In this document: piece after piece, positions 1 through 64,000 of the stretch
Layout: each line of letters opens with the position of its first letter
How positions within the stretch are numbered: the stretch's first letter is position 1
DNA from: a virus
Taxonomy: Duplodnaviria > Caudoviricetes
Virus record (IMG/VR): IMGVR_UViG_3300010885_069896
Coordinates: 1 to 64,000 of that record
Direction: 5' to 3' (one strand)
DNA length: 64,000 nucleotides
Made by a program: the position numbers and the translations under genes
Notes under the pieces: model-generated
Told to the model about the DNA's origin: nothing
What the model saw: the letters and a program-made list of their open reading frames with translations, nothing else
Databases searched by the model: none

Positions 1-225
1 AAAAAAGATGGATTAAGAAAGGGTTGTAGGTATTACGGAACGGATGGAACTATATTCCATGCTGATATAAATGCAGCAATTAATATAGCTATTCGTTCTA
101 AACACCCTGTATCACAAGTTGGCAAAGCCAACTTGACTTATGGGCAGGCCAAAGTCAACAGGCCAATCGTGAATGGTTTTCAAAAACCGTTTGCAAGCTC
201 ACAGGCTTGTCCTGTGAGTAGTTGA
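1..225 (+). mobile_element. tnpB: IS200/IS605-family TnpB, C-terminal fragment (5' part outside the window)
   Basis: Frame 1 from base 1 reads KKDGLRKGCRYYGTDGTIFHADINAAINIAIRSK...GQAKVNRPIV...* (TGA at 223-225). The (H)ADxNAAxNI RuvC-III motif and the GQAxVNxPIV tail are typical of TnpB. Confidence 0.85.
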
Positions 226-226
226 C
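198..226 (+). mobile_element. IS200/IS605 right-end subterminal hairpin and probable omegaRNA scaffold 3' end
   Basis: Perfect 8-bp stem CTCACAGG-cttgt-CCTGTGAG (198-218) followed by TAGTTGAC, matching the usual caagc-hairpin-gtagttgac right end of tnpB elements. Confidence 0.75.
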
Positions 227-250
227 AGAAAAATCCTCCTACTATATAAT
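222..250 (+). promoter_or_regulatory. Consensus sigma70-type promoter spanning the IS right-end junction
   Basis: TTGACA (222-227), 17-nt spacer, TATAAT (245-250). Confidence 0.7.
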
Positions 251-272
251 TATGTTTCTTTTGGCAAGAAAA

Positions 273-539
273 TTATTTAATTCTTTTGCAGCCCTTGCCT
301 TGAAGTACATGATAACGAACACTGTTTTCATTACTCATCACGGATGTTGCCAATAAGACACGTTTTGATTTTATTTCAAATATTAGTTCTTTTTTATTAG
401 AACCCAATTCCGGCCATACATCAAGATATCCATTATATCCAGATTCATACACCTCTGCCAATAAATCCTGAGTTCCACGTTCCATTTGAATTTTTAGCGT
501 ATATTTTGCACGTTCTTCTATGGTAATAGGTTTTAACAT
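273..539 (-). CDS. Hypothetical protein (88 aa)
   Basis: ATG-started ORF filling an otherwise empty gap; no recognised motif. Confidence 0.5.
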   Translation of the reverse strand: MLKPITIEERAKYTLKIQMERGTQDLLAEVYESGYNGYLDVWPELGSNKKELIFEIKSKRVLLATSVMSNENSVRYHVLQGKGCKRIK

Positions 540-644
540 GAGTAGTAATATTGAAATTTATTATGTGAATGTTTCATGGCTTTGTAGTGGAAGACAACCA
601 ATAGAAGAGAGGGATAGTAAATTAATGTGTGCATTATTATAGGG

Positions 645-673
645 TTGTAATATTACAAAGAATGTTATATAAT
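645..673 (+). promoter_or_regulatory. Sigma70-like promoter with a palindrome over the -35 box
   Basis: TTGTAA (645-650), 17-nt spacer, TATAAT (668-673), 9 nt before ATG 683. The 14-bp perfect palindrome TTGTAATATTACAA lies at 645-658. Confidence 0.55.
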
Positions 674-682
674 GATAACCAT

Positions 683-1618
683 ATGGAAACACCTAAACTA
701 ACAAAAAAACATTTGAAAATTTTACAAAACAGTCAACTGGATATTCAAAATGCCGATAGCATTGATAGCTTGTTGGAAAATAAAAACAATATTATTACCG
801 ATGTCAGTTTCTCCGAAACTACAAATGTAGAATATATTAAGTTGCGGAAGCATATCTCCTATTCCGAAATTTCTACATGGATGGATTGTGCATATCGTCA
901 TAAATTGAAATATCTAGATGAAATCAAAACAGATAAGGATGGGCCTTCTGTTCATACAGAATTTGGACAAGCAATCCATGATGCCTTGGAAATTTATATC
1001 ACCACAAGAGTGATGCCTCCTATTAGCCAAGTACAAGATCAAATCTTGGAACTTTTTAAAGTATTACCTGATTTTGATAAAATCAAAATGTCTGATTGGT
1101 TAGATGTTGTAGAACCAATCCTATCAGAAGTGCCAGAATATATGGAAAATGTATTCGGTAAAGATTGGGAGTTTGTTGCTGCGGAATATCCATTGATGGA
1201 ACAAATCGATAAACATGAACATATGTTTAAAGGATTTATTGACGGTGTCATTAAGGGCACAAATAAAAAGGGTGAAAAACAATTTGTTTTTATTGACTGG
1301 AAAAGCTGTGGATATTTTTGGCCGTTAGCTAAACGCACTGATCCAAAGAAAACAATGCAACTTGCATTTTATAAATATTTTTATTGTAAAAAATACAATA
1401 TTCCATTGAAGGATACTAAGTGTGGATTTTTCTTGCTGCGTAGATCAAAGAAAACCGGCAACTGCGAATGGGTAGTTGTATCAGTTGGTGAAAAGGCGGT
1501 AGAAAAGGCTTTAGGAACTATCGATAACATGCTGGGCTATATACAAAAAAGAATGTTTCCAAAAGATAGAAGCAGCTGTACTTATTGCCAATTTTCTGGC
1601 ACGGAGCATTGCAAATGA
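683..1618 (+). CDS. PD-(D/E)XK nuclease, RecB/AddB/Cas4-like
   Basis: SYSEISTW-DC, FGQAIHDALE, AAEYPL, KGFIDGV, FIDWKS, QLAFY and C-terminal CxxCxxxxxxxC, giving a four-Cys clamp. Start moved from the GTG at 629 to ATG 683, downstream of the promoter. Confidence 0.85.
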   Translation: METPKLTKKHLKILQNSQLDIQNADSIDSLLENKNNIITDVSFSETTNVEYIKLRKHISYSEISTWMDCAYRHKLKYLDEIKTDKDGPSVHTEFGQAIHDALEIYITTRVMPPISQVQDQILELFKVLPDFDKIKMSDWLDVVEPILSEVPEYMENVFGKDWEFVAAEYPLMEQIDKHEHMFKGFIDGVIKGTNKKGEKQFVFIDWKSCGYFWPLAKRTDPKKTMQLAFYKYFYCKKYNIPLKDTKCGFFLLRRSKKTGNCEWVVVSVGEKAVEKALGTIDNMLGYIQKRMFPKDRSSCTYCQFSGTEHCK

Positions 1619-2532
1619 GTTTATGTATTGTTACTGGTGGAGCAGGTTTTATTGGTTCTAATTTAGTTGAGCAATTGATTAAAGATAGTCATGAAGTTAT
1701 CGTTATTGATAATGAGAGCGCTGAATGTCATGATAAATTTTACTGGAACGATAATGCAAAAAATTATCGTTATGATATATCTGAATATAATGAGATAGCG
1801 CCTTTATTTAAAAATGTTGACTATGTTTTTCATCTTGCGGCAGAGGCTCGTATACAGCCTTCTTTGATCAATCCAATTCTTACTGTAAAAACAAACGTCT
1901 TGGGTACGCTGAATGTACTTCAAGCTGCTCGAAATACAGGCGTTAAACGATTTATTTATTCTTCTACTTCATCGGCTTATGGGCGTAAGCATACAGTTCC
2001 TTACAAAGAAGAGATGGAGCCAGATTGCCTTACTCCATATTCCATTGCGAAAGTTTCAGGAGAAGAATATTGCAAACTTTATAATCGCCTTTTTGGGCTA
2101 TCAACAGTTATCTTGAGATATTTCAACGTATATGGGAAGAATCAGCCATTAAAAGGCCAATATGCGCCCGTGGTGGGATTGTTTATGCGGCAACATAATT
2201 CTGGCGAACCAATGACAGTTGTTGGCGATGGGTTACAACGCAGAGATTTTACTCATGTTGATGATGTTGTCCAAGCAAATATTCTGGCTGCAACCACCAA
2301 AAATAAGAAAATCGATGGTGAATTATTAAATATCGGAACCGGCATTAATTACAATATGCTGGATTTGGCCGCAATGATTAATAAATCTTCAGCGAATATT
2401 TCATTTATTGCAGATCGTATGGGCGAATCAAGAGAAACACTGGCAGATATAAAAAAAGCTAAATTTTTACTTGAATGGGAGCCGAAAATAAAGTTACCAG
2501 ATTGGATTGATAAACAATATGGAAGACTATAA
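1615..2532 (+). CDS. NAD-dependent nucleotide-sugar epimerase/dehydratase (extended SDR)
   Basis: TGGAGFIGS, HLAA, YSSTSSAYG, YxxxK (YSIAK), LRYFNVYG, RDFTHVDD. ATG 1615 overlaps the upstream TGA (ATGA). Confidence 0.92.
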   Translation: MSLCIVTGGAGFIGSNLVEQLIKDSHEVIVIDNESAECHDKFYWNDNAKNYRYDISEYNEIAPLFKNVDYVFHLAAEARIQPSLINPILTVKTNVLGTLNVLQAARNTGVKRFIYSSTSSAYGRKHTVPYKEEMEPDCLTPYSIAKVSGEEYCKLYNRLFGLSTVILRYFNVYGKNQPLKGQYAPVVGLFMRQHNSGEPMTVVGDGLQRRDFTHVDDVVQANILAATTKNKKIDGELLNIGTGINYNMLDLAAMINKSSANISFIADRMGESRETLADIKKAKFLLEWEPKIKLPDWIDKQYGRL

Positions 2533-2554
2533 AATTTAGTATGGAGAAATATAA

Positions 2555-3313
2555 ATGACTGAACAACGAACGGGAAATGTAACTGTTATTTTAAATGGAT
2601 ATCGTAGGCCACATGTTCTAAAAGAGCAATATTCTGCTATAATGGAGCAGACAATTAAACCTGCGGAGGTATTTTTTTGGCAAAATAAAGCTCCATATCA
2701 AACTTTTTTTGATAAATCAGTCACCGATAAATGTGTTTCTTTTATTGGAAATTCAAATTTAGGCGTATGGGCAAGGTTTGCTTATGCTTTAATGGCTAAA
2801 ACAAAATATGTTTGCGTTTTCGATGATGATACGATTCCGGGAAATCGCTGGATAGAAAATTGCATTCTTTCAAATAAACAAAAACGTGGCCTACATGGAA
2901 CGATTGGTGTGGTTTTTGATAGTGATGCAGGTTATGCAGGTCCATATCATCGGATTGGTTGGGATGGACCCAATGAAGAAATTGGAGAAGCTGATATAGT
3001 AGGGCATTCTTGGTTTTTTGAAAAGGAGTTATTAACTACTTTCTGGAGAGAATTACCAGATCCTAAATTTGATAGAGCAGGTGAAGATATTCATTTTTCT
3101 TACATGTTACAAAAGTATGCTGGTTTAGGGACATATGTTCCGCCGCACCCAAAGGATGATAAGTCTCTTTGGGGATCATTACCAGACAAAGCAATGAAGT
3201 ATGGCGTAGATGCAGCTGCTATCTCTATTGATCCATCTGGTTTACAAAGAATGAATGAATACGTAATGTTAAGCAAGGCCGGTGGATATAAATTTGTAAA
3301 GGATCGTAAATGA
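2555..3313 (+). CDS. Glycosyltransferase, GT-A fold (GT2-like)
   Basis: VILNGYRR start, VFDDD metal-binding motif, GEDIHFS motif, and cluster context. Confidence 0.75.
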   Translation: MTEQRTGNVTVILNGYRRPHVLKEQYSAIMEQTIKPAEVFFWQNKAPYQTFFDKSVTDKCVSFIGNSNLGVWARFAYALMAKTKYVCVFDDDTIPGNRWIENCILSNKQKRGLHGTIGVVFDSDAGYAGPYHRIGWDGPNEEIGEADIVGHSWFFEKELLTTFWRELPDPKFDRAGEDIHFSYMLQKYAGLGTYVPPHPKDDKSLWGSLPDKAMKYGVDAAAISIDPSGLQRMNEYVMLSKAGGYKFVKDRK

Positions 3314-4311
3314 ATATACTTGTTTGTTATGGCACAAGACCAGAACTAATCAAAATCAAACCGCTTTTAGCTGCGTTTAAAGAAAACAATACAGCATTTA
3401 AAACGTTACGTATAGAACAGCATACGACGCTCATTAGTGGCACGGAACAAGACGACCACGTAGTTGGTGTACCGGCTGGGTTAAATCGACTAGATGCCAT
3501 ATTAGGCACAATAAACAATGTTCCAGATAATGTCTTTGAAAATGTAACACATATCTTAGTACAAGGAGACACAGCTACTGCATTTATGTGTGCAATGGCG
3601 GCTTTTCATCGTAATATTCCTGTTATTCATTTGGAAGCAGGGTTAAGAACATATGACAGACAAAACCCTTATCCAGAAGAAACGTATAGGCAGCTAATAT
3701 CTAAAGTTGCAACTGTGCATCTTTGCCCAACGGAACAAAACAATAATAACTTGCTTAGCGAGAATGTTCGATCTAACGTATTTGTTGTTGGAAACACGGT
3801 GCTTGATAATCTCGTGGGATATCGCAACAACGTTGATTATGGTGATGAGATATTAATAACGTTGCACAGAAGAGAAAATCATCCGATTGTTAAAGATTGG
3901 TTTATTGAGTTAGATAAACTAGCTCAAAAACATACAAAATACAAATTTGTTTTTCCAATGCACCCTAATCCAAACGTTCAAAAGTATCGTTATTTGTTAA
4001 ATCATATCGATGTTGTACAACCTCTTCCATATGAGAGTTTCTTAGAAAAAGTTGTTGGTTGTGGAATGTTGATTTCTGATAGCGGAGGCATTCAAGAAGA
4101 GGCTTCGTTTCTAGGTAAAAAAGTGATTGTTTGCAGAACAAAAACCGAAAGACCGGAATCGTTGAACAAAACAAGCTTTCTTTGCAAGACTCCAAGCGAG
4201 CTAGAAACCTTGTTTGATAAATTAATTATTGATTTAAAATGCGAACAAAGCAATGTGTTTGGTGATGGAAATAGTGCAAAAAACGTTATCAATGTATTAA
4301 GGGAACTATAA
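3310..4311 (+). CDS. wecB: UDP-N-acetylglucosamine 2-epimerase (non-hydrolysing)
   Basis: GTRPE(L)IK, VQGDT, HLEAGLRT, PYPEE, VGNTVLD, TLHRREN, DSGGIQEEA, TERPE, FGDG. Confidence 0.95.
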   Translation: MNILVCYGTRPELIKIKPLLAAFKENNTAFKTLRIEQHTTLISGTEQDDHVVGVPAGLNRLDAILGTINNVPDNVFENVTHILVQGDTATAFMCAMAAFHRNIPVIHLEAGLRTYDRQNPYPEETYRQLISKVATVHLCPTEQNNNNLLSENVRSNVFVVGNTVLDNLVGYRNNVDYGDEILITLHRRENHPIVKDWFIELDKLAQKHTKYKFVFPMHPNPNVQKYRYLLNHIDVVQPLPYESFLEKVVGCGMLISDSGGIQEEASFLGKKVIVCRTKTERPESLNKTSFLCKTPSELETLFDKLIIDLKCEQSNVFGDGNSAKNVINVLREL

Positions 4312-4312
4312 A

Positions 4313-5020
4313 ATGGCAACCAAAGATTTTTTTCAAGAACTAAAAAACATCGAACAAAGATTAAAGTCTGGGCAAAAGTTTGCGTTCTCAAAGTATGCAG
4401 ATGGTGAATGGGCAATGATAAACAACTCACCTGTAGCGTCTGTTGGTGAGTTTCAATATCTTAAAGAAGATATTTTTTACTCAAACAAGCTACTTGATTC
4501 ATATCGTTTTAAAGACGACGGTTATTATATTGGTATAAGTTGTCCTTGTTGTCAAGGTATTGAAACGCACAAAAGAATGTTTTTGTCTTCAAAACAAAAA
4601 GAAGATCATGTTACCTTTGCAAACGTGTTCGTGAACTCAAACTATCCTTATTACATTGAAAACATTGTTCCCTTTTATAAAACAAAAAAGGTTGTGCTGG
4701 TTTGCAATCGTAATGGCAAAATTGAGAACTTGCCTTTTACACCAGAAAAGGTATACCCTATCGACAACACTGCATTTAAAACAAACTACAGTTTGATTGA
4801 GGAGATGAAAAAAGACTCTGATGGAGTAACAGATCATCTTTATTTGCTTTGTGCTGGTCCTTTAGGGAATATGCTGGCTCATGAACTTTGGAAAACTAAT
4901 AAAGAAAACGTATACTTGGATATTGGTTCAACGTTGAATCCTTGGCTGCAAGCCGAAGGTCACAAAAGAGATTATTACATTGGCAAAGATTTTAGTCGCC
5001 AAAATTGTGTTTGGGGATGA
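4313..5020 (+). CDS. GT-D fold (DUF1792-like) glycosyltransferase
   Basis: FAFSKYADGE at the N-terminus, LCAGP and YLDIGS motifs. Confidence 0.7.
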   Translation: MATKDFFQELKNIEQRLKSGQKFAFSKYADGEWAMINNSPVASVGEFQYLKEDIFYSNKLLDSYRFKDDGYYIGISCPCCQGIETHKRMFLSSKQKEDHVTFANVFVNSNYPYYIENIVPFYKTKKVVLVCNRNGKIENLPFTPEKVYPIDNTAFKTNYSLIEEMKKDSDGVTDHLYLLCAGPLGNMLAHELWKTNKENVYLDIGSTLNPWLQAEGHKRDYYIGKDFSRQNCVWG

Positions 5021-5031
5021 AGGGATAAAAA

Positions 5032-5751
5032 ATGAATAAGACACTAGAAAATATTTTAATCAATTCTTATGAGGCTTCTAATCTTAAAAAATGGGAAGAA
5101 AGGATTTCGCAGGAAGTAAATGAATATTCATATTTTGTTGACATGCAAAAAGTTCATGGAACATGTGTTGATGTTGGTGCGAATATTGGAGCTTTTTCTT
5201 TTAAATATGGTAATTTATTTAACCGAGTTATATGTATTGAACCAGCAGCTGGAAATGTGAAATTTATAAAAAATTCAATTATTGAAAAAAATATAAAAAA
5301 CATTGAAGTGATTAGAAGAGCTGTTTCTGTAAACAATAAAGATGTTGTTAAATTAAGAGCAATGAAAAAACTAAATGGTTTTGATGGAATTGGTAGCATT
5401 GGTGATTTAAGCACACAATTACATACATTTTTAGATCAAACTGGCTGGTTGGACGAAAGTGACAATTATGAAGAAGTCGAAACTATTAATCTTGAAAATA
5501 TATTTTTAGATTTTAATTTAAAAACCATAAATCTTTTGAAAGTTGATTGCGAAGGTAGTGAATATGATTTTTTATTTGATAAAGATTTGAAATGCATTGA
5601 TCGTATTGTTATGGAAGTTCATGGTTTCTTGAGTCAAGAAAAGATTGCAAAATTAATCAATCATATAAATAAAACACACAATGTTTTTCGCATCACAAAA
5701 CCAACTCCAAATTTTAATATTGGTTTTGTGAGTAAACTTAATAATTCTTAG
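5032..5751 (+). CDS. FkbM-family SAM methyltransferase
   Basis: VDVGANIG, IEPA, LLKVDCEGSEY, IVMEVH. Confidence 0.88.
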   Translation: MNKTLENILINSYEASNLKKWEERISQEVNEYSYFVDMQKVHGTCVDVGANIGAFSFKYGNLFNRVICIEPAAGNVKFIKNSIIEKNIKNIEVIRRAVSVNNKDVVKLRAMKKLNGFDGIGSIGDLSTQLHTFLDQTGWLDESDNYEEVETINLENIFLDFNLKTINLLKVDCEGSEYDFLFDKDLKCIDRIVMEVHGFLSQEKIAKLINHINKTHNVFRITKPTPNFNIGFVSKLNNS

Positions 5752-5764
5752 CTGAAATATCCAA

Positions 5765-6628
5765 ATGATCACATTTACACAACTAGGCCAACATGGAAGA
5801 TTAGGAAATCAATTGTTCCAATATGCTGCGTTGAAAGGAACAGCATTAAAAAATGGATATATTTGCAAAATTCCAGATCCAAAAATCATGACATGGCACG
5901 GTCAGAATTGTTTGTTAGAAAACTTTGATATAGAAACTGAATATCTGTCTGATATGGATTGTAAGAATATAAATCACCGTGTTTATGTGAATGAATCGGT
6001 TACTGGCGTTTACGGAAACTGGTTAGAAAATATCCCAGATGATACTGATATATGCGGATTTTTTCAAAACACAAAATATTTTAAAAATCATTCAGACCAA
6101 ATCATAAAAGAATTAACACCAAAAAAACATATCACAGATAAAGCATCTAGATTGTTAAATAAATTTAGAGAACAAAAATCCATAGTCTCTTTGCATATAC
6201 GCCGTGGAGATTTAACGGATGGCACAAACCCAATATATCTAAATCACTATGGAACGAATCCATTTGATTTAAATTCAACCATTGGTAAAATGATTAACAA
6301 ATTGTCTCAAGAATTTTCAAACACAAAAATCATGGTTTTTACTGGCGGTAGTAGGTCTGGAGATGATCTACAAGATATCCAGTGGGCAAAGACCTATTTT
6401 TCAGATAAAAAGTTTATTGTTTCTCAAACAAATGATCCCATAATGGATTTTACTTTAATGTCATTATGTGACCATAATGTTATCACTGGCCCTTCAACTT
6501 TTAGTTGGTGGGCATCGTATATAAATCCCAATCCTCATAAAATTGTTATTGCTCCAATTGATTTTCATTTAGATGGACAATCCAATTTAAGAGAAGGGTT
6601 CTATCCTAAATCATGGAAGTTAATATGA
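5765..6628 (+). CDS. Alpha-1,2-fucosyltransferase-like protein (GT11)
   Basis: GRLGNQLFQYA, GFFQ, SLHIRRGD, DFxLMSLCDH, STFSWWA. Confidence 0.9.
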   Translation: MITFTQLGQHGRLGNQLFQYAALKGTALKNGYICKIPDPKIMTWHGQNCLLENFDIETEYLSDMDCKNINHRVYVNESVTGVYGNWLENIPDDTDICGFFQNTKYFKNHSDQIIKELTPKKHITDKASRLLNKFREQKSIVSLHIRRGDLTDGTNPIYLNHYGTNPFDLNSTIGKMINKLSQEFSNTKIMVFTGGSRSGDDLQDIQWAKTYFSDKKFIVSQTNDPIMDFTLMSLCDHNVITGPSTFSWWASYINPNPHKIVIAPIDFHLDGQSNLREGFYPKSWKLI

Positions 6629-7398
6629 GCAATATTTCAACAGTTAAAAATTTTTGGGATTCAAGACCTTGTAACATTCGACACTCTTCAAAAGAGATCG
6701 GTTCTCTTGAATATTTTGAAGAGGTTGAAAAAAAGAAATTATTCGCAGAGCCACATATCATCCAGTTTTCTCAATTTGAATCTTGGAAAAATAAATCAGT
6801 ATTAGAGATAGGTTGCGGTCTAGGGACAGTGGCAATTAATTTTGTTAAAAATGGAGCAGATTACACTGGCATAGAACTTTCTGAAGAGTCTTTAAAGTTA
6901 ACTAAAAAACGATTTCAAGTTTATGGATGTAATGGTAATTTTTATTCTGGAAATGCTGAAGAATTGAGTACGTTTCTTCCAGAGAAGAAATTTGATTTAG
7001 TTTATTCTTTTGGCGTTATTCACCATAGCCCAAACCCAAGAAAAATTCTTGAAGAAGCCAAACTCTATATGCATGATGAATCAATCATCAAAGTTATGAT
7101 CTATGCAAAAAACTCATGGAAAAATATCATGATTGAAAATGGGTTTGACCAACCAGAGGCACAGTCTGGTTGCCCAATCGCTTTTACGTACACACAAGAA
7201 GAAGCTAAAAGCCTATTTAAAGGGTTTGAGATCCTAGAGATAAAACAAGATCATATATTTGCATATGAAATTGAACCATATCGTCAAAATGAATATGTTA
7301 AAGTTCCTTGGTTTGCAAACATGCCAGAAGCTATGTTTAAGATTTTAGAAAAAGAATTAGGATGGCATATGCTCATCACAGCCAAATTAAGCAAATAG
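6625..7398 (+). CDS. Class I SAM-dependent methyltransferase
   Basis: VLEIGCGLG, GIELS, FDLVYSFGVIHH. Start moved to ATG 6625, which overlaps the upstream stop. Confidence 0.88.
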   Translation: MSNISTVKNFWDSRPCNIRHSSKEIGSLEYFEEVEKKKLFAEPHIIQFSQFESWKNKSVLEIGCGLGTVAINFVKNGADYTGIELSEESLKLTKKRFQVYGCNGNFYSGNAEELSTFLPEKKFDLVYSFGVIHHSPNPRKILEEAKLYMHDESIIKVMIYAKNSWKNIMIENGFDQPEAQSGCPIAFTYTQEEAKSLFKGFEILEIKQDHIFAYEIEPYRQNEYVKVPWFANMPEAMFKILEKELGWHMLITAKLSK

Positions 7399-7408
7399 GA
7401 ATTGAAAA

Positions 7409-8512
7409 ATGGAAAACGTATCAGTAATTGGAATAGGAAAACTTGGGCTTTGTTTTGCATTGTCTGTAGAAAAAGCTGGATATAATGTACTTGGCTTGGA
7501 TATTAATCCCAGTTATATTCAAGAAATTAATGAAAAAACTCTGTCAAGTTCTGAACCAAATGTAGAAAACTATCTAAGCAAATCTAAAAACTTTAAAGCA
7601 ACAACTTCATTATCAGAAATTGTTGGTTTTTCTGACATTCTTTTTGTTGTTGTTGCAACTCCTTCTTTGCCAAATGGTAGGTATGATCATTCGCAGGTCG
7701 ATGACCTCATCACAAAACTGGAAGGGGTGGGCCGTTCTTCTACCCAGAAACATTTTATTGTTTGTTGCACAACGATGCCGGGTTATTGTGACTCAATCAA
7801 AGATAAGCTGAATGTATTGAACTATACGGTGAGTTACAATCCAGAGTTTATTGCTCAAGGTACAATTCTGAGAGATCAAGCTTATCCAGATATGGTTTTG
7901 ATTGGTGAAGCAAATTCAGAAGTTGGCCAAATAATTGAAGACATATATGTTAAGCACACATTAAACGAACCAAGAATATGTCGAATGACTCCTCTAGAAG
8001 CAGAGATAACAAAGCTATCATTGAACTGTTTTTTGACTACTAAAATTGCTTATACTAATATGGTTGGTGATATTGTTCACAAATCTGGTGGACGCCCAGG
8101 TGTAGTATTATCTGCAATTGGATCAGATAGTAGAATAGGTGGCAAGTATCTTCGTTATGGCTATGGTTATGGTGGCCCTTGTTTTCCCAGAGATAATCGT
8201 GCTTTGGCAATCTACGCAAAAGACATAGAACTGCCAGCAAAAATTAGTCAAGCAACAGATGAATCAAATGCATTGCATTTAGTTTATCAAGTTGAAACTT
8301 TCAAAAATACAAACAACACAGAAAAAACTGTTGTCTTTGAAACAGTAACATATAAGCCAGAATCAACTCTTCTTGTCGAATCGCAACAGCTAAAATTTGC
8401 TGTTGCTTTAGCTAAAGAAGGATATTCTGTAAAGATTCGTGAAAGCAAGTCTGTTGTTGAAGAACTAAAGAACAAATATGGAGATCTATTCATTTATGAG
8501 CAAAGAGATTGA
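7409..8512 (+). CDS. UDP-glucose/GDP-mannose dehydrogenase family protein
   Basis: GIGKLG Rossmann motif, VATP, YNPEF, EAEITK, DSRIG, catalytic GYGGPCFPRD. Confidence 0.9.
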   Translation: MENVSVIGIGKLGLCFALSVEKAGYNVLGLDINPSYIQEINEKTLSSSEPNVENYLSKSKNFKATTSLSEIVGFSDILFVVVATPSLPNGRYDHSQVDDLITKLEGVGRSSTQKHFIVCCTTMPGYCDSIKDKLNVLNYTVSYNPEFIAQGTILRDQAYPDMVLIGEANSEVGQIIEDIYVKHTLNEPRICRMTPLEAEITKLSLNCFLTTKIAYTNMVGDIVHKSGGRPGVVLSAIGSDSRIGGKYLRYGYGYGGPCFPRDNRALAIYAKDIELPAKISQATDESNALHLVYQVETFKNTNNTEKTVVFETVTYKPESTLLVESQQLKFAVALAKEGYSVKIRESKSVVEELKNKYGDLFIYEQRD

Positions 8513-9269
8513 TTTAAAAAAAACAACTGAAAATATTGTTGGTTGGTTAAATACCTACAGCGATAGCTGTGGATTAAAAACTTTTATTATTGGAGTCTCG
8601 GGAGGGATTGATTCTGCTCTGGTTTCAACTCTTTGTGCTTTGACAGGTAAACCAACCCATGTTTTAAACATTCCGATCAAATCGATGGAAAAAAATACAG
8701 CGCTCTCTAAATTGCAATGTGATTGGCTTTCAACAAGATTTAAGAATGTAACCGTACATGATATTGATTTATCCAACACATTTGACAGTTTTATATCCTC
8801 AATAAACGACTTGAATAAAAATGGTTTAGCCTCTGCAAATACCAAATCAAGACTAAGAATGGTTTTGTTGTATCATTATGCTACATCATTAAACGGCTTG
8901 GTTGTTGGAACTGGAAACAAAATAGAAGATTTTGGAGTTGGGTTTTTTACAAAATATGGGGATGGTGGAGTTGATATTTCTCCCATAGCAGACTTAACAA
9001 AAACTCAAGTAAGAGCATGTGCTAGAAGTCTTGAAATTCCTATTGAGATTATTAATGCAACTCCTACAGATGGTTTATGGGATGATAGCAGAACTGATGA
9101 AAGCCAAATTGGTGCTTCTTATGAAGAGCTTGAATGGGCTATGGATTACATTGATACAAATCAAACATATATTCTTAATGAAAGACAAAAAGTTGTTGTT
9201 GATATCTTTCTAGGGTTTAGAAATAAAAACAAACACAAAATAAATCCAATACCTGTTTTTAAATTTTAA
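8496..9269 (+). CDS. nadE: NH3-dependent NAD+ synthetase
   Basis: GVSGGIDS, ANTKSRLRM, VVGTGNKIE, GFFTKYGDGGVDISPIADLTKTQV, PTDGLW, DESQIG-SYEEL. Confidence 0.95.
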   Translation: MSKEIDLKKTTENIVGWLNTYSDSCGLKTFIIGVSGGIDSALVSTLCALTGKPTHVLNIPIKSMEKNTALSKLQCDWLSTRFKNVTVHDIDLSNTFDSFISSINDLNKNGLASANTKSRLRMVLLYHYATSLNGLVVGTGNKIEDFGVGFFTKYGDGGVDISPIADLTKTQVRACARSLEIPIEIINATPTDGLWDDSRTDESQIGASYEELEWAMDYIDTNQTYILNERQKVVVDIFLGFRNKNKHKINPIPVFKF

Positions 9270-9306
9270 AATAAAATTGATACAATAATACCAACAGACA
9301 AATCCG

Positions 9307-10653
9307 ATGAAGTTAATACAAACATTTTTTAAAGATAAAAACCAAGATAGACATAAAGAATATTTGTTTTGTATACAAAAAAATATTCAAGCGACTTTTA
9401 TAGATGAAATACATTTCTTGATAGATGAAAAAGAGTCATTAAACGAAGAAATATTAAAACATCCAAAAATTACAGTCAAACAAATAGACAGCAGATTGGA
9501 ATATGGCATGGCATTGCAATATGCAAAAGATAACTTTTCTCCTGATGAGATTGTTGCCTTAGCAAATCTAGATATTTTTTTTGAAGATTCTAACTCTTGG
9601 AGACAATTAGAAAATGAATTGTTTGTTAATGATAATGTTCCAAGAGCCATGGCACTTAGTAGAACGGAATATTTTGGTGTAAATTCTTCAATAAGAAATT
9701 TCAAACAATCTTGTACAGAAGGTTTTTTTGCTGATTCTTTTAGTGTTGGTTGTTTTGCAGATAGCTGGATATTTCCGGTAAGGCATTTAGATAAATTTTT
9801 AAAAACCGAGGATTTGAATTTTTGTATAGGTTTAGCTCCGCATTGCGATGGTTTAATGTTTGGATTAATGAAAAAATATTTCATTGTTTTTAATTGGGCT
9901 GAAAAGTATGTTACTTTACATCTTGATTTGTGTAGAAAAATACGTAACATGAGCCCAATCTATACAGACAAAACTGATTGGCGAACTGAAAATCGTAAAA
10001 ATGAAACTTCAATGATTTCTCCAATACAAAATTGGGAAAAAATCTTAAAAGAATCCTATAAAGGAAGTAATAGAATGATAAAAGGCGCATTTGAAGATAG
10101 ATTTTTAAGAGAAGAATTACATCGTTTGTTAGAAGCCTTCAACATTGATACTATTATTGAAACAGGAACTTATAAAGGTTGGTCAACTGATTTGTTAGCC
10201 CAAACTGGTAAAAAGGTCATTACGATTGAAATAAATTCAGAATATCATGAAATAGCAAAAGATTTTAATTATGACCATGAAAATATAGAGTTTTACCTTG
10301 GTTCATCTGAAGATATTTTAGAAAAATTAATTCCTGTTAATGGCGATAATAATATACTGTTTTTTTTAGACGCCCACTGGGAAGAATATTGGCCTATTCT
10401 TGATGAACTATCGTTGATTCAAAGAAAAGGTATAAAACCAGTTATTATAATTCATGATTTTTATGTACCGGATGAAAAAGGCAGAGCAAAATTTGGCTTT
10501 GATCAATATAAAGGTCAAAATTTAGATTTTCCATATGTTAAACCAAGTATGGATTTATTATATGGCTATGAAAAATATGTTCATTATTGCATTGAAGAGA
10601 GTGAAATTGGTGCCGGTGTAGGGGTTTTTGTTCCAAAAACACTTGAAAGATAA
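9307..10653 (+). CDS. Two-domain protein: GT-like N-terminal domain fused to a class I methyltransferase
   Basis: N-half has LANLDIFF and DSWIF motifs seen in sugar-modifying proteins. C-half, from M at 10075, has IETGTYKG and FFLDAH. Confidence 0.6.
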   Translation: MKLIQTFFKDKNQDRHKEYLFCIQKNIQATFIDEIHFLIDEKESLNEEILKHPKITVKQIDSRLEYGMALQYAKDNFSPDEIVALANLDIFFEDSNSWRQLENELFVNDNVPRAMALSRTEYFGVNSSIRNFKQSCTEGFFADSFSVGCFADSWIFPVRHLDKFLKTEDLNFCIGLAPHCDGLMFGLMKKYFIVFNWAEKYVTLHLDLCRKIRNMSPIYTDKTDWRTENRKNETSMISPIQNWEKILKESYKGSNRMIKGAFEDRFLREELHRLLEAFNIDTIIETGTYKGWSTDLLAQTGKKVITIEINSEYHEIAKDFNYDHENIEFYLGSSEDILEKLIPVNGDNNILFFLDAHWEEYWPILDELSLIQRKGIKPVIIIHDFYVPDEKGRAKFGFDQYKGQNLDFPYVKPSMDLLYGYEKYVHYCIEESEIGAGVGVFVPKTLER

Positions 10654-10657
10654 TAAA

Positions 10658-11305
10658 ATGTTAAGAATAACCTATTCTGATAAAATCGCTTACAATTTTC
10701 CAAAATACTATTTAAATGATGTAGGATGGTACATGTCAGCAGAGCTAAACACAAAAAAGTTTTTCATTGACAACATAAAGCCAAATTTTAATATAATTGA
10801 TGCAGGTGCCCAGATTGGAATGTACTCGGTATTGTTTAGTAAACTGGCAAACGAAGGCACAATTTATGCTTTTGAACCAACCGATACCATTAGCTTGTTG
10901 AACGATAATATCGTTTTTAATAACTGCCACAATGTAAAGCTTAATAAAATAGCACTTTCAAATAAAGATGGAAAATATACAGACACTGTTTATAAAATTT
11001 GGTCACAAAACATTGTCGAAACAAAAGAGTTTGAGTTTGTAACAATTGATACCTTTGTCAAAAAAAATAATTTAAAAATTGATTTGATTAAAATTGATGT
11101 TGACTCATATGATTATGAAGTCTTACAAGGCTCTAAAGAAGTTTTAATTAATCAAGAACCAATTATAATGGTAGAATTAAATCATGCATTAGGCAAAAGA
11201 GGATATGAACCTAGGCATGCAATAGATTTTATGAAAACTGTAAACTACAGCGTTAAACAAATATTTGATGGTGAAAACTTTCTTTTCACCAAGGATAAGA
11301 TGTGA
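10658..11305 (+). CDS. FkbM-family SAM methyltransferase
   Basis: IDAGAQIG, AFEP, LIKIDVDSYD, IMVELNH. Start moved to ATG 10658, after the upstream stop. Confidence 0.88.
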   Translation: MLRITYSDKIAYNFPKYYLNDVGWYMSAELNTKKFFIDNIKPNFNIIDAGAQIGMYSVLFSKLANEGTIYAFEPTDTISLLNDNIVFNNCHNVKLNKIALSNKDGKYTDTVYKIWSQNIVETKEFEFVTIDTFVKKNNLKIDLIKIDVDSYDYEVLQGSKEVLINQEPIIMVELNHALGKRGYEPRHAIDFMKTVNYSVKQIFDGENFLFTKDKM

Positions 11306-11306
11306 T

Positions 11307-12299
11307 ATGAAAAAAGCTTTAGTGTGTGGAGCGGGTGGATTTATCGGCGGTCATCTTGTTAAACGGTTAAAACAACTTGGTTACTGGGTTCGTGGTGTCG
11401 ATATTAAGGAGCACGAATATGCAGATATTCGTGCTATTGCAGATGAATTTGTGCTTGGCGATCTTCGTAATCCGATTATCGTAAAAACAGTAATGCATGT
11501 TGATACAGCTTGGGAAAAAGGATTTGATGAAATTTATCAACTAGCAGCAGATATGGGTGGTGCAGGATATATCTTCACTGGCGAGAATGATGCAAACGTC
11601 ATGCATAACTCCGCTACGATTAATCTAAACATCGTTGACATTGCTTCAAAATTTAAGATAAAACCAAGAATTTTCTATTCATCATCAGCTTGCATGTATC
11701 CAGCATATAACCAAGAAGACCCAGAAAATCCAAAATGCACAGAAGATTCAGCTTATCCGGCAGCACCAGATAGTGAGTATGGCTGGGAAAAATTATTTTC
11801 TGAAAGGCTCTATCTTGCTTATGCAAGAAACTATGGTCTTGAAGTTAGAATCGCTCGCTATCACAATATATTTGGCCCAGAAGGCTCTTGGAACAATGGA
11901 AAAGAAAAAGCACCAGCAGCACTCTCTCGTAAAATTGCTAGCGCTGAAAATGGTGGAACAATTGAGATGTGGGGCGACGGAAATCAAACTCGCAGTTTCC
12001 TTTATATTGATGAATGCCTTGAAGCAACAATTCGTTTAATACATAGCGATTTTACTGGACCCGTTAATATCGGTTCGGAGGAAATGGTTAGCATTAATCA
12101 CTTTGCAGATATGATTGCAAAGATTGCTGGTAAAACTATTCATGTTAACCACATCCCAGGCCCTGTTGGAGTACGTGGCAGAAACAGTGACAACACTCTT
12201 TATGGAGAAAAGATTGGTTGGAAGGCGTCACAACCTCTTGTTGTGGGACTAGAAAAAACTTATAATTGGATTTTACAGCAAGTATTATCAACGAAATAA
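11307..12299 (+). CDS. GDP-mannose 3,5-epimerase-like NAD-dependent epimerase
   Basis: GAGGFIGGHL, QLAADMGGAGYI, YSSSACMYP, YGWEKL, ARYHNIFGP, EKAPAAL, QTRSFLYIDEC, GVRGRNSDN. Confidence 0.88.
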   Translation: MKKALVCGAGGFIGGHLVKRLKQLGYWVRGVDIKEHEYADIRAIADEFVLGDLRNPIIVKTVMHVDTAWEKGFDEIYQLAADMGGAGYIFTGENDANVMHNSATINLNIVDIASKFKIKPRIFYSSSACMYPAYNQEDPENPKCTEDSAYPAAPDSEYGWEKLFSERLYLAYARNYGLEVRIARYHNIFGPEGSWNNGKEKAPAALSRKIASAENGGTIEMWGDGNQTRSFLYIDECLEATIRLIHSDFTGPVNIGSEEMVSINHFADMIAKIAGKTIHVNHIPGPVGVRGRNSDNTLYGEKIGWKASQPLVVGLEKTYNWILQQVLSTK

Positions 12300-12317
12300 A
12301 ATATTCCATTTTGACTT

Positions 12318-12327
12318 TCTAATATAA
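12318..12327 (+). promoter_or_regulatory. Candidate late promoter TCTAATATAA
   Basis: The same 10-mer is found intergenically at 24673-24682 and 58847-58856, with variant CTTAATATAA at 52434-52443. Each lies about 14-27 nt upstream of an ATG. Confidence 0.45.
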
Positions 12328-12354
12328 GCTTATCTTTAAATAAAGTAAGTAAAT

Positions 12355-12447
12355 ATGATTGAAGAGTCAGATTTGATTTCAATTCCAAATGTAATTGTAC
12401 CACAAAAATCCAAAACCTTAATGCTCTCAGAACACCCATTTCATTAA
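12355..12447 (+). pseudogene. Diverged relic copy of glycosyltransferase exon 1 (30 codons)
   Basis: Encodes MIEESDLISIPNVIVPQKSKTLMLSEHPFH*, similar to MPIEQDDLQLITIPPKKHKILMLSDHP at 14141. Protein-level similarity ends at the intron insertion site. Confidence 0.7.
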
Positions 12448-12497
12448 TTGCACTCCCACTTCACTACTTACCCTAAGAATGTGGTGGTATAGTAGCC

Positions 12498-13217
12498 ATG
12501 ACTCAAGACTGTCTTATTTGCAAAGCAAAATTTGAAGCTTTAAACTCTCAGAAAACCTGTTCTGAGCAATGCCGTATATCGCATCGTAAAAATCGCAGAA
12601 AAAAGAGTGACGAAAATATTACAGTTACAAGAATCTGTAAGTTCTGTGGTGAGTCGTTCAAAGCAAGGCGTTATAAATCAAAAGCTTTTTGTAACAGATC
12701 GTGTGCATCCAAGCATTACATTCAAAACGGAACATACGATAAGTGGAAAGCGTGTAATCCGACTCTAGGACGTATTGTACCACCAAAGCAAATAGAACAA
12801 CAAAAAAATACCATGATTCAAAAACATGGTGTTGTTTGTGGTTATCATCTTTCGAAAGCTAGACGCATATCAAAACAACAACAATTGATTTATGATATCG
12901 TAAAAAACATAGACGAAACGGCCCTGATGGAAAAAATCGTACCATTCTCAAAGTATTTTGCTGATATTCTCATGCCAGAAAAAAGAAAAATAATCGAATA
13001 CAATGGCGATTACTGGCATTGTAATCCAAAAAAATACAATGCTGACTATTTCAATAAAAAAATTAAAAAATATGCAAAAGACATATGGGAAAATGATTTG
13101 AAAAGGCGAATGTCTTTAGAGGAACTTGGATATTCTATTTTATGTATATGGGAATCGGATTTTATCAACAATAGAGAGTCGGTAGAGCGAGAGATAAAAG
13201 AATTCATAATCGGATAA
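12498..13217 (+). CDS. Free-standing Vsr/DUF559-like endonuclease with Cys-rich zinc-binding N-terminus
   Basis: CxxC motifs (CLIC, CSEQC, CKFC, CNRSC), then YFADI, IIEYNGDYWH and GYSILCIWESD. Confidence 0.8.
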   Translation: MTQDCLICKAKFEALNSQKTCSEQCRISHRKNRRKKSDENITVTRICKFCGESFKARRYKSKAFCNRSCASKHYIQNGTYDKWKACNPTLGRIVPPKQIEQQKNTMIQKHGVVCGYHLSKARRISKQQQLIYDIVKNIDETALMEKIVPFSKYFADILMPEKRKIIEYNGDYWHCNPKKYNADYFNKKIKKYAKDIWENDLKRRMSLEELGYSILCIWESDFINNRESVEREIKEFIIG

Positions 13218-13272
13218 AATAATTTTCCTAACCGTACTCCGACTCCACTACTTATAATAGAAGGGGCCTATA

Positions 13273-14160
13273 ATGAAAAAACAGTGCATCATTTGTCATA
13301 TAGTATTTGACACACCACGCTCTAATAAAACTTGTTCAGAAGCATGTTATGAATCGCATAGAAAAAATCGAAGAGAAAATAGTGACAGTAATATAATTGT
13401 CACTAGAGAGTGTAAATTTTGCGGCGAGCCTTTTAAAGCAAAACGATATAAGCCAAAAACTTTTTGTAATAGATCATGTGCTTCAAAATATTATATTAAA
13501 AATGGGACATATGATAAATGGCGTTTGATGAAGATTGAACGACAAGGATTTTATGGATCTTGTAAAGTTTGTAAAAAATCAATTTATTTAGAGCCTCGAT
13601 TTAAAGAACTAGATTCTCTGGTAAAATTATGTGGAATTGAATGTGAGAAAATTCATTTTGCTTCATTGTTTAACGGAGAACAAAATCCAATGTATGGAAA
13701 AAAACTAACAATACAGCAAAAAGATAAACAAAAATCTACTTTATTTGAGCGGTACGGTGTTACTAACGCTTATTTTCTAGCTAAACGGAGCACTGTTTCT
13801 AAACCTCAGAGGGATCTTTATAATAATTTATCAGAATTATATAGATGTAAACTTGAAACGCTATTGCCATTCCATAGTGTTCGATATTTTGCCGATATCT
13901 TCATACCAGATAATAATATTGTTATCGAATTTATGGGAAACTACTGGCACTGTAATCCGTTGATGTATAAAGAAGATTACTGGCATAAGAAAAAATGTCA
14001 GTACGCTAGAGATGTTTGGGAATCAGATAAAATAAGAAAAGAAACTTTAGAGAAATTGGGTTATATTGTATATTACATTTGGGAATCTGATTATACAAGA
14101 GATAAAGAAAAAGCTATAAGAACACTTAAGGAGAAAATAGATGCCTATAGAACAAGATGA
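13273..14160 (+). CDS. Free-standing Vsr/DUF559-like endonuclease, paralogue of 12498..13217
   Basis: Near-identical N-terminus (CKFCGEPFKA, FCNRSCASK, NGTYDKW), plus YFADI, VIEFMGNYWH and GYIVYYIWESD. The last 20 nt overlap glycosyltransferase exon 1. Confidence 0.8.
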   Translation: MKKQCIICHIVFDTPRSNKTCSEACYESHRKNRRENSDSNIIVTRECKFCGEPFKAKRYKPKTFCNRSCASKYYIKNGTYDKWRLMKIERQGFYGSCKVCKKSIYLEPRFKELDSLVKLCGIECEKIHFASLFNGEQNPMYGKKLTIQQKDKQKSTLFERYGVTNAYFLAKRSTVSKPQRDLYNNLSELYRCKLETLLPFHSVRYFADIFIPDNNIVIEFMGNYWHCNPLMYKEDYWHKKKCQYARDVWESDKIRKETLEKLGYIVYYIWESDYTRDKEKAIRTLKEKIDAYRTR

Positions 14161-14222
14161 TTTACAATTAATTACCATACCACCAAAGAAGCATAAAATT
14201 TTAATGCTCTCTGATCATCCGT
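14141..14222 (+). CDS. GT-B (GT4-like) glycosyltransferase, exon 1
   Basis: SD AAGGAGA precedes ATG 14141. It reads MPIEQ...KILMLSDHP+T. Joining to 14502 gives the in-frame LMLSDHPLCTSGVGVQARFL (433 aa in total). Confidence 0.85.
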
Positions 14223-14501
14223 TGACATAATAGCGGATATAAAACTGGGTGAATTGCTGGGAAACCTTGAAGCTTCATGTACTACAACGCAACTAGAAAT
14301 GGTAAACGTGACAGTATGAAAAACATGAGGATTAGGCAATCAGCAGCCAAGCTTCTGTGTAGAAATACTGAAGAAGGTTCAACGACTACGGTTAGCCTAA
14401 AAGCCATCAAAAGCTCATGGCGATGATCCGACAGCGCCCAGCATCTTTTTTATTAAGATGATGATATAGTCTACTCATAATAGAAATATTATGTATCAAG
14501 G
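14223..14501 (+). ncRNA. Group I self-splicing intron without an ORF (279 nt, IA-like)
   Basis: P1: exon AUCCGU pairs with IGS GCGGAU, with a U-G pair at the splice site. P3 CUGGGUG/CGCCCAG, P4 UUGCUG/CAGCAG, P7 GACUA/UAGUC, P8 CAUC/GAUG, P9 CAUAAUA-GAAA-UAUUAUG. Terminal G at 14501; removal restores the reading frame. Confidence 0.92.
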
Positions 14502-15721
14502 TATGCACTTCTGGTGTTGGTGTACAAGCCCGGTTTCTAATACAGGGACTTATAAATACAGGAAAATATTCATTTCGTTGTTTGGGCGGGGCGGTGAAAC
14601 ATCCAAACTATGATACAGTTATGGTTAATCCTGATTTTGTAATTAAGCCTGTAGATGGATTTGGTAATCATGAAATTATCCGAAATATCCTAATCAGCGA
14701 ACGACCAGATGCACTTCTGCTATTCACGGACCCACGGCAATTTATGTGGCTCTGGGAAATTGAAGATGAGATCCATCAATTCTGTCCAATCACTTATTGG
14801 CACGTATGGGACAATGATCCATATCCATCATTCAACAATGTATGGTATCAATCAACTGATCTTATTAATTGTTTGTCATATAAAACATATGAACTAATCA
14901 AACCTCATTTCCCTGAGAAAACAAATTATATCCCACATGCATTTCCAAAACAAGTATATAACAAATTACCAGAACAACAAGTTAAACAGCTTCGATTGAA
15001 TAATTTCAAAGATCGAGCCGATTGGTTTACTGGCCTATGGGTTAACCGTAACGCAACCCGTAAAATGCCAAATGACGTACTAAATGCCTGGAAGGTATTC
15101 CTTGACCGGCTAGAGGCTGAAGAAGGGCATCGTAAAGCTCAAATGATCATGCATACAGATCCCATGGACGGCGAAGGGCCAAACCTTATTGCTACAGCAG
15201 AAATGCTTGGTATTAGTCAAAACGTACTATTTTCAACCCAAAAAGTTGATTTTAATGATATGAATGCTTTGTATAACTGTGTAGATTTTACTGTAAATGT
15301 TAGCAAGGCAGAGGGTTTTGGTCTTGCCACTTTATCTACAATGATGACTGGTAAGCCTATTATCGCTCTAAAAACTGGCGGTATGACCAGACAGGTGGTT
15401 GATCACAGAGATGGCACGGAACATGGCGTAGCGATCGAACCAGCGGCACGTACAATGGTTGGATCACAAATGGTTCCTTATATCTACGATGATCATGTGA
15501 ACTATCTTGATGTGGCAGATGCTTATATGAAAGTTTACAAACTTACGCCAGAAGAAAAAGCTGCTCTCTCTGAGAAGAATATTGCTTATTGCGACTATGA
15601 ATTTGGATATGAAAACATCATTCAGCAGTGGGACGAAACATTATCGAAAACCATTGATGCGTGGAAGACTGAACCACAAAAACATTGGACATGTGAACAA
15701 CTACGTCCATTTGGCAAATGA
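14502..15721 (+). CDS. GT-B (GT4-like) glycosyltransferase, exon 2
   Basis: TSGVGVQAR, FTDPR, WHVWDN, YIPHA, NRNATRK, SKAEGFGL, GKPIIA. The ORF-track TTG start at 14582 is an artefact of the intron. Confidence 0.88.
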
Positions 15722-15749
15722 TAAAGGCGATAAGAAAGGTAATTAAAAA

Positions 15750-16928
15750 ATGAAATCAGTACTTTTACGTGCACCTGTGTTGACTTTATCGGGTTATGGT
15801 ACTCACGCCAGACAAATAGCCAAATGGCTATTTCGTGTTGCTTCAGAAACTCACCAGCTAGATATTACAACTGAGCCATTACCATGGGGCAAAACACATT
15901 TAATGCTAGATCCAGAGTCAGAAGATGGATTAATTGGACAAATCCTACAGGCTTCTGGCAATAAAAAGAATTTTTATGATGTCACGATTCAGTTACAATT
16001 GCCCAACGAGTTCAATCCATTTCTTGGTAATTTTAACATTGGTGTAACAGCTGGCGTAGAAACGGATAAATGTAATCCAGCTTGGATTGACGCTATCAAT
16101 CGAATGGATATGCTTATTGTCCCGTCAGAATTTACAAAACAAACATTTCTAGATAGCGGAGATGTTAAAATACCAATCTTAGTTGTGCCAGAGTCATACC
16201 CAGAGATTTTTGATTCCGAAGAAGTATCACAGATAGATTTAGGACTAGAAACAAAATTCAACTTCCTTCTTGTTGGCCAGCTTACTGGCAATGATGTTGA
16301 AAGTGATCGTAAAAACATTCCATATACGCTAAAATGGTTTGCGGATACATTCGCAGGAAATCCAGATGTTGGAATTGTTATTAAGACAAACAGCGGCTCC
16401 CATACACATCTAGATAAAAGAAACGTTATGGGTATTTTTAGCAAATTAGTTAGTGAAATCTCAAAACCTGGAGGGCCTAAATTCTACTTGCTCCACGGCC
16501 ACATGACAGACGCTGAGATGAAGGGTCTATATGTCCATCCAGACATTAAGGCTTTAGTTACATTTACCCATGGCGAAGGTTATGGACTACCAATTCTAGA
16601 GGCAGCAGCTACTGGTCTGCCAGTTATCGCTACTAATTGGTCTGGCCATCTAGAATTTTTAAAACACGGAAAATTTATTGCCGTTGATAGAATGCTTACA
16701 GAGATACCACAAACTCGTGTCGATGGTCAAATATTCCACAAGGGATTCAAGTGGGCAAACCCAATTGAGGCCGATGCAAAGCGTAGAATGAAAAAATTCT
16801 ATGAAAGCCCAAGTATGCCACAGCAATGGGCAAAAGATCTACAGGCTAAAGTTAAAGAAAATTTTTCTTTTGACGCAGTAGCTAAAATACTATCAGAGAC
16901 TCTAAACGAACATTTGAAAGCTGAATAA
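15750..16928 (+). CDS. GT-B (GT4-like) glycosyltransferase
   Basis: SGYGTHAR, DRKNI, THGEGYGLPILEAAATGLPVIATNWSGH. Confidence 0.88.
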   Translation: MKSVLLRAPVLTLSGYGTHARQIAKWLFRVASETHQLDITTEPLPWGKTHLMLDPESEDGLIGQILQASGNKKNFYDVTIQLQLPNEFNPFLGNFNIGVTAGVETDKCNPAWIDAINRMDMLIVPSEFTKQTFLDSGDVKIPILVVPESYPEIFDSEEVSQIDLGLETKFNFLLVGQLTGNDVESDRKNIPYTLKWFADTFAGNPDVGIVIKTNSGSHTHLDKRNVMGIFSKLVSEISKPGGPKFYLLHGHMTDAEMKGLYVHPDIKALVTFTHGEGYGLPILEAAATGLPVIATNWSGHLEFLKHGKFIAVDRMLTEIPQTRVDGQIFHKGFKWANPIEADAKRRMKKFYESPSMPQQWAKDLQAKVKENFSFDAVAKILSETLNEHLKAE

Positions 16929-17254
16929 TGGTAATATTTCTATCGTTTTTGTGTTTAATATTATTAATTGCATTAATTGTTGTAGTATTTTATGCATTAC
17001 GATGGGCTCGTATTATATTTGTATTAGAAGATGATTTAGAAGAGGCTATTGAAATACATCAGCGTACTGTAAATGTTTTAGAAAACATTCTAAAGATGCA
17101 AATGTTTTTTGATAGCCCAGAAGTTAAAGCAGTTGTTACAGAAACTCTTGAAAGTGTAAAAATGTGCCAGTTGGCAACCCAAAGATTGATACAAAATTTC
17201 ACTCAAAGAAGTAAACAGAAATATATACGAGAAACGGAAGATGAGGCCAACTGA
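16928..17254 (+). CDS. Hypothetical protein with an N-terminal transmembrane helix
   Basis: About 25 hydrophobic residues followed by a helical, charged tail; translationally coupled (TAATG). Confidence 0.65.
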   Translation: MVIFLSFLCLILLIALIVVVFYALRWARIIFVLEDDLEEAIEIHQRTVNVLENILKMQMFFDSPEVKAVVTETLESVKMCQLATQRLIQNFTQRSKQKYIRETEDEAN

Positions 17255-17257
17255 TAA

Positions 17258-18004
17258 ATGCGAATCGGAAAAAAATTAATAAAGCGAAAACCAAAAAATG
17301 GAGCTACACCACAGGAATTTTATTTTGGTGCAGGAACACAGCAGGCAATTGTAGAATATAAAGATGAGCTTGATTTCAAAAAAAGAAATCAATTGTATGT
17401 TAATGACATACTGCCTGCATTTAATAAACTTGTAGAAAATTTAATTAATGTTTATGGCTTTCAAATACAGTATGAGTCAAAAATAGATTTACAAAATGAA
17501 TGCGTAGAGTTTCTTTATGGAGTAATTACTAAATTTGATGCAACCAAGGGTGCTAAGGCATTTAGTTATTTCAATGTCGTGGCTAAAAATTGGTTGATCA
17601 TAAAATCAAAACAAAGCGTTAGAAACCTTCATGTTTTTACCTCTATCGATGATACCGATTCATTATCACAGCATGACTTAGAAATCATTGAAAATTATAG
17701 TATTGCACCGTCCCCCGAAGACGTTATGACCAAGGGTAATGATAGCGAAAAACTAAAATATGTACTTGATAGAGTTTCGGCTTTAGCAGTAACAGAAAAT
17801 GAAACGCTTTGTTTAAAAGGTATAAATCTTCTGTTTAGCAATATCAATGATTTAGATTTCCTTAACAAAAGAGCAATAATGCTCTATTTGCGTGAGATAA
17901 CGTCCTTGAACCCAAAACAGTTGAGCGTTGTTTTATCGACCCTGAAGCGTTATTATAAAACAGCTAAACACTGCGATGACCAGGATAATATTATTGTATC
18001 TTGA
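17258..18004 (+). CDS. Phage RNA polymerase sigma factor (late, T4 gp55-like)
   Basis: Region-2-like DLQNECVEFL-KFDATKGAKAFSYFNVVAKNWL; located just before the virion genes. Confidence 0.65.
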   Translation: MRIGKKLIKRKPKNGATPQEFYFGAGTQQAIVEYKDELDFKKRNQLYVNDILPAFNKLVENLINVYGFQIQYESKIDLQNECVEFLYGVITKFDATKGAKAFSYFNVVAKNWLIIKSKQSVRNLHVFTSIDDTDSLSQHDLEIIENYSIAPSPEDVMTKGNDSEKLKYVLDRVSALAVTENETLCLKGINLLFSNINDLDFLNKRAIMLYLREITSLNPKQLSVVLSTLKRYYKTAKHCDDQDNIIVS

Positions 18005-18017
18005 GTAGAGTTAAGGT

Positions 18018-19121
18018 ATGATTTTCTTTCATGTTCGTCCTGGCATAATATCTGGTGTATATGAAATAAGAAATCGTATATCCAATAAAAGTTATATTGG
18101 CTCAGCATCAGATATTAGAGCTAGATGGTCAAATCATGCTCGTTTGTTAAAAAAAACAACCCATCCTAATTTACACCTTCAGGAATCATTTAAAAAACAC
18201 TTCGATGCTTTGGAAGACACTAGTTTCATGGAATTCCACATCATCGAACAAATGCCGTGTTCAACAAAAAAACAAAGATTAGAAAAAGAAACGTATTGGA
18301 TCACTCAAGCAGTCGAGCAATACGGCAGAAGAAATATTTTCAATATCAATCTAGATCCAGCAAATGAGCAGAGTAGTATATGGGCAAAAAATCCTGAAGA
18401 AGCAAAAGAGAAAATTAGGAAAAAGGCGCTTGGCAGAAAGCATACCGCAGAAACAAAAAAGAAATTAAGTATTGCTAAAGCCGGATCAATTCCTTGGAAT
18501 AAAAACTTGACCGGAGTTGCGCCTCCTGCCTGGAATAAAGGCATGGTTGGAAAATATCATCTCGGACCTCCTTCTGCCGAAACAAGACAAAAGATATCAC
18601 GAGCCAATATTGGCAAAATTTCAAGTGAAGAATCTAAAAGAAAGAACAGAGAATCACACCTTGGAAAGAATAGCCATTGGTACGGCAAGGATGGGCACAC
18701 AGAGGAAGCAAAGCGTAAGATCAGCGAAGCCCACAAGGGTAAACGTCTAACGCCACAGAACGAGTTTAAAAAAGGAAACATTCCATGGACCAAAGGCAAA
18801 AAACTCAGCGAAGAGACAAAAAGAAAAATAAGTAATGCAAATTCAGGAAGAGCTAGGGCAGATATTCAAGGATCAAAACATCATGGAGCAAAAGCCCTAG
18901 ACCTATCAGACGATCCAGTAATTTCTCCAGGTGGCAATGAATACGTCAAAATTGAATGTATCAGAGAATTTTGTAAACTACACGGAATAAATAGCAGTTG
19001 TACATTTGGCTCTGTATTAAATGGCAAAAAGAAATCTTATTATGGTTGGATGTTAAAAAGCGTAAAGCTATCTATGAACAAAGAAACAACTATACAGAAT
19101 AGTGAAATAGAAAATGAGTAA
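18018..19121 (+). CDS. GIY-YIG homing endonuclease with NUMOD3-like repeats
   Basis: GVYEIRNRISNKSYIGS, conserved R and E, repeated HTAETKKKLS/SEETKRKIS and PWNK motifs. Confidence 0.92.
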   Translation: MIFFHVRPGIISGVYEIRNRISNKSYIGSASDIRARWSNHARLLKKTTHPNLHLQESFKKHFDALEDTSFMEFHIIEQMPCSTKKQRLEKETYWITQAVEQYGRRNIFNINLDPANEQSSIWAKNPEEAKEKIRKKALGRKHTAETKKKLSIAKAGSIPWNKNLTGVAPPAWNKGMVGKYHLGPPSAETRQKISRANIGKISSEESKRKNRESHLGKNSHWYGKDGHTEEAKRKISEAHKGKRLTPQNEFKKGNIPWTKGKKLSEETKRKISNANSGRARADIQGSKHHGAKALDLSDDPVISPGGNEYVKIECIREFCKLHGINSSCTFGSVLNGKKKSYYGWMLKSVKLSMNKETTIQNSEIENE

Positions 19122-19536
19122 TGATATTTTAATGGATGATCCATCAGCGATAGATAAATTCAATCCTCCTTCTGGCCATCAGCTAGTAGAAAAAACAGAT
19201 AAAGAGCTTGAGGTATTTGTTGACCTATTAGATTCAATTAACACAATCGACGAACGATTAAAAATTTTATGGCGGCAGATATACGAAAATGCACTTATAG
19301 ATCGTCGAAATGCTTATATGATATGGACGGACTTGTACCTAACAGTACACGGAAATCCAGAACAACATGTGATTCATGGCGATCACTTGGCGAAATATAT
19401 GGAGCGTATGGAAAAAGCTAACACTCAACTTCTTAAACTAGCTGAACTTGTTTATAAAGCAAAAGACAGGCAAGAAGCAGATGAATTACCAAGAGGAAAT
19501 TCTTTGTTCGATAGGCTTGAAAAAAGAAATAGGTAA
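19114..19536 (+). CDS. Hypothetical helical protein (140 aa)
   Basis: Clean ORF overlapping the upstream stop; no function recognised. Confidence 0.7.
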   Translation: MSNDILMDDPSAIDKFNPPSGHQLVEKTDKELEVFVDLLDSINTIDERLKILWRQIYENALIDRRNAYMIWTDLYLTVHGNPEQHVIHGDHLAKYMERMEKANTQLLKLAELVYKAKDRQEADELPRGNSLFDRLEKRNR

Positions 19537-20613
19537 ATACTGGGTAAGCACTACTAATGCACTAGCTGTTACAGAGGAATAGCGATGATATTCGAACATG
19601 ATGGAAACTCAAAACTGTCGGGGATATATGAAATTCGCAATCGTCTGTCTGGGAAAAGTTACATTGGATCTGCAAAACGTATCAAAGATCGCTGGAATAT
19701 ACACGCATCTTCTCTGCGTAGCAACAAACACCAGAACAAACATTTACAACATTCTTTCAACAAAGGAATAGAATATCTGAGTCACGAAGATTTTATTGAA
19801 TTTCATGTTGTAGAAATAATGCAGTCCTCATCCAAAGAAGAAAGACTTGGGCGAGAAACATACTGGATCGAGAAAGCGATCGAAGTTTACGGTAGAGAAA
19901 ATATATACAACATGAGACTTGATCCAAATAAAGAAAATAAGGAATGGTCAAGTAACCCTAAAAAAACTAGAGAAAAAATGTCTGCCGCTCATCGCAGTAA
20001 AAAATTATCAGAAGATACAAAGAGGCGCATAAGTGTATCGAAGAAAGGTATACCAAACACGAAAGCAATTGGTGTTCCACGATCCGAAGTCACCAAGCAT
20101 AGAATCAGCAAAGCAAATTCAGGGAAGCGACGTTCGGACGAAGCAAAAAAACGAATGCGTGAAGCTAGCAGTGGGCATGTTGCCTGGAATAAAGGCTTGA
20201 CAGGAAAAGCTAACCCCATACATGGACATGAAGTATCTGAAGAGACAAGAAGAAAAATTTCGATAGCTAACAAGGGTCGAGTCATGCCTGACCACATCAG
20301 GAAGAAAATGAGTGAGTGCCATAGAGGTATTTCTTGCTCAGAAGCTGCTAAAGAAAAATTGCGAAAAGCCTTTACGGGCAGATTAGTTTCTGAAGAAACA
20401 AGAATGAGGCTGAAAGAAGCATGGAAAAGAAGAAAGTTATCGAAATTCCAGGATTCAACTGAGGTAGTATCTATCTTTGTCGAAGAACAGAAATGATAAA
20501 TAAAAAATTAATGATTTATTCCCGAGAATGGTATATAAAATCAAAAAATAATGTGCAGATAAATTACCTCTTGGTAATTCATCGTTTGATAGGCTTGAAA
20601 AAGAAATAGGTAA
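19477..20613 (+). repeat. Imperfect ~60-bp direct repeat (19477-19536 and 20555-20613) flanking a GIY-YIG gene
   Basis: gcagatgaattaccaagaggaaattctttgttcgataggcttgaaaaaagaaataggtaa versus gcagataaattacctcttggtaattcatcgtttgataggcttgaaaaa-gaaataggtaa; 50 of 60 positions identical by manual alignment. Confidence 0.9.
19585..20496 (+). CDS. GIY-YIG homing endonuclease with NUMOD3 repeats
   Basis: GIYEIRNRLSGKSYIGS and many SEETRRKIS-type repeats; N-domain closely related to 18018..19121. Confidence 0.92.
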   Translation: MIFEHDGNSKLSGIYEIRNRLSGKSYIGSAKRIKDRWNIHASSLRSNKHQNKHLQHSFNKGIEYLSHEDFIEFHVVEIMQSSSKEERLGRETYWIEKAIEVYGRENIYNMRLDPNKENKEWSSNPKKTREKMSAAHRSKKLSEDTKRRISVSKKGIPNTKAIGVPRSEVTKHRISKANSGKRRSDEAKKRMREASSGHVAWNKGLTGKANPIHGHEVSEETRRKISIANKGRVMPDHIRKKMSECHRGISCSEAAKEKLRKAFTGRLVSEETRMRLKEAWKRRKLSKFQDSTEVVSIFVEEQK

Positions 20614-20618
20614 TTGTC

Positions 20619-22391
20619 GTGGCAAGAAGTAATATTAATGCAGCCAGAATTCTGACGGGTGGTGATGGTCAGTTAAATACAAATAACATGACTGTGGAGG
20701 CGCAGACAGTTGGTAATCCGCCAGTTTTTCAAAAGGCGGTTGTCCAAGAAGTGATTTATAATCCAAAAGATTTGACAGAAGAAGATAAAACAAGACTTAA
20801 GTCAATTGTGTCAAATCCTAATGCCGTTGATCAAATTGCTGCAAATAGTATTGTTGCTGTATTGATTAGTGATGGAATGAGTCAGGCAATTACAACAAGG
20901 GTAATTTTATTTCCATATTTTCAAAGCCATTTCATGTTGCCGATACAGGCCGGGGAACAAGTTAGTGTTGTTTTTGAAGATTTTCAAAAGGATAACTTTC
21001 TCGCTGGAAGATGGATTACTAGGATTTCTGAAGGTCTCCAAACAGAAGACCTAAACTTCACTCATGGTGATAGACGATACAATAAGATTAATTTTGGAGG
21101 CGAAAGAACAAGCTCTTCACTGGCACGAACAAGTGGTTCATATACACCATTTTTTCCTAATGGCGCTGGGCAACAAAACACTTTTACTTTGCCTCAAGGT
21201 GAAAATTCTACCAATCCATATGATTTAATCTACAGAACAGCTTCTGCAAGCCTAATGCATTCCTATGAAGTTGTGCCAAGGTGGACAAAAAGACCACAAG
21301 AATTTGTTCTACAGGGAATGAACAACTCTTTGATTATGATAGGGCAGGATCGTGTTGGTTCAGTATCGGGATCTGATACTGGAAGTATAGATCAGAAGAA
21401 ATATGCTGGCACCGTAGATATCGTCACGGGACGCAGTCGTTATTTATTGCTGGACACGGATAATGAAATCGCTGCAAGTTTAAAAGGACTGAAGGGTACA
21501 TCTCCGTTTGTTGTAACGAACTCTCGTGGTTTGGAGGAGGTCGATAAAACTCCAAGATTAAATTCAAGAGTAGAACAAGTAAAAGAGGGAGATCCAGATT
21601 TCATTCATGATGCAGCCAGAATATATGTTTCAATGAAAACGCTTGGCGATACTAATTTTAAGCTCGCCAAAACAAATGATGGAAATGCATTAAATGCCTT
21701 ACAAACAACTGGTATAAATTATCCAACTAGCTCATTATATCCGGTACAGTTCCTTTCAACAAGCAATAAAATAGGCTCATCTTATGTTATTGGAAAAGCT
21801 GACCATATCCGTATGGTTGCTAGAAGAAGTGTGCCAACAGAACAGCCTACTTTAAGTGGCAGCATATTATTACTCAAAGAGGGCAACAACAGAACGCCGG
21901 AAGATATAAATACGCAAACAGCGCCACAGGATCACTTGGCCTACCTCTATATGTCACCAGAGGGTCGTGTTCAAATAGATGGCATGCAAATATTTCTTGG
22001 CGGCAGCGCCTTGCGTGTAGATAATCAAGCACCTCCACCAGATGTGCCACTTAACCCAGAAGGATCAAACTCTGCGGTAGAAGTTGGTACTGAGAATTTA
22101 TTTGCAGGAACGGAGCCATATATTAAATGGTCAGAATATAAAAATACCGTAGAGAACCTTCAGCAACAAATAAAAGATTTACGTGACGCTTATTCTGGTT
22201 TGGTTGATGATATCGGCGGTTTGGTTGGTAGGCAGGTATGTACGCCATTTGGACCGGATTCTGGTTGGCCTACTTTATACGGTAAAAGCCAAACAAGAAG
22301 ATCACAACTGGATTCCAGTCTTCAAGACCACAGAACTAAAACCAACCAAGCGGTATATAAATCGAGGAGCTCTAAAATATTTGGGCAATAG
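20619..22391 (+). CDS. Probable baseplate hub/central spike protein (T4 gp5/VgrG-like)
   Basis: GTG start with an ATAGGT SD. OB-fold-like FMLPIQAGEQVSVVF, beta-rich RIYVS/VIGKADHIRMVAR/VQIDG segments, and an EPY motif before a C-terminal coil; upstream of gp25/gp6-like genes. Confidence 0.55.
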   Translation: MARSNINAARILTGGDGQLNTNNMTVEAQTVGNPPVFQKAVVQEVIYNPKDLTEEDKTRLKSIVSNPNAVDQIAANSIVAVLISDGMSQAITTRVILFPYFQSHFMLPIQAGEQVSVVFEDFQKDNFLAGRWITRISEGLQTEDLNFTHGDRRYNKINFGGERTSSSLARTSGSYTPFFPNGAGQQNTFTLPQGENSTNPYDLIYRTASASLMHSYEVVPRWTKRPQEFVLQGMNNSLIMIGQDRVGSVSGSDTGSIDQKKYAGTVDIVTGRSRYLLLDTDNEIAASLKGLKGTSPFVVTNSRGLEEVDKTPRLNSRVEQVKEGDPDFIHDAARIYVSMKTLGDTNFKLAKTNDGNALNALQTTGINYPTSSLYPVQFLSTSNKIGSSYVIGKADHIRMVARRSVPTEQPTLSGSILLLKEGNNRTPEDINTQTAPQDHLAYLYMSPEGRVQIDGMQIFLGGSALRVDNQAPPPDVPLNPEGSNSAVEVGTENLFAGTEPYIKWSEYKNTVENLQQQIKDLRDAYSGLVDDIGGLVGRQVCTPFGPDSGWPTLYGKSQTRRSQLDSSLQDHRTKTNQAVYKSRSSKIFGQ

Positions 22392-22407
22392 AAGCTATTG
22401 CCCAAAT
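22379..22407 (+). promoter_or_regulatory. Perfect 13-bp hairpin over the spike stop codon, just upstream of the endonuclease start
   Basis: ATTTGGGCAATAG-aag-CTATTGCCCAAAT; ATG at 22417; no U-tract. Confidence 0.7.
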
Positions 22408-22416
22408 CGTAGCTCT

Positions 22417-23226
22417 ATGAAACATGAAGAACAAGAGAAAGATTTATTAAAATCTGGTATTTACACGCTGACAAATAAGCTAAATGGAAGAATATATATT
22501 GGATCTGCAAAGAGATTTAGAGATCGTTGGCAATCTCACAGATATTGTCTTAAAGCCAATAAACATAGCAACTGTTTTCTACAGGCCGATTATAATAAAT
22601 GTGGCCCTGGGTCTTTTTTATTTAAAATTGTTGAATTAACTGATGATAAATCAAAAGAAGAAAGGTTGCTGATTGAAGAAAAATGGATTGAGCAATATTA
22701 TGATTCTGGCCATAAATGCTATAATCTTTGTAAAAGAGCTTTTTCACGAGAGGGGTGCCGTGATAAAAGCACAAAAGAGACTAAGGAAAGAAAAAGAAAA
22801 GCTGGTCTTAAGAACATGGAAAATCCTGAATTCAGGAATAGGTCAATTGAATCTTTGCGTATTAATTTATTATTAAATGGACCTCCGAATCTAGGCAATA
22901 AGCATAGTACAGAAACAAAAAAGATAATGTCTGACAAGCATATAGGAAAATTAAAATCCGAAGAAACAAAGAGACGAATGTCGGAAGCGCAATCTAAACG
23001 TGCTGAAAGTAATCCAAGTTTTATAAAAAATCTTTACCTATCCAGCTTAGAATCTGTTTCAAAACCTATAATTGTAAGAAATAAAATAACCGGCGAAATT
23101 ATAAGGTGTATTTCTAAAACAGCAACATGTAAAGAATTTGGGTTTAAAAATACAAAACAGTTAAAATGGTACATTGATGGTAAATGGGTTCATGATTTAT
23201 ATGAATTCTATGAAGAAGCTCAATAA
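22417..23226 (+). CDS. GIY-YIG homing endonuclease
   Basis: SGIYTLTNKLNGRIYIGS, NUMOD3 HSTETKKIMS. Start moved from 22183 to ATG 22417, after the spike gene ends. Confidence 0.9.
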   Translation: MKHEEQEKDLLKSGIYTLTNKLNGRIYIGSAKRFRDRWQSHRYCLKANKHSNCFLQADYNKCGPGSFLFKIVELTDDKSKEERLLIEEKWIEQYYDSGHKCYNLCKRAFSREGCRDKSTKETKERKRKAGLKNMENPEFRNRSIESLRINLLLNGPPNLGNKHSTETKKIMSDKHIGKLKSEETKRRMSEAQSKRAESNPSFIKNLYLSSLESVSKPIIVRNKITGEIIRCISKTATCKEFGFKNTKQLKWYIDGKWVHDLYEFYEEAQ

Positions 23227-23320
23227 TCATAATACTAACACTATGTACCAATGTTATATTATCAAATAACATTAAATTCTAAAATTATCATTAGTTATGA
23301 ATAGGAATTAATTAAATAAC

Positions 23321-24172
23321 ATGCCAGAGCAACTTCCACAACTACCATCATTGCCAACCCCTGAAGATTTGGCCAGACAAGGCACTAATACCATAAAAAT
23401 AACTTCATTAGAAGCAGCTTTAAATGCATTGCCGCCTCCACTTGGACAAGGTGCAGTAGGCTTGAGCAATTCATTATATGCAGTGTTAATACGGCCACCA
23501 GAGCCTTCTGGTCCTGGGGCTCCACCAAGCTCTGATCAAGTTAAATTATTTGCATTAGGTATAGCGATGGCTATCGTTATGTTTGTATGGTGTCTTATAA
23601 AGAATTTTTTAAATAGCTTGCCAATCATCGGAATTTTTGTTGATGGCTGCACAAGTGATGAACAGGCTATTCCGCCTTCAATAACTGCCCAAAACAAGGA
23701 TTCATTAGATAATTTTATTACATCTGAGGTTGAATCAGTTAAACCAAATATATCTCCTGGAGCAACAAACCCCACGGCAAAAGGAAGGACTTTTGAAGAG
23801 TTCGCTGCCTCTATTAGCGTAAATAATCAATCTGGTGCAACTGCCAATTTGCCTGAAAGTTTGGGCGGTGCTGGTTCGGCTGGTGGATTTAATGGATTTA
23901 GTGCTGGTGCTGCTGGTGCTGCTGGTGCCGCTGGTGCCGCTGGTGCCGCTGGTGCTGCTATAAATGCTGCTGCGTCGGGCTTACAGCTTGGACAGAATGC
24001 AACTGGTGCTTCAAAATCATCGGCAAATATACAACAATCGTCAGCGGACACATCAGCGGCTAGTACAGCTAATAGCAATGATGTACAAAATAGTACACCT
24101 TCTCAAAGAGATAATGCTACCCAAGATGTACGATTATCTTCCGAAGGTCTAAAGAAATTATTTGGTTTATAA
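23321..24172 (+). CDS. Hypothetical virion-module protein with a hydrophobic segment and Gly/Ala low complexity
   Basis: LFALGIAMAIVMFVWCLI hydrophobic stretch and a (GAA)6 repeat; located between the spike and gp25-like genes. Confidence 0.65.
   Translation: MPEQLPQLPSLPTPEDLARQGTNTIKITSLEAALNALPPPLGQGAVGLSNSLYAVLIRPPEPSGPGAPPSSDQVKLFALGIAMAIVMFVWCLIKNFLNSLPIIGIFVDGCTSDEQAIPPSITAQNKDSLDNFITSEVESVKPNISPGATNPTAKGRTFEEFAASISVNNQSGATANLPESLGGAGSAGGFNGFSAGAAGAAGAAGAAGAAGAAINAAASGLQLGQNATGASKSSANIQQSSADTSAASTANSNDVQNSTPSQRDNATQDVRLSSEGLKKLFGL
23906..23959 (+). repeat. 9-bp tandem repeat (GGTGCYGCT)x6 encoding Gly-Ala-Ala
   Basis: Six consecutive units read directly from the sequence. Confidence 0.95.
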
Positions 24173-24181
24173 TTAATAGTC

Positions 24182-24655
24182 ATGAGAAGTTTTAAAAGTG
24201 TTGGAATCACTGGCGCAGAATTAACAGCACAGCAAGTAGCTATTGCTCCTACCCCGATACGTATTGGAATTGTTACTCCTTTAGCCATAGGAAATAATGA
24301 TGAAGGCTTGCTAGCCATGAGTTATAATGTTGGAACGCAGATGAAAAATAATCTTCGTGATCTAATAATGACAAATTGGGGTGAGCGTTTAGCGCTGTAT
24401 GATTACGGGGCAAATCTACAGCCTTTAGTTACTGAATATGAGAATGGCAAAGATAATTTCGACAATAACGCTATGCAAAGAATAATGGCTGCTGTTCAAA
24501 AATATATGTCATATGTTGAACTAGATGGATTTAATAGTGAGGCAAGGGCAGCGGAAAATATTGGAGTTGGCAATGTGGTGATTACAGTTGATTATAGTAT
24601 TCCGAGAGCAAACGTTCCAACTACCAGATTAGAAATAAGTTTTGCAGTTACTTAA
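24182..24655 (+). CDS. Baseplate wedge subunit, T4 gp25-like
   Basis: QMKNNLRDLIMTNWGERL-YDYGANL-L-E motif; size about 157 aa. Confidence 0.85.
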   Translation: MRSFKSVGITGAELTAQQVAIAPTPIRIGIVTPLAIGNNDEGLLAMSYNVGTQMKNNLRDLIMTNWGERLALYDYGANLQPLVTEYENGKDNFDNNAMQRIMAAVQKYMSYVELDGFNSEARAAENIGVGNVVITVDYSIPRANVPTTRLEISFAVT

Positions 24656-24696
24656 TATTTCTCTGAAAGATATCTAATATAAAGTGAGAATTAAAT

Positions 24697-26556
24697 ATGC
24701 CGGTTGATTCAAGAAGAAACATCCAACAAGCCATCAGAGAAAGAAAATTTTTAAATAAAGATTTTGATTCCTTCAGAAGCGATCTTGAGGAATACGCACG
24801 AAATTTTTTTCCTGATAAAATTCAAGATTTTTCACCAAATGGTTTTGGTGGATTATTAATCGAACTTGCAAGTTACATTGGAGATGTTCAATCATTTTAT
24901 CTTGATCATCAATTTGGCGAACTGAATGCTGAGACGGCAGTCGAAACAAAAAATTTAGAAAAACTACTAAGGGAAGCTGGAGTAAATATTATTGGTGCAG
25001 CTCCTGCCGTAGTGGGTGTAACATTCTTTGTTAAGGTGCCTGCAAGTTCAGGCACCTATGATAAAAGCGGATTACCAGTTATTAAAGCTGGATCAACAGT
25101 GAGTTCTAATGCATCCGTGTCATTCCAGTTAATTGATGATATTGATTTTACGATAACAAAAAGCGATGGAACGCCTGGGGTTGGTATAAATTATGTTGTT
25201 GGTGAAACTGATAATAATAACAACCCAATAAACTATATTTTCAGTGCTACCGGCGATTCTTTGTCAAGCATAGCACGTACTGAGTCGTTCTCAGTTAATG
25301 GGTTTGAACCATTTAAAAAATATACAATTCAAAGTCGTGATGTTACGGATATTATATCAGTGATAGACTCTGATGGCAACAATTATTATGAGGTTGACTT
25401 TTTGACACAGGATACTATTTTTAGATCGGTAAAAAACAGGATACCTGCTTCTGAGTCGCCTCCAAATCAACAATATGTTGATTCTAATTTAGAAATATTG
25501 CCAGCACCATTTAGATTTTATAGATCAACATCATTGGCTACACGTTTAACTACGCTTACTTTTGGTGGTGGTTCTAGCGAATCCATGAACATTGATTTAA
25601 TACCAGATCCAAGCCAAGCTGCTCTTCCATTATATGGAAAAAGAAGTTTTTCAAGATTCTCAATTGATCCAAATAATTTGTTAAAAACATCAACTCTTGG
25701 ATCTATAGCACCAAACGTTACAATAACTGTGAATTATAAATCTGGTGGGGGTTTGAATCATAATATTCCGCCACAGAGTATTTCTGAGGTTGCGATAGCA
25801 ATCATGGAATTTCCAAACAGCCCAACTCCAGGGGTTGCATCTATCGTAAGGGCTTCGGTAGACGCAAATAACAATGCAGAGGCTGCTGGAGGCGCAGATG
25901 CACCAACCATTGATGAATTAAGGTTACAAATTCCATCTGCAAGGAATGCACAATCTAGAATTGTTAGTAAAGAAGATCTTCTGGGTAGAATCTATTCTTT
26001 GCCAGCAAACTTTGGGCGAGTATATCGTGCATCTATCCGCAACAATCCAGATAACCCAAACAGCGCTCTGCTTTATCTTCTTTGCCGCAACGCAAATAAC
26101 GAACTTGTTCTTGCACCAGATTTATTAAAAAAGAATTTGGCGACTTATCTAAACCAGTATCGAATGATTTCGGATGCAATTGATATTATGGATGGCCGAA
26201 TCATTAACTTACAAATTAATTATGACATTACGGTTGATCCAACGTATAACCGCCAGCTTGTATTACAAAATGTCCAGTCTAAACTTATTCAATATTTTAA
26301 TATTGGTAATTTTCAAATGGATCAACCTTTGATTCTCGATGATCTTAGAAACATTATCTATAACAACGTTGGTGTTTTGGCTGTAAGAGGTATTACCGCT
26401 ACAAACCAAACTGGTACAATCAGTGGTAGAAATTATAGCACAGTACGCTATGATGTTAACACGAACTTAATTAACAATTCAATTCTTATACCACCTCCTG
26501 GTGGTATGTTTGAGGTGAAATATAAAAATTTTGATTTAATCGGACGCTCAAGCTGA
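24697..26556 (+). CDS. Baseplate wedge protein, T4 gp6 / baseplate J-like
   Basis: FLNKDFDSFRSDL, LIELASYIGDVQSFYLDHQ, GGADAPTIDELR, RIVSKED. Confidence 0.88.
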   Translation: MPVDSRRNIQQAIRERKFLNKDFDSFRSDLEEYARNFFPDKIQDFSPNGFGGLLIELASYIGDVQSFYLDHQFGELNAETAVETKNLEKLLREAGVNIIGAAPAVVGVTFFVKVPASSGTYDKSGLPVIKAGSTVSSNASVSFQLIDDIDFTITKSDGTPGVGINYVVGETDNNNNPINYIFSATGDSLSSIARTESFSVNGFEPFKKYTIQSRDVTDIISVIDSDGNNYYEVDFLTQDTIFRSVKNRIPASESPPNQQYVDSNLEILPAPFRFYRSTSLATRLTTLTFGGGSSESMNIDLIPDPSQAALPLYGKRSFSRFSIDPNNLLKTSTLGSIAPNVTITVNYKSGGGLNHNIPPQSISEVAIAIMEFPNSPTPGVASIVRASVDANNNAEAAGGADAPTIDELRLQIPSARNAQSRIVSKEDLLGRIYSLPANFGRVYRASIRNNPDNPNSALLYLLCRNANNELVLAPDLLKKNLATYLNQYRMISDAIDIMDGRIINLQINYDITVDPTYNRQLVLQNVQSKLIQYFNIGNFQMDQPLILDDLRNIIYNNVGVLAVRGITATNQTGTISGRNYSTVRYDVNTNLINNSILIPPPGGMFEVKYKNFDLIGRSS

Positions 26557-26640
26557 TAAAATTTTCTATTTACATATTTTGTTAAAATGATAAAGTATTG
26601 AAGTATTTACAGAATAGCATAATAGAAAGCAAAGATTTCA

Positions 26641-28224
26641 ATGTACCGTATTCTAAAAGCCGACAAAGATTCATATGTCACGAATAAAGCGATTTATAGT
26701 GCTCGTGGTGGTTTCACTAGTTCAATATATTCAAATGTTGGGCAAGCTGGAACAATTGATTTATTCAAGCTTTATAAAGAGGGTGGTAATACAGGCATTG
26801 AATTAAGCCGTGGCGTTATTCATTTTAATTTAGACCCAATAAGAGAGTTAACTGGGTCGTTAATAAATGTTAATGACACAAGTTTTAAATGTTATGTAAA
26901 TCTAAAAGATGTATATGGTGGTCAAACAGTACCATCAAATTTTGACTTAATTTTATATCCGTTAGCAAAAGAATTTGAAGAAGGAAGGGGAAATGATGTC
27001 ATAGGATATCGTGATTTAGACGCAGTAAATTGGGTGACGGCAAGCTTAAATGGTATAAATTCTTGGACAACTGGCGGAATTGGAGCATCTGGGTCAGCTG
27101 GTGATATAATCACTATTAATGCTGATTATTATACTTTCTACTCCTCTTCTATTGGTTATCTTCCACTAGGGTTTACACAACATTTTGATCGTGGAGATGA
27201 AGATTTACTAATAGATGTAACTACAGCCATTTCAGCAACATTGGTTGGTGGTATACCGGATTATGGTTTTAGGCTAAGTTATTCGGGAAGCCAAGAAACA
27301 GATAGCGTAACACGATTCGTTAAGAGATTTAGTTCCAGACAATCTAGAAACACCAACCTTCATCCTAGATTAATTATAAAATACAATGACACATTTATTG
27401 ATAACCAAGTACAGACTTATTTTGACGTAAATAATAAGATAGGAATTTATAATTCTCCATACGGCAATCCTACGAATTTTTTATCTGGAGCGATCCCAGT
27501 AAGTGGTTCTGGTAGCGTGTTGCTTAAATTGTTTGCAAGCCAAAGTTCTTATGTCACAGCGACAACTTACAGCTATAGTCATCAGGCTACAATAAGTTAT
27601 TTATCAACAAGTTGGAGTTATTTCTCTCAATCATTTACTGGATCACAGATATCATTTGGCGGAATAAATCAATCTGGTTCATATTATGCTGATGTATGTA
27701 TACCATTTAATGCTTCTGGATTATCTAGCGTAATCAATGGAAATTCTGTGGTTTTTAATTCTCTCTGGACTTCGCTTGATCAGAGTGTTGTATATACGAC
27801 AGGTTCTAATTTCACTATGATGGCTTTAAATGCTTCAAACGCCAGTATTCCTCAGAAAAACTATGCTATAAATATTACAAATTTACAGGATGTTTACAAC
27901 GATAAAGATGTCGCTAAACTGAGAGTATTTGCGTATGATTTTGACCCAACGCTAACTTCGTTTTATATACCTTATGATGTAAAACCTAAGATATTTAAAA
28001 CCATGTATTGGAGTGTCATTGATCCATATTCTAAAGAAATAATAATACCATTTGATGATAGCGGTACACAGCTATCTGCCGATGGAAAAGGTATGTATTT
28101 TAATTTGTACATGCAAGACTTACCTATTAACAGACCTTTGGAAATAAAATTATTAATTAAAGAATACGGCAACAGTAGCCTTGTAGAAAATCAAGCATTT
28201 ATATTTAAGATAGTGGATGTATGA
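26641..28224 (+). CDS. Putative virion structural (tail/baseplate) protein
   Basis: Ser/Gly/Thr-rich and beta-rich; RFVKRFSSR-PRLIIKY motif; operon context. Confidence 0.6.
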   Translation: MYRILKADKDSYVTNKAIYSARGGFTSSIYSNVGQAGTIDLFKLYKEGGNTGIELSRGVIHFNLDPIRELTGSLINVNDTSFKCYVNLKDVYGGQTVPSNFDLILYPLAKEFEEGRGNDVIGYRDLDAVNWVTASLNGINSWTTGGIGASGSAGDIITINADYYTFYSSSIGYLPLGFTQHFDRGDEDLLIDVTTAISATLVGGIPDYGFRLSYSGSQETDSVTRFVKRFSSRQSRNTNLHPRLIIKYNDTFIDNQVQTYFDVNNKIGIYNSPYGNPTNFLSGAIPVSGSGSVLLKLFASQSSYVTATTYSYSHQATISYLSTSWSYFSQSFTGSQISFGGINQSGSYYADVCIPFNASGLSSVINGNSVVFNSLWTSLDQSVVYTTGSNFTMMALNASNASIPQKNYAINITNLQDVYNDKDVAKLRVFAYDFDPTLTSFYIPYDVKPKIFKTMYWSVIDPYSKEIIIPFDDSGTQLSADGKGMYFNLYMQDLPINRPLEIKLLIKEYGNSSLVENQAFIFKIVDV

Positions 28225-31200
28225 CAACTTTTTCCCCAACACAAAGATTAGTTCAATTAAGACCAGGAGTTTTTAAGACATCTGTTGTTCGTGGCATTAC
28301 AGATCCTGACGGTGGCTTATCTACTTTTCAGAGTGAAAATGGCGGATTTGTCGAAACAACAGCACTGGGAGAGTCTGGCTCTTTTCGCTATGACCCAATT
28401 GGATCAGGAATAAAGTCTACACAGCAATTAAATGTTGATTGGAGCGCTTTTGAAAATCATGTTTTCTTTAACTCTGCACAGGTAAAAGTTAACTCGGCAT
28501 TTAATAAAATAATTGATCGTTATCCGTTTGATGGTACACGTAAAGAAACAGAGTTATTTTTTGACGGAATGACTGGTTTTGAAAACTATGTTTATCAAAG
28601 AATGCCAAAAAACAAGGGCTATCTTTATTTTTCTGGTTCTAATCCTAGCGATACAATAACAAAGGGTACTTGGGTTACTGTAAAAGATGTTGCTGGGGCT
28701 CCATTTCCGTTCTTAACCAAAAACCCAAATGGTGCAAGTCGTCTTGACCCAGTGGCGTCATCAGTAACTTTCCAATTTCAGATTTTTTCTCCTACGATTG
28801 CCAACGATAATCAAATTATTTTTCAAAAACTTAACAGTGTTTCGTTGGCAGATCAACAGGGTTTTGGATGTTATTTATCGCAGAGCCTGAGCACCTCTGT
28901 AGTCGATCTAACTTTCTTTGTAGCCAGTGGGTCAACCAACGTCATGTCTGCCTCTATTGGGCTCAATAAGGGCCTCTGGACGCCTGTTTCTTTTGTGTGG
29001 GATCGCAGCAGCGGTGTTAATCAATTAAAAGGATATGTTAGCGGATCGTTGGTTGTTACCAGTAGTCAAGTTACAATTGGTAATTTGAATTTTTCATCAA
29101 ACAATTTTTATATTGGCACAGGTAGCAATATTACAGTGCCTTTTTTCACTCCACAAACCACATTTTCTGGCGGTTTAGACGAATTCAGGTACTATAAAAA
29201 AATATTATCTACCGATGACATGGTAGAGTATCAAAGCAGCAGCATTTATCCTGTTTCTGGCTCTGGTGATTTAGGTCTATACCTTAAATTCAATGAGCCC
29301 TCTGGGTCAAATTCTGAATTAGTAATTGATTATTCTGGGCAGGGTATGCATGGTGTTTTAAATACCTACGCATTGAATACTTTGAAAGTTAGAAATATAT
29401 CAACTGGATCTTTGTTTGGAGAAAGCCCAATGGTTTATGAGGACATAAAGGAATGTCCTATTTTATTTCCTGATCATCCTGAAGTGGAAGCGTTAAGAGA
29501 AGATTTATTAACTGATGCTTCATCTTATGATACCGACAATCCTAATGTTATCACAAAACTAATACCCAAGCAATATTTTTCATACGGCCAAATACAGGCT
29601 GCTCTGAGCACAGAAGAGGGTGACATAAACACTCTTCAATATGGCTCTGAGCCAAATACTGCTGCACTCGGAAGCACACAAACCCTGCTTTCATTGGCAT
29701 ATATGTGGGCTTCGTTTTTTGATGAAATAAAAATATTTTTGGATTCTTTTTCAACTTTGCGGCATGTTGATTATGAAATCAAAGACACTGTACCAGATGC
29801 GTTTTTAAAACAATTAGCAGATTTTTATGGTTTAGATCTACCACCAATTTTTATTGGTTCGACAATTGATCAGTTCATCAATGGCAATAATATCAGTACC
29901 GATATTGTAAAAAGCGAAAATACTTTAAACTATCTACAAAATCAAATTTGGCGTAGAATATTAATTAACGCTAATGACATTTTAAAAAGTAAAGGTACGC
30001 TACATTCAATCAAAGCTTTACTTAGGGCTGTTGGTATTGAGGGGGATAATATATTTCGTTTCAGAGAGTATGGTGGACCAACGCAGCGCACATTGAACGC
30101 TTTAAGAGAAAATAGAAATGATCTTGGCTCCATATTAAATTTCCAAGGCGGCGGTTATGTTAAAACACCGTTCTTATCAGGAAGCCGTATCGAGCCAGGA
30201 TACCCAAATCCAGTAGGTACGTTCATTGTTGATCCAATAACTGGTCATAATACTGATACTACAAATGAAAATGATGGTTTATTTACAAGTGGCTCATGGA
30301 CCTATGAGGGGATTTATAGTTTTGCGGGATCTTCAAATATAACCGTTACGCAAAGCCTAGCAAGACTTATGTCTTCTGGGTCTGGTAACAATGAAAACGT
30401 TTTGGCAAACCTCATGGCATTTTCTGGATCTGGTTTGCAATTAATTGTAAGTCCAAACTACACAGCTGGCGCAAACGCATTAACCATGTCAATTTCAACA
30501 CCAGAAATATTGGATGGACAATTATGGAACATATCATTCGGTAGAACCCGTGGTGATTCTATAGGACAAATATCATCTTCCTACTTCTTAAGAGTGGCAA
30601 GAAATAATCTTGGAAAAATTATTGAAGAATTTACTACTTCTTCATTGTATGATGATAATTTCAACGGAAATTATGCAAACAATTTGTTTCAAACAGTGAA
30701 CGCAACAAGAAACATATCTGGGTCATTTATTGCAATCGGAAGCGGAAGCGCAAATATTGTATTAAATACAGAACTAGCAAATGAAAATTCAATTCAGAAC
30801 TTTGAGGGAAGCGTTACTCAAATAAGATTTTGGTCAAAGGATTTGGCGATTGATGAATGGCGAGAACATGTCAGAGATTATAAATCATTAGGTGTGTATG
30901 ATCCAAGAGTAAATTTCAATTTTGAAAACTTACGCTCAGGGTCATTTGAAAAGGTAAGACTTGATCTTTCAACCGGTCAAATAACTACAGAAACAGATGG
31001 GTCTGGAAATATACAAATATTTGATTTTTCAAAAAATAATCTGCACTCGTCTGGGACATTATTCCCCGTAACTTCATCTGTGATTGCCTCAAAAAGATTT
31101 TATTATTCTTTCATATCTCCAAACTTTGATGAAGCTGTTACCAATGATAAAGTTCGTGTAAGAAGCTATCAAGATTTAGATAATGTTTTAAATGATGATG

Positions 31201-31685
31201 GGATGTATTCAATGGAGGCCCCAATATATGAGATCTCGCAAGAACAAATTCCAGAAGATAATGGTAAATTCAGTATAGATTTTAGCATAGTCGATTCATT
31301 GAATCAAGATATGATGATAATGTTTTCATCATTGGAAATTTTTGATGATATACTTGGCGCACCAAACATGATGTTTTCTGGAGATTACCCAGGTCTAGAG
31401 ACCTTGAGAGAAATCTATTTCAATAGATTAAATAATAAAATAAATATTAAAGGATTTTTTGAATTCTATAAATGGATTAATACTAATATTGGTAAATTTA
31501 TTGAACAGTTGATACCTAGAAAAACAAGATACAATGGAATAAATTATGTTATTACCAGCCATCTTTTAGAAAGATCTAAGGTAGAGTATCATTGTGAGGA
31601 TATTTACATTGGAGAAAGTAACAGAAATAGGCAAAAAGATGTTTCAAGTTTACAAATTGTTGATGGATTGTTGAGGAAATACTAA
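28221..31685 (+). CDS. Baseplate protein with LamG-like domains and a gpI/gp7-like wedge core
   Basis: Two LamG-like ends (GGLDEFRYYKK; GSVTQIRFW), WTPVSF/WNISF strands, and IWRRILINA-ILKSKGTLHSIKALL. Confidence 0.65.
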   Translation: MTTFSPTQRLVQLRPGVFKTSVVRGITDPDGGLSTFQSENGGFVETTALGESGSFRYDPIGSGIKSTQQLNVDWSAFENHVFFNSAQVKVNSAFNKIIDRYPFDGTRKETELFFDGMTGFENYVYQRMPKNKGYLYFSGSNPSDTITKGTWVTVKDVAGAPFPFLTKNPNGASRLDPVASSVTFQFQIFSPTIANDNQIIFQKLNSVSLADQQGFGCYLSQSLSTSVVDLTFFVASGSTNVMSASIGLNKGLWTPVSFVWDRSSGVNQLKGYVSGSLVVTSSQVTIGNLNFSSNNFYIGTGSNITVPFFTPQTTFSGGLDEFRYYKKILSTDDMVEYQSSSIYPVSGSGDLGLYLKFNEPSGSNSELVIDYSGQGMHGVLNTYALNTLKVRNISTGSLFGESPMVYEDIKECPILFPDHPEVEALREDLLTDASSYDTDNPNVITKLIPKQYFSYGQIQAALSTEEGDINTLQYGSEPNTAALGSTQTLLSLAYMWASFFDEIKIFLDSFSTLRHVDYEIKDTVPDAFLKQLADFYGLDLPPIFIGSTIDQFINGNNISTDIVKSENTLNYLQNQIWRRILINANDILKSKGTLHSIKALLRAVGIEGDNIFRFREYGGPTQRTLNALRENRNDLGSILNFQGGGYVKTPFLSGSRIEPGYPNPVGTFIVDPITGHNTDTTNENDGLFTSGSWTYEGIYSFAGSSNITVTQSLARLMSSGSGNNENVLANLMAFSGSGLQLIVSPNYTAGANALTMSISTPEILDGQLWNISFGRTRGDSIGQISSSYFLRVARNNLGKIIEEFTTSSLYDDNFNGNYANNLFQTVNATRNISGSFIAIGSGSANIVLNTELANENSIQNFEGSVTQIRFWSKDLAIDEWREHVRDYKSLGVYDPRVNFNFENLRSGSFEKVRLDLSTGQITTETDGSGNIQIFDFSKNNLHSSGTLFPVTSSVIASKRFYYSFISPNFDEAVTNDKVRVRSYQDLDNVLNDDGMYSMEAPIYEISQEQIPEDNGKFSIDFSIVDSLNQDMMIMFSSLEIFDDILGAPNMMFSGDYPGLETLREIYFNRLNNKINIKGFFEFYKWINTNIGKFIEQLIPRKTRYNGINYVITSHLLERSKVEYHCEDIYIGESNRNRQKDVSSLQIVDGLLRKY

Positions 31686-32701
31686 TGCCATATTGGATAG
31701 TTGATTCTAGATTTAAACCATTCAATGATGATCCATTTTATTATGGTAAAACAAACCGTAATTTATCTGTCTCTGGTGGCATAAACACCACTGCAATAGA
31801 TAATTTTCGTGAAGGTGTGAACGTAAGAAATACAAACGATATTTATAAATCAAATCAAGTAAAAATCTCATTTGTAGATGGTTCTGGCGATTTAGAGATT
31901 TTGCCAAATGGAGATTTAACAAATCAATCTCAATTTATAACATTTGGGCAAGCTGTAGACTTTATTCAATACACTGGCCAAGCAGCTTTCATGGATTCAC
32001 ATGTGGGCGTAGAGGGAACGTCTATAAAAAGCAATGGTTTGAGATTGCCAAGAACTGTTGATTATCTTATTGATAATGCGGCAATTGTGGAAGGTTTTGT
32101 GCAGCCAGATGTATTGTATCCAGTATATATGAATGGAGGTCCACAGTTTTTCGAAGAATGTATAATTGAACCTTTTCCAATTCCCAATCGCTTGGCTACA
32201 AACGAAAGCCCTCAAGAGATTTCAAAAGGTATATTTGCTTTTTTGGAAGGTGGTAATGTTGGAGATGAACGTAGGTTTGGCTCAAGTAATAATGAGCAAA
32301 TGATTTATCGTGATCAGCCACTTGTAGTGAGACCTTACTTAGAATATGGCGCTAATTATCTTCTGGTGACAAACAGCATTGGAAATGTAATCAAATTTAT
32401 TGAATCAAAACCTTCGGCAATTCCAGATCAAAGCATTGTTGCAAAAATAAAACCATGGATAGATGAACCAAGAAATATATATTTTCCGAGATTTACGGAT
32501 ACTTTAGATCTATTAAGTGCCAGCGTTAAAAATAATAATACTACAATCCCATTTTATTCATTAAACTATGGAACAAATGATACAGAAATTCAAAGCCGTG
32601 ATCAAAAATCTGCACCAGCTGGCTATAGCTATTATGGCGGAAATGCAGGATTGTACGGTACGGATAGTATTGCCTTTGGCGGAATTTTTCGTGGAAGTTG
32701 A
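31685..32701 (+). CDS. Putative virion structural protein
   Basis: Translationally coupled ORF in the tail operon; no recognised family. Confidence 0.55.
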   Translation: MPYWIVDSRFKPFNDDPFYYGKTNRNLSVSGGINTTAIDNFREGVNVRNTNDIYKSNQVKISFVDGSGDLEILPNGDLTNQSQFITFGQAVDFIQYTGQAAFMDSHVGVEGTSIKSNGLRLPRTVDYLIDNAAIVEGFVQPDVLYPVYMNGGPQFFEECIIEPFPIPNRLATNESPQEISKGIFAFLEGGNVGDERRFGSSNNEQMIYRDQPLVVRPYLEYGANYLLVTNSIGNVIKFIESKPSAIPDQSIVAKIKPWIDEPRNIYFPRFTDTLDLLSASVKNNNTTIPFYSLNYGTNDTEIQSRDQKSAPAGYSYYGGNAGLYGTDSIAFGGIFRGS

Positions 32702-32716
32702 TTGTTATAGGTCATT

Positions 32717-35002
32717 ATGAGCAGAACACTAAAAGGCACAAGAGCCAGAGGGCTTCCTCCAAAAGTATTATTATCACAAAGGCAAGATGCAACAGGTAGT
32801 TTTCCCACAGTATGGAGAACTTCCAGTGATAATCGTACCGGAAAATACCCAGTATTTTTTAATGACAACAAGGTTGTTCCATTTAATCAGTATGAAGCTG
32901 CTGATTATGACATCCCTAGTGGAATTGCGTATATTGAAAAGGTAGAGAATGTAGGAGCAGTAGAAACTGGCGGCACTAGTATCGTAACCTACCCTACTGC
33001 ATTCACAGGTGTACCAATCGTTGTTATATCCGAGCTAAGTAGCGCAAATGGGGATAGCTCCCAAAATGTCAATGTGTTTTTAAGCGCCAGCAATCCCAGC
33101 AATTTTACCGTAAAATTCTCTTCGCAATTCACTGGCAGTCTTGTTTATCGTGCTGTATATGATCCATCGCCGGGAACTCTTCGTGTTGTCGAGCGAGCAC
33201 CAAGATATACCGCATCATACACTAGGCTCGTTGCAACGGCATCCAGCTTGAAGAACACAAACACAGTTGATATTACATTTAATAATTTCGGTGACGATAC
33301 AGCAGAAAACTTTGTAACTTTTTTCGATAGCACGGGCAACAGTCAATCAGATATATGGCCAAACATAACAGCACAAACTCGTACTAGGGTTGCTTTGACG
33401 GCAAGTGCAATTGCTACCACAGTAGCACAGTTTGAACGCTTTCATCATGGCCTTCACAATCGTGGCATTATTTATCCTCTTGGCATGAACCAAGCAACCA
33501 TTCTCGCTGGATTGTCCCAAGAGAATCAAATAGAGATGTATGGTTCTGTATCATTTATCAGTGGTGCAGTGGTTAACCAGCCAACCAAATGGATTGTTGC
33601 TTCTGGCAGCATGAAGAAAAATATTGCAGATACGTTTGTTACCTTTACTCCCGGTCAAGATATACAAGCCTTTAGAGATAATTCAAATCCAGCAGTTGTT
33701 GGAAAAATATCTTCTTCGGTTAATGTAATAAATCCCTTCTATGCTACGGGAAGTGCAGTTGATGTTACTGGGCAAGGCTTTCAGCAGCCGCTATGGAGCA
33801 AGAGTAAAATAGAGATTGATTTAACACCTAGCGCAGTTCATACTATAAGTTTACCAAGAACAGGAAGCATCGGTACAAGTTTTCCAATGATGTATTGGAA
33901 CGCAGAAAAAAAGCGCTATGAAGGAGTTGGACTTGGGAAACCCATTGGTGGTACTTATGCGGAAAATACCAATGGATTAAAAAGCTTTTTGGACGATCAA
34001 ACAATTGGTTTTTCTGCTTGTGTTGATGGTGGAGGTGCGAGTCTTAATCAACAGAATTTATATAATGTATACAGTAGACAGATAAGCAATTTTGGTTTTC
34101 CATATGCTCAAAAATTTCAGCCCACAGGTTCACAGCAGATAAATATGTCATATTATTTGTCCGAACCTTTTCTTTTAGAAAAACTTGTGGTTGAAGTGAG
34201 TGCGGCAATTGGCCTTAGCGGAAGCTTAACAAGCCGTGCTGCTATATGGACTTTTTGTATGTTGAATACAAGAAACATGTTATCCGGCGCTTCGGTTGGA
34301 AGTCAAACAATAATTCCATATAATGCTAGCACTGCCGGGACTTCATTTGTAACTTCTTCTGTGGCCGGATCATCCTACCTTGATGTTATTGATTATTGCC
34401 AAATATCTTTTACTGGCAGCAATCCATTTAGTACTGCTTTTCAAGCGGGTGGTCGTGAATTAACTGTAACTCCAATATCCTACGGAAGTCCCCAAAAAGG
34501 TTGGATACGCACAGGCCAGATGGTCGTTTCATCTTCCGTTAAAAACAGCATATCTCATCAAGGAGGAACAGCAAATTTTTCTGGATCGAATACTACTACA
34601 AAATTTTTGCAATCATTGAATTTATCTTCAAGAAACCAAATCACTAATGTAAACGGAAGAGATTGGACAACCAGCGAAGAAAAACCTCAAATTATAGGTT
34701 TCGCTACGCTTGAAAACATATCAACTCCTATAAACTCTTTCTACTTCAAAGAAAATCGATATCTTCTTCTGCCAAGTGATAAAATTACTCTAGCTTGGCA
34801 CTTGCCTTGGCCAACTATTTTAGCTGGCGGCGGTGGTACTGATGGAGTATCGTCAATAACATTCTCTCCGCTTGGCGTCAACAAGATAACCTTATACGGC
34901 TCATCTCTTCGTATTAACCCAGAGACAAATCAATTAGAAGAGCATCACGATACGCTCAATCAATTACTTAGCTCAGAGAGCATTCACGAAAATTTGGGTT
35001 AG
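32717..35002 (+). CDS. Putative tail/baseplate protein with an H-type-lectin-like beta domain
   Basis: IVTYPTAFTGVPIVVIS...SNFTV resembles phage fibre H-lectin-like modules; S/G/T-rich. Confidence 0.5.
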   Translation: MSRTLKGTRARGLPPKVLLSQRQDATGSFPTVWRTSSDNRTGKYPVFFNDNKVVPFNQYEAADYDIPSGIAYIEKVENVGAVETGGTSIVTYPTAFTGVPIVVISELSSANGDSSQNVNVFLSASNPSNFTVKFSSQFTGSLVYRAVYDPSPGTLRVVERAPRYTASYTRLVATASSLKNTNTVDITFNNFGDDTAENFVTFFDSTGNSQSDIWPNITAQTRTRVALTASAIATTVAQFERFHHGLHNRGIIYPLGMNQATILAGLSQENQIEMYGSVSFISGAVVNQPTKWIVASGSMKKNIADTFVTFTPGQDIQAFRDNSNPAVVGKISSSVNVINPFYATGSAVDVTGQGFQQPLWSKSKIEIDLTPSAVHTISLPRTGSIGTSFPMMYWNAEKKRYEGVGLGKPIGGTYAENTNGLKSFLDDQTIGFSACVDGGGASLNQQNLYNVYSRQISNFGFPYAQKFQPTGSQQINMSYYLSEPFLLEKLVVEVSAAIGLSGSLTSRAAIWTFCMLNTRNMLSGASVGSQTIIPYNASTAGTSFVTSSVAGSSYLDVIDYCQISFTGSNPFSTAFQAGGRELTVTPISYGSPQKGWIRTGQMVVSSSVKNSISHQGGTANFSGSNTTTKFLQSLNLSSRNQITNVNGRDWTTSEEKPQIIGFATLENISTPINSFYFKENRYLLLPSDKITLAWHLPWPTILAGGGGTDGVSSITFSPLGVNKITLYGSSLRINPETNQLEEHHDTLNQLLSSESIHENLG

Positions 35003-35066
35003 AAACGTGCCCTTCCTATTAATACAAACAACCATCTTATAATCGAACAAAAGACTAATTAACATC

Positions 35067-36284
35067 ATGCCAATATATGACGTAGAAAATAGATTCTCTT
35101 ATTACAAATCCTATTCTGATAATATTCTTGTCGGCCCTGCCAGACCAACTATGGGTTCGTATGATTGGCAAAGGAACGTTTCTGGAAGTGTTGTGAGTGG
35201 GTCCGAAGAATATAAGACAAGTATTTTATTTAGTGATTTTCTTAAAAAATACACTGCTCCATTTTATCGATCTGGAGAAGTTAGGTATATAAGATTTTTT
35301 AGTAAAAACCAAACAATAAAAGACAGCATCACACCATCTGCACTTGAATTATTGTTGACAGGATCTTCTCCATCAAAACCTATATTTACCACAGTAGCAC
35401 CATTTAATATTGCCACTCCCCTAACACCATTACCATTTTTAAAATTTATTTTTGCTATAGATGGTTTAAAAATAGAAGCTGATGATTCTACAATAATAAA
35501 CAATACAGAATGGGCCTTTTCTTTTCCTTATGAGAAAAAATATTTCAATGTCAATTCCTACGATTCAATGGCTTCAGAATTTTTCAATAAACTTTTTTCA
35601 ATAGATAAAACAGCATACGGAGAAGATGCAACCACTACATTTTTTTTCACTTCTTCCGTTATTCCATCATTAAATACAACCTATGAAAATGTATTGATAG
35701 CAACGTCTAAAAGTGGTTCGGTAGAAACGTATATAGAAAATTTTTGTGATGGTGTAGGGTATTATGATTCTTCTGCTGGCCCATTCCCTTTCAGTCTGCT
35801 GGATATCGTTGGAAATGTGAATAATCTTAACTATAAGCAATCAATTGTGTTTGGTATAAGGCCATCAAGCATATTTTCTGTTCCGAATACCTTTATTCCA
35901 AGCAACACCGTTTATTTTACTAATATAGGGTTTACTATTGAGGGTTGGAAATATGGTCTTTATAATGGCCTTCCTACAAATTTCTCTGCCGTGTTCCGTC
36001 AAAACCACTACGGCCAGTTCCGTGATATGTTAGAGCAGCGCATATACACCAAAACTTATAATAATCCGTTGATAGGTGGTCCTATGGATAATAACGGTGG
36101 CATAAACTTTATATCTGGAAGTGCTCTATTAGGCGAAAGTAATGATTATATTACTGCATCAATATACGCTTCCGACAATGTGACAGAAGCCTATAGAGTC
36201 AATCCATATGGTTCTGGTATATTTGATAAAGAATATAGAGCATCACAGCCATGGTATGATAATGATCCAAGGGTAGGGACATAA
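35067..36284 (+). CDS. Putative virion structural protein
   Basis: GWKYGL...FRQNHYGQFRDMLEQR motif; operon context. Confidence 0.55.
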   Translation: MPIYDVENRFSYYKSYSDNILVGPARPTMGSYDWQRNVSGSVVSGSEEYKTSILFSDFLKKYTAPFYRSGEVRYIRFFSKNQTIKDSITPSALELLLTGSSPSKPIFTTVAPFNIATPLTPLPFLKFIFAIDGLKIEADDSTIINNTEWAFSFPYEKKYFNVNSYDSMASEFFNKLFSIDKTAYGEDATTTFFFTSSVIPSLNTTYENVLIATSKSGSVETYIENFCDGVGYYDSSAGPFPFSLLDIVGNVNNLNYKQSIVFGIRPSSIFSVPNTFIPSNTVYFTNIGFTIEGWKYGLYNGLPTNFSAVFRQNHYGQFRDMLEQRIYTKTYNNPLIGGPMDNNGGINFISGSALLGESNDYITASIYASDNVTEAYRVNPYGSGIFDKEYRASQPWYDNDPRVGT

Positions 36285-36288
36285 TATC

Positions 36289-37365
36289 ATGGGAATATTA
36301 AATCAAAAGAATTCTATCATGGACACCATCTTAACGGATGAAGGTCGCAGGCAGCTAGGGACAGGTAAATTTCAACCAGTATTTTATTCATTCAGCGATG
36401 CTGGTGCTGTTTATTCTCCATTAGATACCTTTGTCTCAGGAACATCACCAGAAACAAATATTGCAACAACATTGACTTTTGAAGCATTCCCATTGCCTCA
36501 AGATCAAGTGGCCTACGAAGCAGACGATGCTGGTGGGTTAGTTGCTTCTAGAAAAAATAATTACTTTCAGTTACCATCATTTGATAATGTGAGGGTTCTT
36601 TCCGGTAAATTGATTCAAGGATGGGAAACCGGTAACCCACAAATCCTAACATCATCAGCACAATTTTCTTCATTGGCTTCATCTGTTATGTCTGGGACTA
36701 CGGATAATTTTCGTAAGCTTATGATATTAAAAAGCCCAGATTTATTATATGCCAATCGTGACGAGTTTAAATTAAGCACAGAAAACGTGCTAGAATTTCG
36801 TATTGATGATAATACTCTTTTGCCTGGAAATATAACAAAAGGTATTTTAGAATCATCTGAGAATCTTTTTTCAGATCGTAGATTGTCTCATATTGATAAC
36901 TTTAGCTATCTTCCTCCTATAAATAAAAGGACTATTCCAAATCGGCCATCGACGGAAATAGGAAATTATGGCAATGTTATTAACGGAAACAGACAAATAT
37001 TAACATATGATGATCTAAGGAATGAATTTCAGCATACGGTCGTCCAAACTGGAAGCGTACAGCAGATAAGTTATTTGCAAAAGCAAACTGTGCAATTCAG
37101 TGAAACAAGTATTACCAATAGATTAATGGGTCAAATGTTTGAAGTAGCTCAAGGCAAAATAACAAAGCTTGATGTAATTGATTTTGGTATTTTTACAGTT
37201 AAAAGAACTGATCCGCCTCTATTTCCAGACGCTGTAGCAACTCCTCTTAACCAAGATCTAGTTACCGCAACAACCCGTACTCAGGTTTATTTTGTTGGTA
37301 AAGTATTCTTAGATTCTACTGGAAACAATAAATTCATTAATATTTTTACACTTGTATATCAGTGA
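36289..37365 (+). CDS. Conserved large-myovirus structural protein (baseplate/tail)
   Basis: N-terminal MGILN-IMDTILTDEGRRQL-F-FSD motif, recalled from structural genes of large myoviruses. Confidence 0.55.
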   Translation: MGILNQKNSIMDTILTDEGRRQLGTGKFQPVFYSFSDAGAVYSPLDTFVSGTSPETNIATTLTFEAFPLPQDQVAYEADDAGGLVASRKNNYFQLPSFDNVRVLSGKLIQGWETGNPQILTSSAQFSSLASSVMSGTTDNFRKLMILKSPDLLYANRDEFKLSTENVLEFRIDDNTLLPGNITKGILESSENLFSDRRLSHIDNFSYLPPINKRTIPNRPSTEIGNYGNVINGNRQILTYDDLRNEFQHTVVQTGSVQQISYLQKQTVQFSETSITNRLMGQMFEVAQGKITKLDVIDFGIFTVKRTDPPLFPDAVATPLNQDLVTATTRTQVYFVGKVFLDSTGNNKFINIFTLVYQ

Positions 37366-37476
37366 TCGCAAATCACACATCACACGCCCAAAATAAGAAG
37401 TGACTTAATCAACACAGATTTTTACCATACAGGTAATTTGTCTAGATACTATATATTTTTGATAGGTTTATAAAAC

Positions 37477-39894
37477 GTGGAAATTAAATCAAACACAATA
37501 CAGGTCATTACGGCTAATGATAATTTTGCTTCTCTTGAAGAAATTTCAATAAGTCATTACTTGTACAGTTTCAATCTTTCGGTAAATAAACCAACTGTTT
37601 TATCTTTAAAAGCTAATCAGTTGATCGTAAGGACATATCAAGATAACCCAAAGACTTCGGTAGCTTTATCAATTTTTGATAAAACAAACAATCAAACGCT
37701 AAATGTTCTTAATCAAGATGCTACAAAAATAATCAATAACATCAAGCAGAGATCTAACAGGGCATTTACTGACATAAGCAATACAAGAAAATCATATTTA
37801 TCATATCAATGTTTCACTATGGATTATCTTATCCAAAAATATTCTAATGGTGTAGGGTATTCAATTATAAATTCATCCGATAACATACCGATTAAAAATG
37901 ATATATATTCTGTGCCAAATTTAATTAAGCAAGAACAATTGAATGAAGATCGTGTGCTTTCTGAATTGAACATACAATTGCTAGAAGAATATAAAATTGA
38001 TCCGGCTTCTGTTATTACAAAAATATATAGTTCGCAAACACCTTACGAAATCAATAATGGTGTCAATAAAGATCAATATTATTTAACAAAAACAGAAGGA
38101 TATACTGACCAAGCAAAACAAATAACGCAGCAGCTTCTTCATGAAAATTTTGCAGAATCTGGTAGTCGAGTATCCATACAAACTTATGATATTTCTTCTC
38201 AAGACACCATACAAATTAACGTTGAGCAAATGTTGCCTGCCGCCGCAGTAGAAAGTTCAGATTTTTATGTGATGTTTTCTGTCTATGATATAGACAATAA
38301 TCTAATACAAGAATTCGTAAAATACGTATCTCACAATAAAAATATTAGTTTATTTACACACATAAAATCTCCACCAATACTAAATGTAAATAAAAAAGAC
38401 GATGGCACAGTTGAGATATTTTTACAACAGACAGATCCTAATGCAACTGGCGTGAAAATATATAAAACAGTATTCACTGAAACCATCCAACCTTTTAATG
38501 CAATGCAGCATTTGGTTGGTAGCTATGAATTAGCCTATGGAAATGTTTTAAAAAGAACTCTTACCACCGAGAATTTAGGCTTTATATTATATCGTGCTTT
38601 AAGCTATAATGCATTTGGTGATGTGAGTTCAGAGTTTTCAAGTCAAGTAGTTGAAAATCAGACAGAAAGCGTTGACGGATCTCCAAGACCTAATGTTTTT
38701 CTGTCATTAAATCATGAATATACGCTTGGCGGTATAAATTTAATAATATCAGAAATAACAAATAACATTTCTGTTATAAAATTATATAAAACAAATATAA
38801 CGATAGACCCAGATACAGAAACATTAATCCAAACATTTTTTATTGGTGGGGCAACTCAAAATACATCATTTCTTTACTTTGATAATAATCTGGATCAATA
38901 TAAAACTTATCGTTACAGATGCATCGTTATTGATAATAAAGGTCAAGAGTTTGACTGTACTGGCGTTGAGGAAATGTATTATAGACCTGTATCGCAAAAT
39001 TATGCAGCCGTTACAGTCACTTCGCCGGTTGTCAGCAACATACAGCTTCCATCCGAAAATTCGCAAGCATATGATGTAACTTTTACTATTGATTATGCAA
39101 TTAATAAAAAATTGGAAGATAATCTAAAAGATATATTGACAAAACAGGGGCTGATAGAATATTATGGCGGCGATATTCAAAGAGAACGCCTAAAGGATCT
39201 ACTTGTCACTAAAGTTGAATTAAGAGACTTGGACAGTAATGAAAAAGTATTTCTAACATACACTGCTGATGTTTTTACACAAAGCAAAACAAAGTATGGG
39301 TATATTAATAAAAACTCGAAGTACTCATACGAGTTAACAACATATGTAAGAAACCCAGCGACTCTCTTAGAATCCGTGATATTGACAGGATCATCTACTC
39401 CACGGTCAAATGGTTCAAATACATCAATTACTTATACTTATAAACCATCAGTATTTGATCATCCTTTCGCTTTATCTCAAGGAATAAATCCTAAAAAAAG
39501 CGGAGATGAGTTTTGTACATATTTTGGTTTAAATCAATTCGCATTTGGGGATGTCACTTCTATTGATTATGTAAAAATTGATCTTACGGAGCCAAAAGCT
39601 TCTCTTGGAGCCATAAAAGCGTTTTTATTCAATAGCAAGAATATCCAATTGGCTTGGTCGGTGAGTGGGAACCAAGAGGAAATTAGTCACTTTATAATTA
39701 AAAGACAGAATATAGAAACAGGAAAATTGGATATTATTGGAAAAGCACACGGAATCAATCCACAGAACGCATTTACATACATTGATCCAGTTAGATATAC
39801 GGAGACCGGTGTGTTTAGATATATTATCACTATACAGTATTTTAATATGATGCTTAGCCAGGATTACAATAGCAACGAAGTGGTGATTTCATGA
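37477..39894 (+). CDS. Large putative structural protein with fibronectin-III/Ig-like domains
   Basis: GTG start; Fn3-like YFDNNL-TYRYRCI, LAWSV and YIDPV-FRYII segments. Confidence 0.55.
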   Translation: MEIKSNTIQVITANDNFASLEEISISHYLYSFNLSVNKPTVLSLKANQLIVRTYQDNPKTSVALSIFDKTNNQTLNVLNQDATKIINNIKQRSNRAFTDISNTRKSYLSYQCFTMDYLIQKYSNGVGYSIINSSDNIPIKNDIYSVPNLIKQEQLNEDRVLSELNIQLLEEYKIDPASVITKIYSSQTPYEINNGVNKDQYYLTKTEGYTDQAKQITQQLLHENFAESGSRVSIQTYDISSQDTIQINVEQMLPAAAVESSDFYVMFSVYDIDNNLIQEFVKYVSHNKNISLFTHIKSPPILNVNKKDDGTVEIFLQQTDPNATGVKIYKTVFTETIQPFNAMQHLVGSYELAYGNVLKRTLTTENLGFILYRALSYNAFGDVSSEFSSQVVENQTESVDGSPRPNVFLSLNHEYTLGGINLIISEITNNISVIKLYKTNITIDPDTETLIQTFFIGGATQNTSFLYFDNNLDQYKTYRYRCIVIDNKGQEFDCTGVEEMYYRPVSQNYAAVTVTSPVVSNIQLPSENSQAYDVTFTIDYAINKKLEDNLKDILTKQGLIEYYGGDIQRERLKDLLVTKVELRDLDSNEKVFLTYTADVFTQSKTKYGYINKNSKYSYELTTYVRNPATLLESVILTGSSTPRSNGSNTSITYTYKPSVFDHPFALSQGINPKKSGDEFCTYFGLNQFAFGDVTSIDYVKIDLTEPKASLGAIKAFLFNSKNIQLAWSVSGNQEEISHFIIKRQNIETGKLDIIGKAHGINPQNAFTYIDPVRYTETGVFRYIITIQYFNMMLSQDYNSNEVVIS

Positions 39895-42800
39895 GCTCAA
39901 CAAGAAACAATTCTCCTTTGTCTTTCGGAGAAATAACAATACAACCAGCCAGGACACCACAGTTAGCACAGCAAAATGTTTTGGCTTCTACACCCAATCT
40001 ATTAGCTTCACCAATGGTACCTGCTTCAACTACTGCCAACTTTGTCCCAGCGGTTCCTATTGGCGTCTCAAACCTTTCTACATTCGTTATACCGGTGCAA
40101 TCTCCACTTATAACATTAACTGGAACGAATGACCCTTTTATAGCTCCGTCGCTGATATTTATCCCAAGACCAAACGCAATAAAAAGATTGACAGATCGGG
40201 ATTCGCAAGAAGAAACACTGTCTATTGAAACATACAGTTTTATAAATGGTCAAGCTGTTTATAATATTAATAGTTTAAGATGCGAGATATTAGCTTTGCT
40301 AGAGTTTAAATCAATATATGATAACTCTATTACTATTAATTCTTTTGGTTCTTACTTTGAAGATTTATATCAGTCTAGCATATTACGTGATTCATTGAGA
40401 AAATATTTGCTTGTAAACAGGGTAAGTAATTCTAACATATTAGCCGTTGGCCTTGATCAATTATCCACAAGAATCACACAAGATATTGATGCATCTAAAG
40501 GTAAAATTGCGGTGTTGGATTCTTTAATATATAAAATTAAAAATATCAACAATGTTCTGGATGTTAAGAACAGTTTGTCAGATTCTTATGTTTTCACTAA
40601 TCCTAGCCAGCCATTAAGACAGTTTTTTACTTCTGCGATGCTTTTCTCAGAACAAACATATAATATATTTTCAGATACCAAAGTACTTTATCAATTACTT
40701 TTTGATCTAGGTGGTATTATTGAAAAATGTTCTTTTAATTTATTGAGCAACTTTACTGATTTTGATAGAACAAATTATGTTAAAAACTCTGATACGATAA
40801 GGCAACAAACGGTTCAGGACTCCGTAACAATAGATCTGACTTATGGTGATAATTTAAAATATAACTCAAAGACATTGAAAGGAAAATATATAAATGATTC
40901 TGTTTCATTTAACGGAATATTAAACTCTCTTCCTCCATTATCAACCAATAGATTTAAATTTATTACCAATTTACTTTCTAAAGAAATGCGGATATCAAAA
41001 GGACTTGGTAAATACAAAATACCTGAATCTAAGTTTTTTGGATTTAAAAATCAGGGCAATCCTTTTGATAGTATTATTGGCACCGTTCCAAATGATATAT
41101 TCTCGGAGCCTGTTGGAAATAACAGTTTATCTACACTCTTTTATATTAAAACAGGAAATCAAAATGTAGTTGTCTTGCCTTTCGAAAATAGGCAAGTAGT
41201 TGGCGACAATGAAACCGTGTTTGTTCCAGGTAGTGTTTACTTTTCTGATGGTATTTTAAAAGGAGATCTTTCATCCTATAACACCTACCGAGAAGTTTTT
41301 TCAACAAGAATCACCAATGCAAAAACGGTTGTTGAAAAATTGTTAACTCAGCAATCTGATAATGATAAAACATCCAAAGATCTTGTTTCTACGAATATTC
41401 TTAATAAATCGCTTGGATTATATAAAATTTCCCAAGATTTTATTCGAGGAATAAATTTTGACTCAACTTCAGTTCTAAGTTTTATTTTATTTCTTAGCGG
41501 AAACTCAAATCCTAAAATTAAATTCGAAGTATTTAAAATGCTTCTATTAATAATTTTATATAACAACAGAAGAGATGTAAGTCAAAATGTGTTGCAGACC
41601 GATAAATTTAGAGATTTATTGTTCAATGAAATGGCGCAGCAAAAACTTCAAGGTTTCACGGATTCAATCACTGAAGAAAACATTGGCAGAATTTTAGATT
41701 TACAGATAAGTCTAGTTAAAAATTTACTTCTCAATACCATGACTAGGACAAAATCAGGAAAAGAAGAGGAATCCGCATTACAAAACACGGACACAGCAGA
41801 AGCGTATTCAAATACACAAAGAGAGCAGCTTGGAAAAGAAGTTGCACAGCCGTTTCCGCAGAGAAACAATCCGAATAACAGTTCAATCCAAATTGCTGTA
41901 CAGCAGTTTACACAATTGACATATTGCCTAAGAGGAGAACAGAATTTATTAAAAAACGTTGTCGATCTAGCAAAATCTTTATTTACTGCGGGCAGTGATG
42001 ATGATAACATCTATTACATCATCGAAAACAGCACATTAACTAGATTTAATAATGTTAGTGTTTCTGGATTTCTTCTTATGGTGTTTGAAATGTTTTCATC
42101 ACTGGTTGATCAGTTTGCAAAGCCAAACATGAGCTATAATTTAATTGATGGATTCGGATCAAGAAATACAGATTCTCAATATATTAGATTTTTATTTGTT
42201 GGTAATTCTTTAGAATCTATCAGCAACAGCATAAGACAATTTCAAATAGGCGCTACATACAATAATCCAATTATTGATGATTACTCTAGGAAACTACAGC
42301 AGGAAGACGAAATCATTGATAATATAATATTATTTTTTGATCGTATGAACTCGCAAATGAAAAATGTAGTTGCTCCGTCTCCAAATGAAATCAGTGTTTT
42401 GTCATCAATGTCCACTACAAATCCAAATTCATTGTCAACTGCTAGAACTGCAAAAAATACGTTAAATTATATTTTAAATAAACTGAACTCATATAATCCA
42501 ACTGGAAATCCATCACTAAATTTTTATTTACCAAGTGGAAAATCAATTAGTGATAAAAATTACGTCGCACTAAAATCATGTTTAAAGAACCATAGATTTT
42601 TGAGTGGTAAAAATAAAATAGCGACAGTTGGAATTCCATACGGATTCACCGATTCCGCTTTGTCGGCACGGCTTTATAAATCCGAAACATACAACGGTAA
42701 ACTACAACAAGAAACAAATGATGTAATAAACATTAAGGTTTATAAATTAAATAAAAATAATGAGGCTGTAATTTATAAACCACAGTCAATTAAATTTGAC

Positions 42801-43499
42801 CTTTCGTTATTTGCAAGGGGATTCGATAGATATCCCATGGAGTTGCTGGCGAATCAAAGCTATGACCAATTAGTAACATTGTTTGAATTCTATGACTTCG
42901 ATGAAGATAATCCATTTACCGAAGTAATAGCAGAAAATGCAGAAGTTTTTTCTACCACCGATCCATATTATAGCATATCGCAGGATCGTCGAGATTTAGC
43001 TAAAGAATTAAGCCGTAATTTATTTGAAAGCTTTATGCTTGATTTATACTTGCATTTATTAACTGGACTAAATACCGCTGAAGAAACTTATATAAAATAT
43101 AGCCAAAATGAAATAAATACTTTTAATACTGAGCTTGGGAAAATTGGTTCAGGTGCAGCAGATTTGTCAAAAGTTAAACTTATGTCGCCAGAATATAAAA
43201 CATTACTTGATCAGTTTAAAGATAAGCTAGATGATGTTAAATTAATGCTGACTCTTTGTAACGATATACCAGGAACAGTGTTTAGAGAAAAAGAATACGA
43301 TCGAACATATACTATTATGTTTGACTCAGATAAATTTCCTATAGATGTAGAAGCTATGAGTAAGACTGTAGAAGGTAAAGAAATGCTAGGATTGATGTAT
43401 AGCTCAAACCAAGTATACACTGAAGATAATGAGCTATATAAATACTCAGAAGATTTTGTGATCGATCAGTACTTTATTAATGTGGAGTTAATACAATAA
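39891..43499 (+). CDS. Large hypothetical protein (1202 aa), probably virion-associated
   Basis: Long ORF coupled (ATGA) to the upstream gene; Pro-rich N-terminus; no recognised family. Confidence 0.7.
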   Translation: MSSTRNNSPLSFGEITIQPARTPQLAQQNVLASTPNLLASPMVPASTTANFVPAVPIGVSNLSTFVIPVQSPLITLTGTNDPFIAPSLIFIPRPNAIKRLTDRDSQEETLSIETYSFINGQAVYNINSLRCEILALLEFKSIYDNSITINSFGSYFEDLYQSSILRDSLRKYLLVNRVSNSNILAVGLDQLSTRITQDIDASKGKIAVLDSLIYKIKNINNVLDVKNSLSDSYVFTNPSQPLRQFFTSAMLFSEQTYNIFSDTKVLYQLLFDLGGIIEKCSFNLLSNFTDFDRTNYVKNSDTIRQQTVQDSVTIDLTYGDNLKYNSKTLKGKYINDSVSFNGILNSLPPLSTNRFKFITNLLSKEMRISKGLGKYKIPESKFFGFKNQGNPFDSIIGTVPNDIFSEPVGNNSLSTLFYIKTGNQNVVVLPFENRQVVGDNETVFVPGSVYFSDGILKGDLSSYNTYREVFSTRITNAKTVVEKLLTQQSDNDKTSKDLVSTNILNKSLGLYKISQDFIRGINFDSTSVLSFILFLSGNSNPKIKFEVFKMLLLIILYNNRRDVSQNVLQTDKFRDLLFNEMAQQKLQGFTDSITEENIGRILDLQISLVKNLLLNTMTRTKSGKEEESALQNTDTAEAYSNTQREQLGKEVAQPFPQRNNPNNSSIQIAVQQFTQLTYCLRGEQNLLKNVVDLAKSLFTAGSDDDNIYYIIENSTLTRFNNVSVSGFLLMVFEMFSSLVDQFAKPNMSYNLIDGFGSRNTDSQYIRFLFVGNSLESISNSIRQFQIGATYNNPIIDDYSRKLQQEDEIIDNIILFFDRMNSQMKNVVAPSPNEISVLSSMSTTNPNSLSTARTAKNTLNYILNKLNSYNPTGNPSLNFYLPSGKSISDKNYVALKSCLKNHRFLSGKNKIATVGIPYGFTDSALSARLYKSETYNGKLQQETNDVINIKVYKLNKNNEAVIYKPQSIKFDLSLFARGFDRYPMELLANQSYDQLVTLFEFYDFDEDNPFTEVIAENAEVFSTTDPYYSISQDRRDLAKELSRNLFESFMLDLYLHLLTGLNTAEETYIKYSQNEINTFNTELGKIGSGAADLSKVKLMSPEYKTLLDQFKDKLDDVKLMLTLCNDIPGTVFREKEYDRTYTIMFDSDKFPIDVEAMSKTVEGKEMLGLMYSSNQVYTEDNELYKYSEDFVIDQYFINVELIQ

Positions 43500-45301
43500 T
43501 GTCAATAACAGTTGGTTCTTCTTTACCGTCCTTGCCAGTTACTTCTATAGATTTACCAGAAATTAAAGAATTTAATTATGATTTTGTGTATAATTTTTTC
43601 ACTACAGATGAACTGACCAACGCCAATATAACAACATTGGCAAACCCAAATACAGTAGAGTTTTCTAAAAATGTTCCAAGATATGTTAAACTATCTTGGA
43701 GTAAGGTTATCGTGGAGTCAGCAGAAAAAGCAAGGACAGATTTCATCGGTATATCGATACAGAAAAATGCGGCAAAAGTCATAGATGAAGAAGATTTTTA
43801 TGTTAAGGCTTTTTCAAATTTTCAGCAACAAGAAACAAATTTCGTAACACAAACTCAATCTTATATGAGTAGGCTTTATGAGCAGCTTAACTATAATCGC
43901 AGAAATGCAAGTTTAAATGATGCATATAAAGCAATTCATGAATCAACACCAGAGCTTTTATCACAGGAATTTATTTCTAAATATCTAAATTATGCACAAA
44001 GCAATGCCACAAGAACATCACAAGAGTCAAGCAGTCCAATTGATGATATGCAGATGAAAAATATCGTTGTTCCAGTAACAAAAAAAATATACGGAACAAT
44101 GTTGCATGAAAAACTATTGAACGACTCTTTAACTCCGTTGAATAAAAACATTATTGATGCAGTTGCTCAAAAATTTGAAGACCAAGTATCGATTAGAGAT
44201 TATGCAAATCGTTTCAATGGATCACAATATGATTTAACTCTAGAAACACCAGTGAGCACTAAGGTAGAAGATGTAAATACAAATAATAATTTTGCCTATG
44301 AAACCACGGGCTATATTATTGATAGATATAGATTACAAAATAGCTCACTTGTTGAAAAGAAAACATTTTATATTGAAAATCCAGAAACAAATGAACTATT
44401 TGACACAGAAATACTTTATAACCAAAAGTATGTTTATAATATCAAAGTAGTGACTGCAATACAAACTTTGGCCTTTGACCCAGAACAAAAAATAAACTTT
44501 GTAGGAACATATCTTGTTGCGGGAAAAGTTATGCGAACAGTGGCCAATTGCATAGATGAAAATCCAGCGCAGCCACCTACTGATTTCTTCATACAGTGGG
44601 ATTATAGTTTAAAAAAACTAGTATTATCATGGAATTTTCCAAATGATATACGTAGGCATATAAAATATTTTCAGGTATTTAGGAGAAAAAATGTAGGGCC
44701 AGTTAGACCGGCACAGTTGCCTTTTGAACTTGTTAAAATGTATGATTTTAATGATTTACAGCAAGCATCCGGCGTAATTTATAATATCGCAGGAAATGTT
44801 TTTAAATTTGTAAACGGAGAAGATGCAATCGATATGTCCGTTGTTACGAGAGTTAATGATTTAAAAAATCTTTCCGTGGTAACTCCAACTTGTTTTATTG
44901 ATGAGGAATTCAACAAGGAGGATTATTATATCTATGCCGTCGCAGCCGTAGACGCTCATGGCATTACTACAAATTACAGTAATCAAATAGGTGTCAAATT
45001 CAATGTGCAGCGTAATACAATTGGAAGAGTAGATATATCAGAGCCAGGAGCACCAAAACCATACCCAAATCTTTATCTAAATAAAGATACCTTTATTGAT
45101 ACAATAAAAAATGAGGGTTATAGCCAAGTAACTGTAGTGTTCAATCCAGAGTACTTTGATTTACAAAGACAAAGCGGTGAAGATTTAAATGTGTTAAGGT
45201 ATGGACCAGATAATTTCTACAGACTGCAATTAATAAACACAGATCTTCAACAAGATCAATTTATAGATATTAAGATAACAGATGATAGAACAACGGTTTA
45301 G
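43499..45301 (+). CDS. Putative structural protein with Fn3-like domains
   Basis: LSWNFP-YFQVFRR, FIDEEF-YIYAVAAVDAHG-TNYSNQI. Confidence 0.6.
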   Translation: MSITVGSSLPSLPVTSIDLPEIKEFNYDFVYNFFTTDELTNANITTLANPNTVEFSKNVPRYVKLSWSKVIVESAEKARTDFIGISIQKNAAKVIDEEDFYVKAFSNFQQQETNFVTQTQSYMSRLYEQLNYNRRNASLNDAYKAIHESTPELLSQEFISKYLNYAQSNATRTSQESSSPIDDMQMKNIVVPVTKKIYGTMLHEKLLNDSLTPLNKNIIDAVAQKFEDQVSIRDYANRFNGSQYDLTLETPVSTKVEDVNTNNNFAYETTGYIIDRYRLQNSSLVEKKTFYIENPETNELFDTEILYNQKYVYNIKVVTAIQTLAFDPEQKINFVGTYLVAGKVMRTVANCIDENPAQPPTDFFIQWDYSLKKLVLSWNFPNDIRRHIKYFQVFRRKNVGPVRPAQLPFELVKMYDFNDLQQASGVIYNIAGNVFKFVNGEDAIDMSVVTRVNDLKNLSVVTPTCFIDEEFNKEDYYIYAVAAVDAHGITTNYSNQIGVKFNVQRNTIGRVDISEPGAPKPYPNLYLNKDTFIDTIKNEGYSQVTVVFNPEYFDLQRQSGEDLNVLRYGPDNFYRLQLINTDLQQDQFIDIKITDDRTTV

Positions 45302-45306
45302 TGAAT

Positions 45307-45579
45307 TTAAATTTTCGTTACGATCACTGTTGCGATTGATCTTATAATAATTCCAAGAAATAAAACTAAAAACAAATTAGAATCAGTGAATGTAATATTT
45401 TTATTTATCTTAGATAATGTTTTATCTTTGGAAATATTTAAATACATCATAGTTCCAAGTATTATTTCTGGTATTGCGTAGTGTAAATTAAAAATTAAAT
45501 TATTTCTACAAAGTAGCCATTCTATTAGAAACAGAAAAATTAAAGGCCCCAGTATTTTGCAAGGGCAATCTTTTTTCAT
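45307..45579 (-). CDS. Small hypothetical membrane protein
   Basis: Three hydrophobic segments in 90 aa; coupled to the upstream minus-strand gene. Confidence 0.55.
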   Translation of the reverse strand: MKKDCPCKILGPLIFLFLIEWLLCRNNLIFNLHYAIPEIILGTMMYLNISKDKTLSKINKNITFTDSNLFLVLFLGIIIRSIATVIVTKI

Positions 45580-45929
45580 GTTATTTGACCATGTATGATG
45601 TGCATGTGATTTTGGTGAATATAAGCAGTTTTTTGATAATATTCAAAGAAAACAGGAAAAAGCATCACAAGATCACTACCTCCAAAACCTTTTGTGGTTT
45701 CGGTCATTCGTTCAACATATGATCTCTGGACTTTTACCGGTTCTCCTACTATTTTAGCAGTAAGACCACCTTTTACACCGCCAACAGGTCTTGGGAAAAC
45801 ACAACCATTCATGTCAATTCGAACATTTCCAATATTATCTTTTTCAAGCTCAAACACAGGAATGTTATCCGATGCCACACCATGAACAATGCTACCCATA
45901 CCTACTTTAACTGAATCTCCTATTGACAT
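45576..45929 (-). CDS. Hypothetical protein (117 aa)
   Basis: Start moved from 46028 (which overlaps groEL) to ATG 45929, preceded by an AAAGGT SD. Confidence 0.6.
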   Translation of the reverse strand: MSIGDSVKVGMGSIVHGVASDNIPVFELEKDNIGNVRIDMNGCVFPRPVGGVKGGLTAKIVGEPVKVQRSYVERMTETTKGFGGSDLVMLFPVFFEYYQKTAYIHQNHMHIIHGQIT

Positions 45930-45967
45930 ATTATTACCTTTGTTTCCTAGTATTATATATTTGTTAT

Positions 45968-48736
45968 TTATTGCTGGCCAGTAACAACAACTGCATTTGT
46001 GGTCAAGAGAAGACCAATCACAGAACATGCATGAGAAAGCGATACACGTTCCACCTTATGAGGGTCAATAATTCCACAATCAATTAAGTCGCAATAAACA
46101 TGTTTTCTCGCATCGTACCCTTGGCGAATTCGTTCATTGACCATTGTTTTAACTTTATTCTCAACAGCTTCTAATGGTCTATTGGTTTTGCCTGCAATAT
46201 CATTTAAAACACTTCTTGCTTTGTCATTTGCCATGTTTTTTAATTCATTCATAACAACATCAGCACTTCGACCTGTATTCTCTACAATAACACGAAGTGG
46301 CTGGCGGCATGCTTCAAAAATAACTTTTGCCCCAGCCAATTCATCTTCAAGAAGGTCGTCCGCATTGATCGCCATTTCTCTTTGCAGCCATTCTGAGGCA
46401 TAGAAAAGAGCCGTGCCACCACCTGGGAGGATTCCCTCTTGAACAGCCGCTATCGTGGCGTTTAAAGCGTCTTCTACACGGTCTTTCTTTTCAAAGATTT
46501 CAACTTCTGTCGATCCACCAACTTTAATAACAGCAATACCACCAGCGAGCTTAGCAAGTCGCTTTTTTGTGTTATCACGTTTCAGTTCATCAATCGCCAC
46601 ATTCGTTGCTAATAGTGAACGCAGTTGCTCAATTCGCTCATCGATAAGTAATTTACGGGCACTGTCTTCGCCCACAAGTGTAGTTGTGCCCCTGGAGATA
46701 ATGGCACGTTTACATTTACCAAGATCCTTTAGGGTTACACTTTTTAGATTTGTCCCAGAACTGGCATCAATTACACTACCGCCAGTAACCAAAGCAATAT
46801 CTGATAAAATATCAATTCTATTATCACCATAACTTGGTGCCTTAACGGCACAAGAAAATAAAACACCTTTCATTTTATTTACAAGCAATGTATGTAAAGC
46901 TTCGCCTTCAATTTCATCACCGATAATTAAAAGAGGTTTATTGGCATTGGCAACCTGTTCAAGTACTGGTAAAATATCTGCTAATGAGCTAAGCTTACGA
47001 TTTGTTATAAGAATGTAGGGCTCTGTTAGTTCGCAAGTTAGTTTTTCTTGATTTGTAACAAAGTAAGGAGAAACAAAACCAGATTCAAATTGCATGCCTT
47101 CAACAACGTCAAGCGTTGTTTTCACGCTTTTTGCTGGTTCAATTGTAATAATTCCATCTTGTCCGACTTTAGAAATGGCATCGGAAAGTAATATCCCTAT
47201 AGAGCGATCTCCGTTGGCAGAAATAGTTCCGATATTAATGATATCATCATTATTTCTTACGGGTATTGCATTTTCTTTAATCCATCCTGTAACTTTTTCC
47301 GTCGCCCACTCCATTCCATGCTTGATGGAAATAGATGAGCGGCCAGTAGCAATCATCTTGACACCTTGCTGAAGCATTGAGTATCCTAGAACGGTAGCCG
47401 TCGTGGTGTTGTGCGTTGGAACATAATCATTTGTAATATATAAGCAATCTTGATTACTGACCTTGATACACATCATTTCAGTTTGCTTATCAAGTTTTTT
47501 AATATCAGTAATACGCATTCCACACTTATTACCTTTTAGCTCGGTAATTCTGTAAATTGGTTTAGTACTATAAGATCCATCATTATGTTTTCTTGCATAA
47601 GTTTGTATATTGACTGATTTGCCAAGACTTCGACATAACTCAACAAAATCTTGACACAGTTGTTTACTAACCGTGCTATATTCAAATAATCCACGACTGT
47701 TAATGCTACCATCTGTATCAATCAAGCCATTTAGTAGTTTTTCTCTGACTGCGGTCACTGAATACAAATATTGCTTTGGAATAAATTTAGTGTGGCTTGT
47801 TTTTCCAAGGAGTCCAAGTTGTTCTAAATGATTTTTTATGATGGATTTTTGTCCATGAACTGGTTGTTTTGCACGATGACTACCAGTAATTGAGGCTTTT
47901 ATATAATGTTTTGTGGATGTATAATATCTTTTACGTAGCTTACAGCCATCTGGCAAAACTATATTATCAAGAATATAGTTTTCTTTGAGACCAACCGAAA
48001 TATCAATTTCATGTTTTTGCGAGAGACTGCCATCTCCAAGAAGAACGCCAAGTAAGTACGGGTCTATTGTTAAATCACTTGAATTTTCAAATTCAACTGG
48101 TGTTTTATTAATAAAAAATCTTCCTCTACCCCCAAGTTGAGCTACAGCGCCCGTTTCTAATAGCGCTTTTGTAGTCATCACCTTTTCAGTTCCATAATTT
48201 GTGTTAACACTCCACAAATGATCCTCACAACACTCTACTGTTCTTGAAATTGTGTTGCGATTGCCGTCAGATATAATAACTTGATATATATCTCTCATTC
48301 CCTTTGGAAAGATACCAAGAACTTTTTGTACAGTTCCATTGGTACCGCAAATTGAGTCACCTATTTTTAATGCACCTAATGTCGTCCATCCGTGCGGTGT
48401 TAATACTTTAGCGTATAGCGGCTGTGGCCCGTCACCTGCCAATTCATTTGTTTTACTTGCAATTTCTTTAATAAGTTCCGCCCCAATAGAAGGAAGCTTG
48501 TCTTTTAAATTAATACTTCTGGCAACCGTGACTCCATCTTTTGTGATTATTGGTGCAGTTACCCCGGTATCAATAATTACATTATGCCCTGACGGACCCA
48601 TCGTAGATTTTACGGCACGATAAAGAATTTCTGCTCCTTGCAGTAATTGAGTATGTGCCTCTTGGCCAAATGTTACTTCGTTCACTGATGGCTTTTGTTG
48701 CATTTCCGCTGCTACCATTTGTCCTGCTTTGCTCAT
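45968..48736 (-). CDS. groEL: Group I chaperonin GroEL (Cpn60) interrupted by an intein; 582 aa after splicing
   Basis: VKSTMGPSGHNV, ITKDGVTVA, AGDG|TTTATVL, ISANGD, VEGMQF, KAPSYGDNR, RLAKLAGGIAVIKVG, RVEDALNAT-AA-EGILPGGG, GIIDP-KV-R. Confidence 0.97.
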   Translation of the reverse strand: MSKAGQMVAAEMQQKPSVNEVTFGQEAHTQLLQGAEILYRAVKSTMGPSGHNVIIDTGVTAPIITKDGVTVARSINLKDKLPSIGAELIKEIASKTNELAGDGPQPLYAKVLTPHGWTTLGALKIGDSICGTNGTVQKVLGIFPKGMRDIYQVIISDGNRNTISRTVECCEDHLWSVNTNYGTEKVMTTKALLETGAVAQLGGRGRFFINKTPVEFENSSDLTIDPYLLGVLLGDGSLSQKHEIDISVGLKENYILDNIVLPDGCKLRKRYYTSTKHYIKASITGSHRAKQPVHGQKSIIKNHLEQLGLLGKTSHTKFIPKQYLYSVTAVREKLLNGLIDTDGSINSRGLFEYSTVSKQLCQDFVELCRSLGKSVNIQTYARKHNDGSYSTKPIYRITELKGNKCGMRITDIKKLDKQTEMMCIKVSNQDCLYITNDYVPTHNTTTATVLGYSMLQQGVKMIATGRSSISIKHGMEWATEKVTGWIKENAIPVRNNDDIINIGTISANGDRSIGILLSDAISKVGQDGIITIEPAKSVKTTLDVVEGMQFESGFVSPYFVTNQEKLTCELTEPYILITNRKLSSLADILPVLEQVANANKPLLIIGDEIEGEALHTLLVNKMKGVLFSCAVKAPSYGDNRIDILSDIALVTGGSVIDASSGTNLKSVTLKDLGKCKRAIISRGTTTLVGEDSARKLLIDERIEQLRSLLATNVAIDELKRDNTKKRLAKLAGGIAVIKVGGSTEVEIFEKKDRVEDALNATIAAVQEGILPGGGTALFYASEWLQREMAINADDLLEDELAGAKVIFEACRQPLRVIVENTGRSADVVMNELKNMANDKARSVLNDIAGKTNRPLEAVENKVKTMVNERIRQGYDARKHVYCDLIDCGIIDPHKVERVSLSHACSVIGLLLTTNAVVVTGQQ
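47408..48427 (-). mobile_element. Class-3-type intein (340 aa) with a LAGLIDADG endonuclease, in GroEL
   Basis: Starts PQPLYAKVLTP. Block B DHLW, block F MMCIKV, ends PTHN before Thr+1 (W-C-T triplet). LAGLIDADG-like LGVLLGDGS and NGLIDTDGS. Confidence 0.92.
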
Positions 48737-48743
48737 TGTTTTT

Positions 48744-49253
48744 TCATTCTTGTGGTAAGTTAACTGCTATTTTACGAACAGAGCCATCTGGCATCATGAC
48801 TTCTCTTGTGTTGAGGTCTGGATCAGATAAGGCTGATCGAAAATTATTCATGGCATTATTTGCCGTTTGAGTACGTGGTTGATTTCCTACTTCACTCAAA
48901 AAAACAGAAGGATCTAATTTTTCGCCAGTTTGATTTGTCGCTGCGGAGGATTTATCAACATTGCCATACCAAGAATTTACACGTCCCATAGTATTTGCAC
49001 ATAAATCATCAACAAATGCCGTCAGCCTAGAAATAAGAACATTCCTTACTTCATCAATACTGCCATAAACTTCGCCATCCACACTGGAAAGATCAACAAT
49101 TCTTTGTTTTTCTGGCGGTCCAATTGCAATCTTATATGAAACGCTCTCACCATCCAGAGAACGGTTAACTATTTCTTGTCTTATGATGCCCGGTAAAACA
49201 GTTTGAGTTTTATTGCTAAGGACATATATTACTTGACCAATCGTATAACTCAT
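48744..49253 (-). CDS. Hypothetical protein (169 aa)
   Basis: Coupled ORF in the minus-strand operon; N-terminal beta-rich YTIGQVIYV. Confidence 0.7.
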   Translation of the reverse strand: MSYTIGQVIYVLSNKTQTVLPGIIRQEIVNRSLDGESVSYKIAIGPPEKQRIVDLSSVDGEVYGSIDEVRNVLISRLTAFVDDLCANTMGRVNSWYGNVDKSSAATNQTGEKLDPSVFLSEVGNQPRTQTANNAMNNFRSALSDPDLNTREVMMPDGSVRKIAVNLPQE

Positions 49254-49265
49254 TATTATATCCTA

Positions 49266-49676
49266 TCAGAACTTTGGAGTTCCTTGTAAAACCTTCATAT
49301 AATCTTCAGTCAAAACAAGAATAACATCATTACTTGCCATTTTTCTTTCATAAGGCGTAAATTCTAGTTTGCTTAGTGAAGTTCTCAGCTTTTGTTCTGA
49401 GTCATATCCAGAATATAAATCAAAAAAATACAATATTTTCTCAAAAGCAGAAGTGTGCAGTGCCATTGGAACAATGCTATTAGTTGATTGTCTACGGCTC
49501 ATCGCTTCATTGATATATTGGTCTGCATCGACAAGAATCATGTCTTGACGATCACCAGCATAAACTGCATATCGTTTTTGACTAAGAATATCTCTTAGTT
49601 TTTTTTCTGATGCATGACCGCCAAAATTTCTACAGTTAAGAATTATTTGTTCTACAACGCTTGGATGAAATCTCAT
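49266..49676 (-). CDS. Hypothetical protein (136 aa)
   Basis: Coupled ORF (ATGA overlap). Confidence 0.65.
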   Translation of the reverse strand: MRFHPSVVEQIILNCRNFGGHASEKKLRDILSQKRYAVYAGDRQDMILVDADQYINEAMSRRQSTNSIVPMALHTSAFEKILYFFDLYSGYDSEQKLRTSLSKLEFTPYERKMASNDVILVLTEDYMKVLQGTPKF

Positions 49677-50167
49677 GAATTAACCTCGTCAACTTTATTT
49701 TCTTCTTTAATCTCTTGCTCATACTGAGCTACTCGTTCTTCCTGAGTAGCTTTTACATGTGTTGCAATTTCATTTGCTTTTTCAACAACCCTATTGATTA
49801 AATCATTGCCATCTTTTCGTGCTTTAGCCAAAGGCTTTAGACCTAGACCAATGCGAATTTTGTCAATTGCTATCCCCATATCCAATTGAGGAAATTGTTC
49901 TTCTAAAACAGATTCAAGATGTTTGAAATCAATATACATGTGTGGATGTGGACCGTCCATGATCTCTTCTGGTTTACCAGAGTCTCCAACTTCATGCTCG
50001 CCTGTCTGTTTATATTCCATAAGGAATAGGCCGGTGGGCATATCTTTATCTTTTGGTATTACCATGTAAGGTATTGGAGATACTTTTTCACCTGGGTAAT
50101 TTGGAGCTTCGTAAAGAATCTCTGGTATAAAATTTAATTTTCTTGATTGTTGTTTTGATACACTCAT
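49673..50167 (-). CDS. Hypothetical protein (164 aa)
   Basis: Coupled ORF (ATGA overlap). Confidence 0.65.
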   Translation of the reverse strand: MSVSKQQSRKLNFIPEILYEAPNYPGEKVSPIPYMVIPKDKDMPTGLFLMEYKQTGEHEVGDSGKPEEIMDGPHPHMYIDFKHLESVLEEQFPQLDMGIAIDKIRIGLGLKPLAKARKDGNDLINRVVEKANEIATHVKATQEERVAQYEQEIKEENKVDEVNS

Positions 50168-50469
50168 GATACACCTGTTTCTAAAACTTCTAGGAATAAA
50201 TCAAAATAATGCTTATGTTGAACTTTTTTCTTGATATCAACCAATCTCAGAGCAAGTTTTAGTGTTTTTGTATCAAGCTTTTGTGAAAACTCTTCAACCA
50301 GTTCCTTTTTTTGTTCACGTAATACTTGCTCTTCATTTTCAAGAGTCCGCATACGTGAAACAAAATCTGAAACGATTGGCCGAAGATCGTTAAAATTTTC
50401 TGGCATTGAGTCTGGATCGTAATCTTGTGTTTTGCGTTTATTCATATGGCAATATTTTTCCGTAAACAT
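50164..50469 (-). CDS. Small coiled-coil DNA-binding protein, T4 DsbA/GapR (DUF2312)-like
   Basis: FVSRMRTLENE-LREQKKELVEE-LDTKTLKLALRL pattern. Confidence 0.55.
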   Translation of the reverse strand: MFTEKYCHMNKRKTQDYDPDSMPENFNDLRPIVSDFVSRMRTLENEEQVLREQKKELVEEFSQKLDTKTLKLALRLVDIKKKVQHKHYFDLFLEVLETGVS

Positions 50470-50514
50470 TGTCTATATTAATAGAAACAGCAGGGGTTTG
50501 TATAATTTTAAATT

Positions 50515-52116
50515 TTAGCGTCTTGCAACATTAGCTGCTGGTGCCGTGGGAGCAGCTAATGTATTTGTGACCGCAGCAGGAGCAGTAGGGGCAGCAACAG
50601 GTTGTGCAGCGATAGGAGTAGGATTAACAGCAGCGACAGCTTTAGGAGCAGCTGCTTTAATGGGTGGATTAACAGCTTGCAAAGACTGTAAGACAATTGC
50701 TTTACTTTTTTCTATTGCGTTTTTTGCCTTTGAAGGATCGACATTTTTATTCTTTTTGACAATGGCCGCAATAGAATCATCAATAGCTTTAGAGATAGTT
50801 TCAGGTTTTTTCATATTGGCAAGTTTTGTTGGATCTACTGGATATTTTGTTGCAAGCTGATTTATCTCTTGAACATACTCCGGCCCCATCGTTGCTTGAA
50901 AAAATGTTGGCAAATAGCGGTCGATGAATTTTTGCTCATCAGATGCTACTTGCGTTTGAGCTATGACTTGTTTTAATATTTCTTTCATTTGTTCTGGGCC
51001 AACTATTTTTTCTATTTTTTTAATTTTTGGACCAGCGGGACTTGGATCTGGTTTATTTTTTTTCCAATTTCCAACAGATGTTATTAATTCATTTGGTACT
51101 TCTGCTTTTGATTCTTTGCCAAAGATTTTTTGAATAAATCCTTCAATGATAATATCATCTTCGATATACCCAATACTCTCAGTTATTCCCATGTATTTTT
51201 TTATTTCTTCTTTTTCTTTTGCTGAAAGACCTGAAAAATATCTTTGTCGCTCTGTTGTGGATAGCGATTTTAATCTTCTTGCTGCTTTTTCCATGTCGGA
51301 TTCGTCGGCATCCGTTGTGCCCGGTGCCCTAAACGGGCTTTGCTTCGCTCTTTCTTTATTTTGCGTTCTTTCATATTTTTTATTTTGCATATAAGAACGG
51401 TAGGAGCCAGGATCGTTAATATTATTAAGCATCAAAAACTCAGACACGGATTCTAAAGCCGCATTTGCTTTCCCGGCACTGATTATATTAAGCATTGTGG
51501 CAGCTGCCTCGGCTCCTTTTGCAGTAGTCGCAGCGGCAGTTACCATATTAAAAGGAGCTATAAAGAAACCAACACCCCAAAAGTCCTTTTTAAACATCTC
51601 CCAGCCAGCTTCAACTTGGGCCATATCTTTTTTATAATATTCTTCGATGCCTTTTAAAGTTTTACCCTCCCAGGCCCTCATTTTATCTGCAACGTAGTTA
51701 ACCGCAGCAGGATCATTAAAGGGAATTATGGCGGCAACACTTCCGCCAACTAAAGTACCCAACAGTGAAATTCCCTGAGCGACTAATTTAGCAGCTGTTG
51801 ATTTAGTTGTTGCCCATGCTCCTCGTAAAGCGTCTAGGCCCATTACAGATCCGATAAATCCTCCTTGCTTTAAGGGTCCAGAACCTGTACTATCGCCGCC
51901 ACCGCCACCGCCACCGCCACCGCCACCGTAGCCACCACCAAAGCCGGATGTAGGGGCTGAAGGATAGTTGTCACTATAATCTCCACCATCATCCTGTTCA
52001 TTCAGCAAAGTCAGCTCAGATATTACAGAATCTATTTCTTCTTCTATAACTGCTTCAAGGATCTCCATCCTTTTTTTCTGCATTTGACGCTTGTAAATAT
52101 TTTTCTTTGTTGCCAT
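50515..52116 (-). CDS. Hypothetical protein with a poly-Gly stretch and an Ala/Pro-rich tail, possibly an internal head protein
   Basis: Long ORF; LLNEQ and ITES motifs; G-run; AAPxA repeats. Confidence 0.65.
   Translation of the reverse strand: MATKKNIYKRQMQKKRMEILEAVIEEEIDSVISELTLLNEQDDGGDYSDNYPSAPTSGFGGGYGGGGGGGGGGGDSTGSGPLKQGGFIGSVMGLDALRGAWATTKSTAAKLVAQGISLLGTLVGGSVAAIIPFNDPAAVNYVADKMRAWEGKTLKGIEEYYKKDMAQVEAGWEMFKKDFWGVGFFIAPFNMVTAAATTAKGAEAAATMLNIISAGKANAALESVSEFLMLNNINDPGSYRSYMQNKKYERTQNKERAKQSPFRAPGTTDADESDMEKAARRLKSLSTTERQRYFSGLSAKEKEEIKKYMGITESIGYIEDDIIIEGFIQKIFGKESKAEVPNELITSVGNWKKNKPDPSPAGPKIKKIEKIVGPEQMKEILKQVIAQTQVASDEQKFIDRYLPTFFQATMGPEYVQEINQLATKYPVDPTKLANMKKPETISKAIDDSIAAIVKKNKNVDPSKAKNAIEKSKAIVLQSLQAVNPPIKAAAPKAVAAVNPTPIAAQPVAAPTAPAAVTNTLAAPTAPAANVARR
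51896..51925 (-). repeat. (CCGCCA)x5 hexamer repeat encoding poly-Gly on the minus strand
   Basis: Read directly from the sequence. Confidence 0.9.
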
Positions 52117-52411
52117 TTAAAGCCCATCCCTTTGGTCTATGGACCCACGTTGGGTCATGCAACCTAGCGGGGTCAATGAATAAGTCTATACCTGTAAGTA
52201 GCTTCCAGTAGCTTATAACTTCCCTGTCGAAATCATTGATAAGCATTTTCTTTGTGTTTCTATGTCTTATGGAGAATCCAATATTTGTTCTCAGATGCCC
52301 AGGCATCGATCTGACTATTTCTTTTTTTACCAAAAACCAATCCGTGCATGATCCCTGCACATAAGATGCGACATATTCTATTTTTTCTTTTAATATACCA
52401 TGTATTGGCAT
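52055..52411 (-). CDS. Hypothetical protein (118 aa)
   Basis: First ORF of the minus-strand block; overlaps the next gene by 62 nt. Confidence 0.55.
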   Translation of the reverse strand: MPIHGILKEKIEYVASYVQGSCTDWFLVKKEIVRSMPGHLRTNIGFSIRHRNTKKMLINDFDREVISYWKLLTGIDLFIDPARLHDPTWVHRPKGWALNGNKEKYLQASNAEKKDGDP

Positions 52412-52470
52412 TGCTTTATTAATTTTAAAATATCTTAATATAACTAAGTGTATAGAAAATAGTCAATTAC

Positions 52471-53268
52471 ATGACATGGCAGCAAAAAAATTTTTTGTTT
52501 AAAAGACTAGGGCTGTTAGATTATTCATACAAAAATAAATCAGGTTTATATCTCATAGAAAATTTAGATAGCAATCGATTTTATGTTGGCAGTGCAGTCG
52601 ATCTATATAAAAGAATGCACGTTCACCTTTGTCAATTAAAAGGAAATTATCATCATAACGCATTTTTACAACATGATTATAATTCTGGTAACAAAAAATT
52701 AGTTTTTACCGTTCTTGAGTTAATATCAAAGGATTTATTAATTACCGAAGAACAAAAATATATAGATTTAATTGGTAATAATTCGGTTTGTTACAATATT
52801 TGTAAAATTGCTGGTAGTTGGCTTGGAAAAAAACACTCAGCAAAAACAAAAAAGATCTTAAGCGAAAAATCCATCGGAAGAAAAATATCAGATGCCACAA
52901 AGGAAAAAATAAGAAGATCTCACGTTGGCAAACCTCTATCGCCACATCATCCAATCCGAAATGGACATACAGAGCAGAGTAAAAATAAAATTTCAAAAAC
53001 TATGCAGGGAAATAAAAATCATTTTTACGGCAAAACACATTCTAATAAGACAAAAACATTAATTAGAGAAAAACTACTAGGAAACTACCATGGCCCAAGA
53101 ACAAGAGTGAAGATAATTAATAAAGACTCTGGGGAGATTTTAGTTTTTGATAGCATGTCTGCCGCTGGTAAAAAACTGGGAATTAGTCAGTCTTATATAA
53201 GTCAAGTTTGTGCGGGTAAAATTAAAAATAATAAACCTTGGAATTTTGAGATAATTAAAGAAGAATAA
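52471..53268 (+). CDS. GIY-YIG homing endonuclease with a portal-like N-terminal peptide
   Basis: SGLYLIEN-RFYVGS, NUMOD3 HSAKTKKILS, NUMOD1-like FDSMSAAGKKLGIS. The first 16 aa resemble the portal N-terminus. Confidence 0.9.
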   Translation: MTWQQKNFLFKRLGLLDYSYKNKSGLYLIENLDSNRFYVGSAVDLYKRMHVHLCQLKGNYHHNAFLQHDYNSGNKKLVFTVLELISKDLLITEEQKYIDLIGNNSVCYNICKIAGSWLGKKHSAKTKKILSEKSIGRKISDATKEKIRRSHVGKPLSPHHPIRNGHTEQSKNKISKTMQGNKNHFYGKTHSNKTKTLIREKLLGNYHGPRTRVKIINKDSGEILVFDSMSAAGKKLGISQSYISQVCAGKIKNNKPWNFEIIKEE

Positions 53269-53269
53269 T

Positions 53270-56200
53270 ATGGCAAATCAACAAAAAAGTTTCTATCAAC
53301 GTTTAACTCGTCTTTTCCGAAGTGGCCCAGCAATTCGCCGCAAAGTAAAAGGGCAAGATTATAAAAATTTCTACGATAATCAAGTTGTACAAAACAATCT
53401 AGGATATTATGGTGCATCTGGGTTTAAACGGGAAGCATCGCCATTTTCCGTCATGGGTGCTTATGGTATCCTCGATCGCAATTCAAGATATGCAGAGTTC
53501 GCAGAAATGGAAAACTGCTTGCATGGTGACACTAAAATTGCAGTGCCTGGAGGATATAAAACACTCAAGGAACTAACTGAAGAATATGGATTAGAAAAAG
53601 ATTTCATTGTATATTCTTACGATCACAAAAAAGGTGCAATTTTTCCGGCAGTGGCACGTCAGGCAAGACATACTACAACCACTCATGCTTATCGAGTTAA
53701 ATTTGATAATGGCAAAGAAATTATAGGAACAGAGGATCATCGTCTCATGAAACGAGATGGTACTTATTGTGAAATTCGTGATCTTAAGTCTGGTGATGCG
53801 ATGATGCCATTTTATCGACGATCTCTTGTCGGACAAAAAACAGGACCAGAGCTTCAAAAAAATTGTTATCAAGTTATATACACGATGAATAAAGAAGATA
53901 GTCCATCTAGATGGATATCGGAGCACAGATTGTTAGGTAAATTTATCACAGGAAAAGGTTTGGCTGCAAACGAAGTTGTTCATCATAAAAATTTTCAAGC
54001 TCACGATAATCGACTAGAAAATCTAGAGCTTATGACACTGGAGGCACATCAAACGTTGCACGCAAAAATACTGAATGGTAAAAAATGGGACAAAGAAACC
54101 AACTCAGAATGGATATCAGCATTCAAGAAACGTCACTCGGCTTGGATGAAAGAAAATAACCCAGCAGAAAGAAAAGATATTAAATTTGAAAGAATATTGC
54201 AATGGTGTGATGAAAACGGTTATAATTTACATGCTGTCGCTAGAGCGTTTGATACTGACCTCAATACAATTAAAAGAAAACTAAAATTAAAAGGCTTTAA
54301 TGATTTTATTTCATTCGCAAAAGCATACTGCGTTGGCTGGAAACCTTATAACGGAGAAAATAAAGGATCTAGTAACAATCGCTATCGTAGCGATCTAACG
54401 TTTGAATCGATCTGCAACGCATACACAAAAGGGCTAAGTCAAAAAGCGCTCGCCAAGAAACTAAAATCTTCAGTTACTCCAATAAATGCTAGGTTAAAAG
54501 AACACAAATATAATACATGGTCAGAATTCGCCTCGACATATGAAAATCTTAAAGTTGAAAGCATTGAGTATTATGGGATAACTGACCTGTATGATATCAC
54601 TGTCGATGGTTACAAAAACTTTGCGACAGATTCTCTCATAGCCCACAATACGGCTGAGATCGCTACTGCATTAAATGTATATGCTGACGAGTCTTGTGCG
54701 ACTGATGAAAAAGGAAAAACATTCCACATTTACTCAGAAAATGCACAAGTACAAAAGGCGCTAGAAGAGTTGTTTTACGAAGTTGTTAATATTGAATTTA
54801 ATGCCCGTAGAATGGTGAGAAATTTAGTTAAAAATGGCGACTATTTTTGTTATGTTGAAGTAGTACCAGATTTTGGCGTTATTAATGTTGAACCATTGCC
54901 AGTCAATGAAATCGAACGTGAAGAAGGATTCGATAAACATGATCCATATGCTGTTCGTTATCGCCTGATAACTCGTGGCGGAAAATATTTAGAAAACTGG
55001 CAGATGCTACATTTCCGTATTCTTGGAAATGATCTTTTCCTTCCGTATGGAACAAGCTTTCTTGAATCTGCACGTAGGTCATGGCGTCAGTTAACAATGA
55101 TGGAAGATGCGATGATGGTATATCGCTTAGTGCGATCACCGGAACGTCGTGTGTTTTATATAGATGTATCAGCAGTCCATCCAAACGATATTCCATCATA
55201 TATGGAGGCCGTCAAGGAGGGGATGAGAGGTGCTTCCGTAATTGAGCAGCAGCAAGGTCGTCAGGATTTCAGATATAACCCATTGCCCGTGCATAAAGAT
55301 ACTGGGATTCCACTGCTTGACGGCAGAACAATAACCATTGAAGAGCTTGCGAAAGAGTACGATACAGGAAAAGAAAACTGGGTATATTCTATTCAGGACT
55401 CTAGCCTCGGAATAGTTCCAGGTAAAGTAGCATGGTGTGGTAAAAATTATACCGCAAATAAATTAATCAAGATAACTCTTGATGATGGAACTAGCCTTAA
55501 AACTGCACCAGAGCACCCTTACGTGCTTCGTGATGGTTCAAGTGTAAGAGCGGACCAATTGATCCCTGGAATGTCTCTAATGCCCCTTTATAGAGAGATT
55601 ACGGACAAAGGATATGAACGGTGCTATAACCCAGAAACCCAGAAATATGAAACCACTCATTCTTTAGTTGCAAAAAACTTCTACCAGAATGAATGGCAGA
55701 ATACAGCGAGACCTGTGGTTCATCATAAGTGTCCATGGGAAAGAGAAACTAATAAAAGAAATAATTCTCCAAGAAATCTAGAAGTAATGAATTTTTGGCA
55801 ACATAGAGAGCTTCATGCAAAAATGGTTGAGCATACTTTGCTTCGCCCCGAAGTATTAAAAGAAAATTCTCGTAGATTGACACGATACAATCGTTCAAAA
55901 CTACATAGCACCCGTGTGTCATTGAATAATATAAAATATCAAAAGGGCCAAAAATTATCTCAGCTATACAATGGTTCTGATCTTCACAAAGAGCATAATG
56001 AAATCAGAAAAGCTGCTCAATTTAATTCATGGTCATTGAACAAGGCGGAACGTTGCCAAGCAATGAGATTTAAATTTACGGAAAAATGCTTGCAAATAGC
56101 TAAAGATTTGCTGTCTGCTAACCCAACTATTTCACGAGATGAATTTGGGGCAAGATTACAAAATAATATTGAATTCGTAGCGGCGATAAAAGAAGCAAAC

Positions 56201-58807
56201 GCTAATACGAAACGTCAAAATAAAATCCCAAACCATAGAATACTTGCACAGAATATTTCTAACTATGCTGGTTTTGAATCTTATGTGGATTTCAAAAACT
56301 CATTCTCTTCTCATCAATATCTTAATCATAAAATTTCAATAGTTGAGACAGTCACAGAAACAGTTGATGTTTATTGCATGACAGTGGTTGGGCCAAATGG
56401 TGAAGAAGATCGTCACAATTTTGCTGCTGTATCTAATGATGATACGGGTAATTCTAAAGAAAAAATTTCGGCAATATTTCTAAAAAACTCCGTAGATGAG
56501 GATTACTTTCTACCAACTAGACCAAACAATCAGACTAAAATTGAATCTATTGCGGGTGGACAAAATACAACGGCCACAGAAGATGTGGAGTACATCCAGA
56601 AAAAACTTATTGCTGCCCTCATGGTACCAAAGGCGTACCTTACATACGATGAAGCAATATCATGCTTGGTCGGAGAAACGCAAATACCTTTACTTGACGG
56701 TTCTAGCCCCACTATCAAAGAACTTTCAGATAAATTTGCTAATGGAGAATTAACTGAAGCTTATTGCTATTCGACTTTACTTGATGGGACAGTTGTTCCA
56801 GGTAAAATAAACAAAGCGTGGGCCACCAAAAAAGTAAATTCAACATATCGGATTTATTTAGACAATGGAGAATATATCGACTGTACGGAAAATCACCCAT
56901 TCCTGTTTAAAAACGGGGTCTATAAACGTGCTGATGAATTGACTGTTAATGACTCATTGATGCCTGTGTATAAAAAACTATCCTCCAAACAAGACAAAGA
57001 TTTACTGGATGGATATGAAATGGTATTTGACAATAAAACTGGTGAATGGAAATATACACACAAAATGGTATCTGACTGGCAAGCTGAAAACAATGGTGGT
57101 TATACTATAGGTAAACAAAGAGTAGTACACCATGTAGATTTTAATAAACTAAATAATAGTCCAAAAAATCTACAAGAGATGACTTGGTACAGCCATAGAA
57201 AACTACATTCACAAAATCTTTCATCGACAATTTTACGACCAGATGTAATGATAAAACGAGAGCCAAGTAGACTTGCTGCGCTTTCGGCATCTAGACACCG
57301 TAATATAAAATCAAGACAAATGAAACAACAAATGAACGATCCAAAATCGGCTTTGCGTTCATGGGTCCATGGGGAAGAAATAAAACAAGTAGTATCCAGA
57401 AACATGAAAGCCGCTTGGAGTACCGAGAAATATCGTTCAATAAAAACCAAGCAAAATAAAGAGATATTACAAAAACCAGAAGTTAGAGAAAAATTGTTTG
57501 GTAAAAATCATTGGGCTGCAAGAGCTACTAAACATTTTGATTTGAATTGGCTTGTTGAATACTGTAAACAAAACAATGTAACAGAATATCTGCATTTCAG
57601 AAAATCATCACAGAACAATTCACCATGTAGCTCTAGAGTAGTCGGAAGAATATTCAGAGAAAACAATATTTCTGGCTGGCGTGAATTTGAAAAACAATAT
57701 CTTTGTTTCAATCACAAAGTTATTCAGATAGAAATAAAAGAGTGCGGTGATGAAGCCACACAGGGTGTTTGGGTATATGACTTGGAAGTAGAAAAGACAC
57801 ACAACTTCCTTGTAAAACAAGGCGTGGTAGTACACAACAGCAAAAGTACATTGGCTCAGGAGGACATTAGATTTTCTCGCACAATTGCAACATTACAAAA
57901 AATCATGATTGCTGAATTAAATAAACTTGCAATCATTCATTTGTATGCACTTGGATTCAGCGGAGATGATTTATTAAACTTTGAACTTAAATTCTCCAAC
58001 CCTTCGACAGTAGCAGTCCAGCAAAAACTAGCATTGGTTTCTCAAAAAATAGAAATAGCGGCAAAAGCTTGGGAAGTTTCTAAAGAAACAGGCATTATGA
58101 GTATGCCATATATTCAAAAAGAAATTCTTGGACTTCGCCCAGAAGAAATAAATCAAATCCGTCTTGAGGCCCGTCAAGATCAAGTTGCAATGGCCGAGCT
58201 TAAGAAAATAGCAGAAAATCCACCATTTGATAATTCCCTCGACTCAAATATAGATATTTTTGATAAGGGTAACTATAGCGTACCATCTTCTCCTTTTGCG
58301 CCAGACCCTAAACAACTAAGAGATATCGAATTAAAAAATCAAGAAGATGAACTAGCACTTCGCAGAGAAAGAAAATTGGAAAAGGAAAAAAATGGAGAAA
58401 ACTCAGGCGCTCCAATTAAACTTAACCCAACGCCAAATCTTGATAAAGCATTCCGCAGGAATAAAAGAAGCAAAGAATTCACTGGCATCAGTGCTTTGGC
58501 AATGCCTAACTTTAAAGACATGCTTGATATAACAAATAATCGTTATTCTAAAGACCCGTATGATACCCAGAGTTCAAATTATACAAGAAAATTTGTTCTT
58601 GAAGAAAGTCAGATTGAAAATGAGTTGCTTGGTCGTGGAAAACTACCATATAAAATTTCAAAAGAAATGCAATCTACATTAAAAACAATGAATGAATCCA
58701 TGAAAAGAGATTTTGAAATTAAAGGAATTGAACTGGTAAATGAAAAATCTTCAGAAGATCAATCAGATATGTTATTTTTAATAGAAAAAGATCTAAAAAC
58801 AGAATAG
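53270..58807 (+). CDS. Portal protein (T4 gp20-like) with three inteins; about 674 aa after splicing
   Basis: Extein motifs: EMEN|TAEIATALNVYADE, LVKNGDYF, QLTMMEDAMMVYRLVRSPERRVFYIDV, YNPL|SVDEDYFLP, EDVEYIQKKL-VPKAYL, TLAQEDIRFSRTI. Confidence 0.93.
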   Translation: MANQQKSFYQRLTRLFRSGPAIRRKVKGQDYKNFYDNQVVQNNLGYYGASGFKREASPFSVMGAYGILDRNSRYAEFAEMENCLHGDTKIAVPGGYKTLKELTEEYGLEKDFIVYSYDHKKGAIFPAVARQARHTTTTHAYRVKFDNGKEIIGTEDHRLMKRDGTYCEIRDLKSGDAMMPFYRRSLVGQKTGPELQKNCYQVIYTMNKEDSPSRWISEHRLLGKFITGKGLAANEVVHHKNFQAHDNRLENLELMTLEAHQTLHAKILNGKKWDKETNSEWISAFKKRHSAWMKENNPAERKDIKFERILQWCDENGYNLHAVARAFDTDLNTIKRKLKLKGFNDFISFAKAYCVGWKPYNGENKGSSNNRYRSDLTFESICNAYTKGLSQKALAKKLKSSVTPINARLKEHKYNTWSEFASTYENLKVESIEYYGITDLYDITVDGYKNFATDSLIAHNTAEIATALNVYADESCATDEKGKTFHIYSENAQVQKALEELFYEVVNIEFNARRMVRNLVKNGDYFCYVEVVPDFGVINVEPLPVNEIEREEGFDKHDPYAVRYRLITRGGKYLENWQMLHFRILGNDLFLPYGTSFLESARRSWRQLTMMEDAMMVYRLVRSPERRVFYIDVSAVHPNDIPSYMEAVKEGMRGASVIEQQQGRQDFRYNPLPVHKDTGIPLLDGRTITIEELAKEYDTGKENWVYSIQDSSLGIVPGKVAWCGKNYTANKLIKITLDDGTSLKTAPEHPYVLRDGSSVRADQLIPGMSLMPLYREITDKGYERCYNPETQKYETTHSLVAKNFYQNEWQNTARPVVHHKCPWERETNKRNNSPRNLEVMNFWQHRELHAKMVEHTLLRPEVLKENSRRLTRYNRSKLHSTRVSLNNIKYQKGQKLSQLYNGSDLHKEHNEIRKAAQFNSWSLNKAERCQAMRFKFTEKCLQIAKDLLSANPTISRDEFGARLQNNIEFVAAIKEANANTKRQNKIPNHRILAQNISNYAGFESYVDFKNSFSSHQYLNHKISIVETVTETVDVYCMTVVGPNGEEDRHNFAAVSNDDTGNSKEKISAIFLKNSVDEDYFLPTRPNNQTKIESIAGGQNTTATEDVEYIQKKLIAALMVPKAYLTYDEAISCLVGETQIPLLDGSSPTIKELSDKFANGELTEAYCYSTLLDGTVVPGKINKAWATKKVNSTYRIYLDNGEYIDCTENHPFLFKNGVYKRADELTVNDSLMPVYKKLSSKQDKDLLDGYEMVFDNKTGEWKYTHKMVSDWQAENNGGYTIGKQRVVHHVDFNKLNNSPKNLQEMTWYSHRKLHSQNLSSTILRPDVMIKREPSRLAALSASRHRNIKSRQMKQQMNDPKSALRSWVHGEEIKQVVSRNMKAAWSTEKYRSIKTKQNKEILQKPEVREKLFGKNHWAARATKHFDLNWLVEYCKQNNVTEYLHFRKSSQNNSPCSSRVVGRIFRENNISGWREFEKQYLCFNHKVIQIEIKECGDEATQGVWVYDLEVEKTHNFLVKQGVVVHNSKSTLAQEDIRFSRTIATLQKIMIAELNKLAIIHLYALGFSGDDLLNFELKFSNPSTVAVQQKLALVSQKIEIAAKAWEVSKETGIMSMPYIQKEILGLRPEEINQIRLEARQDQVAMAELKKIAENPPFDNSLDSNIDIFDKGNYSVPSSPFAPDPKQLRDIELKNQEDELALRRERKLEKEKNGENSGAPIKLNPTPNLDKAFRRNKRSKEFTGISALAMPNFKDMLDITNNRYSKDPYDTQSSNYTRKFVLEESQIENELLGRGKLPYKISKEMQSTLKTMNESMKRDFEIKGIELVNEKSSEDQSDMLFLIEKDLKTE
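53516..54649 (+). mobile_element. Portal intein 1 (378 aa, class 1, HNH endonuclease)
   Basis: CLHGDTKI...GTEDHRL...VVHHKNF-DNRLENL...LYDITV...IAHN followed by Thr. Confidence 0.93.
55286..56488 (+). mobile_element. Portal intein 2 (401 aa, Pro-initiated and atypical, HNH endonuclease)
   Basis: PVHKDTGIPLLDG...TAPEHPY...VVHHK-NNSPRNL...VYCMTV...RHNF...IFLKN followed by Ser. Removal restores YNPLSVDEDY. Confidence 0.85.
56663..57838 (+). mobile_element. Portal intein 3 (392 aa, class 1, HNH endonuclease)
   Basis: CLVGETQIPLLDG...CTENHPF...VVHHVDFNKLNNSPKNL...VYDLEV...VVHN followed by Ser. Confidence 0.93.
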
Positions 58808-58880
58808 TAAATTCTATTTATGATAAGCTAGCTAGGCACGCAGCTATCTAATATAACTGTAATGCGGGTAAAAATAAATT

Positions 58881-59753
58881 ATGCAAAAGCTAAAACACAA
58901 TAAAAAACGAAACATCGGCCTACTTTATGAATTTTTCACACGGTTTATCGGTAAAGCTATTTTAGAAAATAGAGATAACGACATCGTAAAAGCAAAAACT
59001 TTGCTGAAAAAACATTTGAACCGTGGAACAGATCTCTATAAAGAATTAAAACTCTTTAAAGTGCTATCAGAAGCAAATGTCTCAAATCGAGAACAAGCAT
59101 TGCATCTTATAAATCGTGTCCGTGAAGCAGTGAAATATCAAAGCCAAGCTAGATTGGAGTTAGAAAAAACTAGCCTGATTCATGAAGTCAATTCTAACCT
59201 TAATGCCGATTTGTTTTTCGAAGAAGCTATTACAGACTATAAGAAATTAGGAGTAATCCAGGTTCTTTTAAATACTTGGAGAGATGAAACTCTCAAAGAA
59301 AGTGTGGTTGGCGAAACTGTATACCTTGAAGAAAAATTAATTGATTTCATGATGAACAATAATAGCAAGGACGATAGCCAACAAGCACTGCAAATGACAA
59401 CTGAAGACGTTGATCGTCTTGTAGTAAATCTAATGACCGAAAAGGTAAACAAGAAATACTCAAATCTAAATGAAGAACAAAAAGATGTGATCCGTCTTTA
59501 TGTTTTCAGTAAAGATGATGCACAAGTAAAAGAAAGCTTGGTAGAAAAATTGTCAGGAATAAAAAATAAATTCCTCGCAGTGCTGCCAGCCCATAGACAC
59601 GAATTTGTAAACGATAAAGTTCTTATCGATAAACTAAGCGAAGTAAAAAATACTCTTCTCAAAGAATATAGCGATTTTTCATCCGTCAATGATGATATGG
59701 TCGGGTTTTATCTTGGTTTATCTAAACTTGAACATGAGGTAAAATCAAAATGA
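58881..59753 (+). CDS. Conserved head-module protein of unknown function
   Basis: KLKHNKKRNIGLLYEF N-terminal motif; located between portal and protease; preceded by TCTAATATAA. Confidence 0.65.
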   Translation: MQKLKHNKKRNIGLLYEFFTRFIGKAILENRDNDIVKAKTLLKKHLNRGTDLYKELKLFKVLSEANVSNREQALHLINRVREAVKYQSQARLELEKTSLIHEVNSNLNADLFFEEAITDYKKLGVIQVLLNTWRDETLKESVVGETVYLEEKLIDFMMNNNSKDDSQQALQMTTEDVDRLVVNLMTEKVNKKYSNLNEEQKDVIRLYVFSKDDAQVKESLVEKLSGIKNKFLAVLPAHRHEFVNDKVLIDKLSEVKNTLLKEYSDFSSVNDDMVGFYLGLSKLEHEVKSK

Positions 59754-60373
59754 CCACAGAAAATAAAAAATATCTACTCAAAGAATTCACAAGCTTTGAG
59801 TACCTTGATGAAGATGTAAAAAAAATTACCGAAAAAGGAGGGCCAATGATCCTTAGCGGTATTCTGCAACGAGCAAATGCACTAAACCAAAATGGTCGTG
59901 TCTACCCAAAAGACATCCTAGAACGTGAAATACGGAACTATGAAAAATTAATCCGTGAAAAACGTGCTTTCGGTGAACTAGATCATGCCAATGAACCAAT
60001 TGTAAATATGAAAAATATCTCCCACACAATCCGTGAAATCTGGATGGAAGGAGATGTCGTTTATGGTAAAGTAGAAATACTTGATACACCTTGTGGCAAA
60101 ATCATTGAGGCCATCATCAAAGCAGGATGCAGACCAGGGATATCCTCACGTGCATTAGGATCTCTCCAGCGTGAAAACAATGTCAATGTTGTCCAAGATG
60201 ATTTGCAAATTATCTGCTGGGATTTCGTATCTGAGCCAAGTACAGCCGGTAGTTTCATGACCCTTGCAGAATCACGTCAGTTTAGTAATGAAGAGATAAA
60301 TAAAATCCTTAGTAAATCCGACAAAGTAGACAGAATAGTCAATGACATCCTTTCTCTGAAGACAAAAAAATAA
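59750..60373 (+). CDS. Prohead core protease (T4 gp21-like)
   Basis: GILQRA-NQNGRVYP, AFGELDH, NISH, ILDTPCG, GISSRALGS, WDFVSEPS. Confidence 0.95.
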   Translation: MTTENKKYLLKEFTSFEYLDEDVKKITEKGGPMILSGILQRANALNQNGRVYPKDILEREIRNYEKLIREKRAFGELDHANEPIVNMKNISHTIREIWMEGDVVYGKVEILDTPCGKIIEAIIKAGCRPGISSRALGSLQRENNVNVVQDDLQIICWDFVSEPSTAGSFMTLAESRQFSNEEINKILSKSDKVDRIVNDILSLKTKK

Positions 60374-60414
60374 TAATATCCATACTGAAATGGTCATAAT
60401 GATATTTAAAATCT

Positions 60415-61278
60415 ATGAAGTATTATTACGGCAGTAATTTACAATCTCCCTGCATTTACAAAATATTTAACACGCACTCCAAAAGAGTTTACATTGGCCA
60501 AACAATCACTGTTAAAAAGAGGTGGGTTTCGGGCCATAGCCTTAGATTAAAAAACAATAATCATTTTAATATTATTTTACAGAACGATTTCAATAAATGC
60601 TACAAAGCGCTAGGTCATACCGATTTTCTAGAATTTCATATTATTGAGTTATTGCCAGACTCAACACAGGAAACAAGAAATTTAAAAGAATGGCAATGGA
60701 TAAATGAATATAAGAAAACACATAAGTTATATAATATAATTCTAGAGTGTGATGGCCGAAAAGAAATGCCTCAAGAGTTAAAAAATAAAATTAGTGAAAC
60801 CAAGAAAAAATACTATAAATCCGAAGAAGGCAAAATTTTTATTGAAAAATTGTCAAAAAATAGGCTTGGAAAATCATATGAAGAATATTACGGAGAAGAG
60901 TTTGCGTCTGAAATAAAAAAATCCATAAGTGATAATAAAATTATTACAATGAATTTACCAGAGGTAAAAGAAAATCTATCTAAAATATTTACCGGAAAAT
61001 CATTCCAAGAGCGTTTCGGAGAAAGTAAGGCAGAAGAAATTTTAGAGAAGATGAGCGCTGCTCGCAAAGGAAAATATATCGGTAAAGAAAGTTCTCGATT
61101 TCGTATTATTGAGAACATCAAACTACTATCTCCTGATGGAATGATTTACAATAAAATTGAGGGCATCAAAGAGTTTGCCAAAGAGCATAAACTATCCAAG
61201 CATCATTTATGTGAATTGCTTGCAGGAAAAAGAAGAAGTCACCATGGATGGGTACTAGTTAATGATAATAATCAATGA
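60415..61278 (+). CDS. GIY-YIG homing endonuclease
   Basis: CIYKIFN-RVYIGQT; FLEFHIIELL shared with the 18018 and 19585 copies. Confidence 0.9.
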   Translation: MKYYYGSNLQSPCIYKIFNTHSKRVYIGQTITVKKRWVSGHSLRLKNNNHFNIILQNDFNKCYKALGHTDFLEFHIIELLPDSTQETRNLKEWQWINEYKKTHKLYNIILECDGRKEMPQELKNKISETKKKYYKSEEGKIFIEKLSKNRLGKSYEEYYGEEFASEIKKSISDNKIITMNLPEVKENLSKIFTGKSFQERFGESKAEEILEKMSAARKGKYIGKESSRFRIIENIKLLSPDGMIYNKIEGIKEFAKEHKLSKHHLCELLAGKRRSHHGWVLVNDNNQ

Positions 61279-61306
61279 TTTCATTGAACAACTGATGAAA
61301 TCATTG
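61273..61306 (+). terminator. 12-bp perfect hairpin at the endonuclease stop (terminator-like or processing signal)
   Basis: CAATGATTTCAT-10 nt-ATGAAATCATTG; AT-rich with no clear U-tract. Confidence 0.45.
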
Positions 61307-61341
61307 GAATATATTTAATAGTTTAAAAAGAAGTAAATATA

Positions 61342-61884
61342 ATGAAAATCCAAAGAACAGAATTTAAATCAATTATTAAAGAATGCCTTAAGGAATTAAT
61401 TGTTGAAGGTGCATTAGACCATATGGTAACTGGTTTAGTGTCTGAAAGAACAAATCAAGCTTACAATCAAGCTTACCTAAATGACCCTAGAGTTAAAATG
61501 GCTGCTGCACAAATTGCTGGTGGCAATCCACAACAAACACAAATGATGGAACAAATTCTTGCTGACACAGCAATGAATTCATTACCAGATCAACAAGCTG
61601 CTATGAATCGCCTACCGAACGGCATGCCAATGCCAGGGGCAATAGGAGGCATGCAGCAGGACAATATGTTAAATGAGTATGGATCACCTAACGGTGGTCA
61701 TTCTTTGCAGCGTAATCCGCTACCTCCAAGAGAAGCGCAAAGACAGCAAAGTCAATCTTCTGGCGCTGCAAGCCGTTGGGCAAGCTTAGCTTTTAATTCA
61801 CCAATTTCTAACCGTCCGCAATCTGGTGCCGGTGGATCAAGTGGCGGATTTTTACCTGGGGCTAAAAAAGGCTCCTTTGAATGA
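61342..61884 (+). CDS. Hypothetical head-module protein (Gln/Gly/Pro-rich)
   Basis: N-terminal FKSIIKECLKELIVEG; located between protease and scaffold. Confidence 0.65.
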   Translation: MKIQRTEFKSIIKECLKELIVEGALDHMVTGLVSERTNQAYNQAYLNDPRVKMAAAQIAGGNPQQTQMMEQILADTAMNSLPDQQAAMNRLPNGMPMPGAIGGMQQDNMLNEYGSPNGGHSLQRNPLPPREAQRQQSQSSGAASRWASLAFNSPISNRPQSGAGGSSGGFLPGAKKGSFE

Positions 61885-61936
61885 TCTCATAAAATAAATA
61901 TTTCCGAATCATATACCTATTCATATAGGTGTATCT

Positions 61937-62506
61937 ATGGCTGATCCCGTCACTAAATTCGAAGCGTTAAGTGCGAATCCAAATTTTATATCATCACGAG
62001 GAAATACTGGTTATGGTTCTGTTTCTGGCGGTGCGGAATTAGGCAAAAGAAATAATGCTTCGTTACTGAGAGGTTTCGCTGGATCACCCATATTGTCCAA
62101 TGCATATAAAATAACAGACGCTTCGGAAAAATATCAAAGTTATACCGGAGAAAATATGGACTTCACCCAGTACCGCCGTGATTTTAAACCAGACGAGGCG
62201 GCAGGGGAAGAATATAGAAAAGTTAGAGATAAAAAACAAACAACGGTAGGCTTAAATGGTGAACCTGGGACTGCATATACTCCAAATATAGCATCTCCAA
62301 TAGTAGATGAAGGAACTATTTTTACTGATTACAATCAACTTACTGTAATAGAAACTGGTCTGAACGCAATACAAAACGATAGAATCATAAATGACCCAAC
62401 TCTAAATCCACAAACATATATAAATGTTGATTCTTCAAATCAATCCAATAATGTTGGTAAAATACGTAGATTTAAATTAGGTGTCGGATCTACAACTATT
62501 CAATAG
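61937..62506 (+). CDS. Unknown protein, paralogue 1 of a tandem triplet
   Basis: Shares YRR(D/N)F-PD, P(N)(I/V)ASP and R-F-LG-GS with the next two genes. Confidence 0.8.
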   Translation: MADPVTKFEALSANPNFISSRGNTGYGSVSGGAELGKRNNASLLRGFAGSPILSNAYKITDASEKYQSYTGENMDFTQYRRDFKPDEAAGEEYRKVRDKKQTTVGLNGEPGTAYTPNIASPIVDEGTIFTDYNQLTVIETGLNAIQNDRIINDPTLNPQTYINVDSSNQSNNVGKIRRFKLGVGSTTIQ

Positions 62507-62531
62507 AAATATATAAAGGAATATTATTAAT

Positions 62532-63155
62532 ATGCCAACCGATCCCATAGCGCCTCCGACAACTCATGAAGCTGAAACAGAAAGATATGAAACGGCAGAT
62601 CCTGACAAGTGTCCTGCCAAGGCATATCAAGGCCCACGTGGCGAAGGCAATGTTGGACAAAGAAACGATATTTCATTGAAGAATGCGTTTCGGAATTCAC
62701 CAATATATCAGCTAACGCCTAGTGTTTTTAAATCAGATGCTAAAAGAAAATTTTCATCATACGATAGAGAAAACGATTCATATCGGATGTATAGAAGGAA
62801 TTTTATTCCAGATGATACAGCGGGAGTGGAATATCAAACTGTAAGAGATAAAAATCTTTTACCTACAGAAATGGGCGGTTTAGGAAAACCAGCTACACCA
62901 TTCAGCCCTAACGTAGCTTCACCAATTGTCCCAGAAGGCACTTTGTTTGCTGGCGTCAATCAAATAACAGATTCTGTCAAAGGTCTTAATATAAATGACA
63001 CAGAACTATCAACCGCAATAACTGAATTGAATCCAATAAATTCTAATTATAAAAATCTTGATTCTCTCAACCACAACAATGATGTGGGCGTTGTTCGTAG
63101 ATTTACATTAGGAATTGGATCTACTATTGGGAAAACAAGAGCAAGAAGCACTTGA
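62532..63155 (+). CDS. Unknown protein, paralogue 2 of a tandem triplet
   Basis: YRRNFIPD, PFSPNVASP, VRRFTLGIGS. Confidence 0.8.
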   Translation: MPTDPIAPPTTHEAETERYETADPDKCPAKAYQGPRGEGNVGQRNDISLKNAFRNSPIYQLTPSVFKSDAKRKFSSYDRENDSYRMYRRNFIPDDTAGVEYQTVRDKNLLPTEMGGLGKPATPFSPNVASPIVPEGTLFAGVNQITDSVKGLNINDTELSTAITELNPINSNYKNLDSLNHNNDVGVVRRFTLGIGSTIGKTRARST

Positions 63156-63229
63156 TAATTTCCTAATTCTATCTTTATTTCTAAGGTATGATATATTTAT
63201 AAACACATTCAAGATAAATAGGTGTTATT

Positions 63230-63772
63230 ATGTCAGCAACCGTAAAATATGAAACAATTGATAATTCCGTTGGTAATAACAGAGAATATGGCCGTGGAGC
63301 CAGAAACTTAGGTAAAAGCGATCAATCAAATCTAACTAGAGCATTTATTTCCCCAGTCAACACTGGCGAATATACCGCACAAAATGCAGCGGAAATATTT
63401 GCAAGATATGACGGAGAAAATGTTAGCTATGGATTCGGCATGTATCGGCGTGATTTTAAACCAGATGGTGCTGCCGGTGATATTTATTCTTCTCCAAGAG
63501 ATAAAGATGAAACACCTACAGGTGCAGCCGGTCTACCAGCAACACCATATTCTCCAAACGTAGCATCCCCAGGAGAAGGAAATGGTGTAACTGCTACCGC
63601 AATTTCTCAACAAGTTGTTGGTTTAGTACCAGTAAATGCAAGACCGCAAGAAATACTTAATCCAAAACTAGAAGTTTACCAAAATAAAGGCGAAGGTGCC
63701 GCAACAGGCAGAGTTCGCACGTTCAGATTAGGAATTGGTTCTGGCACAGCCAGAGATATTAGCAATCCATAA
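63230..63772 (+). CDS. Unknown protein, paralogue 3 of a tandem triplet
   Basis: YRRDFKPD, PYSPNVASP, VRTFRLGIGS. Confidence 0.8.
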   Translation: MSATVKYETIDNSVGNNREYGRGARNLGKSDQSNLTRAFISPVNTGEYTAQNAAEIFARYDGENVSYGFGMYRRDFKPDGAAGDIYSSPRDKDETPTGAAGLPATPYSPNVASPGEGNGVTATAISQQVVGLVPVNARPQEILNPKLEVYQNKGEGAATGRVRTFRLGIGSGTARDISNP

Positions 63773-63811
63773 CATATATAAGATTACATAGATATTTTTT
63801 AGGAGTTTACC

Positions 63812-64000
63812 ATGTCTACACCATTGTTTCAAGAAGCACTAATAGAAGCAAAAAAATTAAGAGAGGCCGCTACCATCGAAGCAAAAAATGCTGTAATGGA
63901 ATCCATCTCTCCAGTTATTAAACAAATGATTGATAGAGAAATTAATGTAATACTGGAACAAGAAGAACCAGCAGATATGCCTCCACCAGCACCACCAGCA
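63812..64000 (+). CDS. Prohead scaffold protein (T4 gp22-like), N-terminal part running off the window
   Basis: AGGAG SD, then MSTPLFQEALIEAKKLREAATIEAKNAVMESISP, a pattern recalled from scaffold proteins of large T4-like phages. Missing from the ORF track because it is truncated. Confidence 0.7.
   Translation, partial: MSTPLFQEALIEAKKLREAATIEAKNAVMESISPVIKQMIDREINVILEQEEPADMPPPAPPA

Follow-up and report, generated by a model that had tools for sequence, protein, structure and literature searches.

Nuclease insertions accompanied by duplicated gene starts in a group of tailed phages

Mobile endonuclease ORFs accompanied by a duplicated gene terminus have been described in fungal mitochondria, in atp6 of Allomyces and in atp6, atp9, cox2 and nad3 of Glomus (PMC3630166). 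Other described systems also bear on the phage loci presented here. A free-standing endonuclease can leave a gene in pieces, as in Aeh1 nrdA/mobE. Such fractured genes carry Vsr-like and GIY-YIG free-standing nucleases between their halves, and I-Bth0305I, an EDxHD (Vsr-like) enzyme, occupies the P1 loop of the recA intron of Bacillus phage 0305phi8-36, just behind the 5' splice site (PMC2677866). In collaborative homing, an ORF-less group I intron is paired with an adjoining free-standing endonuclease; the examples given include S-PM2 psbA/F-CphI, the DNA polymerase of T3/T7-like phages and the terminase of ICP1 (PMC6083498, PMC10448857).

How do nuclease genes sit in the phage studied here? 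The window that we analysed is a 64,000-nt stretch of a caudoviricete genome (the features described below at GT1, 18018-20641, the portal and 60415-61278 lie on the plus strand), and its free-standing homing endonuclease genes fall into two families, Vsr-like and GIY-YIG. A first-pass annotation had proposed that these genes insert into gene ends and rebuild them, listing three clear cases and one weak one, and had called for flank alignment against shuffled controls and for comparison with empty alleles. At each locus the two flanks were locally aligned, as DNA and in three-by-three translated frames, and compared with shuffled flanks; every other gene of the window (~38 genes) served as the control set. 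Two flank duplications proved robust, one at the 5' end of a glycosyltransferase gene (GT1) and one pairing 19477-19556 with 20555-20634. Robust duplication is absent from four of the six nuclease loci, with none at 18018, 22453 and 60415 and a weak likeness at 52471, and DNA and translated scans found duplicated flanks at none of the ~38 control genes, the tandem paralogues 61342-63772 excepted. Two of the listed cases therefore remain clear, while the portal case is weak and the protease case fails. We tie the duplications to endonuclease insertions because metagenomic relatives (designated below by L numbers) keep the gene content and order of these loci but have neither nucleases nor duplicates: 11 relatives at GT1 and ~25 at the second locus, all nuclease-free.

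We favor, with a probability of roughly 60%, the explanation that at some loci the inserted unit consists of a nuclease gene plus a replacement start for the downstream gene, GT1 being a composite with an intron. The arrangement would be a phage mirror image of the fungal mitochondrial trick, in which the start of a conserved gene, not its end, is renewed. As in the fungal elements, a free-standing endonuclease ORF lies inside a conserved gene without an intron, in-frame fusions occur, and a diverged terminus carried in by the element is read with the core while the native terminus stays on the far side as an unexpressed relic (PMC3630166). The fungal order is core, new end, nuclease, old end, at the C-terminus, whereas the robust phage cases read old start, nuclease, new start, core. 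Also unlike the fungal case, the host is a phage, one of the nuclease families is Vsr-like and at GT1 a group I intron uses the same site. A nuclease separates a working from a relic terminus at GT1 in the window, L018 and L100, at the homologue of gene 26641 in L106 and at the junction 19477/20555; the comparisons support the nuclease-proximal copy, which runs on into the gene body, as the working one and the far copy as the relic. The proposal that gene ends are rebuilt holds for starts but not for C-terminal ends: the protease candidate fails, and in the lone 3' case what is duplicated is a gene junction, with ambiguous polarity.

At GT1, 52 of 76 positions are identical between 12374-12451 and 14158-14234 in the flank alignment (z 6.8 in DNA, 11-12 in translation), and the duplication encloses two tandem Vsr-like nucleases, HEG1 and HEG2. 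The upstream copy is a relic of the GT1 start (12355-12447; 30 codons and a stop; z 6.8 against the working exon 1) that was also found by tblastn within the window (E 0.002). Its frame is unbroken up to the position equivalent to the intron insertion site (after 12439). The alignment with exon 1 ends there, and the tail beyond matches neither exon 2 nor the intron. A conserved 5' element of the nuclease unit (12438-12497) has a second copy at 13218-13272 (alignment p 0.0065), and self-BLAST pairs 12438-12746 with 13222-13521 as tandem nuclease units. Delimited by this tandem copy, the unit begins ~2 nt from the relic end and meets the relic ~2-15 nt from the intron site; the sequence of this junction recurs in L018 and L100.

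HEG1 (12498-13217) is a Vsr-like protein of the DUF559/I-Bth0305I type with N-terminal Cys-rich motifs, as judged by Pfam and an AlphaFold model. It scores 23.1 bits against DUF559 (cut-off 20.6), and the sequence profile of the Vsr-type domain MTES_1575 gives 30.5-31.5 bits, under its 38.2 cut-off. The model has a mean pLDDT of 77, rising to ~90 in the C-terminal domain. Its top Foldseek match is 3r3p, the catalytic domain of I-Bth0305I (probability 1.0, target TM-score 0.75-0.77, borderline E of 1.4e-3), followed by Vsr itself (1cw0 and 1vsr, also with borderline E-values), and in this model the catalytic domain of HEG1 has a Vsr-type fold. The nuclease unit also holds the same position relative to the relic as I-Bth0305I does relative to its exon. 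Unlike I-Bth0305I, however, the nucleases here lie outside the intron with a second exon 1 between, and a sequence-profile search of the PDB with the nuclease matched no PDB chain. HEG2 (13273-14160; Pfam MTES_1575) is a paralogue of HEG1 and shares 70% identity with the nuclease of L018, which has just one. The gene overlaps the GT1 ribosome-binding site and start codon with its final 20 nt, and C-terminal remnants of the HEG2 type precede exon 1 in L105 and L100.

Working exon 1 (14141-14222) is followed by an ORF-less group I intron of 279 nt (14223-14501; Rfam RF00028, 93.5 bits, E 9e-23, gathering score 50 bits) and by exon 2 (14502-15721), which encodes a GT4-type glycosyltransferase (Pfam Glyco_trans_1_4, PHROG 2170) 81-85% identical to its relatives. 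The predicted join 14222/14502 gives SDHPL-CTSGVG, which restores the sequence of intronless homologues and is uninterrupted in all intronless relatives. The homologous introns of L018 and L025 reach 101 and 89.8 bits against RF00028. All six sequences have the P1 U-G pair at the 5' splice site, next to a pair that covaries from G-C to A-U; the terminal G is present in six of six aligned introns, a seventh lineage (L099) being judged by eye alone. Compensatory changes with pairing kept affect 37 of 83 predicted pairs in an alignment of only six lineages. By score, P1 and core helices, 14223-14501 thus fits a group I intron, and self-splicing is predicted.

The intron is present in seven lineages. 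An intact nuclease precedes exon 1 in four of them (window, L018, L025, L110), remnants alone in L105 and L106, and neither in L099, so that a nuclease or its remnant accompanies the intron in 6/7; among intronless alleles, L100 alone has a nuclease. The best reading of GT1 in the window is that nuclease and intron act on one site. This resembles collaborative homing in that an ORF-less intron in a conserved gene and an adjoining free-standing nuclease co-occur across lineages, and L025 has exactly such a layout. It departs from collaborative homing in having a Vsr-like nuclease upstream of the gene and only putative cleavage at the intron site, in the exon 1 relic that in several lineages ends at the intron site before the nuclease, and in L100, where the cassette is present without the intron. 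The element had been proposed to be splicing-free, which is true of L100 but false for GT1 in the window, where a group I intron lies at the point at which the relic stops. The accompanying claim that translation signals of the neighbours become entangled with the nucleases is borne out by the start and nuclease stop pairs 14141/14160, 19114/19121 and 53270/53268.

Across relatives, GT1 forms an allele series: empty; intron only; nuclease with intron; relic, nuclease, new start and intron; and relic, nuclease and intronless gene. Empty alleles, with an uninterrupted gene and no nuclease, were found in 11 distinct relatives. The fourth form occurs in the window, in L018 and probably in L110. 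These forms recur in independently assembled relatives. The duplication reaches z 7.3 in L018/L019 (Rfam intron 101 bits) and is marginal in the DNA of L110 (p 0.054), where a stop codon shortens the relic; L025 has no clear relic (p 0.04). In L100, which represents the last form, the relic ends at the same site and is followed by a nuclease 74% identical to HEG1 and then by a full intronless GT1 at an ATGA overlap (DNA z 8.2). Intact Vsr-like nucleases occupy the site in the window, L018, L025, L100 and L110; that of L106 is degenerate, remnants occur in L105 and L100, and the 11 empty alleles and L099 have none. L018 and L100 share the junction with the window despite different upstream genes. 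Which copy is the resident one? The relic of the window (12355-12447) scores higher against the GT1 start of L011 (z 9.5) than against its own exon 1 (z 6.8-7.1), over segments of only 40-80 nt, and L110 has a relic that is like the gene start of the empty allele L012; both fit the relic being the resident copy. The assignment of native and incoming copies turns on few residues, because the start-region segments are too short for a tree.

How might such an arrangement arise? Under the explanation that we favor, the replacement start would comprise a ribosome-binding site, a start codon and the first 8-30 codons, and the cassette would land a short distance inside a conserved 5' coding region. 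The resident start would be severed from its gene and persist upstream as a relic that stops where the cassette entered, and the gene body would be read from a new start that abuts or overlaps the nuclease stop. At GT1 the cassette would share its insertion point with the ORF-less group I intron, the nuclease, the new exon 1 and the intron together making up a single composite. The nuclease most likely cleaves GT1 alleles that lack both intron and nuclease, at or near the intron site, and the cut site would then coincide with the duplication boundary. The working copy would be shielded by the intron or, in the intronless form of L100, by codon changes, and the relic through truncation at the junction. 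The relic may also act as left homology arm, native promoter and leader; with such an arm, double-strand-break repair could copy the entire unit into alleles that have been cut. The first junction probably formed when a target break was repaired from a donor non-homologous upstream of the nuclease: one end would have invaded the gene body, and the other, bearing the resident start, would have been joined illegitimately before the nuclease. As in fractured genes, the same nuclease families insert into phage coding sequence and gene control elements arrive with the nuclease. Fractured genes need both pieces, whether rejoined by split inteins or assembled as two subunits, whereas here the gene that is read is complete by itself and the other piece, a relic, is redundant.

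The second robust duplication, noted earlier as a copy of the 3' end of gene 19114, stands: 62 of 79 positions are identical between 19477-19556 and 20555-20634 (z 17-19; self-BLAST E 1e-8), on either side of a GIY-YIG endonuclease gene with NUMOD3 (19585-20496; Pfam). Copy A (19477-19560; z 18.8 against copy B) consists of the working last 60 nt of 19114-19536, its stop and decayed first codons of the next gene. Copy B (20555-20641), behind the nuclease, is a relic of the 19114 3' end, frameshifted by a 1-nt deletion, followed by the working GTG start at 20619. The repeat continues collinearly ~24 nt beyond the stop, into the first 8 codons of 20619-22391 (this part alone p 0.05), a gene of 590 residues, and tblastn with the C-terminus of 19114 finds a match at 20528-20602 (E 3.7e-5). 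In ~25 relatives without a nuclease of the 19585 type, genes 19114 and 20619 lie 2-25 nt apart. The repeat can be read equally well as sequence lying upstream of the next gene or as the remains of a decayed duplicate of the whole gene.

The second of these readings leads to an explanation without any mobile cassette, in which a nuclease gene and its neighbour were duplicated in place, for example by unequal recombination, and the redundant gene copy decayed to end fragments. Copies A and B share derived states seen in no relative, which by sequence comparison points to local duplication or a very close donor, with polarity unreadable. The nuclease at 19585 and a second GIY-YIG + NUMOD3 gene (18018-19121; Pfam), whose stop overlaps the start of 19114, have no closer paralogue in the window than one another (46% identity), and each ends in an ATGA-type overlap with a real or possible 19114 start; HEG1 and HEG2 are likewise tandem paralogues, 5' element included. 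The stretch 20493-20554, which begins where an ATGA overlaps the stop of the nuclease, may be a decayed remnant of the 5' part of another 19114 copy. It would be equally consistent with a tandem duplication that has decayed, but reaches an empirical p of only 0.027 in an anchored alignment and is suggestive only. A third copy of the junction before 18018 was not significant by alignment. Duplication in place also leaves unexplained the coincidence of the GT1 relic's end with the intron insertion site, the recurrence of the same junction behind other upstream genes in L018 and L100, and the in-frame fusion of an L106 nuclease to 16 codons from the gene next to it. We regard it as unlikely as an account of these loci. 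The gene at 18018-19121 is itself missing from all relatives and shows no flank duplication (z 0.3 or lower).

L106 provides an independent case with the other nuclease family. Its GIY-YIG ORF opens with 16 conserved N-terminal codons of the homologue of gene 26641. That homologue begins anew from a GTG that overlaps the nuclease's stop codon, and only 31 of the 48 nt are retained (translated z 12; DNA z 7.7-8.2 for the L100 and L106 repeats). Together with L100 at GT1, it supports the view that a nuclease cassette can hold a coding site without an intron by bringing its own gene start. Recoding for immunity is plausible, given the codon differences seen in L100 and L106. The fusion of a native start to a nuclease in L106, and the relic frames of the window, L018 and L100, which stay open as far as the insertion site, could instead mean that the upstream copy is retained for the nuclease's use, as promoter and short leader ORF or as a homing-site-like operator for self-repression as in I-TevI; T4 intron endonucleases bind such operators overlapping their own promoters (PMC2988022). 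A 30-codon open frame is, however, not unlikely by chance in AT-rich DNA, a stop codon truncates the relic of L110, and the 5' element of the nuclease unit folds as RNA no better than shuffled sequence. Such a function, which we consider rather improbable, would complement the carrying-in of a replacement start and leave the origin of the relic unexplained.

The portal gene (53270-58807; T4 gp20 type; Pfam Portal_T4, Intein_splicing and HNH_3) contains three HNH inteins that are lacking from the portals of relatives other than L133, and begins 1 nt behind the stop of a GIY-YIG endonuclease gene (52471-53268; Pfam). In a targeted comparison of N-termini, 8 of the first 16 residues of the nuclease are identical to the portal (p ~0.01-0.02; shuffle p 0.019), and 0/84 other ORF N-termini score as high. 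The nuclease N-terminus also shares QQK with its own portal where relatives' portals have KEK, and this type of nuclease is missing from 15/15 relatives covering the junction. Untargeted flank scans (z 0.9-1.8) and DNA comparison (p 0.14-0.15) revealed nothing, so that of the portal 5' duplication proposed earlier only the targeted likeness is left. The duplication suspected at the 3' end of the prohead protease gene (59750-60373) was lost altogether: around the GIY-YIG gene behind it (60415-61278), DNA and translated flank scans gave z -0.2 to -0.6 (p 0.81) and the best tblastn match had E 33. No flank duplication was detected at the GIY-YIG gene 22453-23226 either.

Beyond the window, repeats of 26-31 nt flank nucleases in L109 and L102 and are intergenic motifs, not gene ends, and the nuclease of L142 has no flank duplication. 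Repeated terminator- or promoter-like intergenic sequence was observed in L031, L032 and L038 of the wider sample. That all the repeats are chance AT-rich likeness, or repeated intergenic promoter or terminator cassettes as in T4-type phages, unlinked to gene ends, agrees with these intergenic repeats and with the noise-level portal (untargeted) and protease scans, but is very improbable for GT1 and 19114/20619 (z 7-19, in coding sequence homologous to relatives' genes) and for the L100 and L106 repeats, which are also coding. Among 58 distinct Vsr-like nuclease ORFs on unrelated viral contigs, gene-end duplication was found nowhere but at the GT1 locus. The pattern is recurrent within this phage group, not general, and concerns gene starts rather than gene ends.

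The GIY-YIG genes themselves are variable in occurrence. Pfam recognizes the GIY-YIG domain in all five window genes of the family and NUMOD3 in four of five, below cut-off for 22183-23226 and not at all for 60415. L142 has an ortholog of the 60415 type and L134 a degenerate version of it; in most relatives the site is empty. Relatives lack GIY-YIG genes at the same junctions, a presence/absence polymorphism between conserved genes.

Homing endonucleases need conserved targets yet must spare the function of the genes that they enter, and their known solutions are introns, inteins, intergenic sites and split genes. How else might a conserved phage gene be entered without being killed? A restart cassette, by which we mean a nuclease gene together with a replacement start for the downstream gene, the old start being left behind as a relic, would be a further solution in phages. 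Our best reading of the sequences is that a nuclease cassette carries such a replacement start; it would be combined with a group I intron at GT1, a GT4-type glycosyltransferase gene, and would substitute for the intron in L100, one of the viral and metagenome contig loci (L-numbers) compared with the window. Fungal mitochondria provide documented cases of gene ends duplicated next to mobile endonuclease ORFs (PMC3630166), as the first-pass annotation had held, and the phage form is the mirror image of the fungal one. A review of T4 describes nuclease ORFs overlapping neighboring genes and operators that resemble homing sites but mentions no duplication of gene ends (PMC2988022). Among the open-access papers searched, we found none that describes restart cassettes at phage gene starts.

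The window has a GC content of 35% and carries many selfish elements, namely two tandem Vsr-like/DUF559 endonuclease genes, HEG1 (12498-13217) and HEG2 (13273-14160), five GIY-YIG genes (at 18018, 19585, ~22453, 52471 and 60415), a group I intron with an Rfam match (14223-14501), a portal gene with three inteins (53270-58807) and, on the minus strand, a Cpn60/GroEL-like chaperonin gene of 922 residues (45968-48736), in which the LAGLIDADG and Hint insert is an intein. The portal product is 1845 residues long, with Pfam matches to Portal_T4, three Intein_splicing stretches and two HNH_3 domains. It is uninterrupted in most relatives; L133 has the first intein only, and a different insertion occurs in L141 and L142, near residue 150 of the second extein piece. 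The predicted model of the catalytic part of HEG1 fits the I-Bth0305I catalytic domain and Vsr best, and 266 HEG1 homologues were found; single-protein scans of viral or genome contigs detected no close relative of HEG2, and nuclease 19585 had none in viral contigs. The window has no close relative among isolated phages: megablast of the region and tblastn with the 590-residue product of 20619-22391 returned no match among them, and the best isolate matches of GT1 reach only 24-32% identity. Gene 20619-22391 has no Pfam, PHROG or PDB-profile match, though it is conserved in relatives; its candidacy as the portal was rejected, the true portal being 53270-58807. Its L011/L108 homologue aligns in two pieces that overlap (residues 5-138 and 133-590), suggesting that in this contig the gene is frameshifted or its N-terminal part recombinant.

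Both flanks of every gene in the window were aligned, as DNA and in translation, against shuffled controls, and the test was rerun with 75 nt of each gene end added. Only two endonuclease loci stood out, namely the Vsr-like pair (translated z 11-12) and the GIY-YIG gene 19585-20496 (DNA z 17, translated z 13). Ordinary genes gave no flank signal except at 61342-63772, where four tandem paralogous genes of ~180-207 residues, without a family match, account for the similarity independently of any endonuclease. The first-pass annotation had counted three clear duplications. In targeted alignments two of them stood, the copy of the GT1 start at 12355-12447 (the relic) against exon 1 (52/76 identical, z 6.8) and the two copies at the junction of genes 19114 and 20619 (62/79 identical, z 18.8), while the third, at the portal, is weak (z 1.2, p 0.15). 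The portal case consists of a short likeness between the portal N-terminus and the first 16 residues of nuclease 52471 (targeted p ~0.01-0.02), went unseen by the unbiased scan and includes a QQK common to both proteins where relatives have KEK. A supposed weak duplication of the protease 3' end failed (z -0.6). With two clear cases, one weak and one lost, the recurring pattern is partly confirmed and its interpretation partly supported.

Loci that share the window's gene order numbered 17 and 29 in scans of viral and metagenome contigs, and 49 further loci were returned for the portal region, 17 of which (L128-L144) were examined. No examined locus carries a nuclease between the sigma-like gene and 19114, between 19114 and 20619, or before the portal; orthologs of the 22453 and 60415 nucleases lie at the same junctions in a few relatives. 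Relatives keep the gene order without the nucleases, and in them 2-25 nt separate the stop of 19114 from the start codon of the 20619 homologue; nucleases and duplicated segments alike are therefore insertions, as had been proposed. The late-sigma-like gene 17258-18004 ends in ~6-11 residues absent from relatives, which seem to be read-through into sequence that came with the adjoining GIY-YIG gene.

At GT1, homology to uninterrupted relatives sets the limits of exon 1 (14141-14222) and the intron (14223-14501), which is followed by exon 2 (14502-15721). An alignment of six intron homologues has compensatory changes in 37 of 83 pairs; the splice-site U-G pair is invariant in all six, and the neighboring pair covaries. 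The relic matches exon 1 as far as the intron insertion site and no further. Past that site its tail has no match to exon 2 (p 0.14) or to the beginning of the intron, and a weak 12-nt likeness of the tail to the intron is therefore unsupported. The nuclease unit, its limits taken from the tandem copy, starts ~2 nt or less from the relic end and the point of the intron site, and the last codons of HEG2 overlap the RBS and ATG of exon 1. For hairpins in the 5' element of the nuclease, predicted folding does not exceed that of shuffled sequence (z -1.1 to +1.7). The relic of the window is similar to the GT1 start of L011, an empty allele, and that of L110 to the start in L012, which suggests that the relic is the resident GT1 start. 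The window, L018 and L100 have the same junction between relic and nuclease unit despite different upstream genes.

The relatives display a range of alleles. Neither intron nor nuclease is present in 11 distinct relatives, and L099 has the intron only. Exon 1 and the intron are preceded by a short HEG2-type C-terminal remnant in L105, by a truncated nuclease in L106 and by an intact nuclease without a clear relic in L025 (a candidate relic there was rejected, p 0.04); relic, nuclease, exon 1 and intron occur together in the window, in L018/L019 and probably in L110. L100 has first a HEG2 remnant and an exon 1 ending at the intron site; behind these come the conserved 5' element, a gene of HEG1 type and then a complete GT1 that lacks the intron and has its ATG overlapping the stop of the nuclease. 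The nuclease and the new gene start of L100 occupy the exact site of the intron in other lineages. The splicing-free invasion claimed for GT1 is thus matched by the L100 cassette but not by the window, which carries a group I intron. Codons around the GT1 site, examined for a possible immunity by recoding, differ as well, including a serine codon-family switch in L100 and the window; one empty allele has also switched. This serine codon (14510-14512, three codons into exon 2) belongs to the AGT or the TCN family depending on the allele, and nearby arginine codons differ too. Codon switching behind the intron site would fit selection for target-site escape without being decisive.

What might this series mean? 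We give roughly one chance in three to a wider reading, in which free-standing nucleases and an ORF-less intron converged on one site, with the restart cassette an alternative to splicing and the relic exon a homology arm that welds the nuclease, together with the new exon and the intron, into a single mobile unit; restart cassettes would then be a general, overlooked entry route into conserved phage genes and a stepping stone to mobile introns. Examples of collaborative homing are on record in phages; how it arose has been called unclear (PMC10448857). GT1 offers a natural series (empty; intron only; nuclease and intron; relic, nuclease and intron; relic and nuclease without intron), so that the origin of nuclease-intron partnerships becomes directly testable. 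For annotation, relic starts and nuclease ORFs borrowing a neighbor's first codons are easily miscalled, and both also mark recombination boundaries.

At the 19114/20619 junction, copy A (19477-19560) contains the working 3' end of 19114, and copy B (20555-20641), on the far side of the nuclease, combines a frameshifted relic of that end with the GTG from which the next gene is read. Over the 33 nt preceding this GTG the two copies are nearly identical, which may reflect start signals of the next gene. Both copies have states in common that no relative shows, which points to this genome itself, or to a very close one, as the donor. A possible decayed 5' fragment of a second 19114 copy lies behind the nuclease stop (p 0.027). 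The locus fits a restart cassette and a decayed tandem duplication alike, and the two readings are inseparable here. A third junction copy before nuclease 18018, suggested by a MAFFT alignment, was not significant (z 0.3-1.1).

Does a nuclease with a replacement gene start occur elsewhere? In L106, a GIY-YIG ORF opens with the 16 N-terminal codons that all relatives have at the start of the 26641 homologue, which itself restarts at a GTG overlapping the nuclease stop (31/48 nt kept, translated z 12). In L109, two copies of a 31-nt intergenic motif, which empty alleles have once, enclose an ortholog of the 22453 nuclease. The same motif flanks the same nuclease family at another junction in L102; nuclease and repeat therefore seem to move together. 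No repeat surrounds the nuclease of L142. In empty alleles the motif (21-31 nt, GTAAAAC..CCTC..TACT) lies behind the stop of the 20619 homologue; it borders GIY-YIG insertions on either side at two different junctions, with copies at 1247-1277 and 2099-2129 in L109, 13979-14004 and 15055-15080 in L102, 10774 in L111 and 7869 in L108. Possibly a promoter or the target of a nuclease, it was not found in the window at <=3 mismatches.

Beyond these relatives, a survey of unrelated viral contigs compared 58 distinct Vsr-like nuclease ORFs with 429 control ORFs. Strong flank matches numbered four among the nucleases and five among the controls, and the only gene-end duplication was that of the GT1 locus; the remaining positives are recurring intergenic sequences that look like terminators or promoters and flank non-nuclease genes too. 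The duplication pattern recurs in this phage group and is not a general trait of phage endonucleases. Four unrelated viral contigs (L031, L032, L038 and L066) have small genes between near-identical terminator-plus-promoter-like intergenic repeats, an arrangement similar to that of the mobile regulatory cassettes known from T4-type phages.

Follow-up and report, generated by a model that had tools for sequence, protein, structure and literature searches.

An uncultured T4-like phage from freshwater has an insert in its groEL, which we report here from a 64,000-nucleotide stretch of viral DNA (hereafter the window). This insert is very probably a class 3 intein that is functional, still mobile and equipped with a LAGLIDADG homing endonuclease of its own, a reading in which splicing, its route through Cys320 and DNA cleavage are drawn from the sequence, a structural model and population patterns. 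To our knowledge, the described hosts of class 3 inteins are nearly all helicase-, terminase-, PhoH- and Cas4-type proteins. In the initial survey of the class, putative helicase activity was noted for all hosts (PMC2807308), and a 2025 survey of actinobacteriophages recorded only four host proteins with class 3 inteins (10.1101/2025.01.02.630785). The chaperonin is a new kind of intein host, and no paper naming one was found in the literature; the mechanism itself is ordinary.

The minus-strand open reading frame at 45968-48736 is one unbroken 922-residue frame encoding GroEL. The features of this locus are as follows, with coordinates of the window and, within the intein, intein residue numbers.

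45968..48736, minus strand: groEL precursor gene; N-extein, intein and C-extein in a single frame of 922 codons plus stop (TIGR02348; Pfam Cpn60_TCP1, 4.6e-48)
48428..48736, minus strand: N-extein, residues 1-103, C-terminal ..NELAGDG, the final Gly being E. coli GroEL Gly88 (aligns to GroEL residues 4-88, E 3.5e-24)
47408..48427, minus strand: class-3-type intein of 340 residues with a LAGLIDADG homing endonuclease, precursor residues 104-443 (sequence, Pfam, fold)
48113..48427, minus strand: N-terminal part of the HINT domain, residues 1-105, blocks A and B (alignment to 6bs8; family conservation)
48419-48427, minus strand: block A, Pro1-Gln-Pro, with the Pro1 codon at 48425-48427
48212-48220, minus strand: block B residues His70 (48218-48220) and Trp72 (48212-48214), within ..ECCEDHLW.., which also includes Cys66 and Cys67; His70 and Trp72 correspond to His65 and Trp67 of Msm DnaBi1
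47531..48112, minus strand: LAGLIDADG homing-endonuclease domain, residues 106-299 (Pfam Hom_end and LAGLIDADG_3; fold matches)
48029-48055, minus strand: LAGLIDADG motif 1, residues 125-133, ..LLGVLLGDG.., with Asp132 at 48032-48034
47708-47737, minus strand: LAGLIDADG motif 2, residues 231-240, ..LLNGLIDTDG.., with Asp239 at 47711-47713
47408..47530, minus strand: C-terminal part of the HINT domain, residues 300-340, blocks F and G (alignment to 6bs8)
47468-47470, minus strand: block F Cys320, within ..MMCIKV.., aligned to catalytic Cys118 of 6bs8
47408-47416, minus strand: block G Thr338-His339-Asn340, aligned to Thr137/His138/Asn139 of 6bs8
45968..47407, minus strand: C-extein, residues 444-922 plus stop, starting at Thr+1 (47405-47407) of TTTATV

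The intein starts with PQPLYAKV and finishes with VPTHN, and the C-extein follows from residue 444 as TTTATVLGY. Alignment of the N-extein to 548-residue E. coli GroEL chains places the insertion point between E. coli residues Gly88 and Thr89. There is no ambiguity in the boundaries, since ...GDGTTT... is gap-free in intein-less relatives, and the note that preceded this analysis was correct in placing a 340-residue LAGLIDADG intein precisely between GDG and TTT at 47408-48427. Removal of the insert restores the GDGTTT nucleotide-binding loop and leaves exteins that align without a gap to the 582-residue allele P0133; despite the insert, the whole precursor scores 589.2 bits against the GroEL equivalog model of NCBIfam (TIGR02348), above its cut-off of 582.1. 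An intron reading was rejected, as neither an Rfam intron nor any other RNA family was found in 45500-49500 at E values up to 1.

Judged by its sequence, the GroEL intein belongs to class 3. This class is characterized by a non-nucleophilic residue 1, Trp at B:12, Cys at F:4 (usually Asp in standard inteins), Thr at G:5 and a terminal His-Asn, and its splicing starts from the obligatory block F Cys via a thiol-labile branched intermediate (PMC2807308). The full feature set is found here. Position 1 is Pro, with no Cys, Ser or Thr nucleophile; the WCT triplet is complete (Trp72 at B:12, Cys320 at F:4 and Thr338 at G:5); and the Thr+1, His70 and His339-Asn340 of the class 3 definition are all present. 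An HMMER comparison with the PDB places Cys320, His70, Trp72 and Thr338 on Cys118, His65, Trp67 and Thr137 of 6bs8 (E 2e-5), M. smegmatis DnaBi1, whose residue roles were defined experimentally (PMC6195587). Both the initial Pro and the WCT triplet given in the note are confirmed. The general marks of a HINT intein are also found: an in-frame insert missing from orthologues, the HINT fold and blocks A, B, F and G.

The predicted fold is consistent with an intein that carries an endonuclease. The AF2 model (pLDDT 92.2, pTM 0.90) gave PI-SceI as its top Foldseek match (E 3.5e-17, TM 0.69-0.71), followed by the TliVMA, PhoVMA and PI-PfuI inteins, and its HINT part matched the class 3 mini-inteins 6riy, 6rix and 6bs8 (rmsd 2.1-2.2 Å, 27-28% identity). 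For the endonuclease domain, the matches were PI-SceI, TliVMA, PI-PfuI and I-DmoI. Pfam scored the insert at 37.2 bits for Hom_end (cut-off 21.1) and 28.6 bits for LAGLIDADG_3 (cut-off 22.5); Hom_end_hint was weak, at 15.8 bits below a cut-off of 32.1. Both LAGLIDADG motifs are intact and end in the acidic residues Asp132 and Asp239. Together, Pfam and the PI-SceI and I-DmoI fold matches indicate a double-motif LAGLIDADG protein, with two helices bearing an acidic residue and an alpha-beta-beta-alpha-beta-beta-alpha fold.

The same insert occupies the same GDG|TTT site in 180 independent metagenomic GroELs, which takes the observation far beyond chance. About 95 of these are representatives of 50%-identity clusters, out of the 147 representatives examined among the best 150 matches in a library of 1.84 billion proteins, and IMG/VR holds 32 intein-plus groEL loci and 13 empty ones. 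Thus, the GroEL intein is abundant in databases, where it is labelled only 'chaperonin GroEL'. With these counts, the earlier suggestion of a chaperonin as an undescribed host stands insofar as no paper found names one, but the element is not rare. Within the family, Cys320 is invariant (180/180), and block B retains His70 in 178/178, Trp72 in 175/178 and Cys66 in 177/178 members. Position 1 is Pro in 172 of 178; six members start with Cys1 yet keep WCT. Thr338 is found in 179/180, a residue partly imposed by the extraction pattern, and the endonuclease residues Asp132 and Asp239 are kept in 161/171 and 162/174 aligned members, respectively. Divergence reaches about 44% identity, as measured on 81 of the 180 inteins, and endonuclease-less mini-inteins of 139-200 residues sit at the same GroEL site.

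No intein-plus GroEL was found in 50,697 deposited phage records, and no DNA near-identical to the window among deposited phages. A pattern-limited scan of the genomes of 185,579 species returned a single complete intein-plus GroEL, carried by a MAG contig of 7.8 kb, and a partial match (L166) on a Nanoarchaeia MAG contig. The stretch itself is present in freshwater runs from 17 studies, and three other DNA runs, from different studies, contain intein-plus alleles that are nearly identical. Among the contigs of the four runs examined, no intein-less joint was found and every contig was intein-plus. Runs sharing about half of the sequence words were considered as carriers of an empty allele and rejected, as the contigs of X15 and X17 were about 98% identical and intein-plus. 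A metatranscriptome contig (record 16) reaches from the N-extein across 350 nt of the intein, in an RNA library that could contain contaminating DNA.

An empty allele close to this GroEL is provided by P0133, which is 97-98% identical to it in both exteins. Of the ten amino-acid differences, seven cluster around the junction, from -4 to +49, and the P0133-type target site is changed at -4, +4, +5 and +12; as P0133 is known as a protein only, the co-conversion tract that these differences suggest is read at the amino-acid level alone. This presence/absence polymorphism, together with the clustering of differences at the junction, points to recent mobility of the intein. With a degenerate junction pattern, the P0133-type empty site was not found in IMG/VR, and a metagenome scan queried with P0133 returned mainly bacterial GroELs (42-46% identity), which were reused as the bacterial comparison set.

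Between the window and L001, pN and pS are 0.138 and 0.67 in the exteins, 0.148 and 0.758 in the HINT domain, and 0.177 and 0.648 in the endonuclease domain (pN/pS 0.27). The exteins, the HINT domain and the endonuclease domain are all under purifying selection, and both intein domains are roughly as constrained as GroEL, with pN/pS about 0.2; as a pS of 0.65-0.78 means saturated synonymous sites, this estimate is a rough long-term average and no proof of present endonuclease activity.

The following life cycle would account for these observations. Translation would yield a 922-residue precursor in which the phosphate-binding loop G-D-G|T-T-T is split by 340 residues. As the intein lies within this loop, the unspliced precursor should not bind ATP properly and would hardly be an active chaperonin. 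By analogy with the class 3 prototype, the mycobacteriophage Bethlehem 'DnaB' intein (MP-Be), block F Cys320 would attack the Gly103-Pro1 bond to form a thioester branch, the N-extein would be transferred to the Thr+1 side chain, cyclisation of Asn340 would free the intein, and an O-to-N shift would restore GDGTTT in a 582-residue GroEL. The released endonuclease would then cut the GDG|TTT coding site in the intein-less groEL of co-infecting related phages, and repair of the cut allele would copy the intein in.

The nearest relatives found are inteins of PhoH, DnaB and SNF2 ATPases, with 30-36% identity over the full length. These Walker A-loop class 3 LAGLIDADG inteins share with the GroEL intein the block B motif ECCEDHLW, ..CI.. 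in block F and the junction THN|T, and like them it occupies a phosphate-binding loop directly ahead of Thr. Their site has been termed the 'classic P-loop insertion' (PMC5050341). The differences are that they reside in proteins with the P-loop NTPase fold and that most of the aligned relatives begin Ala-Gln-Pro after ..G(T/S)GK. A single tree branch separates the GroEL inteins from the P-loop-hosted ones (support 100/100), which is compatible with a single origin of the GroEL inteins. This phage also has three portal inteins, which were rejected as a source, having no BLASTP similarity to the GroEL intein.

We consider it rather unlikely that the intein also makes phage chaperonin activity conditional on redox state, metal or temperature, by a mechanism in which an oxidised Cys320, perhaps disulfide-bonded with block B Cys66 or Cys67, would pause splicing. 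Such control has precedents: H2O2 reversibly blocks class 3 DnaB inteins by driving their catalytic Cys into a disulfide (PMC6195587) and inhibits N-cleavage of MchDnaB1 (PMC7664689), and splicing is temperature-dependent in many MP-Be mutants (PMC2807308). Besides the conservation of Cys66 (177/178), Cys67 lies at active-site position B:7, which is Cys in 120 members and Ser in 55. Nevertheless, ECCEDHLW is common to the PhoH, DnaB and SNF2 inteins, which makes it a subfamily trait rather than a GroEL adaptation, and empty alleles that are 97-98% identical mark the intein as dispensable for the phage.

Beyond the sister-phage targets that we favour, the endonuclease might also cut host groEL at its near-universal GDGTTT site and so cripple the host chaperonin; its intein would shield the phage copy. 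If so, the endonuclease would be a weapon during infection, with the phage copy supplying chaperonin after splicing. When the 24-nt core of the reconstituted target was compared with 80 bacterial groEL genes, 16-22 positions agreed; the empty alleles of related phages fit no better, with 14-19, and the exteins of some intein-bearing GroELs are 62-69% identical to bacterial GroEL. We nevertheless regard host cutting as very unlikely. The pattern-limited genome scan found one full intein-plus GroEL among 185,579 species, the bacterial GGM tail occurs in none of the 180 intein-plus GroELs but in 53 of 80 bacterial ones, and the element is already accounted for by its presence in some sister phages and absence from others.

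It is still more improbable that the intein splices but bypasses Cys320, for instance by a direct class 2-like attack of Thr+1 on the N-junction. The class call derives from sequence; six Cys1-starting members retain WCT; and WCT grafted onto gp41-1 gave no working class 3 intein (PMC7664689), so that the triplet alone is no mechanistic proof. On the other hand, Cys320 is kept in every member at a position that is usually Asp in standard inteins (PMC2807308), its aligned residue in 6bs8, Cys118, is a proven nucleophile, and Thr+1 with Pro1 is the arrangement of the prototype. Finally, a decaying copy, with splicing lost and groEL a dead gene, is scarcely credible given the intact 922-codon frame, the complete catalytic residues, the near-identical intein-plus alleles in three further DNA runs, the occurrence of the stretch in freshwater runs of 17 studies, and a pN far under pS in exteins and intein alike.

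Read as a class 3 homing intein, the GroEL element exemplifies the passage of an intein from P-loop sites into another kind of phosphate-binding loop. At one site, full-length, mini, Cys1-starting and empty forms make up a natural series for the study of the homing cycle, to which the window copy adds an intact example paired with a 97-98% identical empty allele. As the site bears both Cys1 and Pro1 inteins, their relation is open to study, and GroEL is an easily assayed host (ATPase, refolding) for the question of conditional splicing.

Among characterised inteins, MP-Be is a close counterpart (PMC2807308). Both it and the GroEL intein are phage-borne and have Pro1, His at B:10, Trp at B:12, an F:4 Cys that is Cys320 in each, a Thr-His-Asn end followed by Thr+1, and a LAGLIDADG endonuclease between blocks B and F, with 341 and 340 residues, respectively. 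There are distinguishable differences: the host of MP-Be is a P-loop helicase-like ATPase and not a chaperonin, its -1 residue is Gln rather than Gly, its B:7 residue is Ser62 rather than Cys67, and its splicing route was shown through mutagenesis, whereas that of the GroEL intein is predicted (PMC2807308). The best HINT matches in sequence and fold are M. smegmatis DnaBi1 (6bs8) and M. chimaera DnaB1 (6rix, 6riy), whose catalytic residues align one to one with those of the GroEL intein; however, these lack an endonuclease, being mini-inteins, have Ala as their first residue and reside in a cellular replicative helicase. Cys48, the redox partner of DnaBi1, is located away from the splicing blocks, and no aligned counterpart was seen in the GroEL intein. 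In whole-molecule fold, the closest are PI-SceI (the VMA1 intein), TliVMA, PhoVMA and PI-PfuI, which share the layout of HINT plus double LAGLIDADG with the GroEL intein but are class 1 inteins (Cys1) with 12-17% identity to it, PI-SceI and PI-PfuI also being larger, with chains of 405-454 residues.

The phage groEL gene is a single open reading frame in which an insert separates the two parts of the chaperonin, the N-extein and the C-extein, as follows:

45968-48736, minus strand: groEL precursor, single open frame of 922 codons
N-extein: 103 residues, ending ..NELAGDG
47408-48427, minus strand: intein, exactly 340 residues, starting PQPLYAKV and ending VPTHN
C-extein: 479 residues, starting TTTATVLGY

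The frame, the GDG and TTT flanks and the length agree exactly with the description in the earlier note. With the insert in place, the product passes the NCBI GroEL equivalog TIGR02348 (589.2 bits; cut-off 582.1). Since the N-extein aligns with residues 4-88 of the 548-aa E. coli GroEL chains, the insert falls between Gly88 and Thr89, inside the GDGTTT loop. In GroEL, Asp87 and Thr89-91 of this loop bind Mg and the phosphates of the nucleotide. Owing to this insertion site, it is reasonable to expect that chaperonin activity would depend on splicing.

The proposal that the insert is a LAGLIDADG intein is borne out by Pfam domains, PDB sequence matches and a fold model. Hom_end (37.2 bits) and LAGLIDADG_3 (28.6 bits) both score above their cut-offs, and the top PDB sequence matches are 6riz (engineered gp41-1_WCT), 6bs8 (class 3 M. 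smegmatis DnaBi1) and 6rix/6riy (M. chimaera DnaB1). An AlphaFold2 model of the intein (38-sequence alignment; mean pLDDT 92.2, pTM 0.90) best matches PI-SceI over the whole molecule (E 3.5e-17, TM 0.69-0.71), followed by TliVMA, PhoVMA and PI-PfuI; all four are bifunctional intein-endonucleases with a fold like that of the model. Taken by itself, the modelled splicing domain can be overlaid on class 3 mini-inteins at 2.1-2.2 Å; I-DmoI is a match for the inner domain, and both LAGLIDADG motifs retain an acidic residue (Asp132 and Asp239). An intron was also considered and rejected, because the region 45500-49500 has no match to any Rfam family, group I and II introns included. One freshwater metatranscriptome contig contains N-extein sequence and continues for 350 nt within the intein, which speaks weakly against an intron because DNA contamination is possible.

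Class 3 inteins are defined by a non-nucleophilic residue 1, the triplet Trp(B:12)-Cys(F:4)-Thr(G:5) (WCT), Thr or Ser at +1 and an obligate block F Cys (PMC2807308). The first three of these features are found in the sequence, with Pro1, the WCT triplet and Thr+1, as the class 3-type designation in the earlier note had anticipated; the insert thus fits class 3, with Cys320 as the putative obligate nucleophile. In the alignment with 6bs8, His70, Trp72 and Cys320 fall on His65, Trp67 and Cys118, and Thr338, His339 and Asn340 on Thr137, His138 and Asn139, six residues placed in the class 3 active site by crystallography and biochemistry (PMC6195587).

The same architecture recurs widely. Dozens of GroELs of this kind, 850-930 aa long, came up in a word-indexed search together with intein-less GroELs of 570-590 aa. 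An exhaustive search with HMMER covered 1.84 billion cluster representatives; of the 147 new representatives examined from its best 150 matches, about 95 carry an insert between GDG and T. Pooling yielded 180 GroEL inteins at this site, conserved as follows:

Conservation of residues among GroEL inteins
Cys320: 180/180
His70: 178/178
Cys66: 177/178
Trp72: 175/178, Phe in three
Pro1: 172/178

The extraction pattern imposed His339, Asn340 and partly Thr338, but not Cys320, His70, Trp72 or Cys66. The block B stretch ECCEDHLW (residues 65-72; 48212-48235, minus strand) is invariant or nearly so, and Cys66 is near-invariant although it lies outside the WCT definition. Six representatives (P0154, P0160, P0196, P0217, P0229 and P0232) carry an intein at the same GDG/TTT site that starts with Cys-Gln-Pro and keeps Trp, Cys(F:4) and Thr, with block B ..H(I/M/L)W and block F mostly ..PVRCIKVSN; the Cys1 and Pro1 inteins are natural counterparts at a single site. 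Five GroEL-like proteins of 966-1166 aa (P0204, P0260, P0262, P0268 and P0277) show several matched stretches or displaced GroEL parts and may hold extra inserts or fusions at other sites.

Compared with IMG/VR locus L001, pN and pS are 0.138 and 0.67 for the exteins, 0.148 and 0.758 for the splicing domain and 0.177 and 0.648 for the endonuclease domain; by this estimate, which is rough because synonymous sites are saturated, both intein domains are as constrained as GroEL. Several forms point to a homing cycle. In IMG/VR, contigs of 17-390 kb include 32 loci with the intein and 13 empty ones, and some family members are mini-inteins of 139-200 aa that no longer have the endonuclease. The empty allele P0133, 97-98% identical to both exteins, differs from them at ten positions, seven between -4 and +49 relative to the junction and three across the remaining 528 (probability roughly 5e-6 under uniform spread, a binomial estimate for a region picked post hoc). 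A co-conversion tract with the insertion site at its centre would be expected to leave such a cluster at the protein level; alternatively, the cluster could reflect target-site changes in the intein-free allele. All told, the element is genuine and intact: a class 3 homing intein that is probably active.

The nearest relatives outside GroEL, 30-36% identical over the full length, reside in PIN-PhoH, PhoH, DnaB, SNF2 and ResIII/DEAD proteins. Most of those aligned have ..G(T/S)GK before the intein and Thr after it, the 'classic P-loop insertion' (PMC5050341), and the PhoH, DnaB and SNF2 relatives share the ECCEDHLW block B. In an unrooted maximum-likelihood tree, 21 GroEL inteins split from 17 others along one branch with 100/100 support, consistent with a single colonisation of groEL, although the direction of transfer cannot be proved because the tree is unrooted. 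Similar nucleotide-binding sites enable class 3 inteins to switch host proteins, according to a 2025 preprint (10.1101/2025.01.02.630785), and we hypothesize that a jump from the Walker A loop to the GDG/T loop would be a further case. A related intein lies in a 973-aa protein (L045:3632-6550, plus strand) in which Pfam finds only the LAGLIDADG domain; its C-extein starts TTTSMVL, resembling the GroEL loop. By BLASTP, the GroEL intein and the 1845-aa portal ORF (53270-58807, plus strand) are not similar to each other.

Baseplate genes of T4 type lie in the window, whose groEL stretch occurs in freshwater, lake and river metagenomes of 17 studies and in three metatranscriptomes. Intein-plus contigs span the insert in three DNA runs from different studies, in none of which an intein-less joint was seen. 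Gene parts from 46900-48900 are present in contigs of three freshwater metatranscriptomes, and those of run X8 contain both extein and intein sequence; expression level is not readable from such contigs, and DNA carry-over is possible. A GroEL carrying this insert is absent from all 50,697 deposited phage records, whose closest GroELs are about 40% identical.

Could the intein serve the phage or act on its host? A redox or temperature switch on the chaperonin has precedents among class 3 inteins, and Cys66 (conserved as above) adjoins Cys/Ser67 at active-site position B:7; nevertheless, the Cys66/67 motif is common to the P-loop-hosted relatives and near-identical phages exist without the intein, which makes a switch unlikely. 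Cutting of host groEL by the endonuclease is more improbable still: the 24-nt core of the reconstituted, intein-less target matches 80 bacterial groEL genes at 16-22 positions and the empty alleles of related phages at 14-19, which is compatible with such cutting, but the GGM tail is found in 0/180 intein-bearing GroELs versus 53/80 bacterial ones, and a pattern-limited scan of the genomes of 185,579 species gave one full intein-plus GroEL. This GroEL, of 839 aa (L161:3013-5532, plus strand), lies on a 7.8-kb MAG contig of the GTDB genome 'Bacterium isolate M50B98'; the scan also gave a partial match on a Nanoarchaeia MAG contig (L166). Three metagenomic intein-bearing GroELs (P0110, P0102 and P0121) have exteins 62-69% identical to ordinary bacterial GroELs, against a median of 44%, and all lack the GGM tail.

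No description of a chaperonin as an intein host was found in the searched literature, intein surveys included (InBase and subscription journals lay outside this scope); sequences of GroEL inteins at this site are plentiful in public databases, but are named only 'chaperonin GroEL'. A chaperonin host is new to the literature searched; the mechanism is an ordinary one. The GroEL intein closely resembles the class 3 prototype of mycobacteriophage Bethlehem (MP-Be): Pro1, Cys320, Thr-His-Asn and Thr+1 are present in both, and the two measure 340 and 341 residues, respectively.
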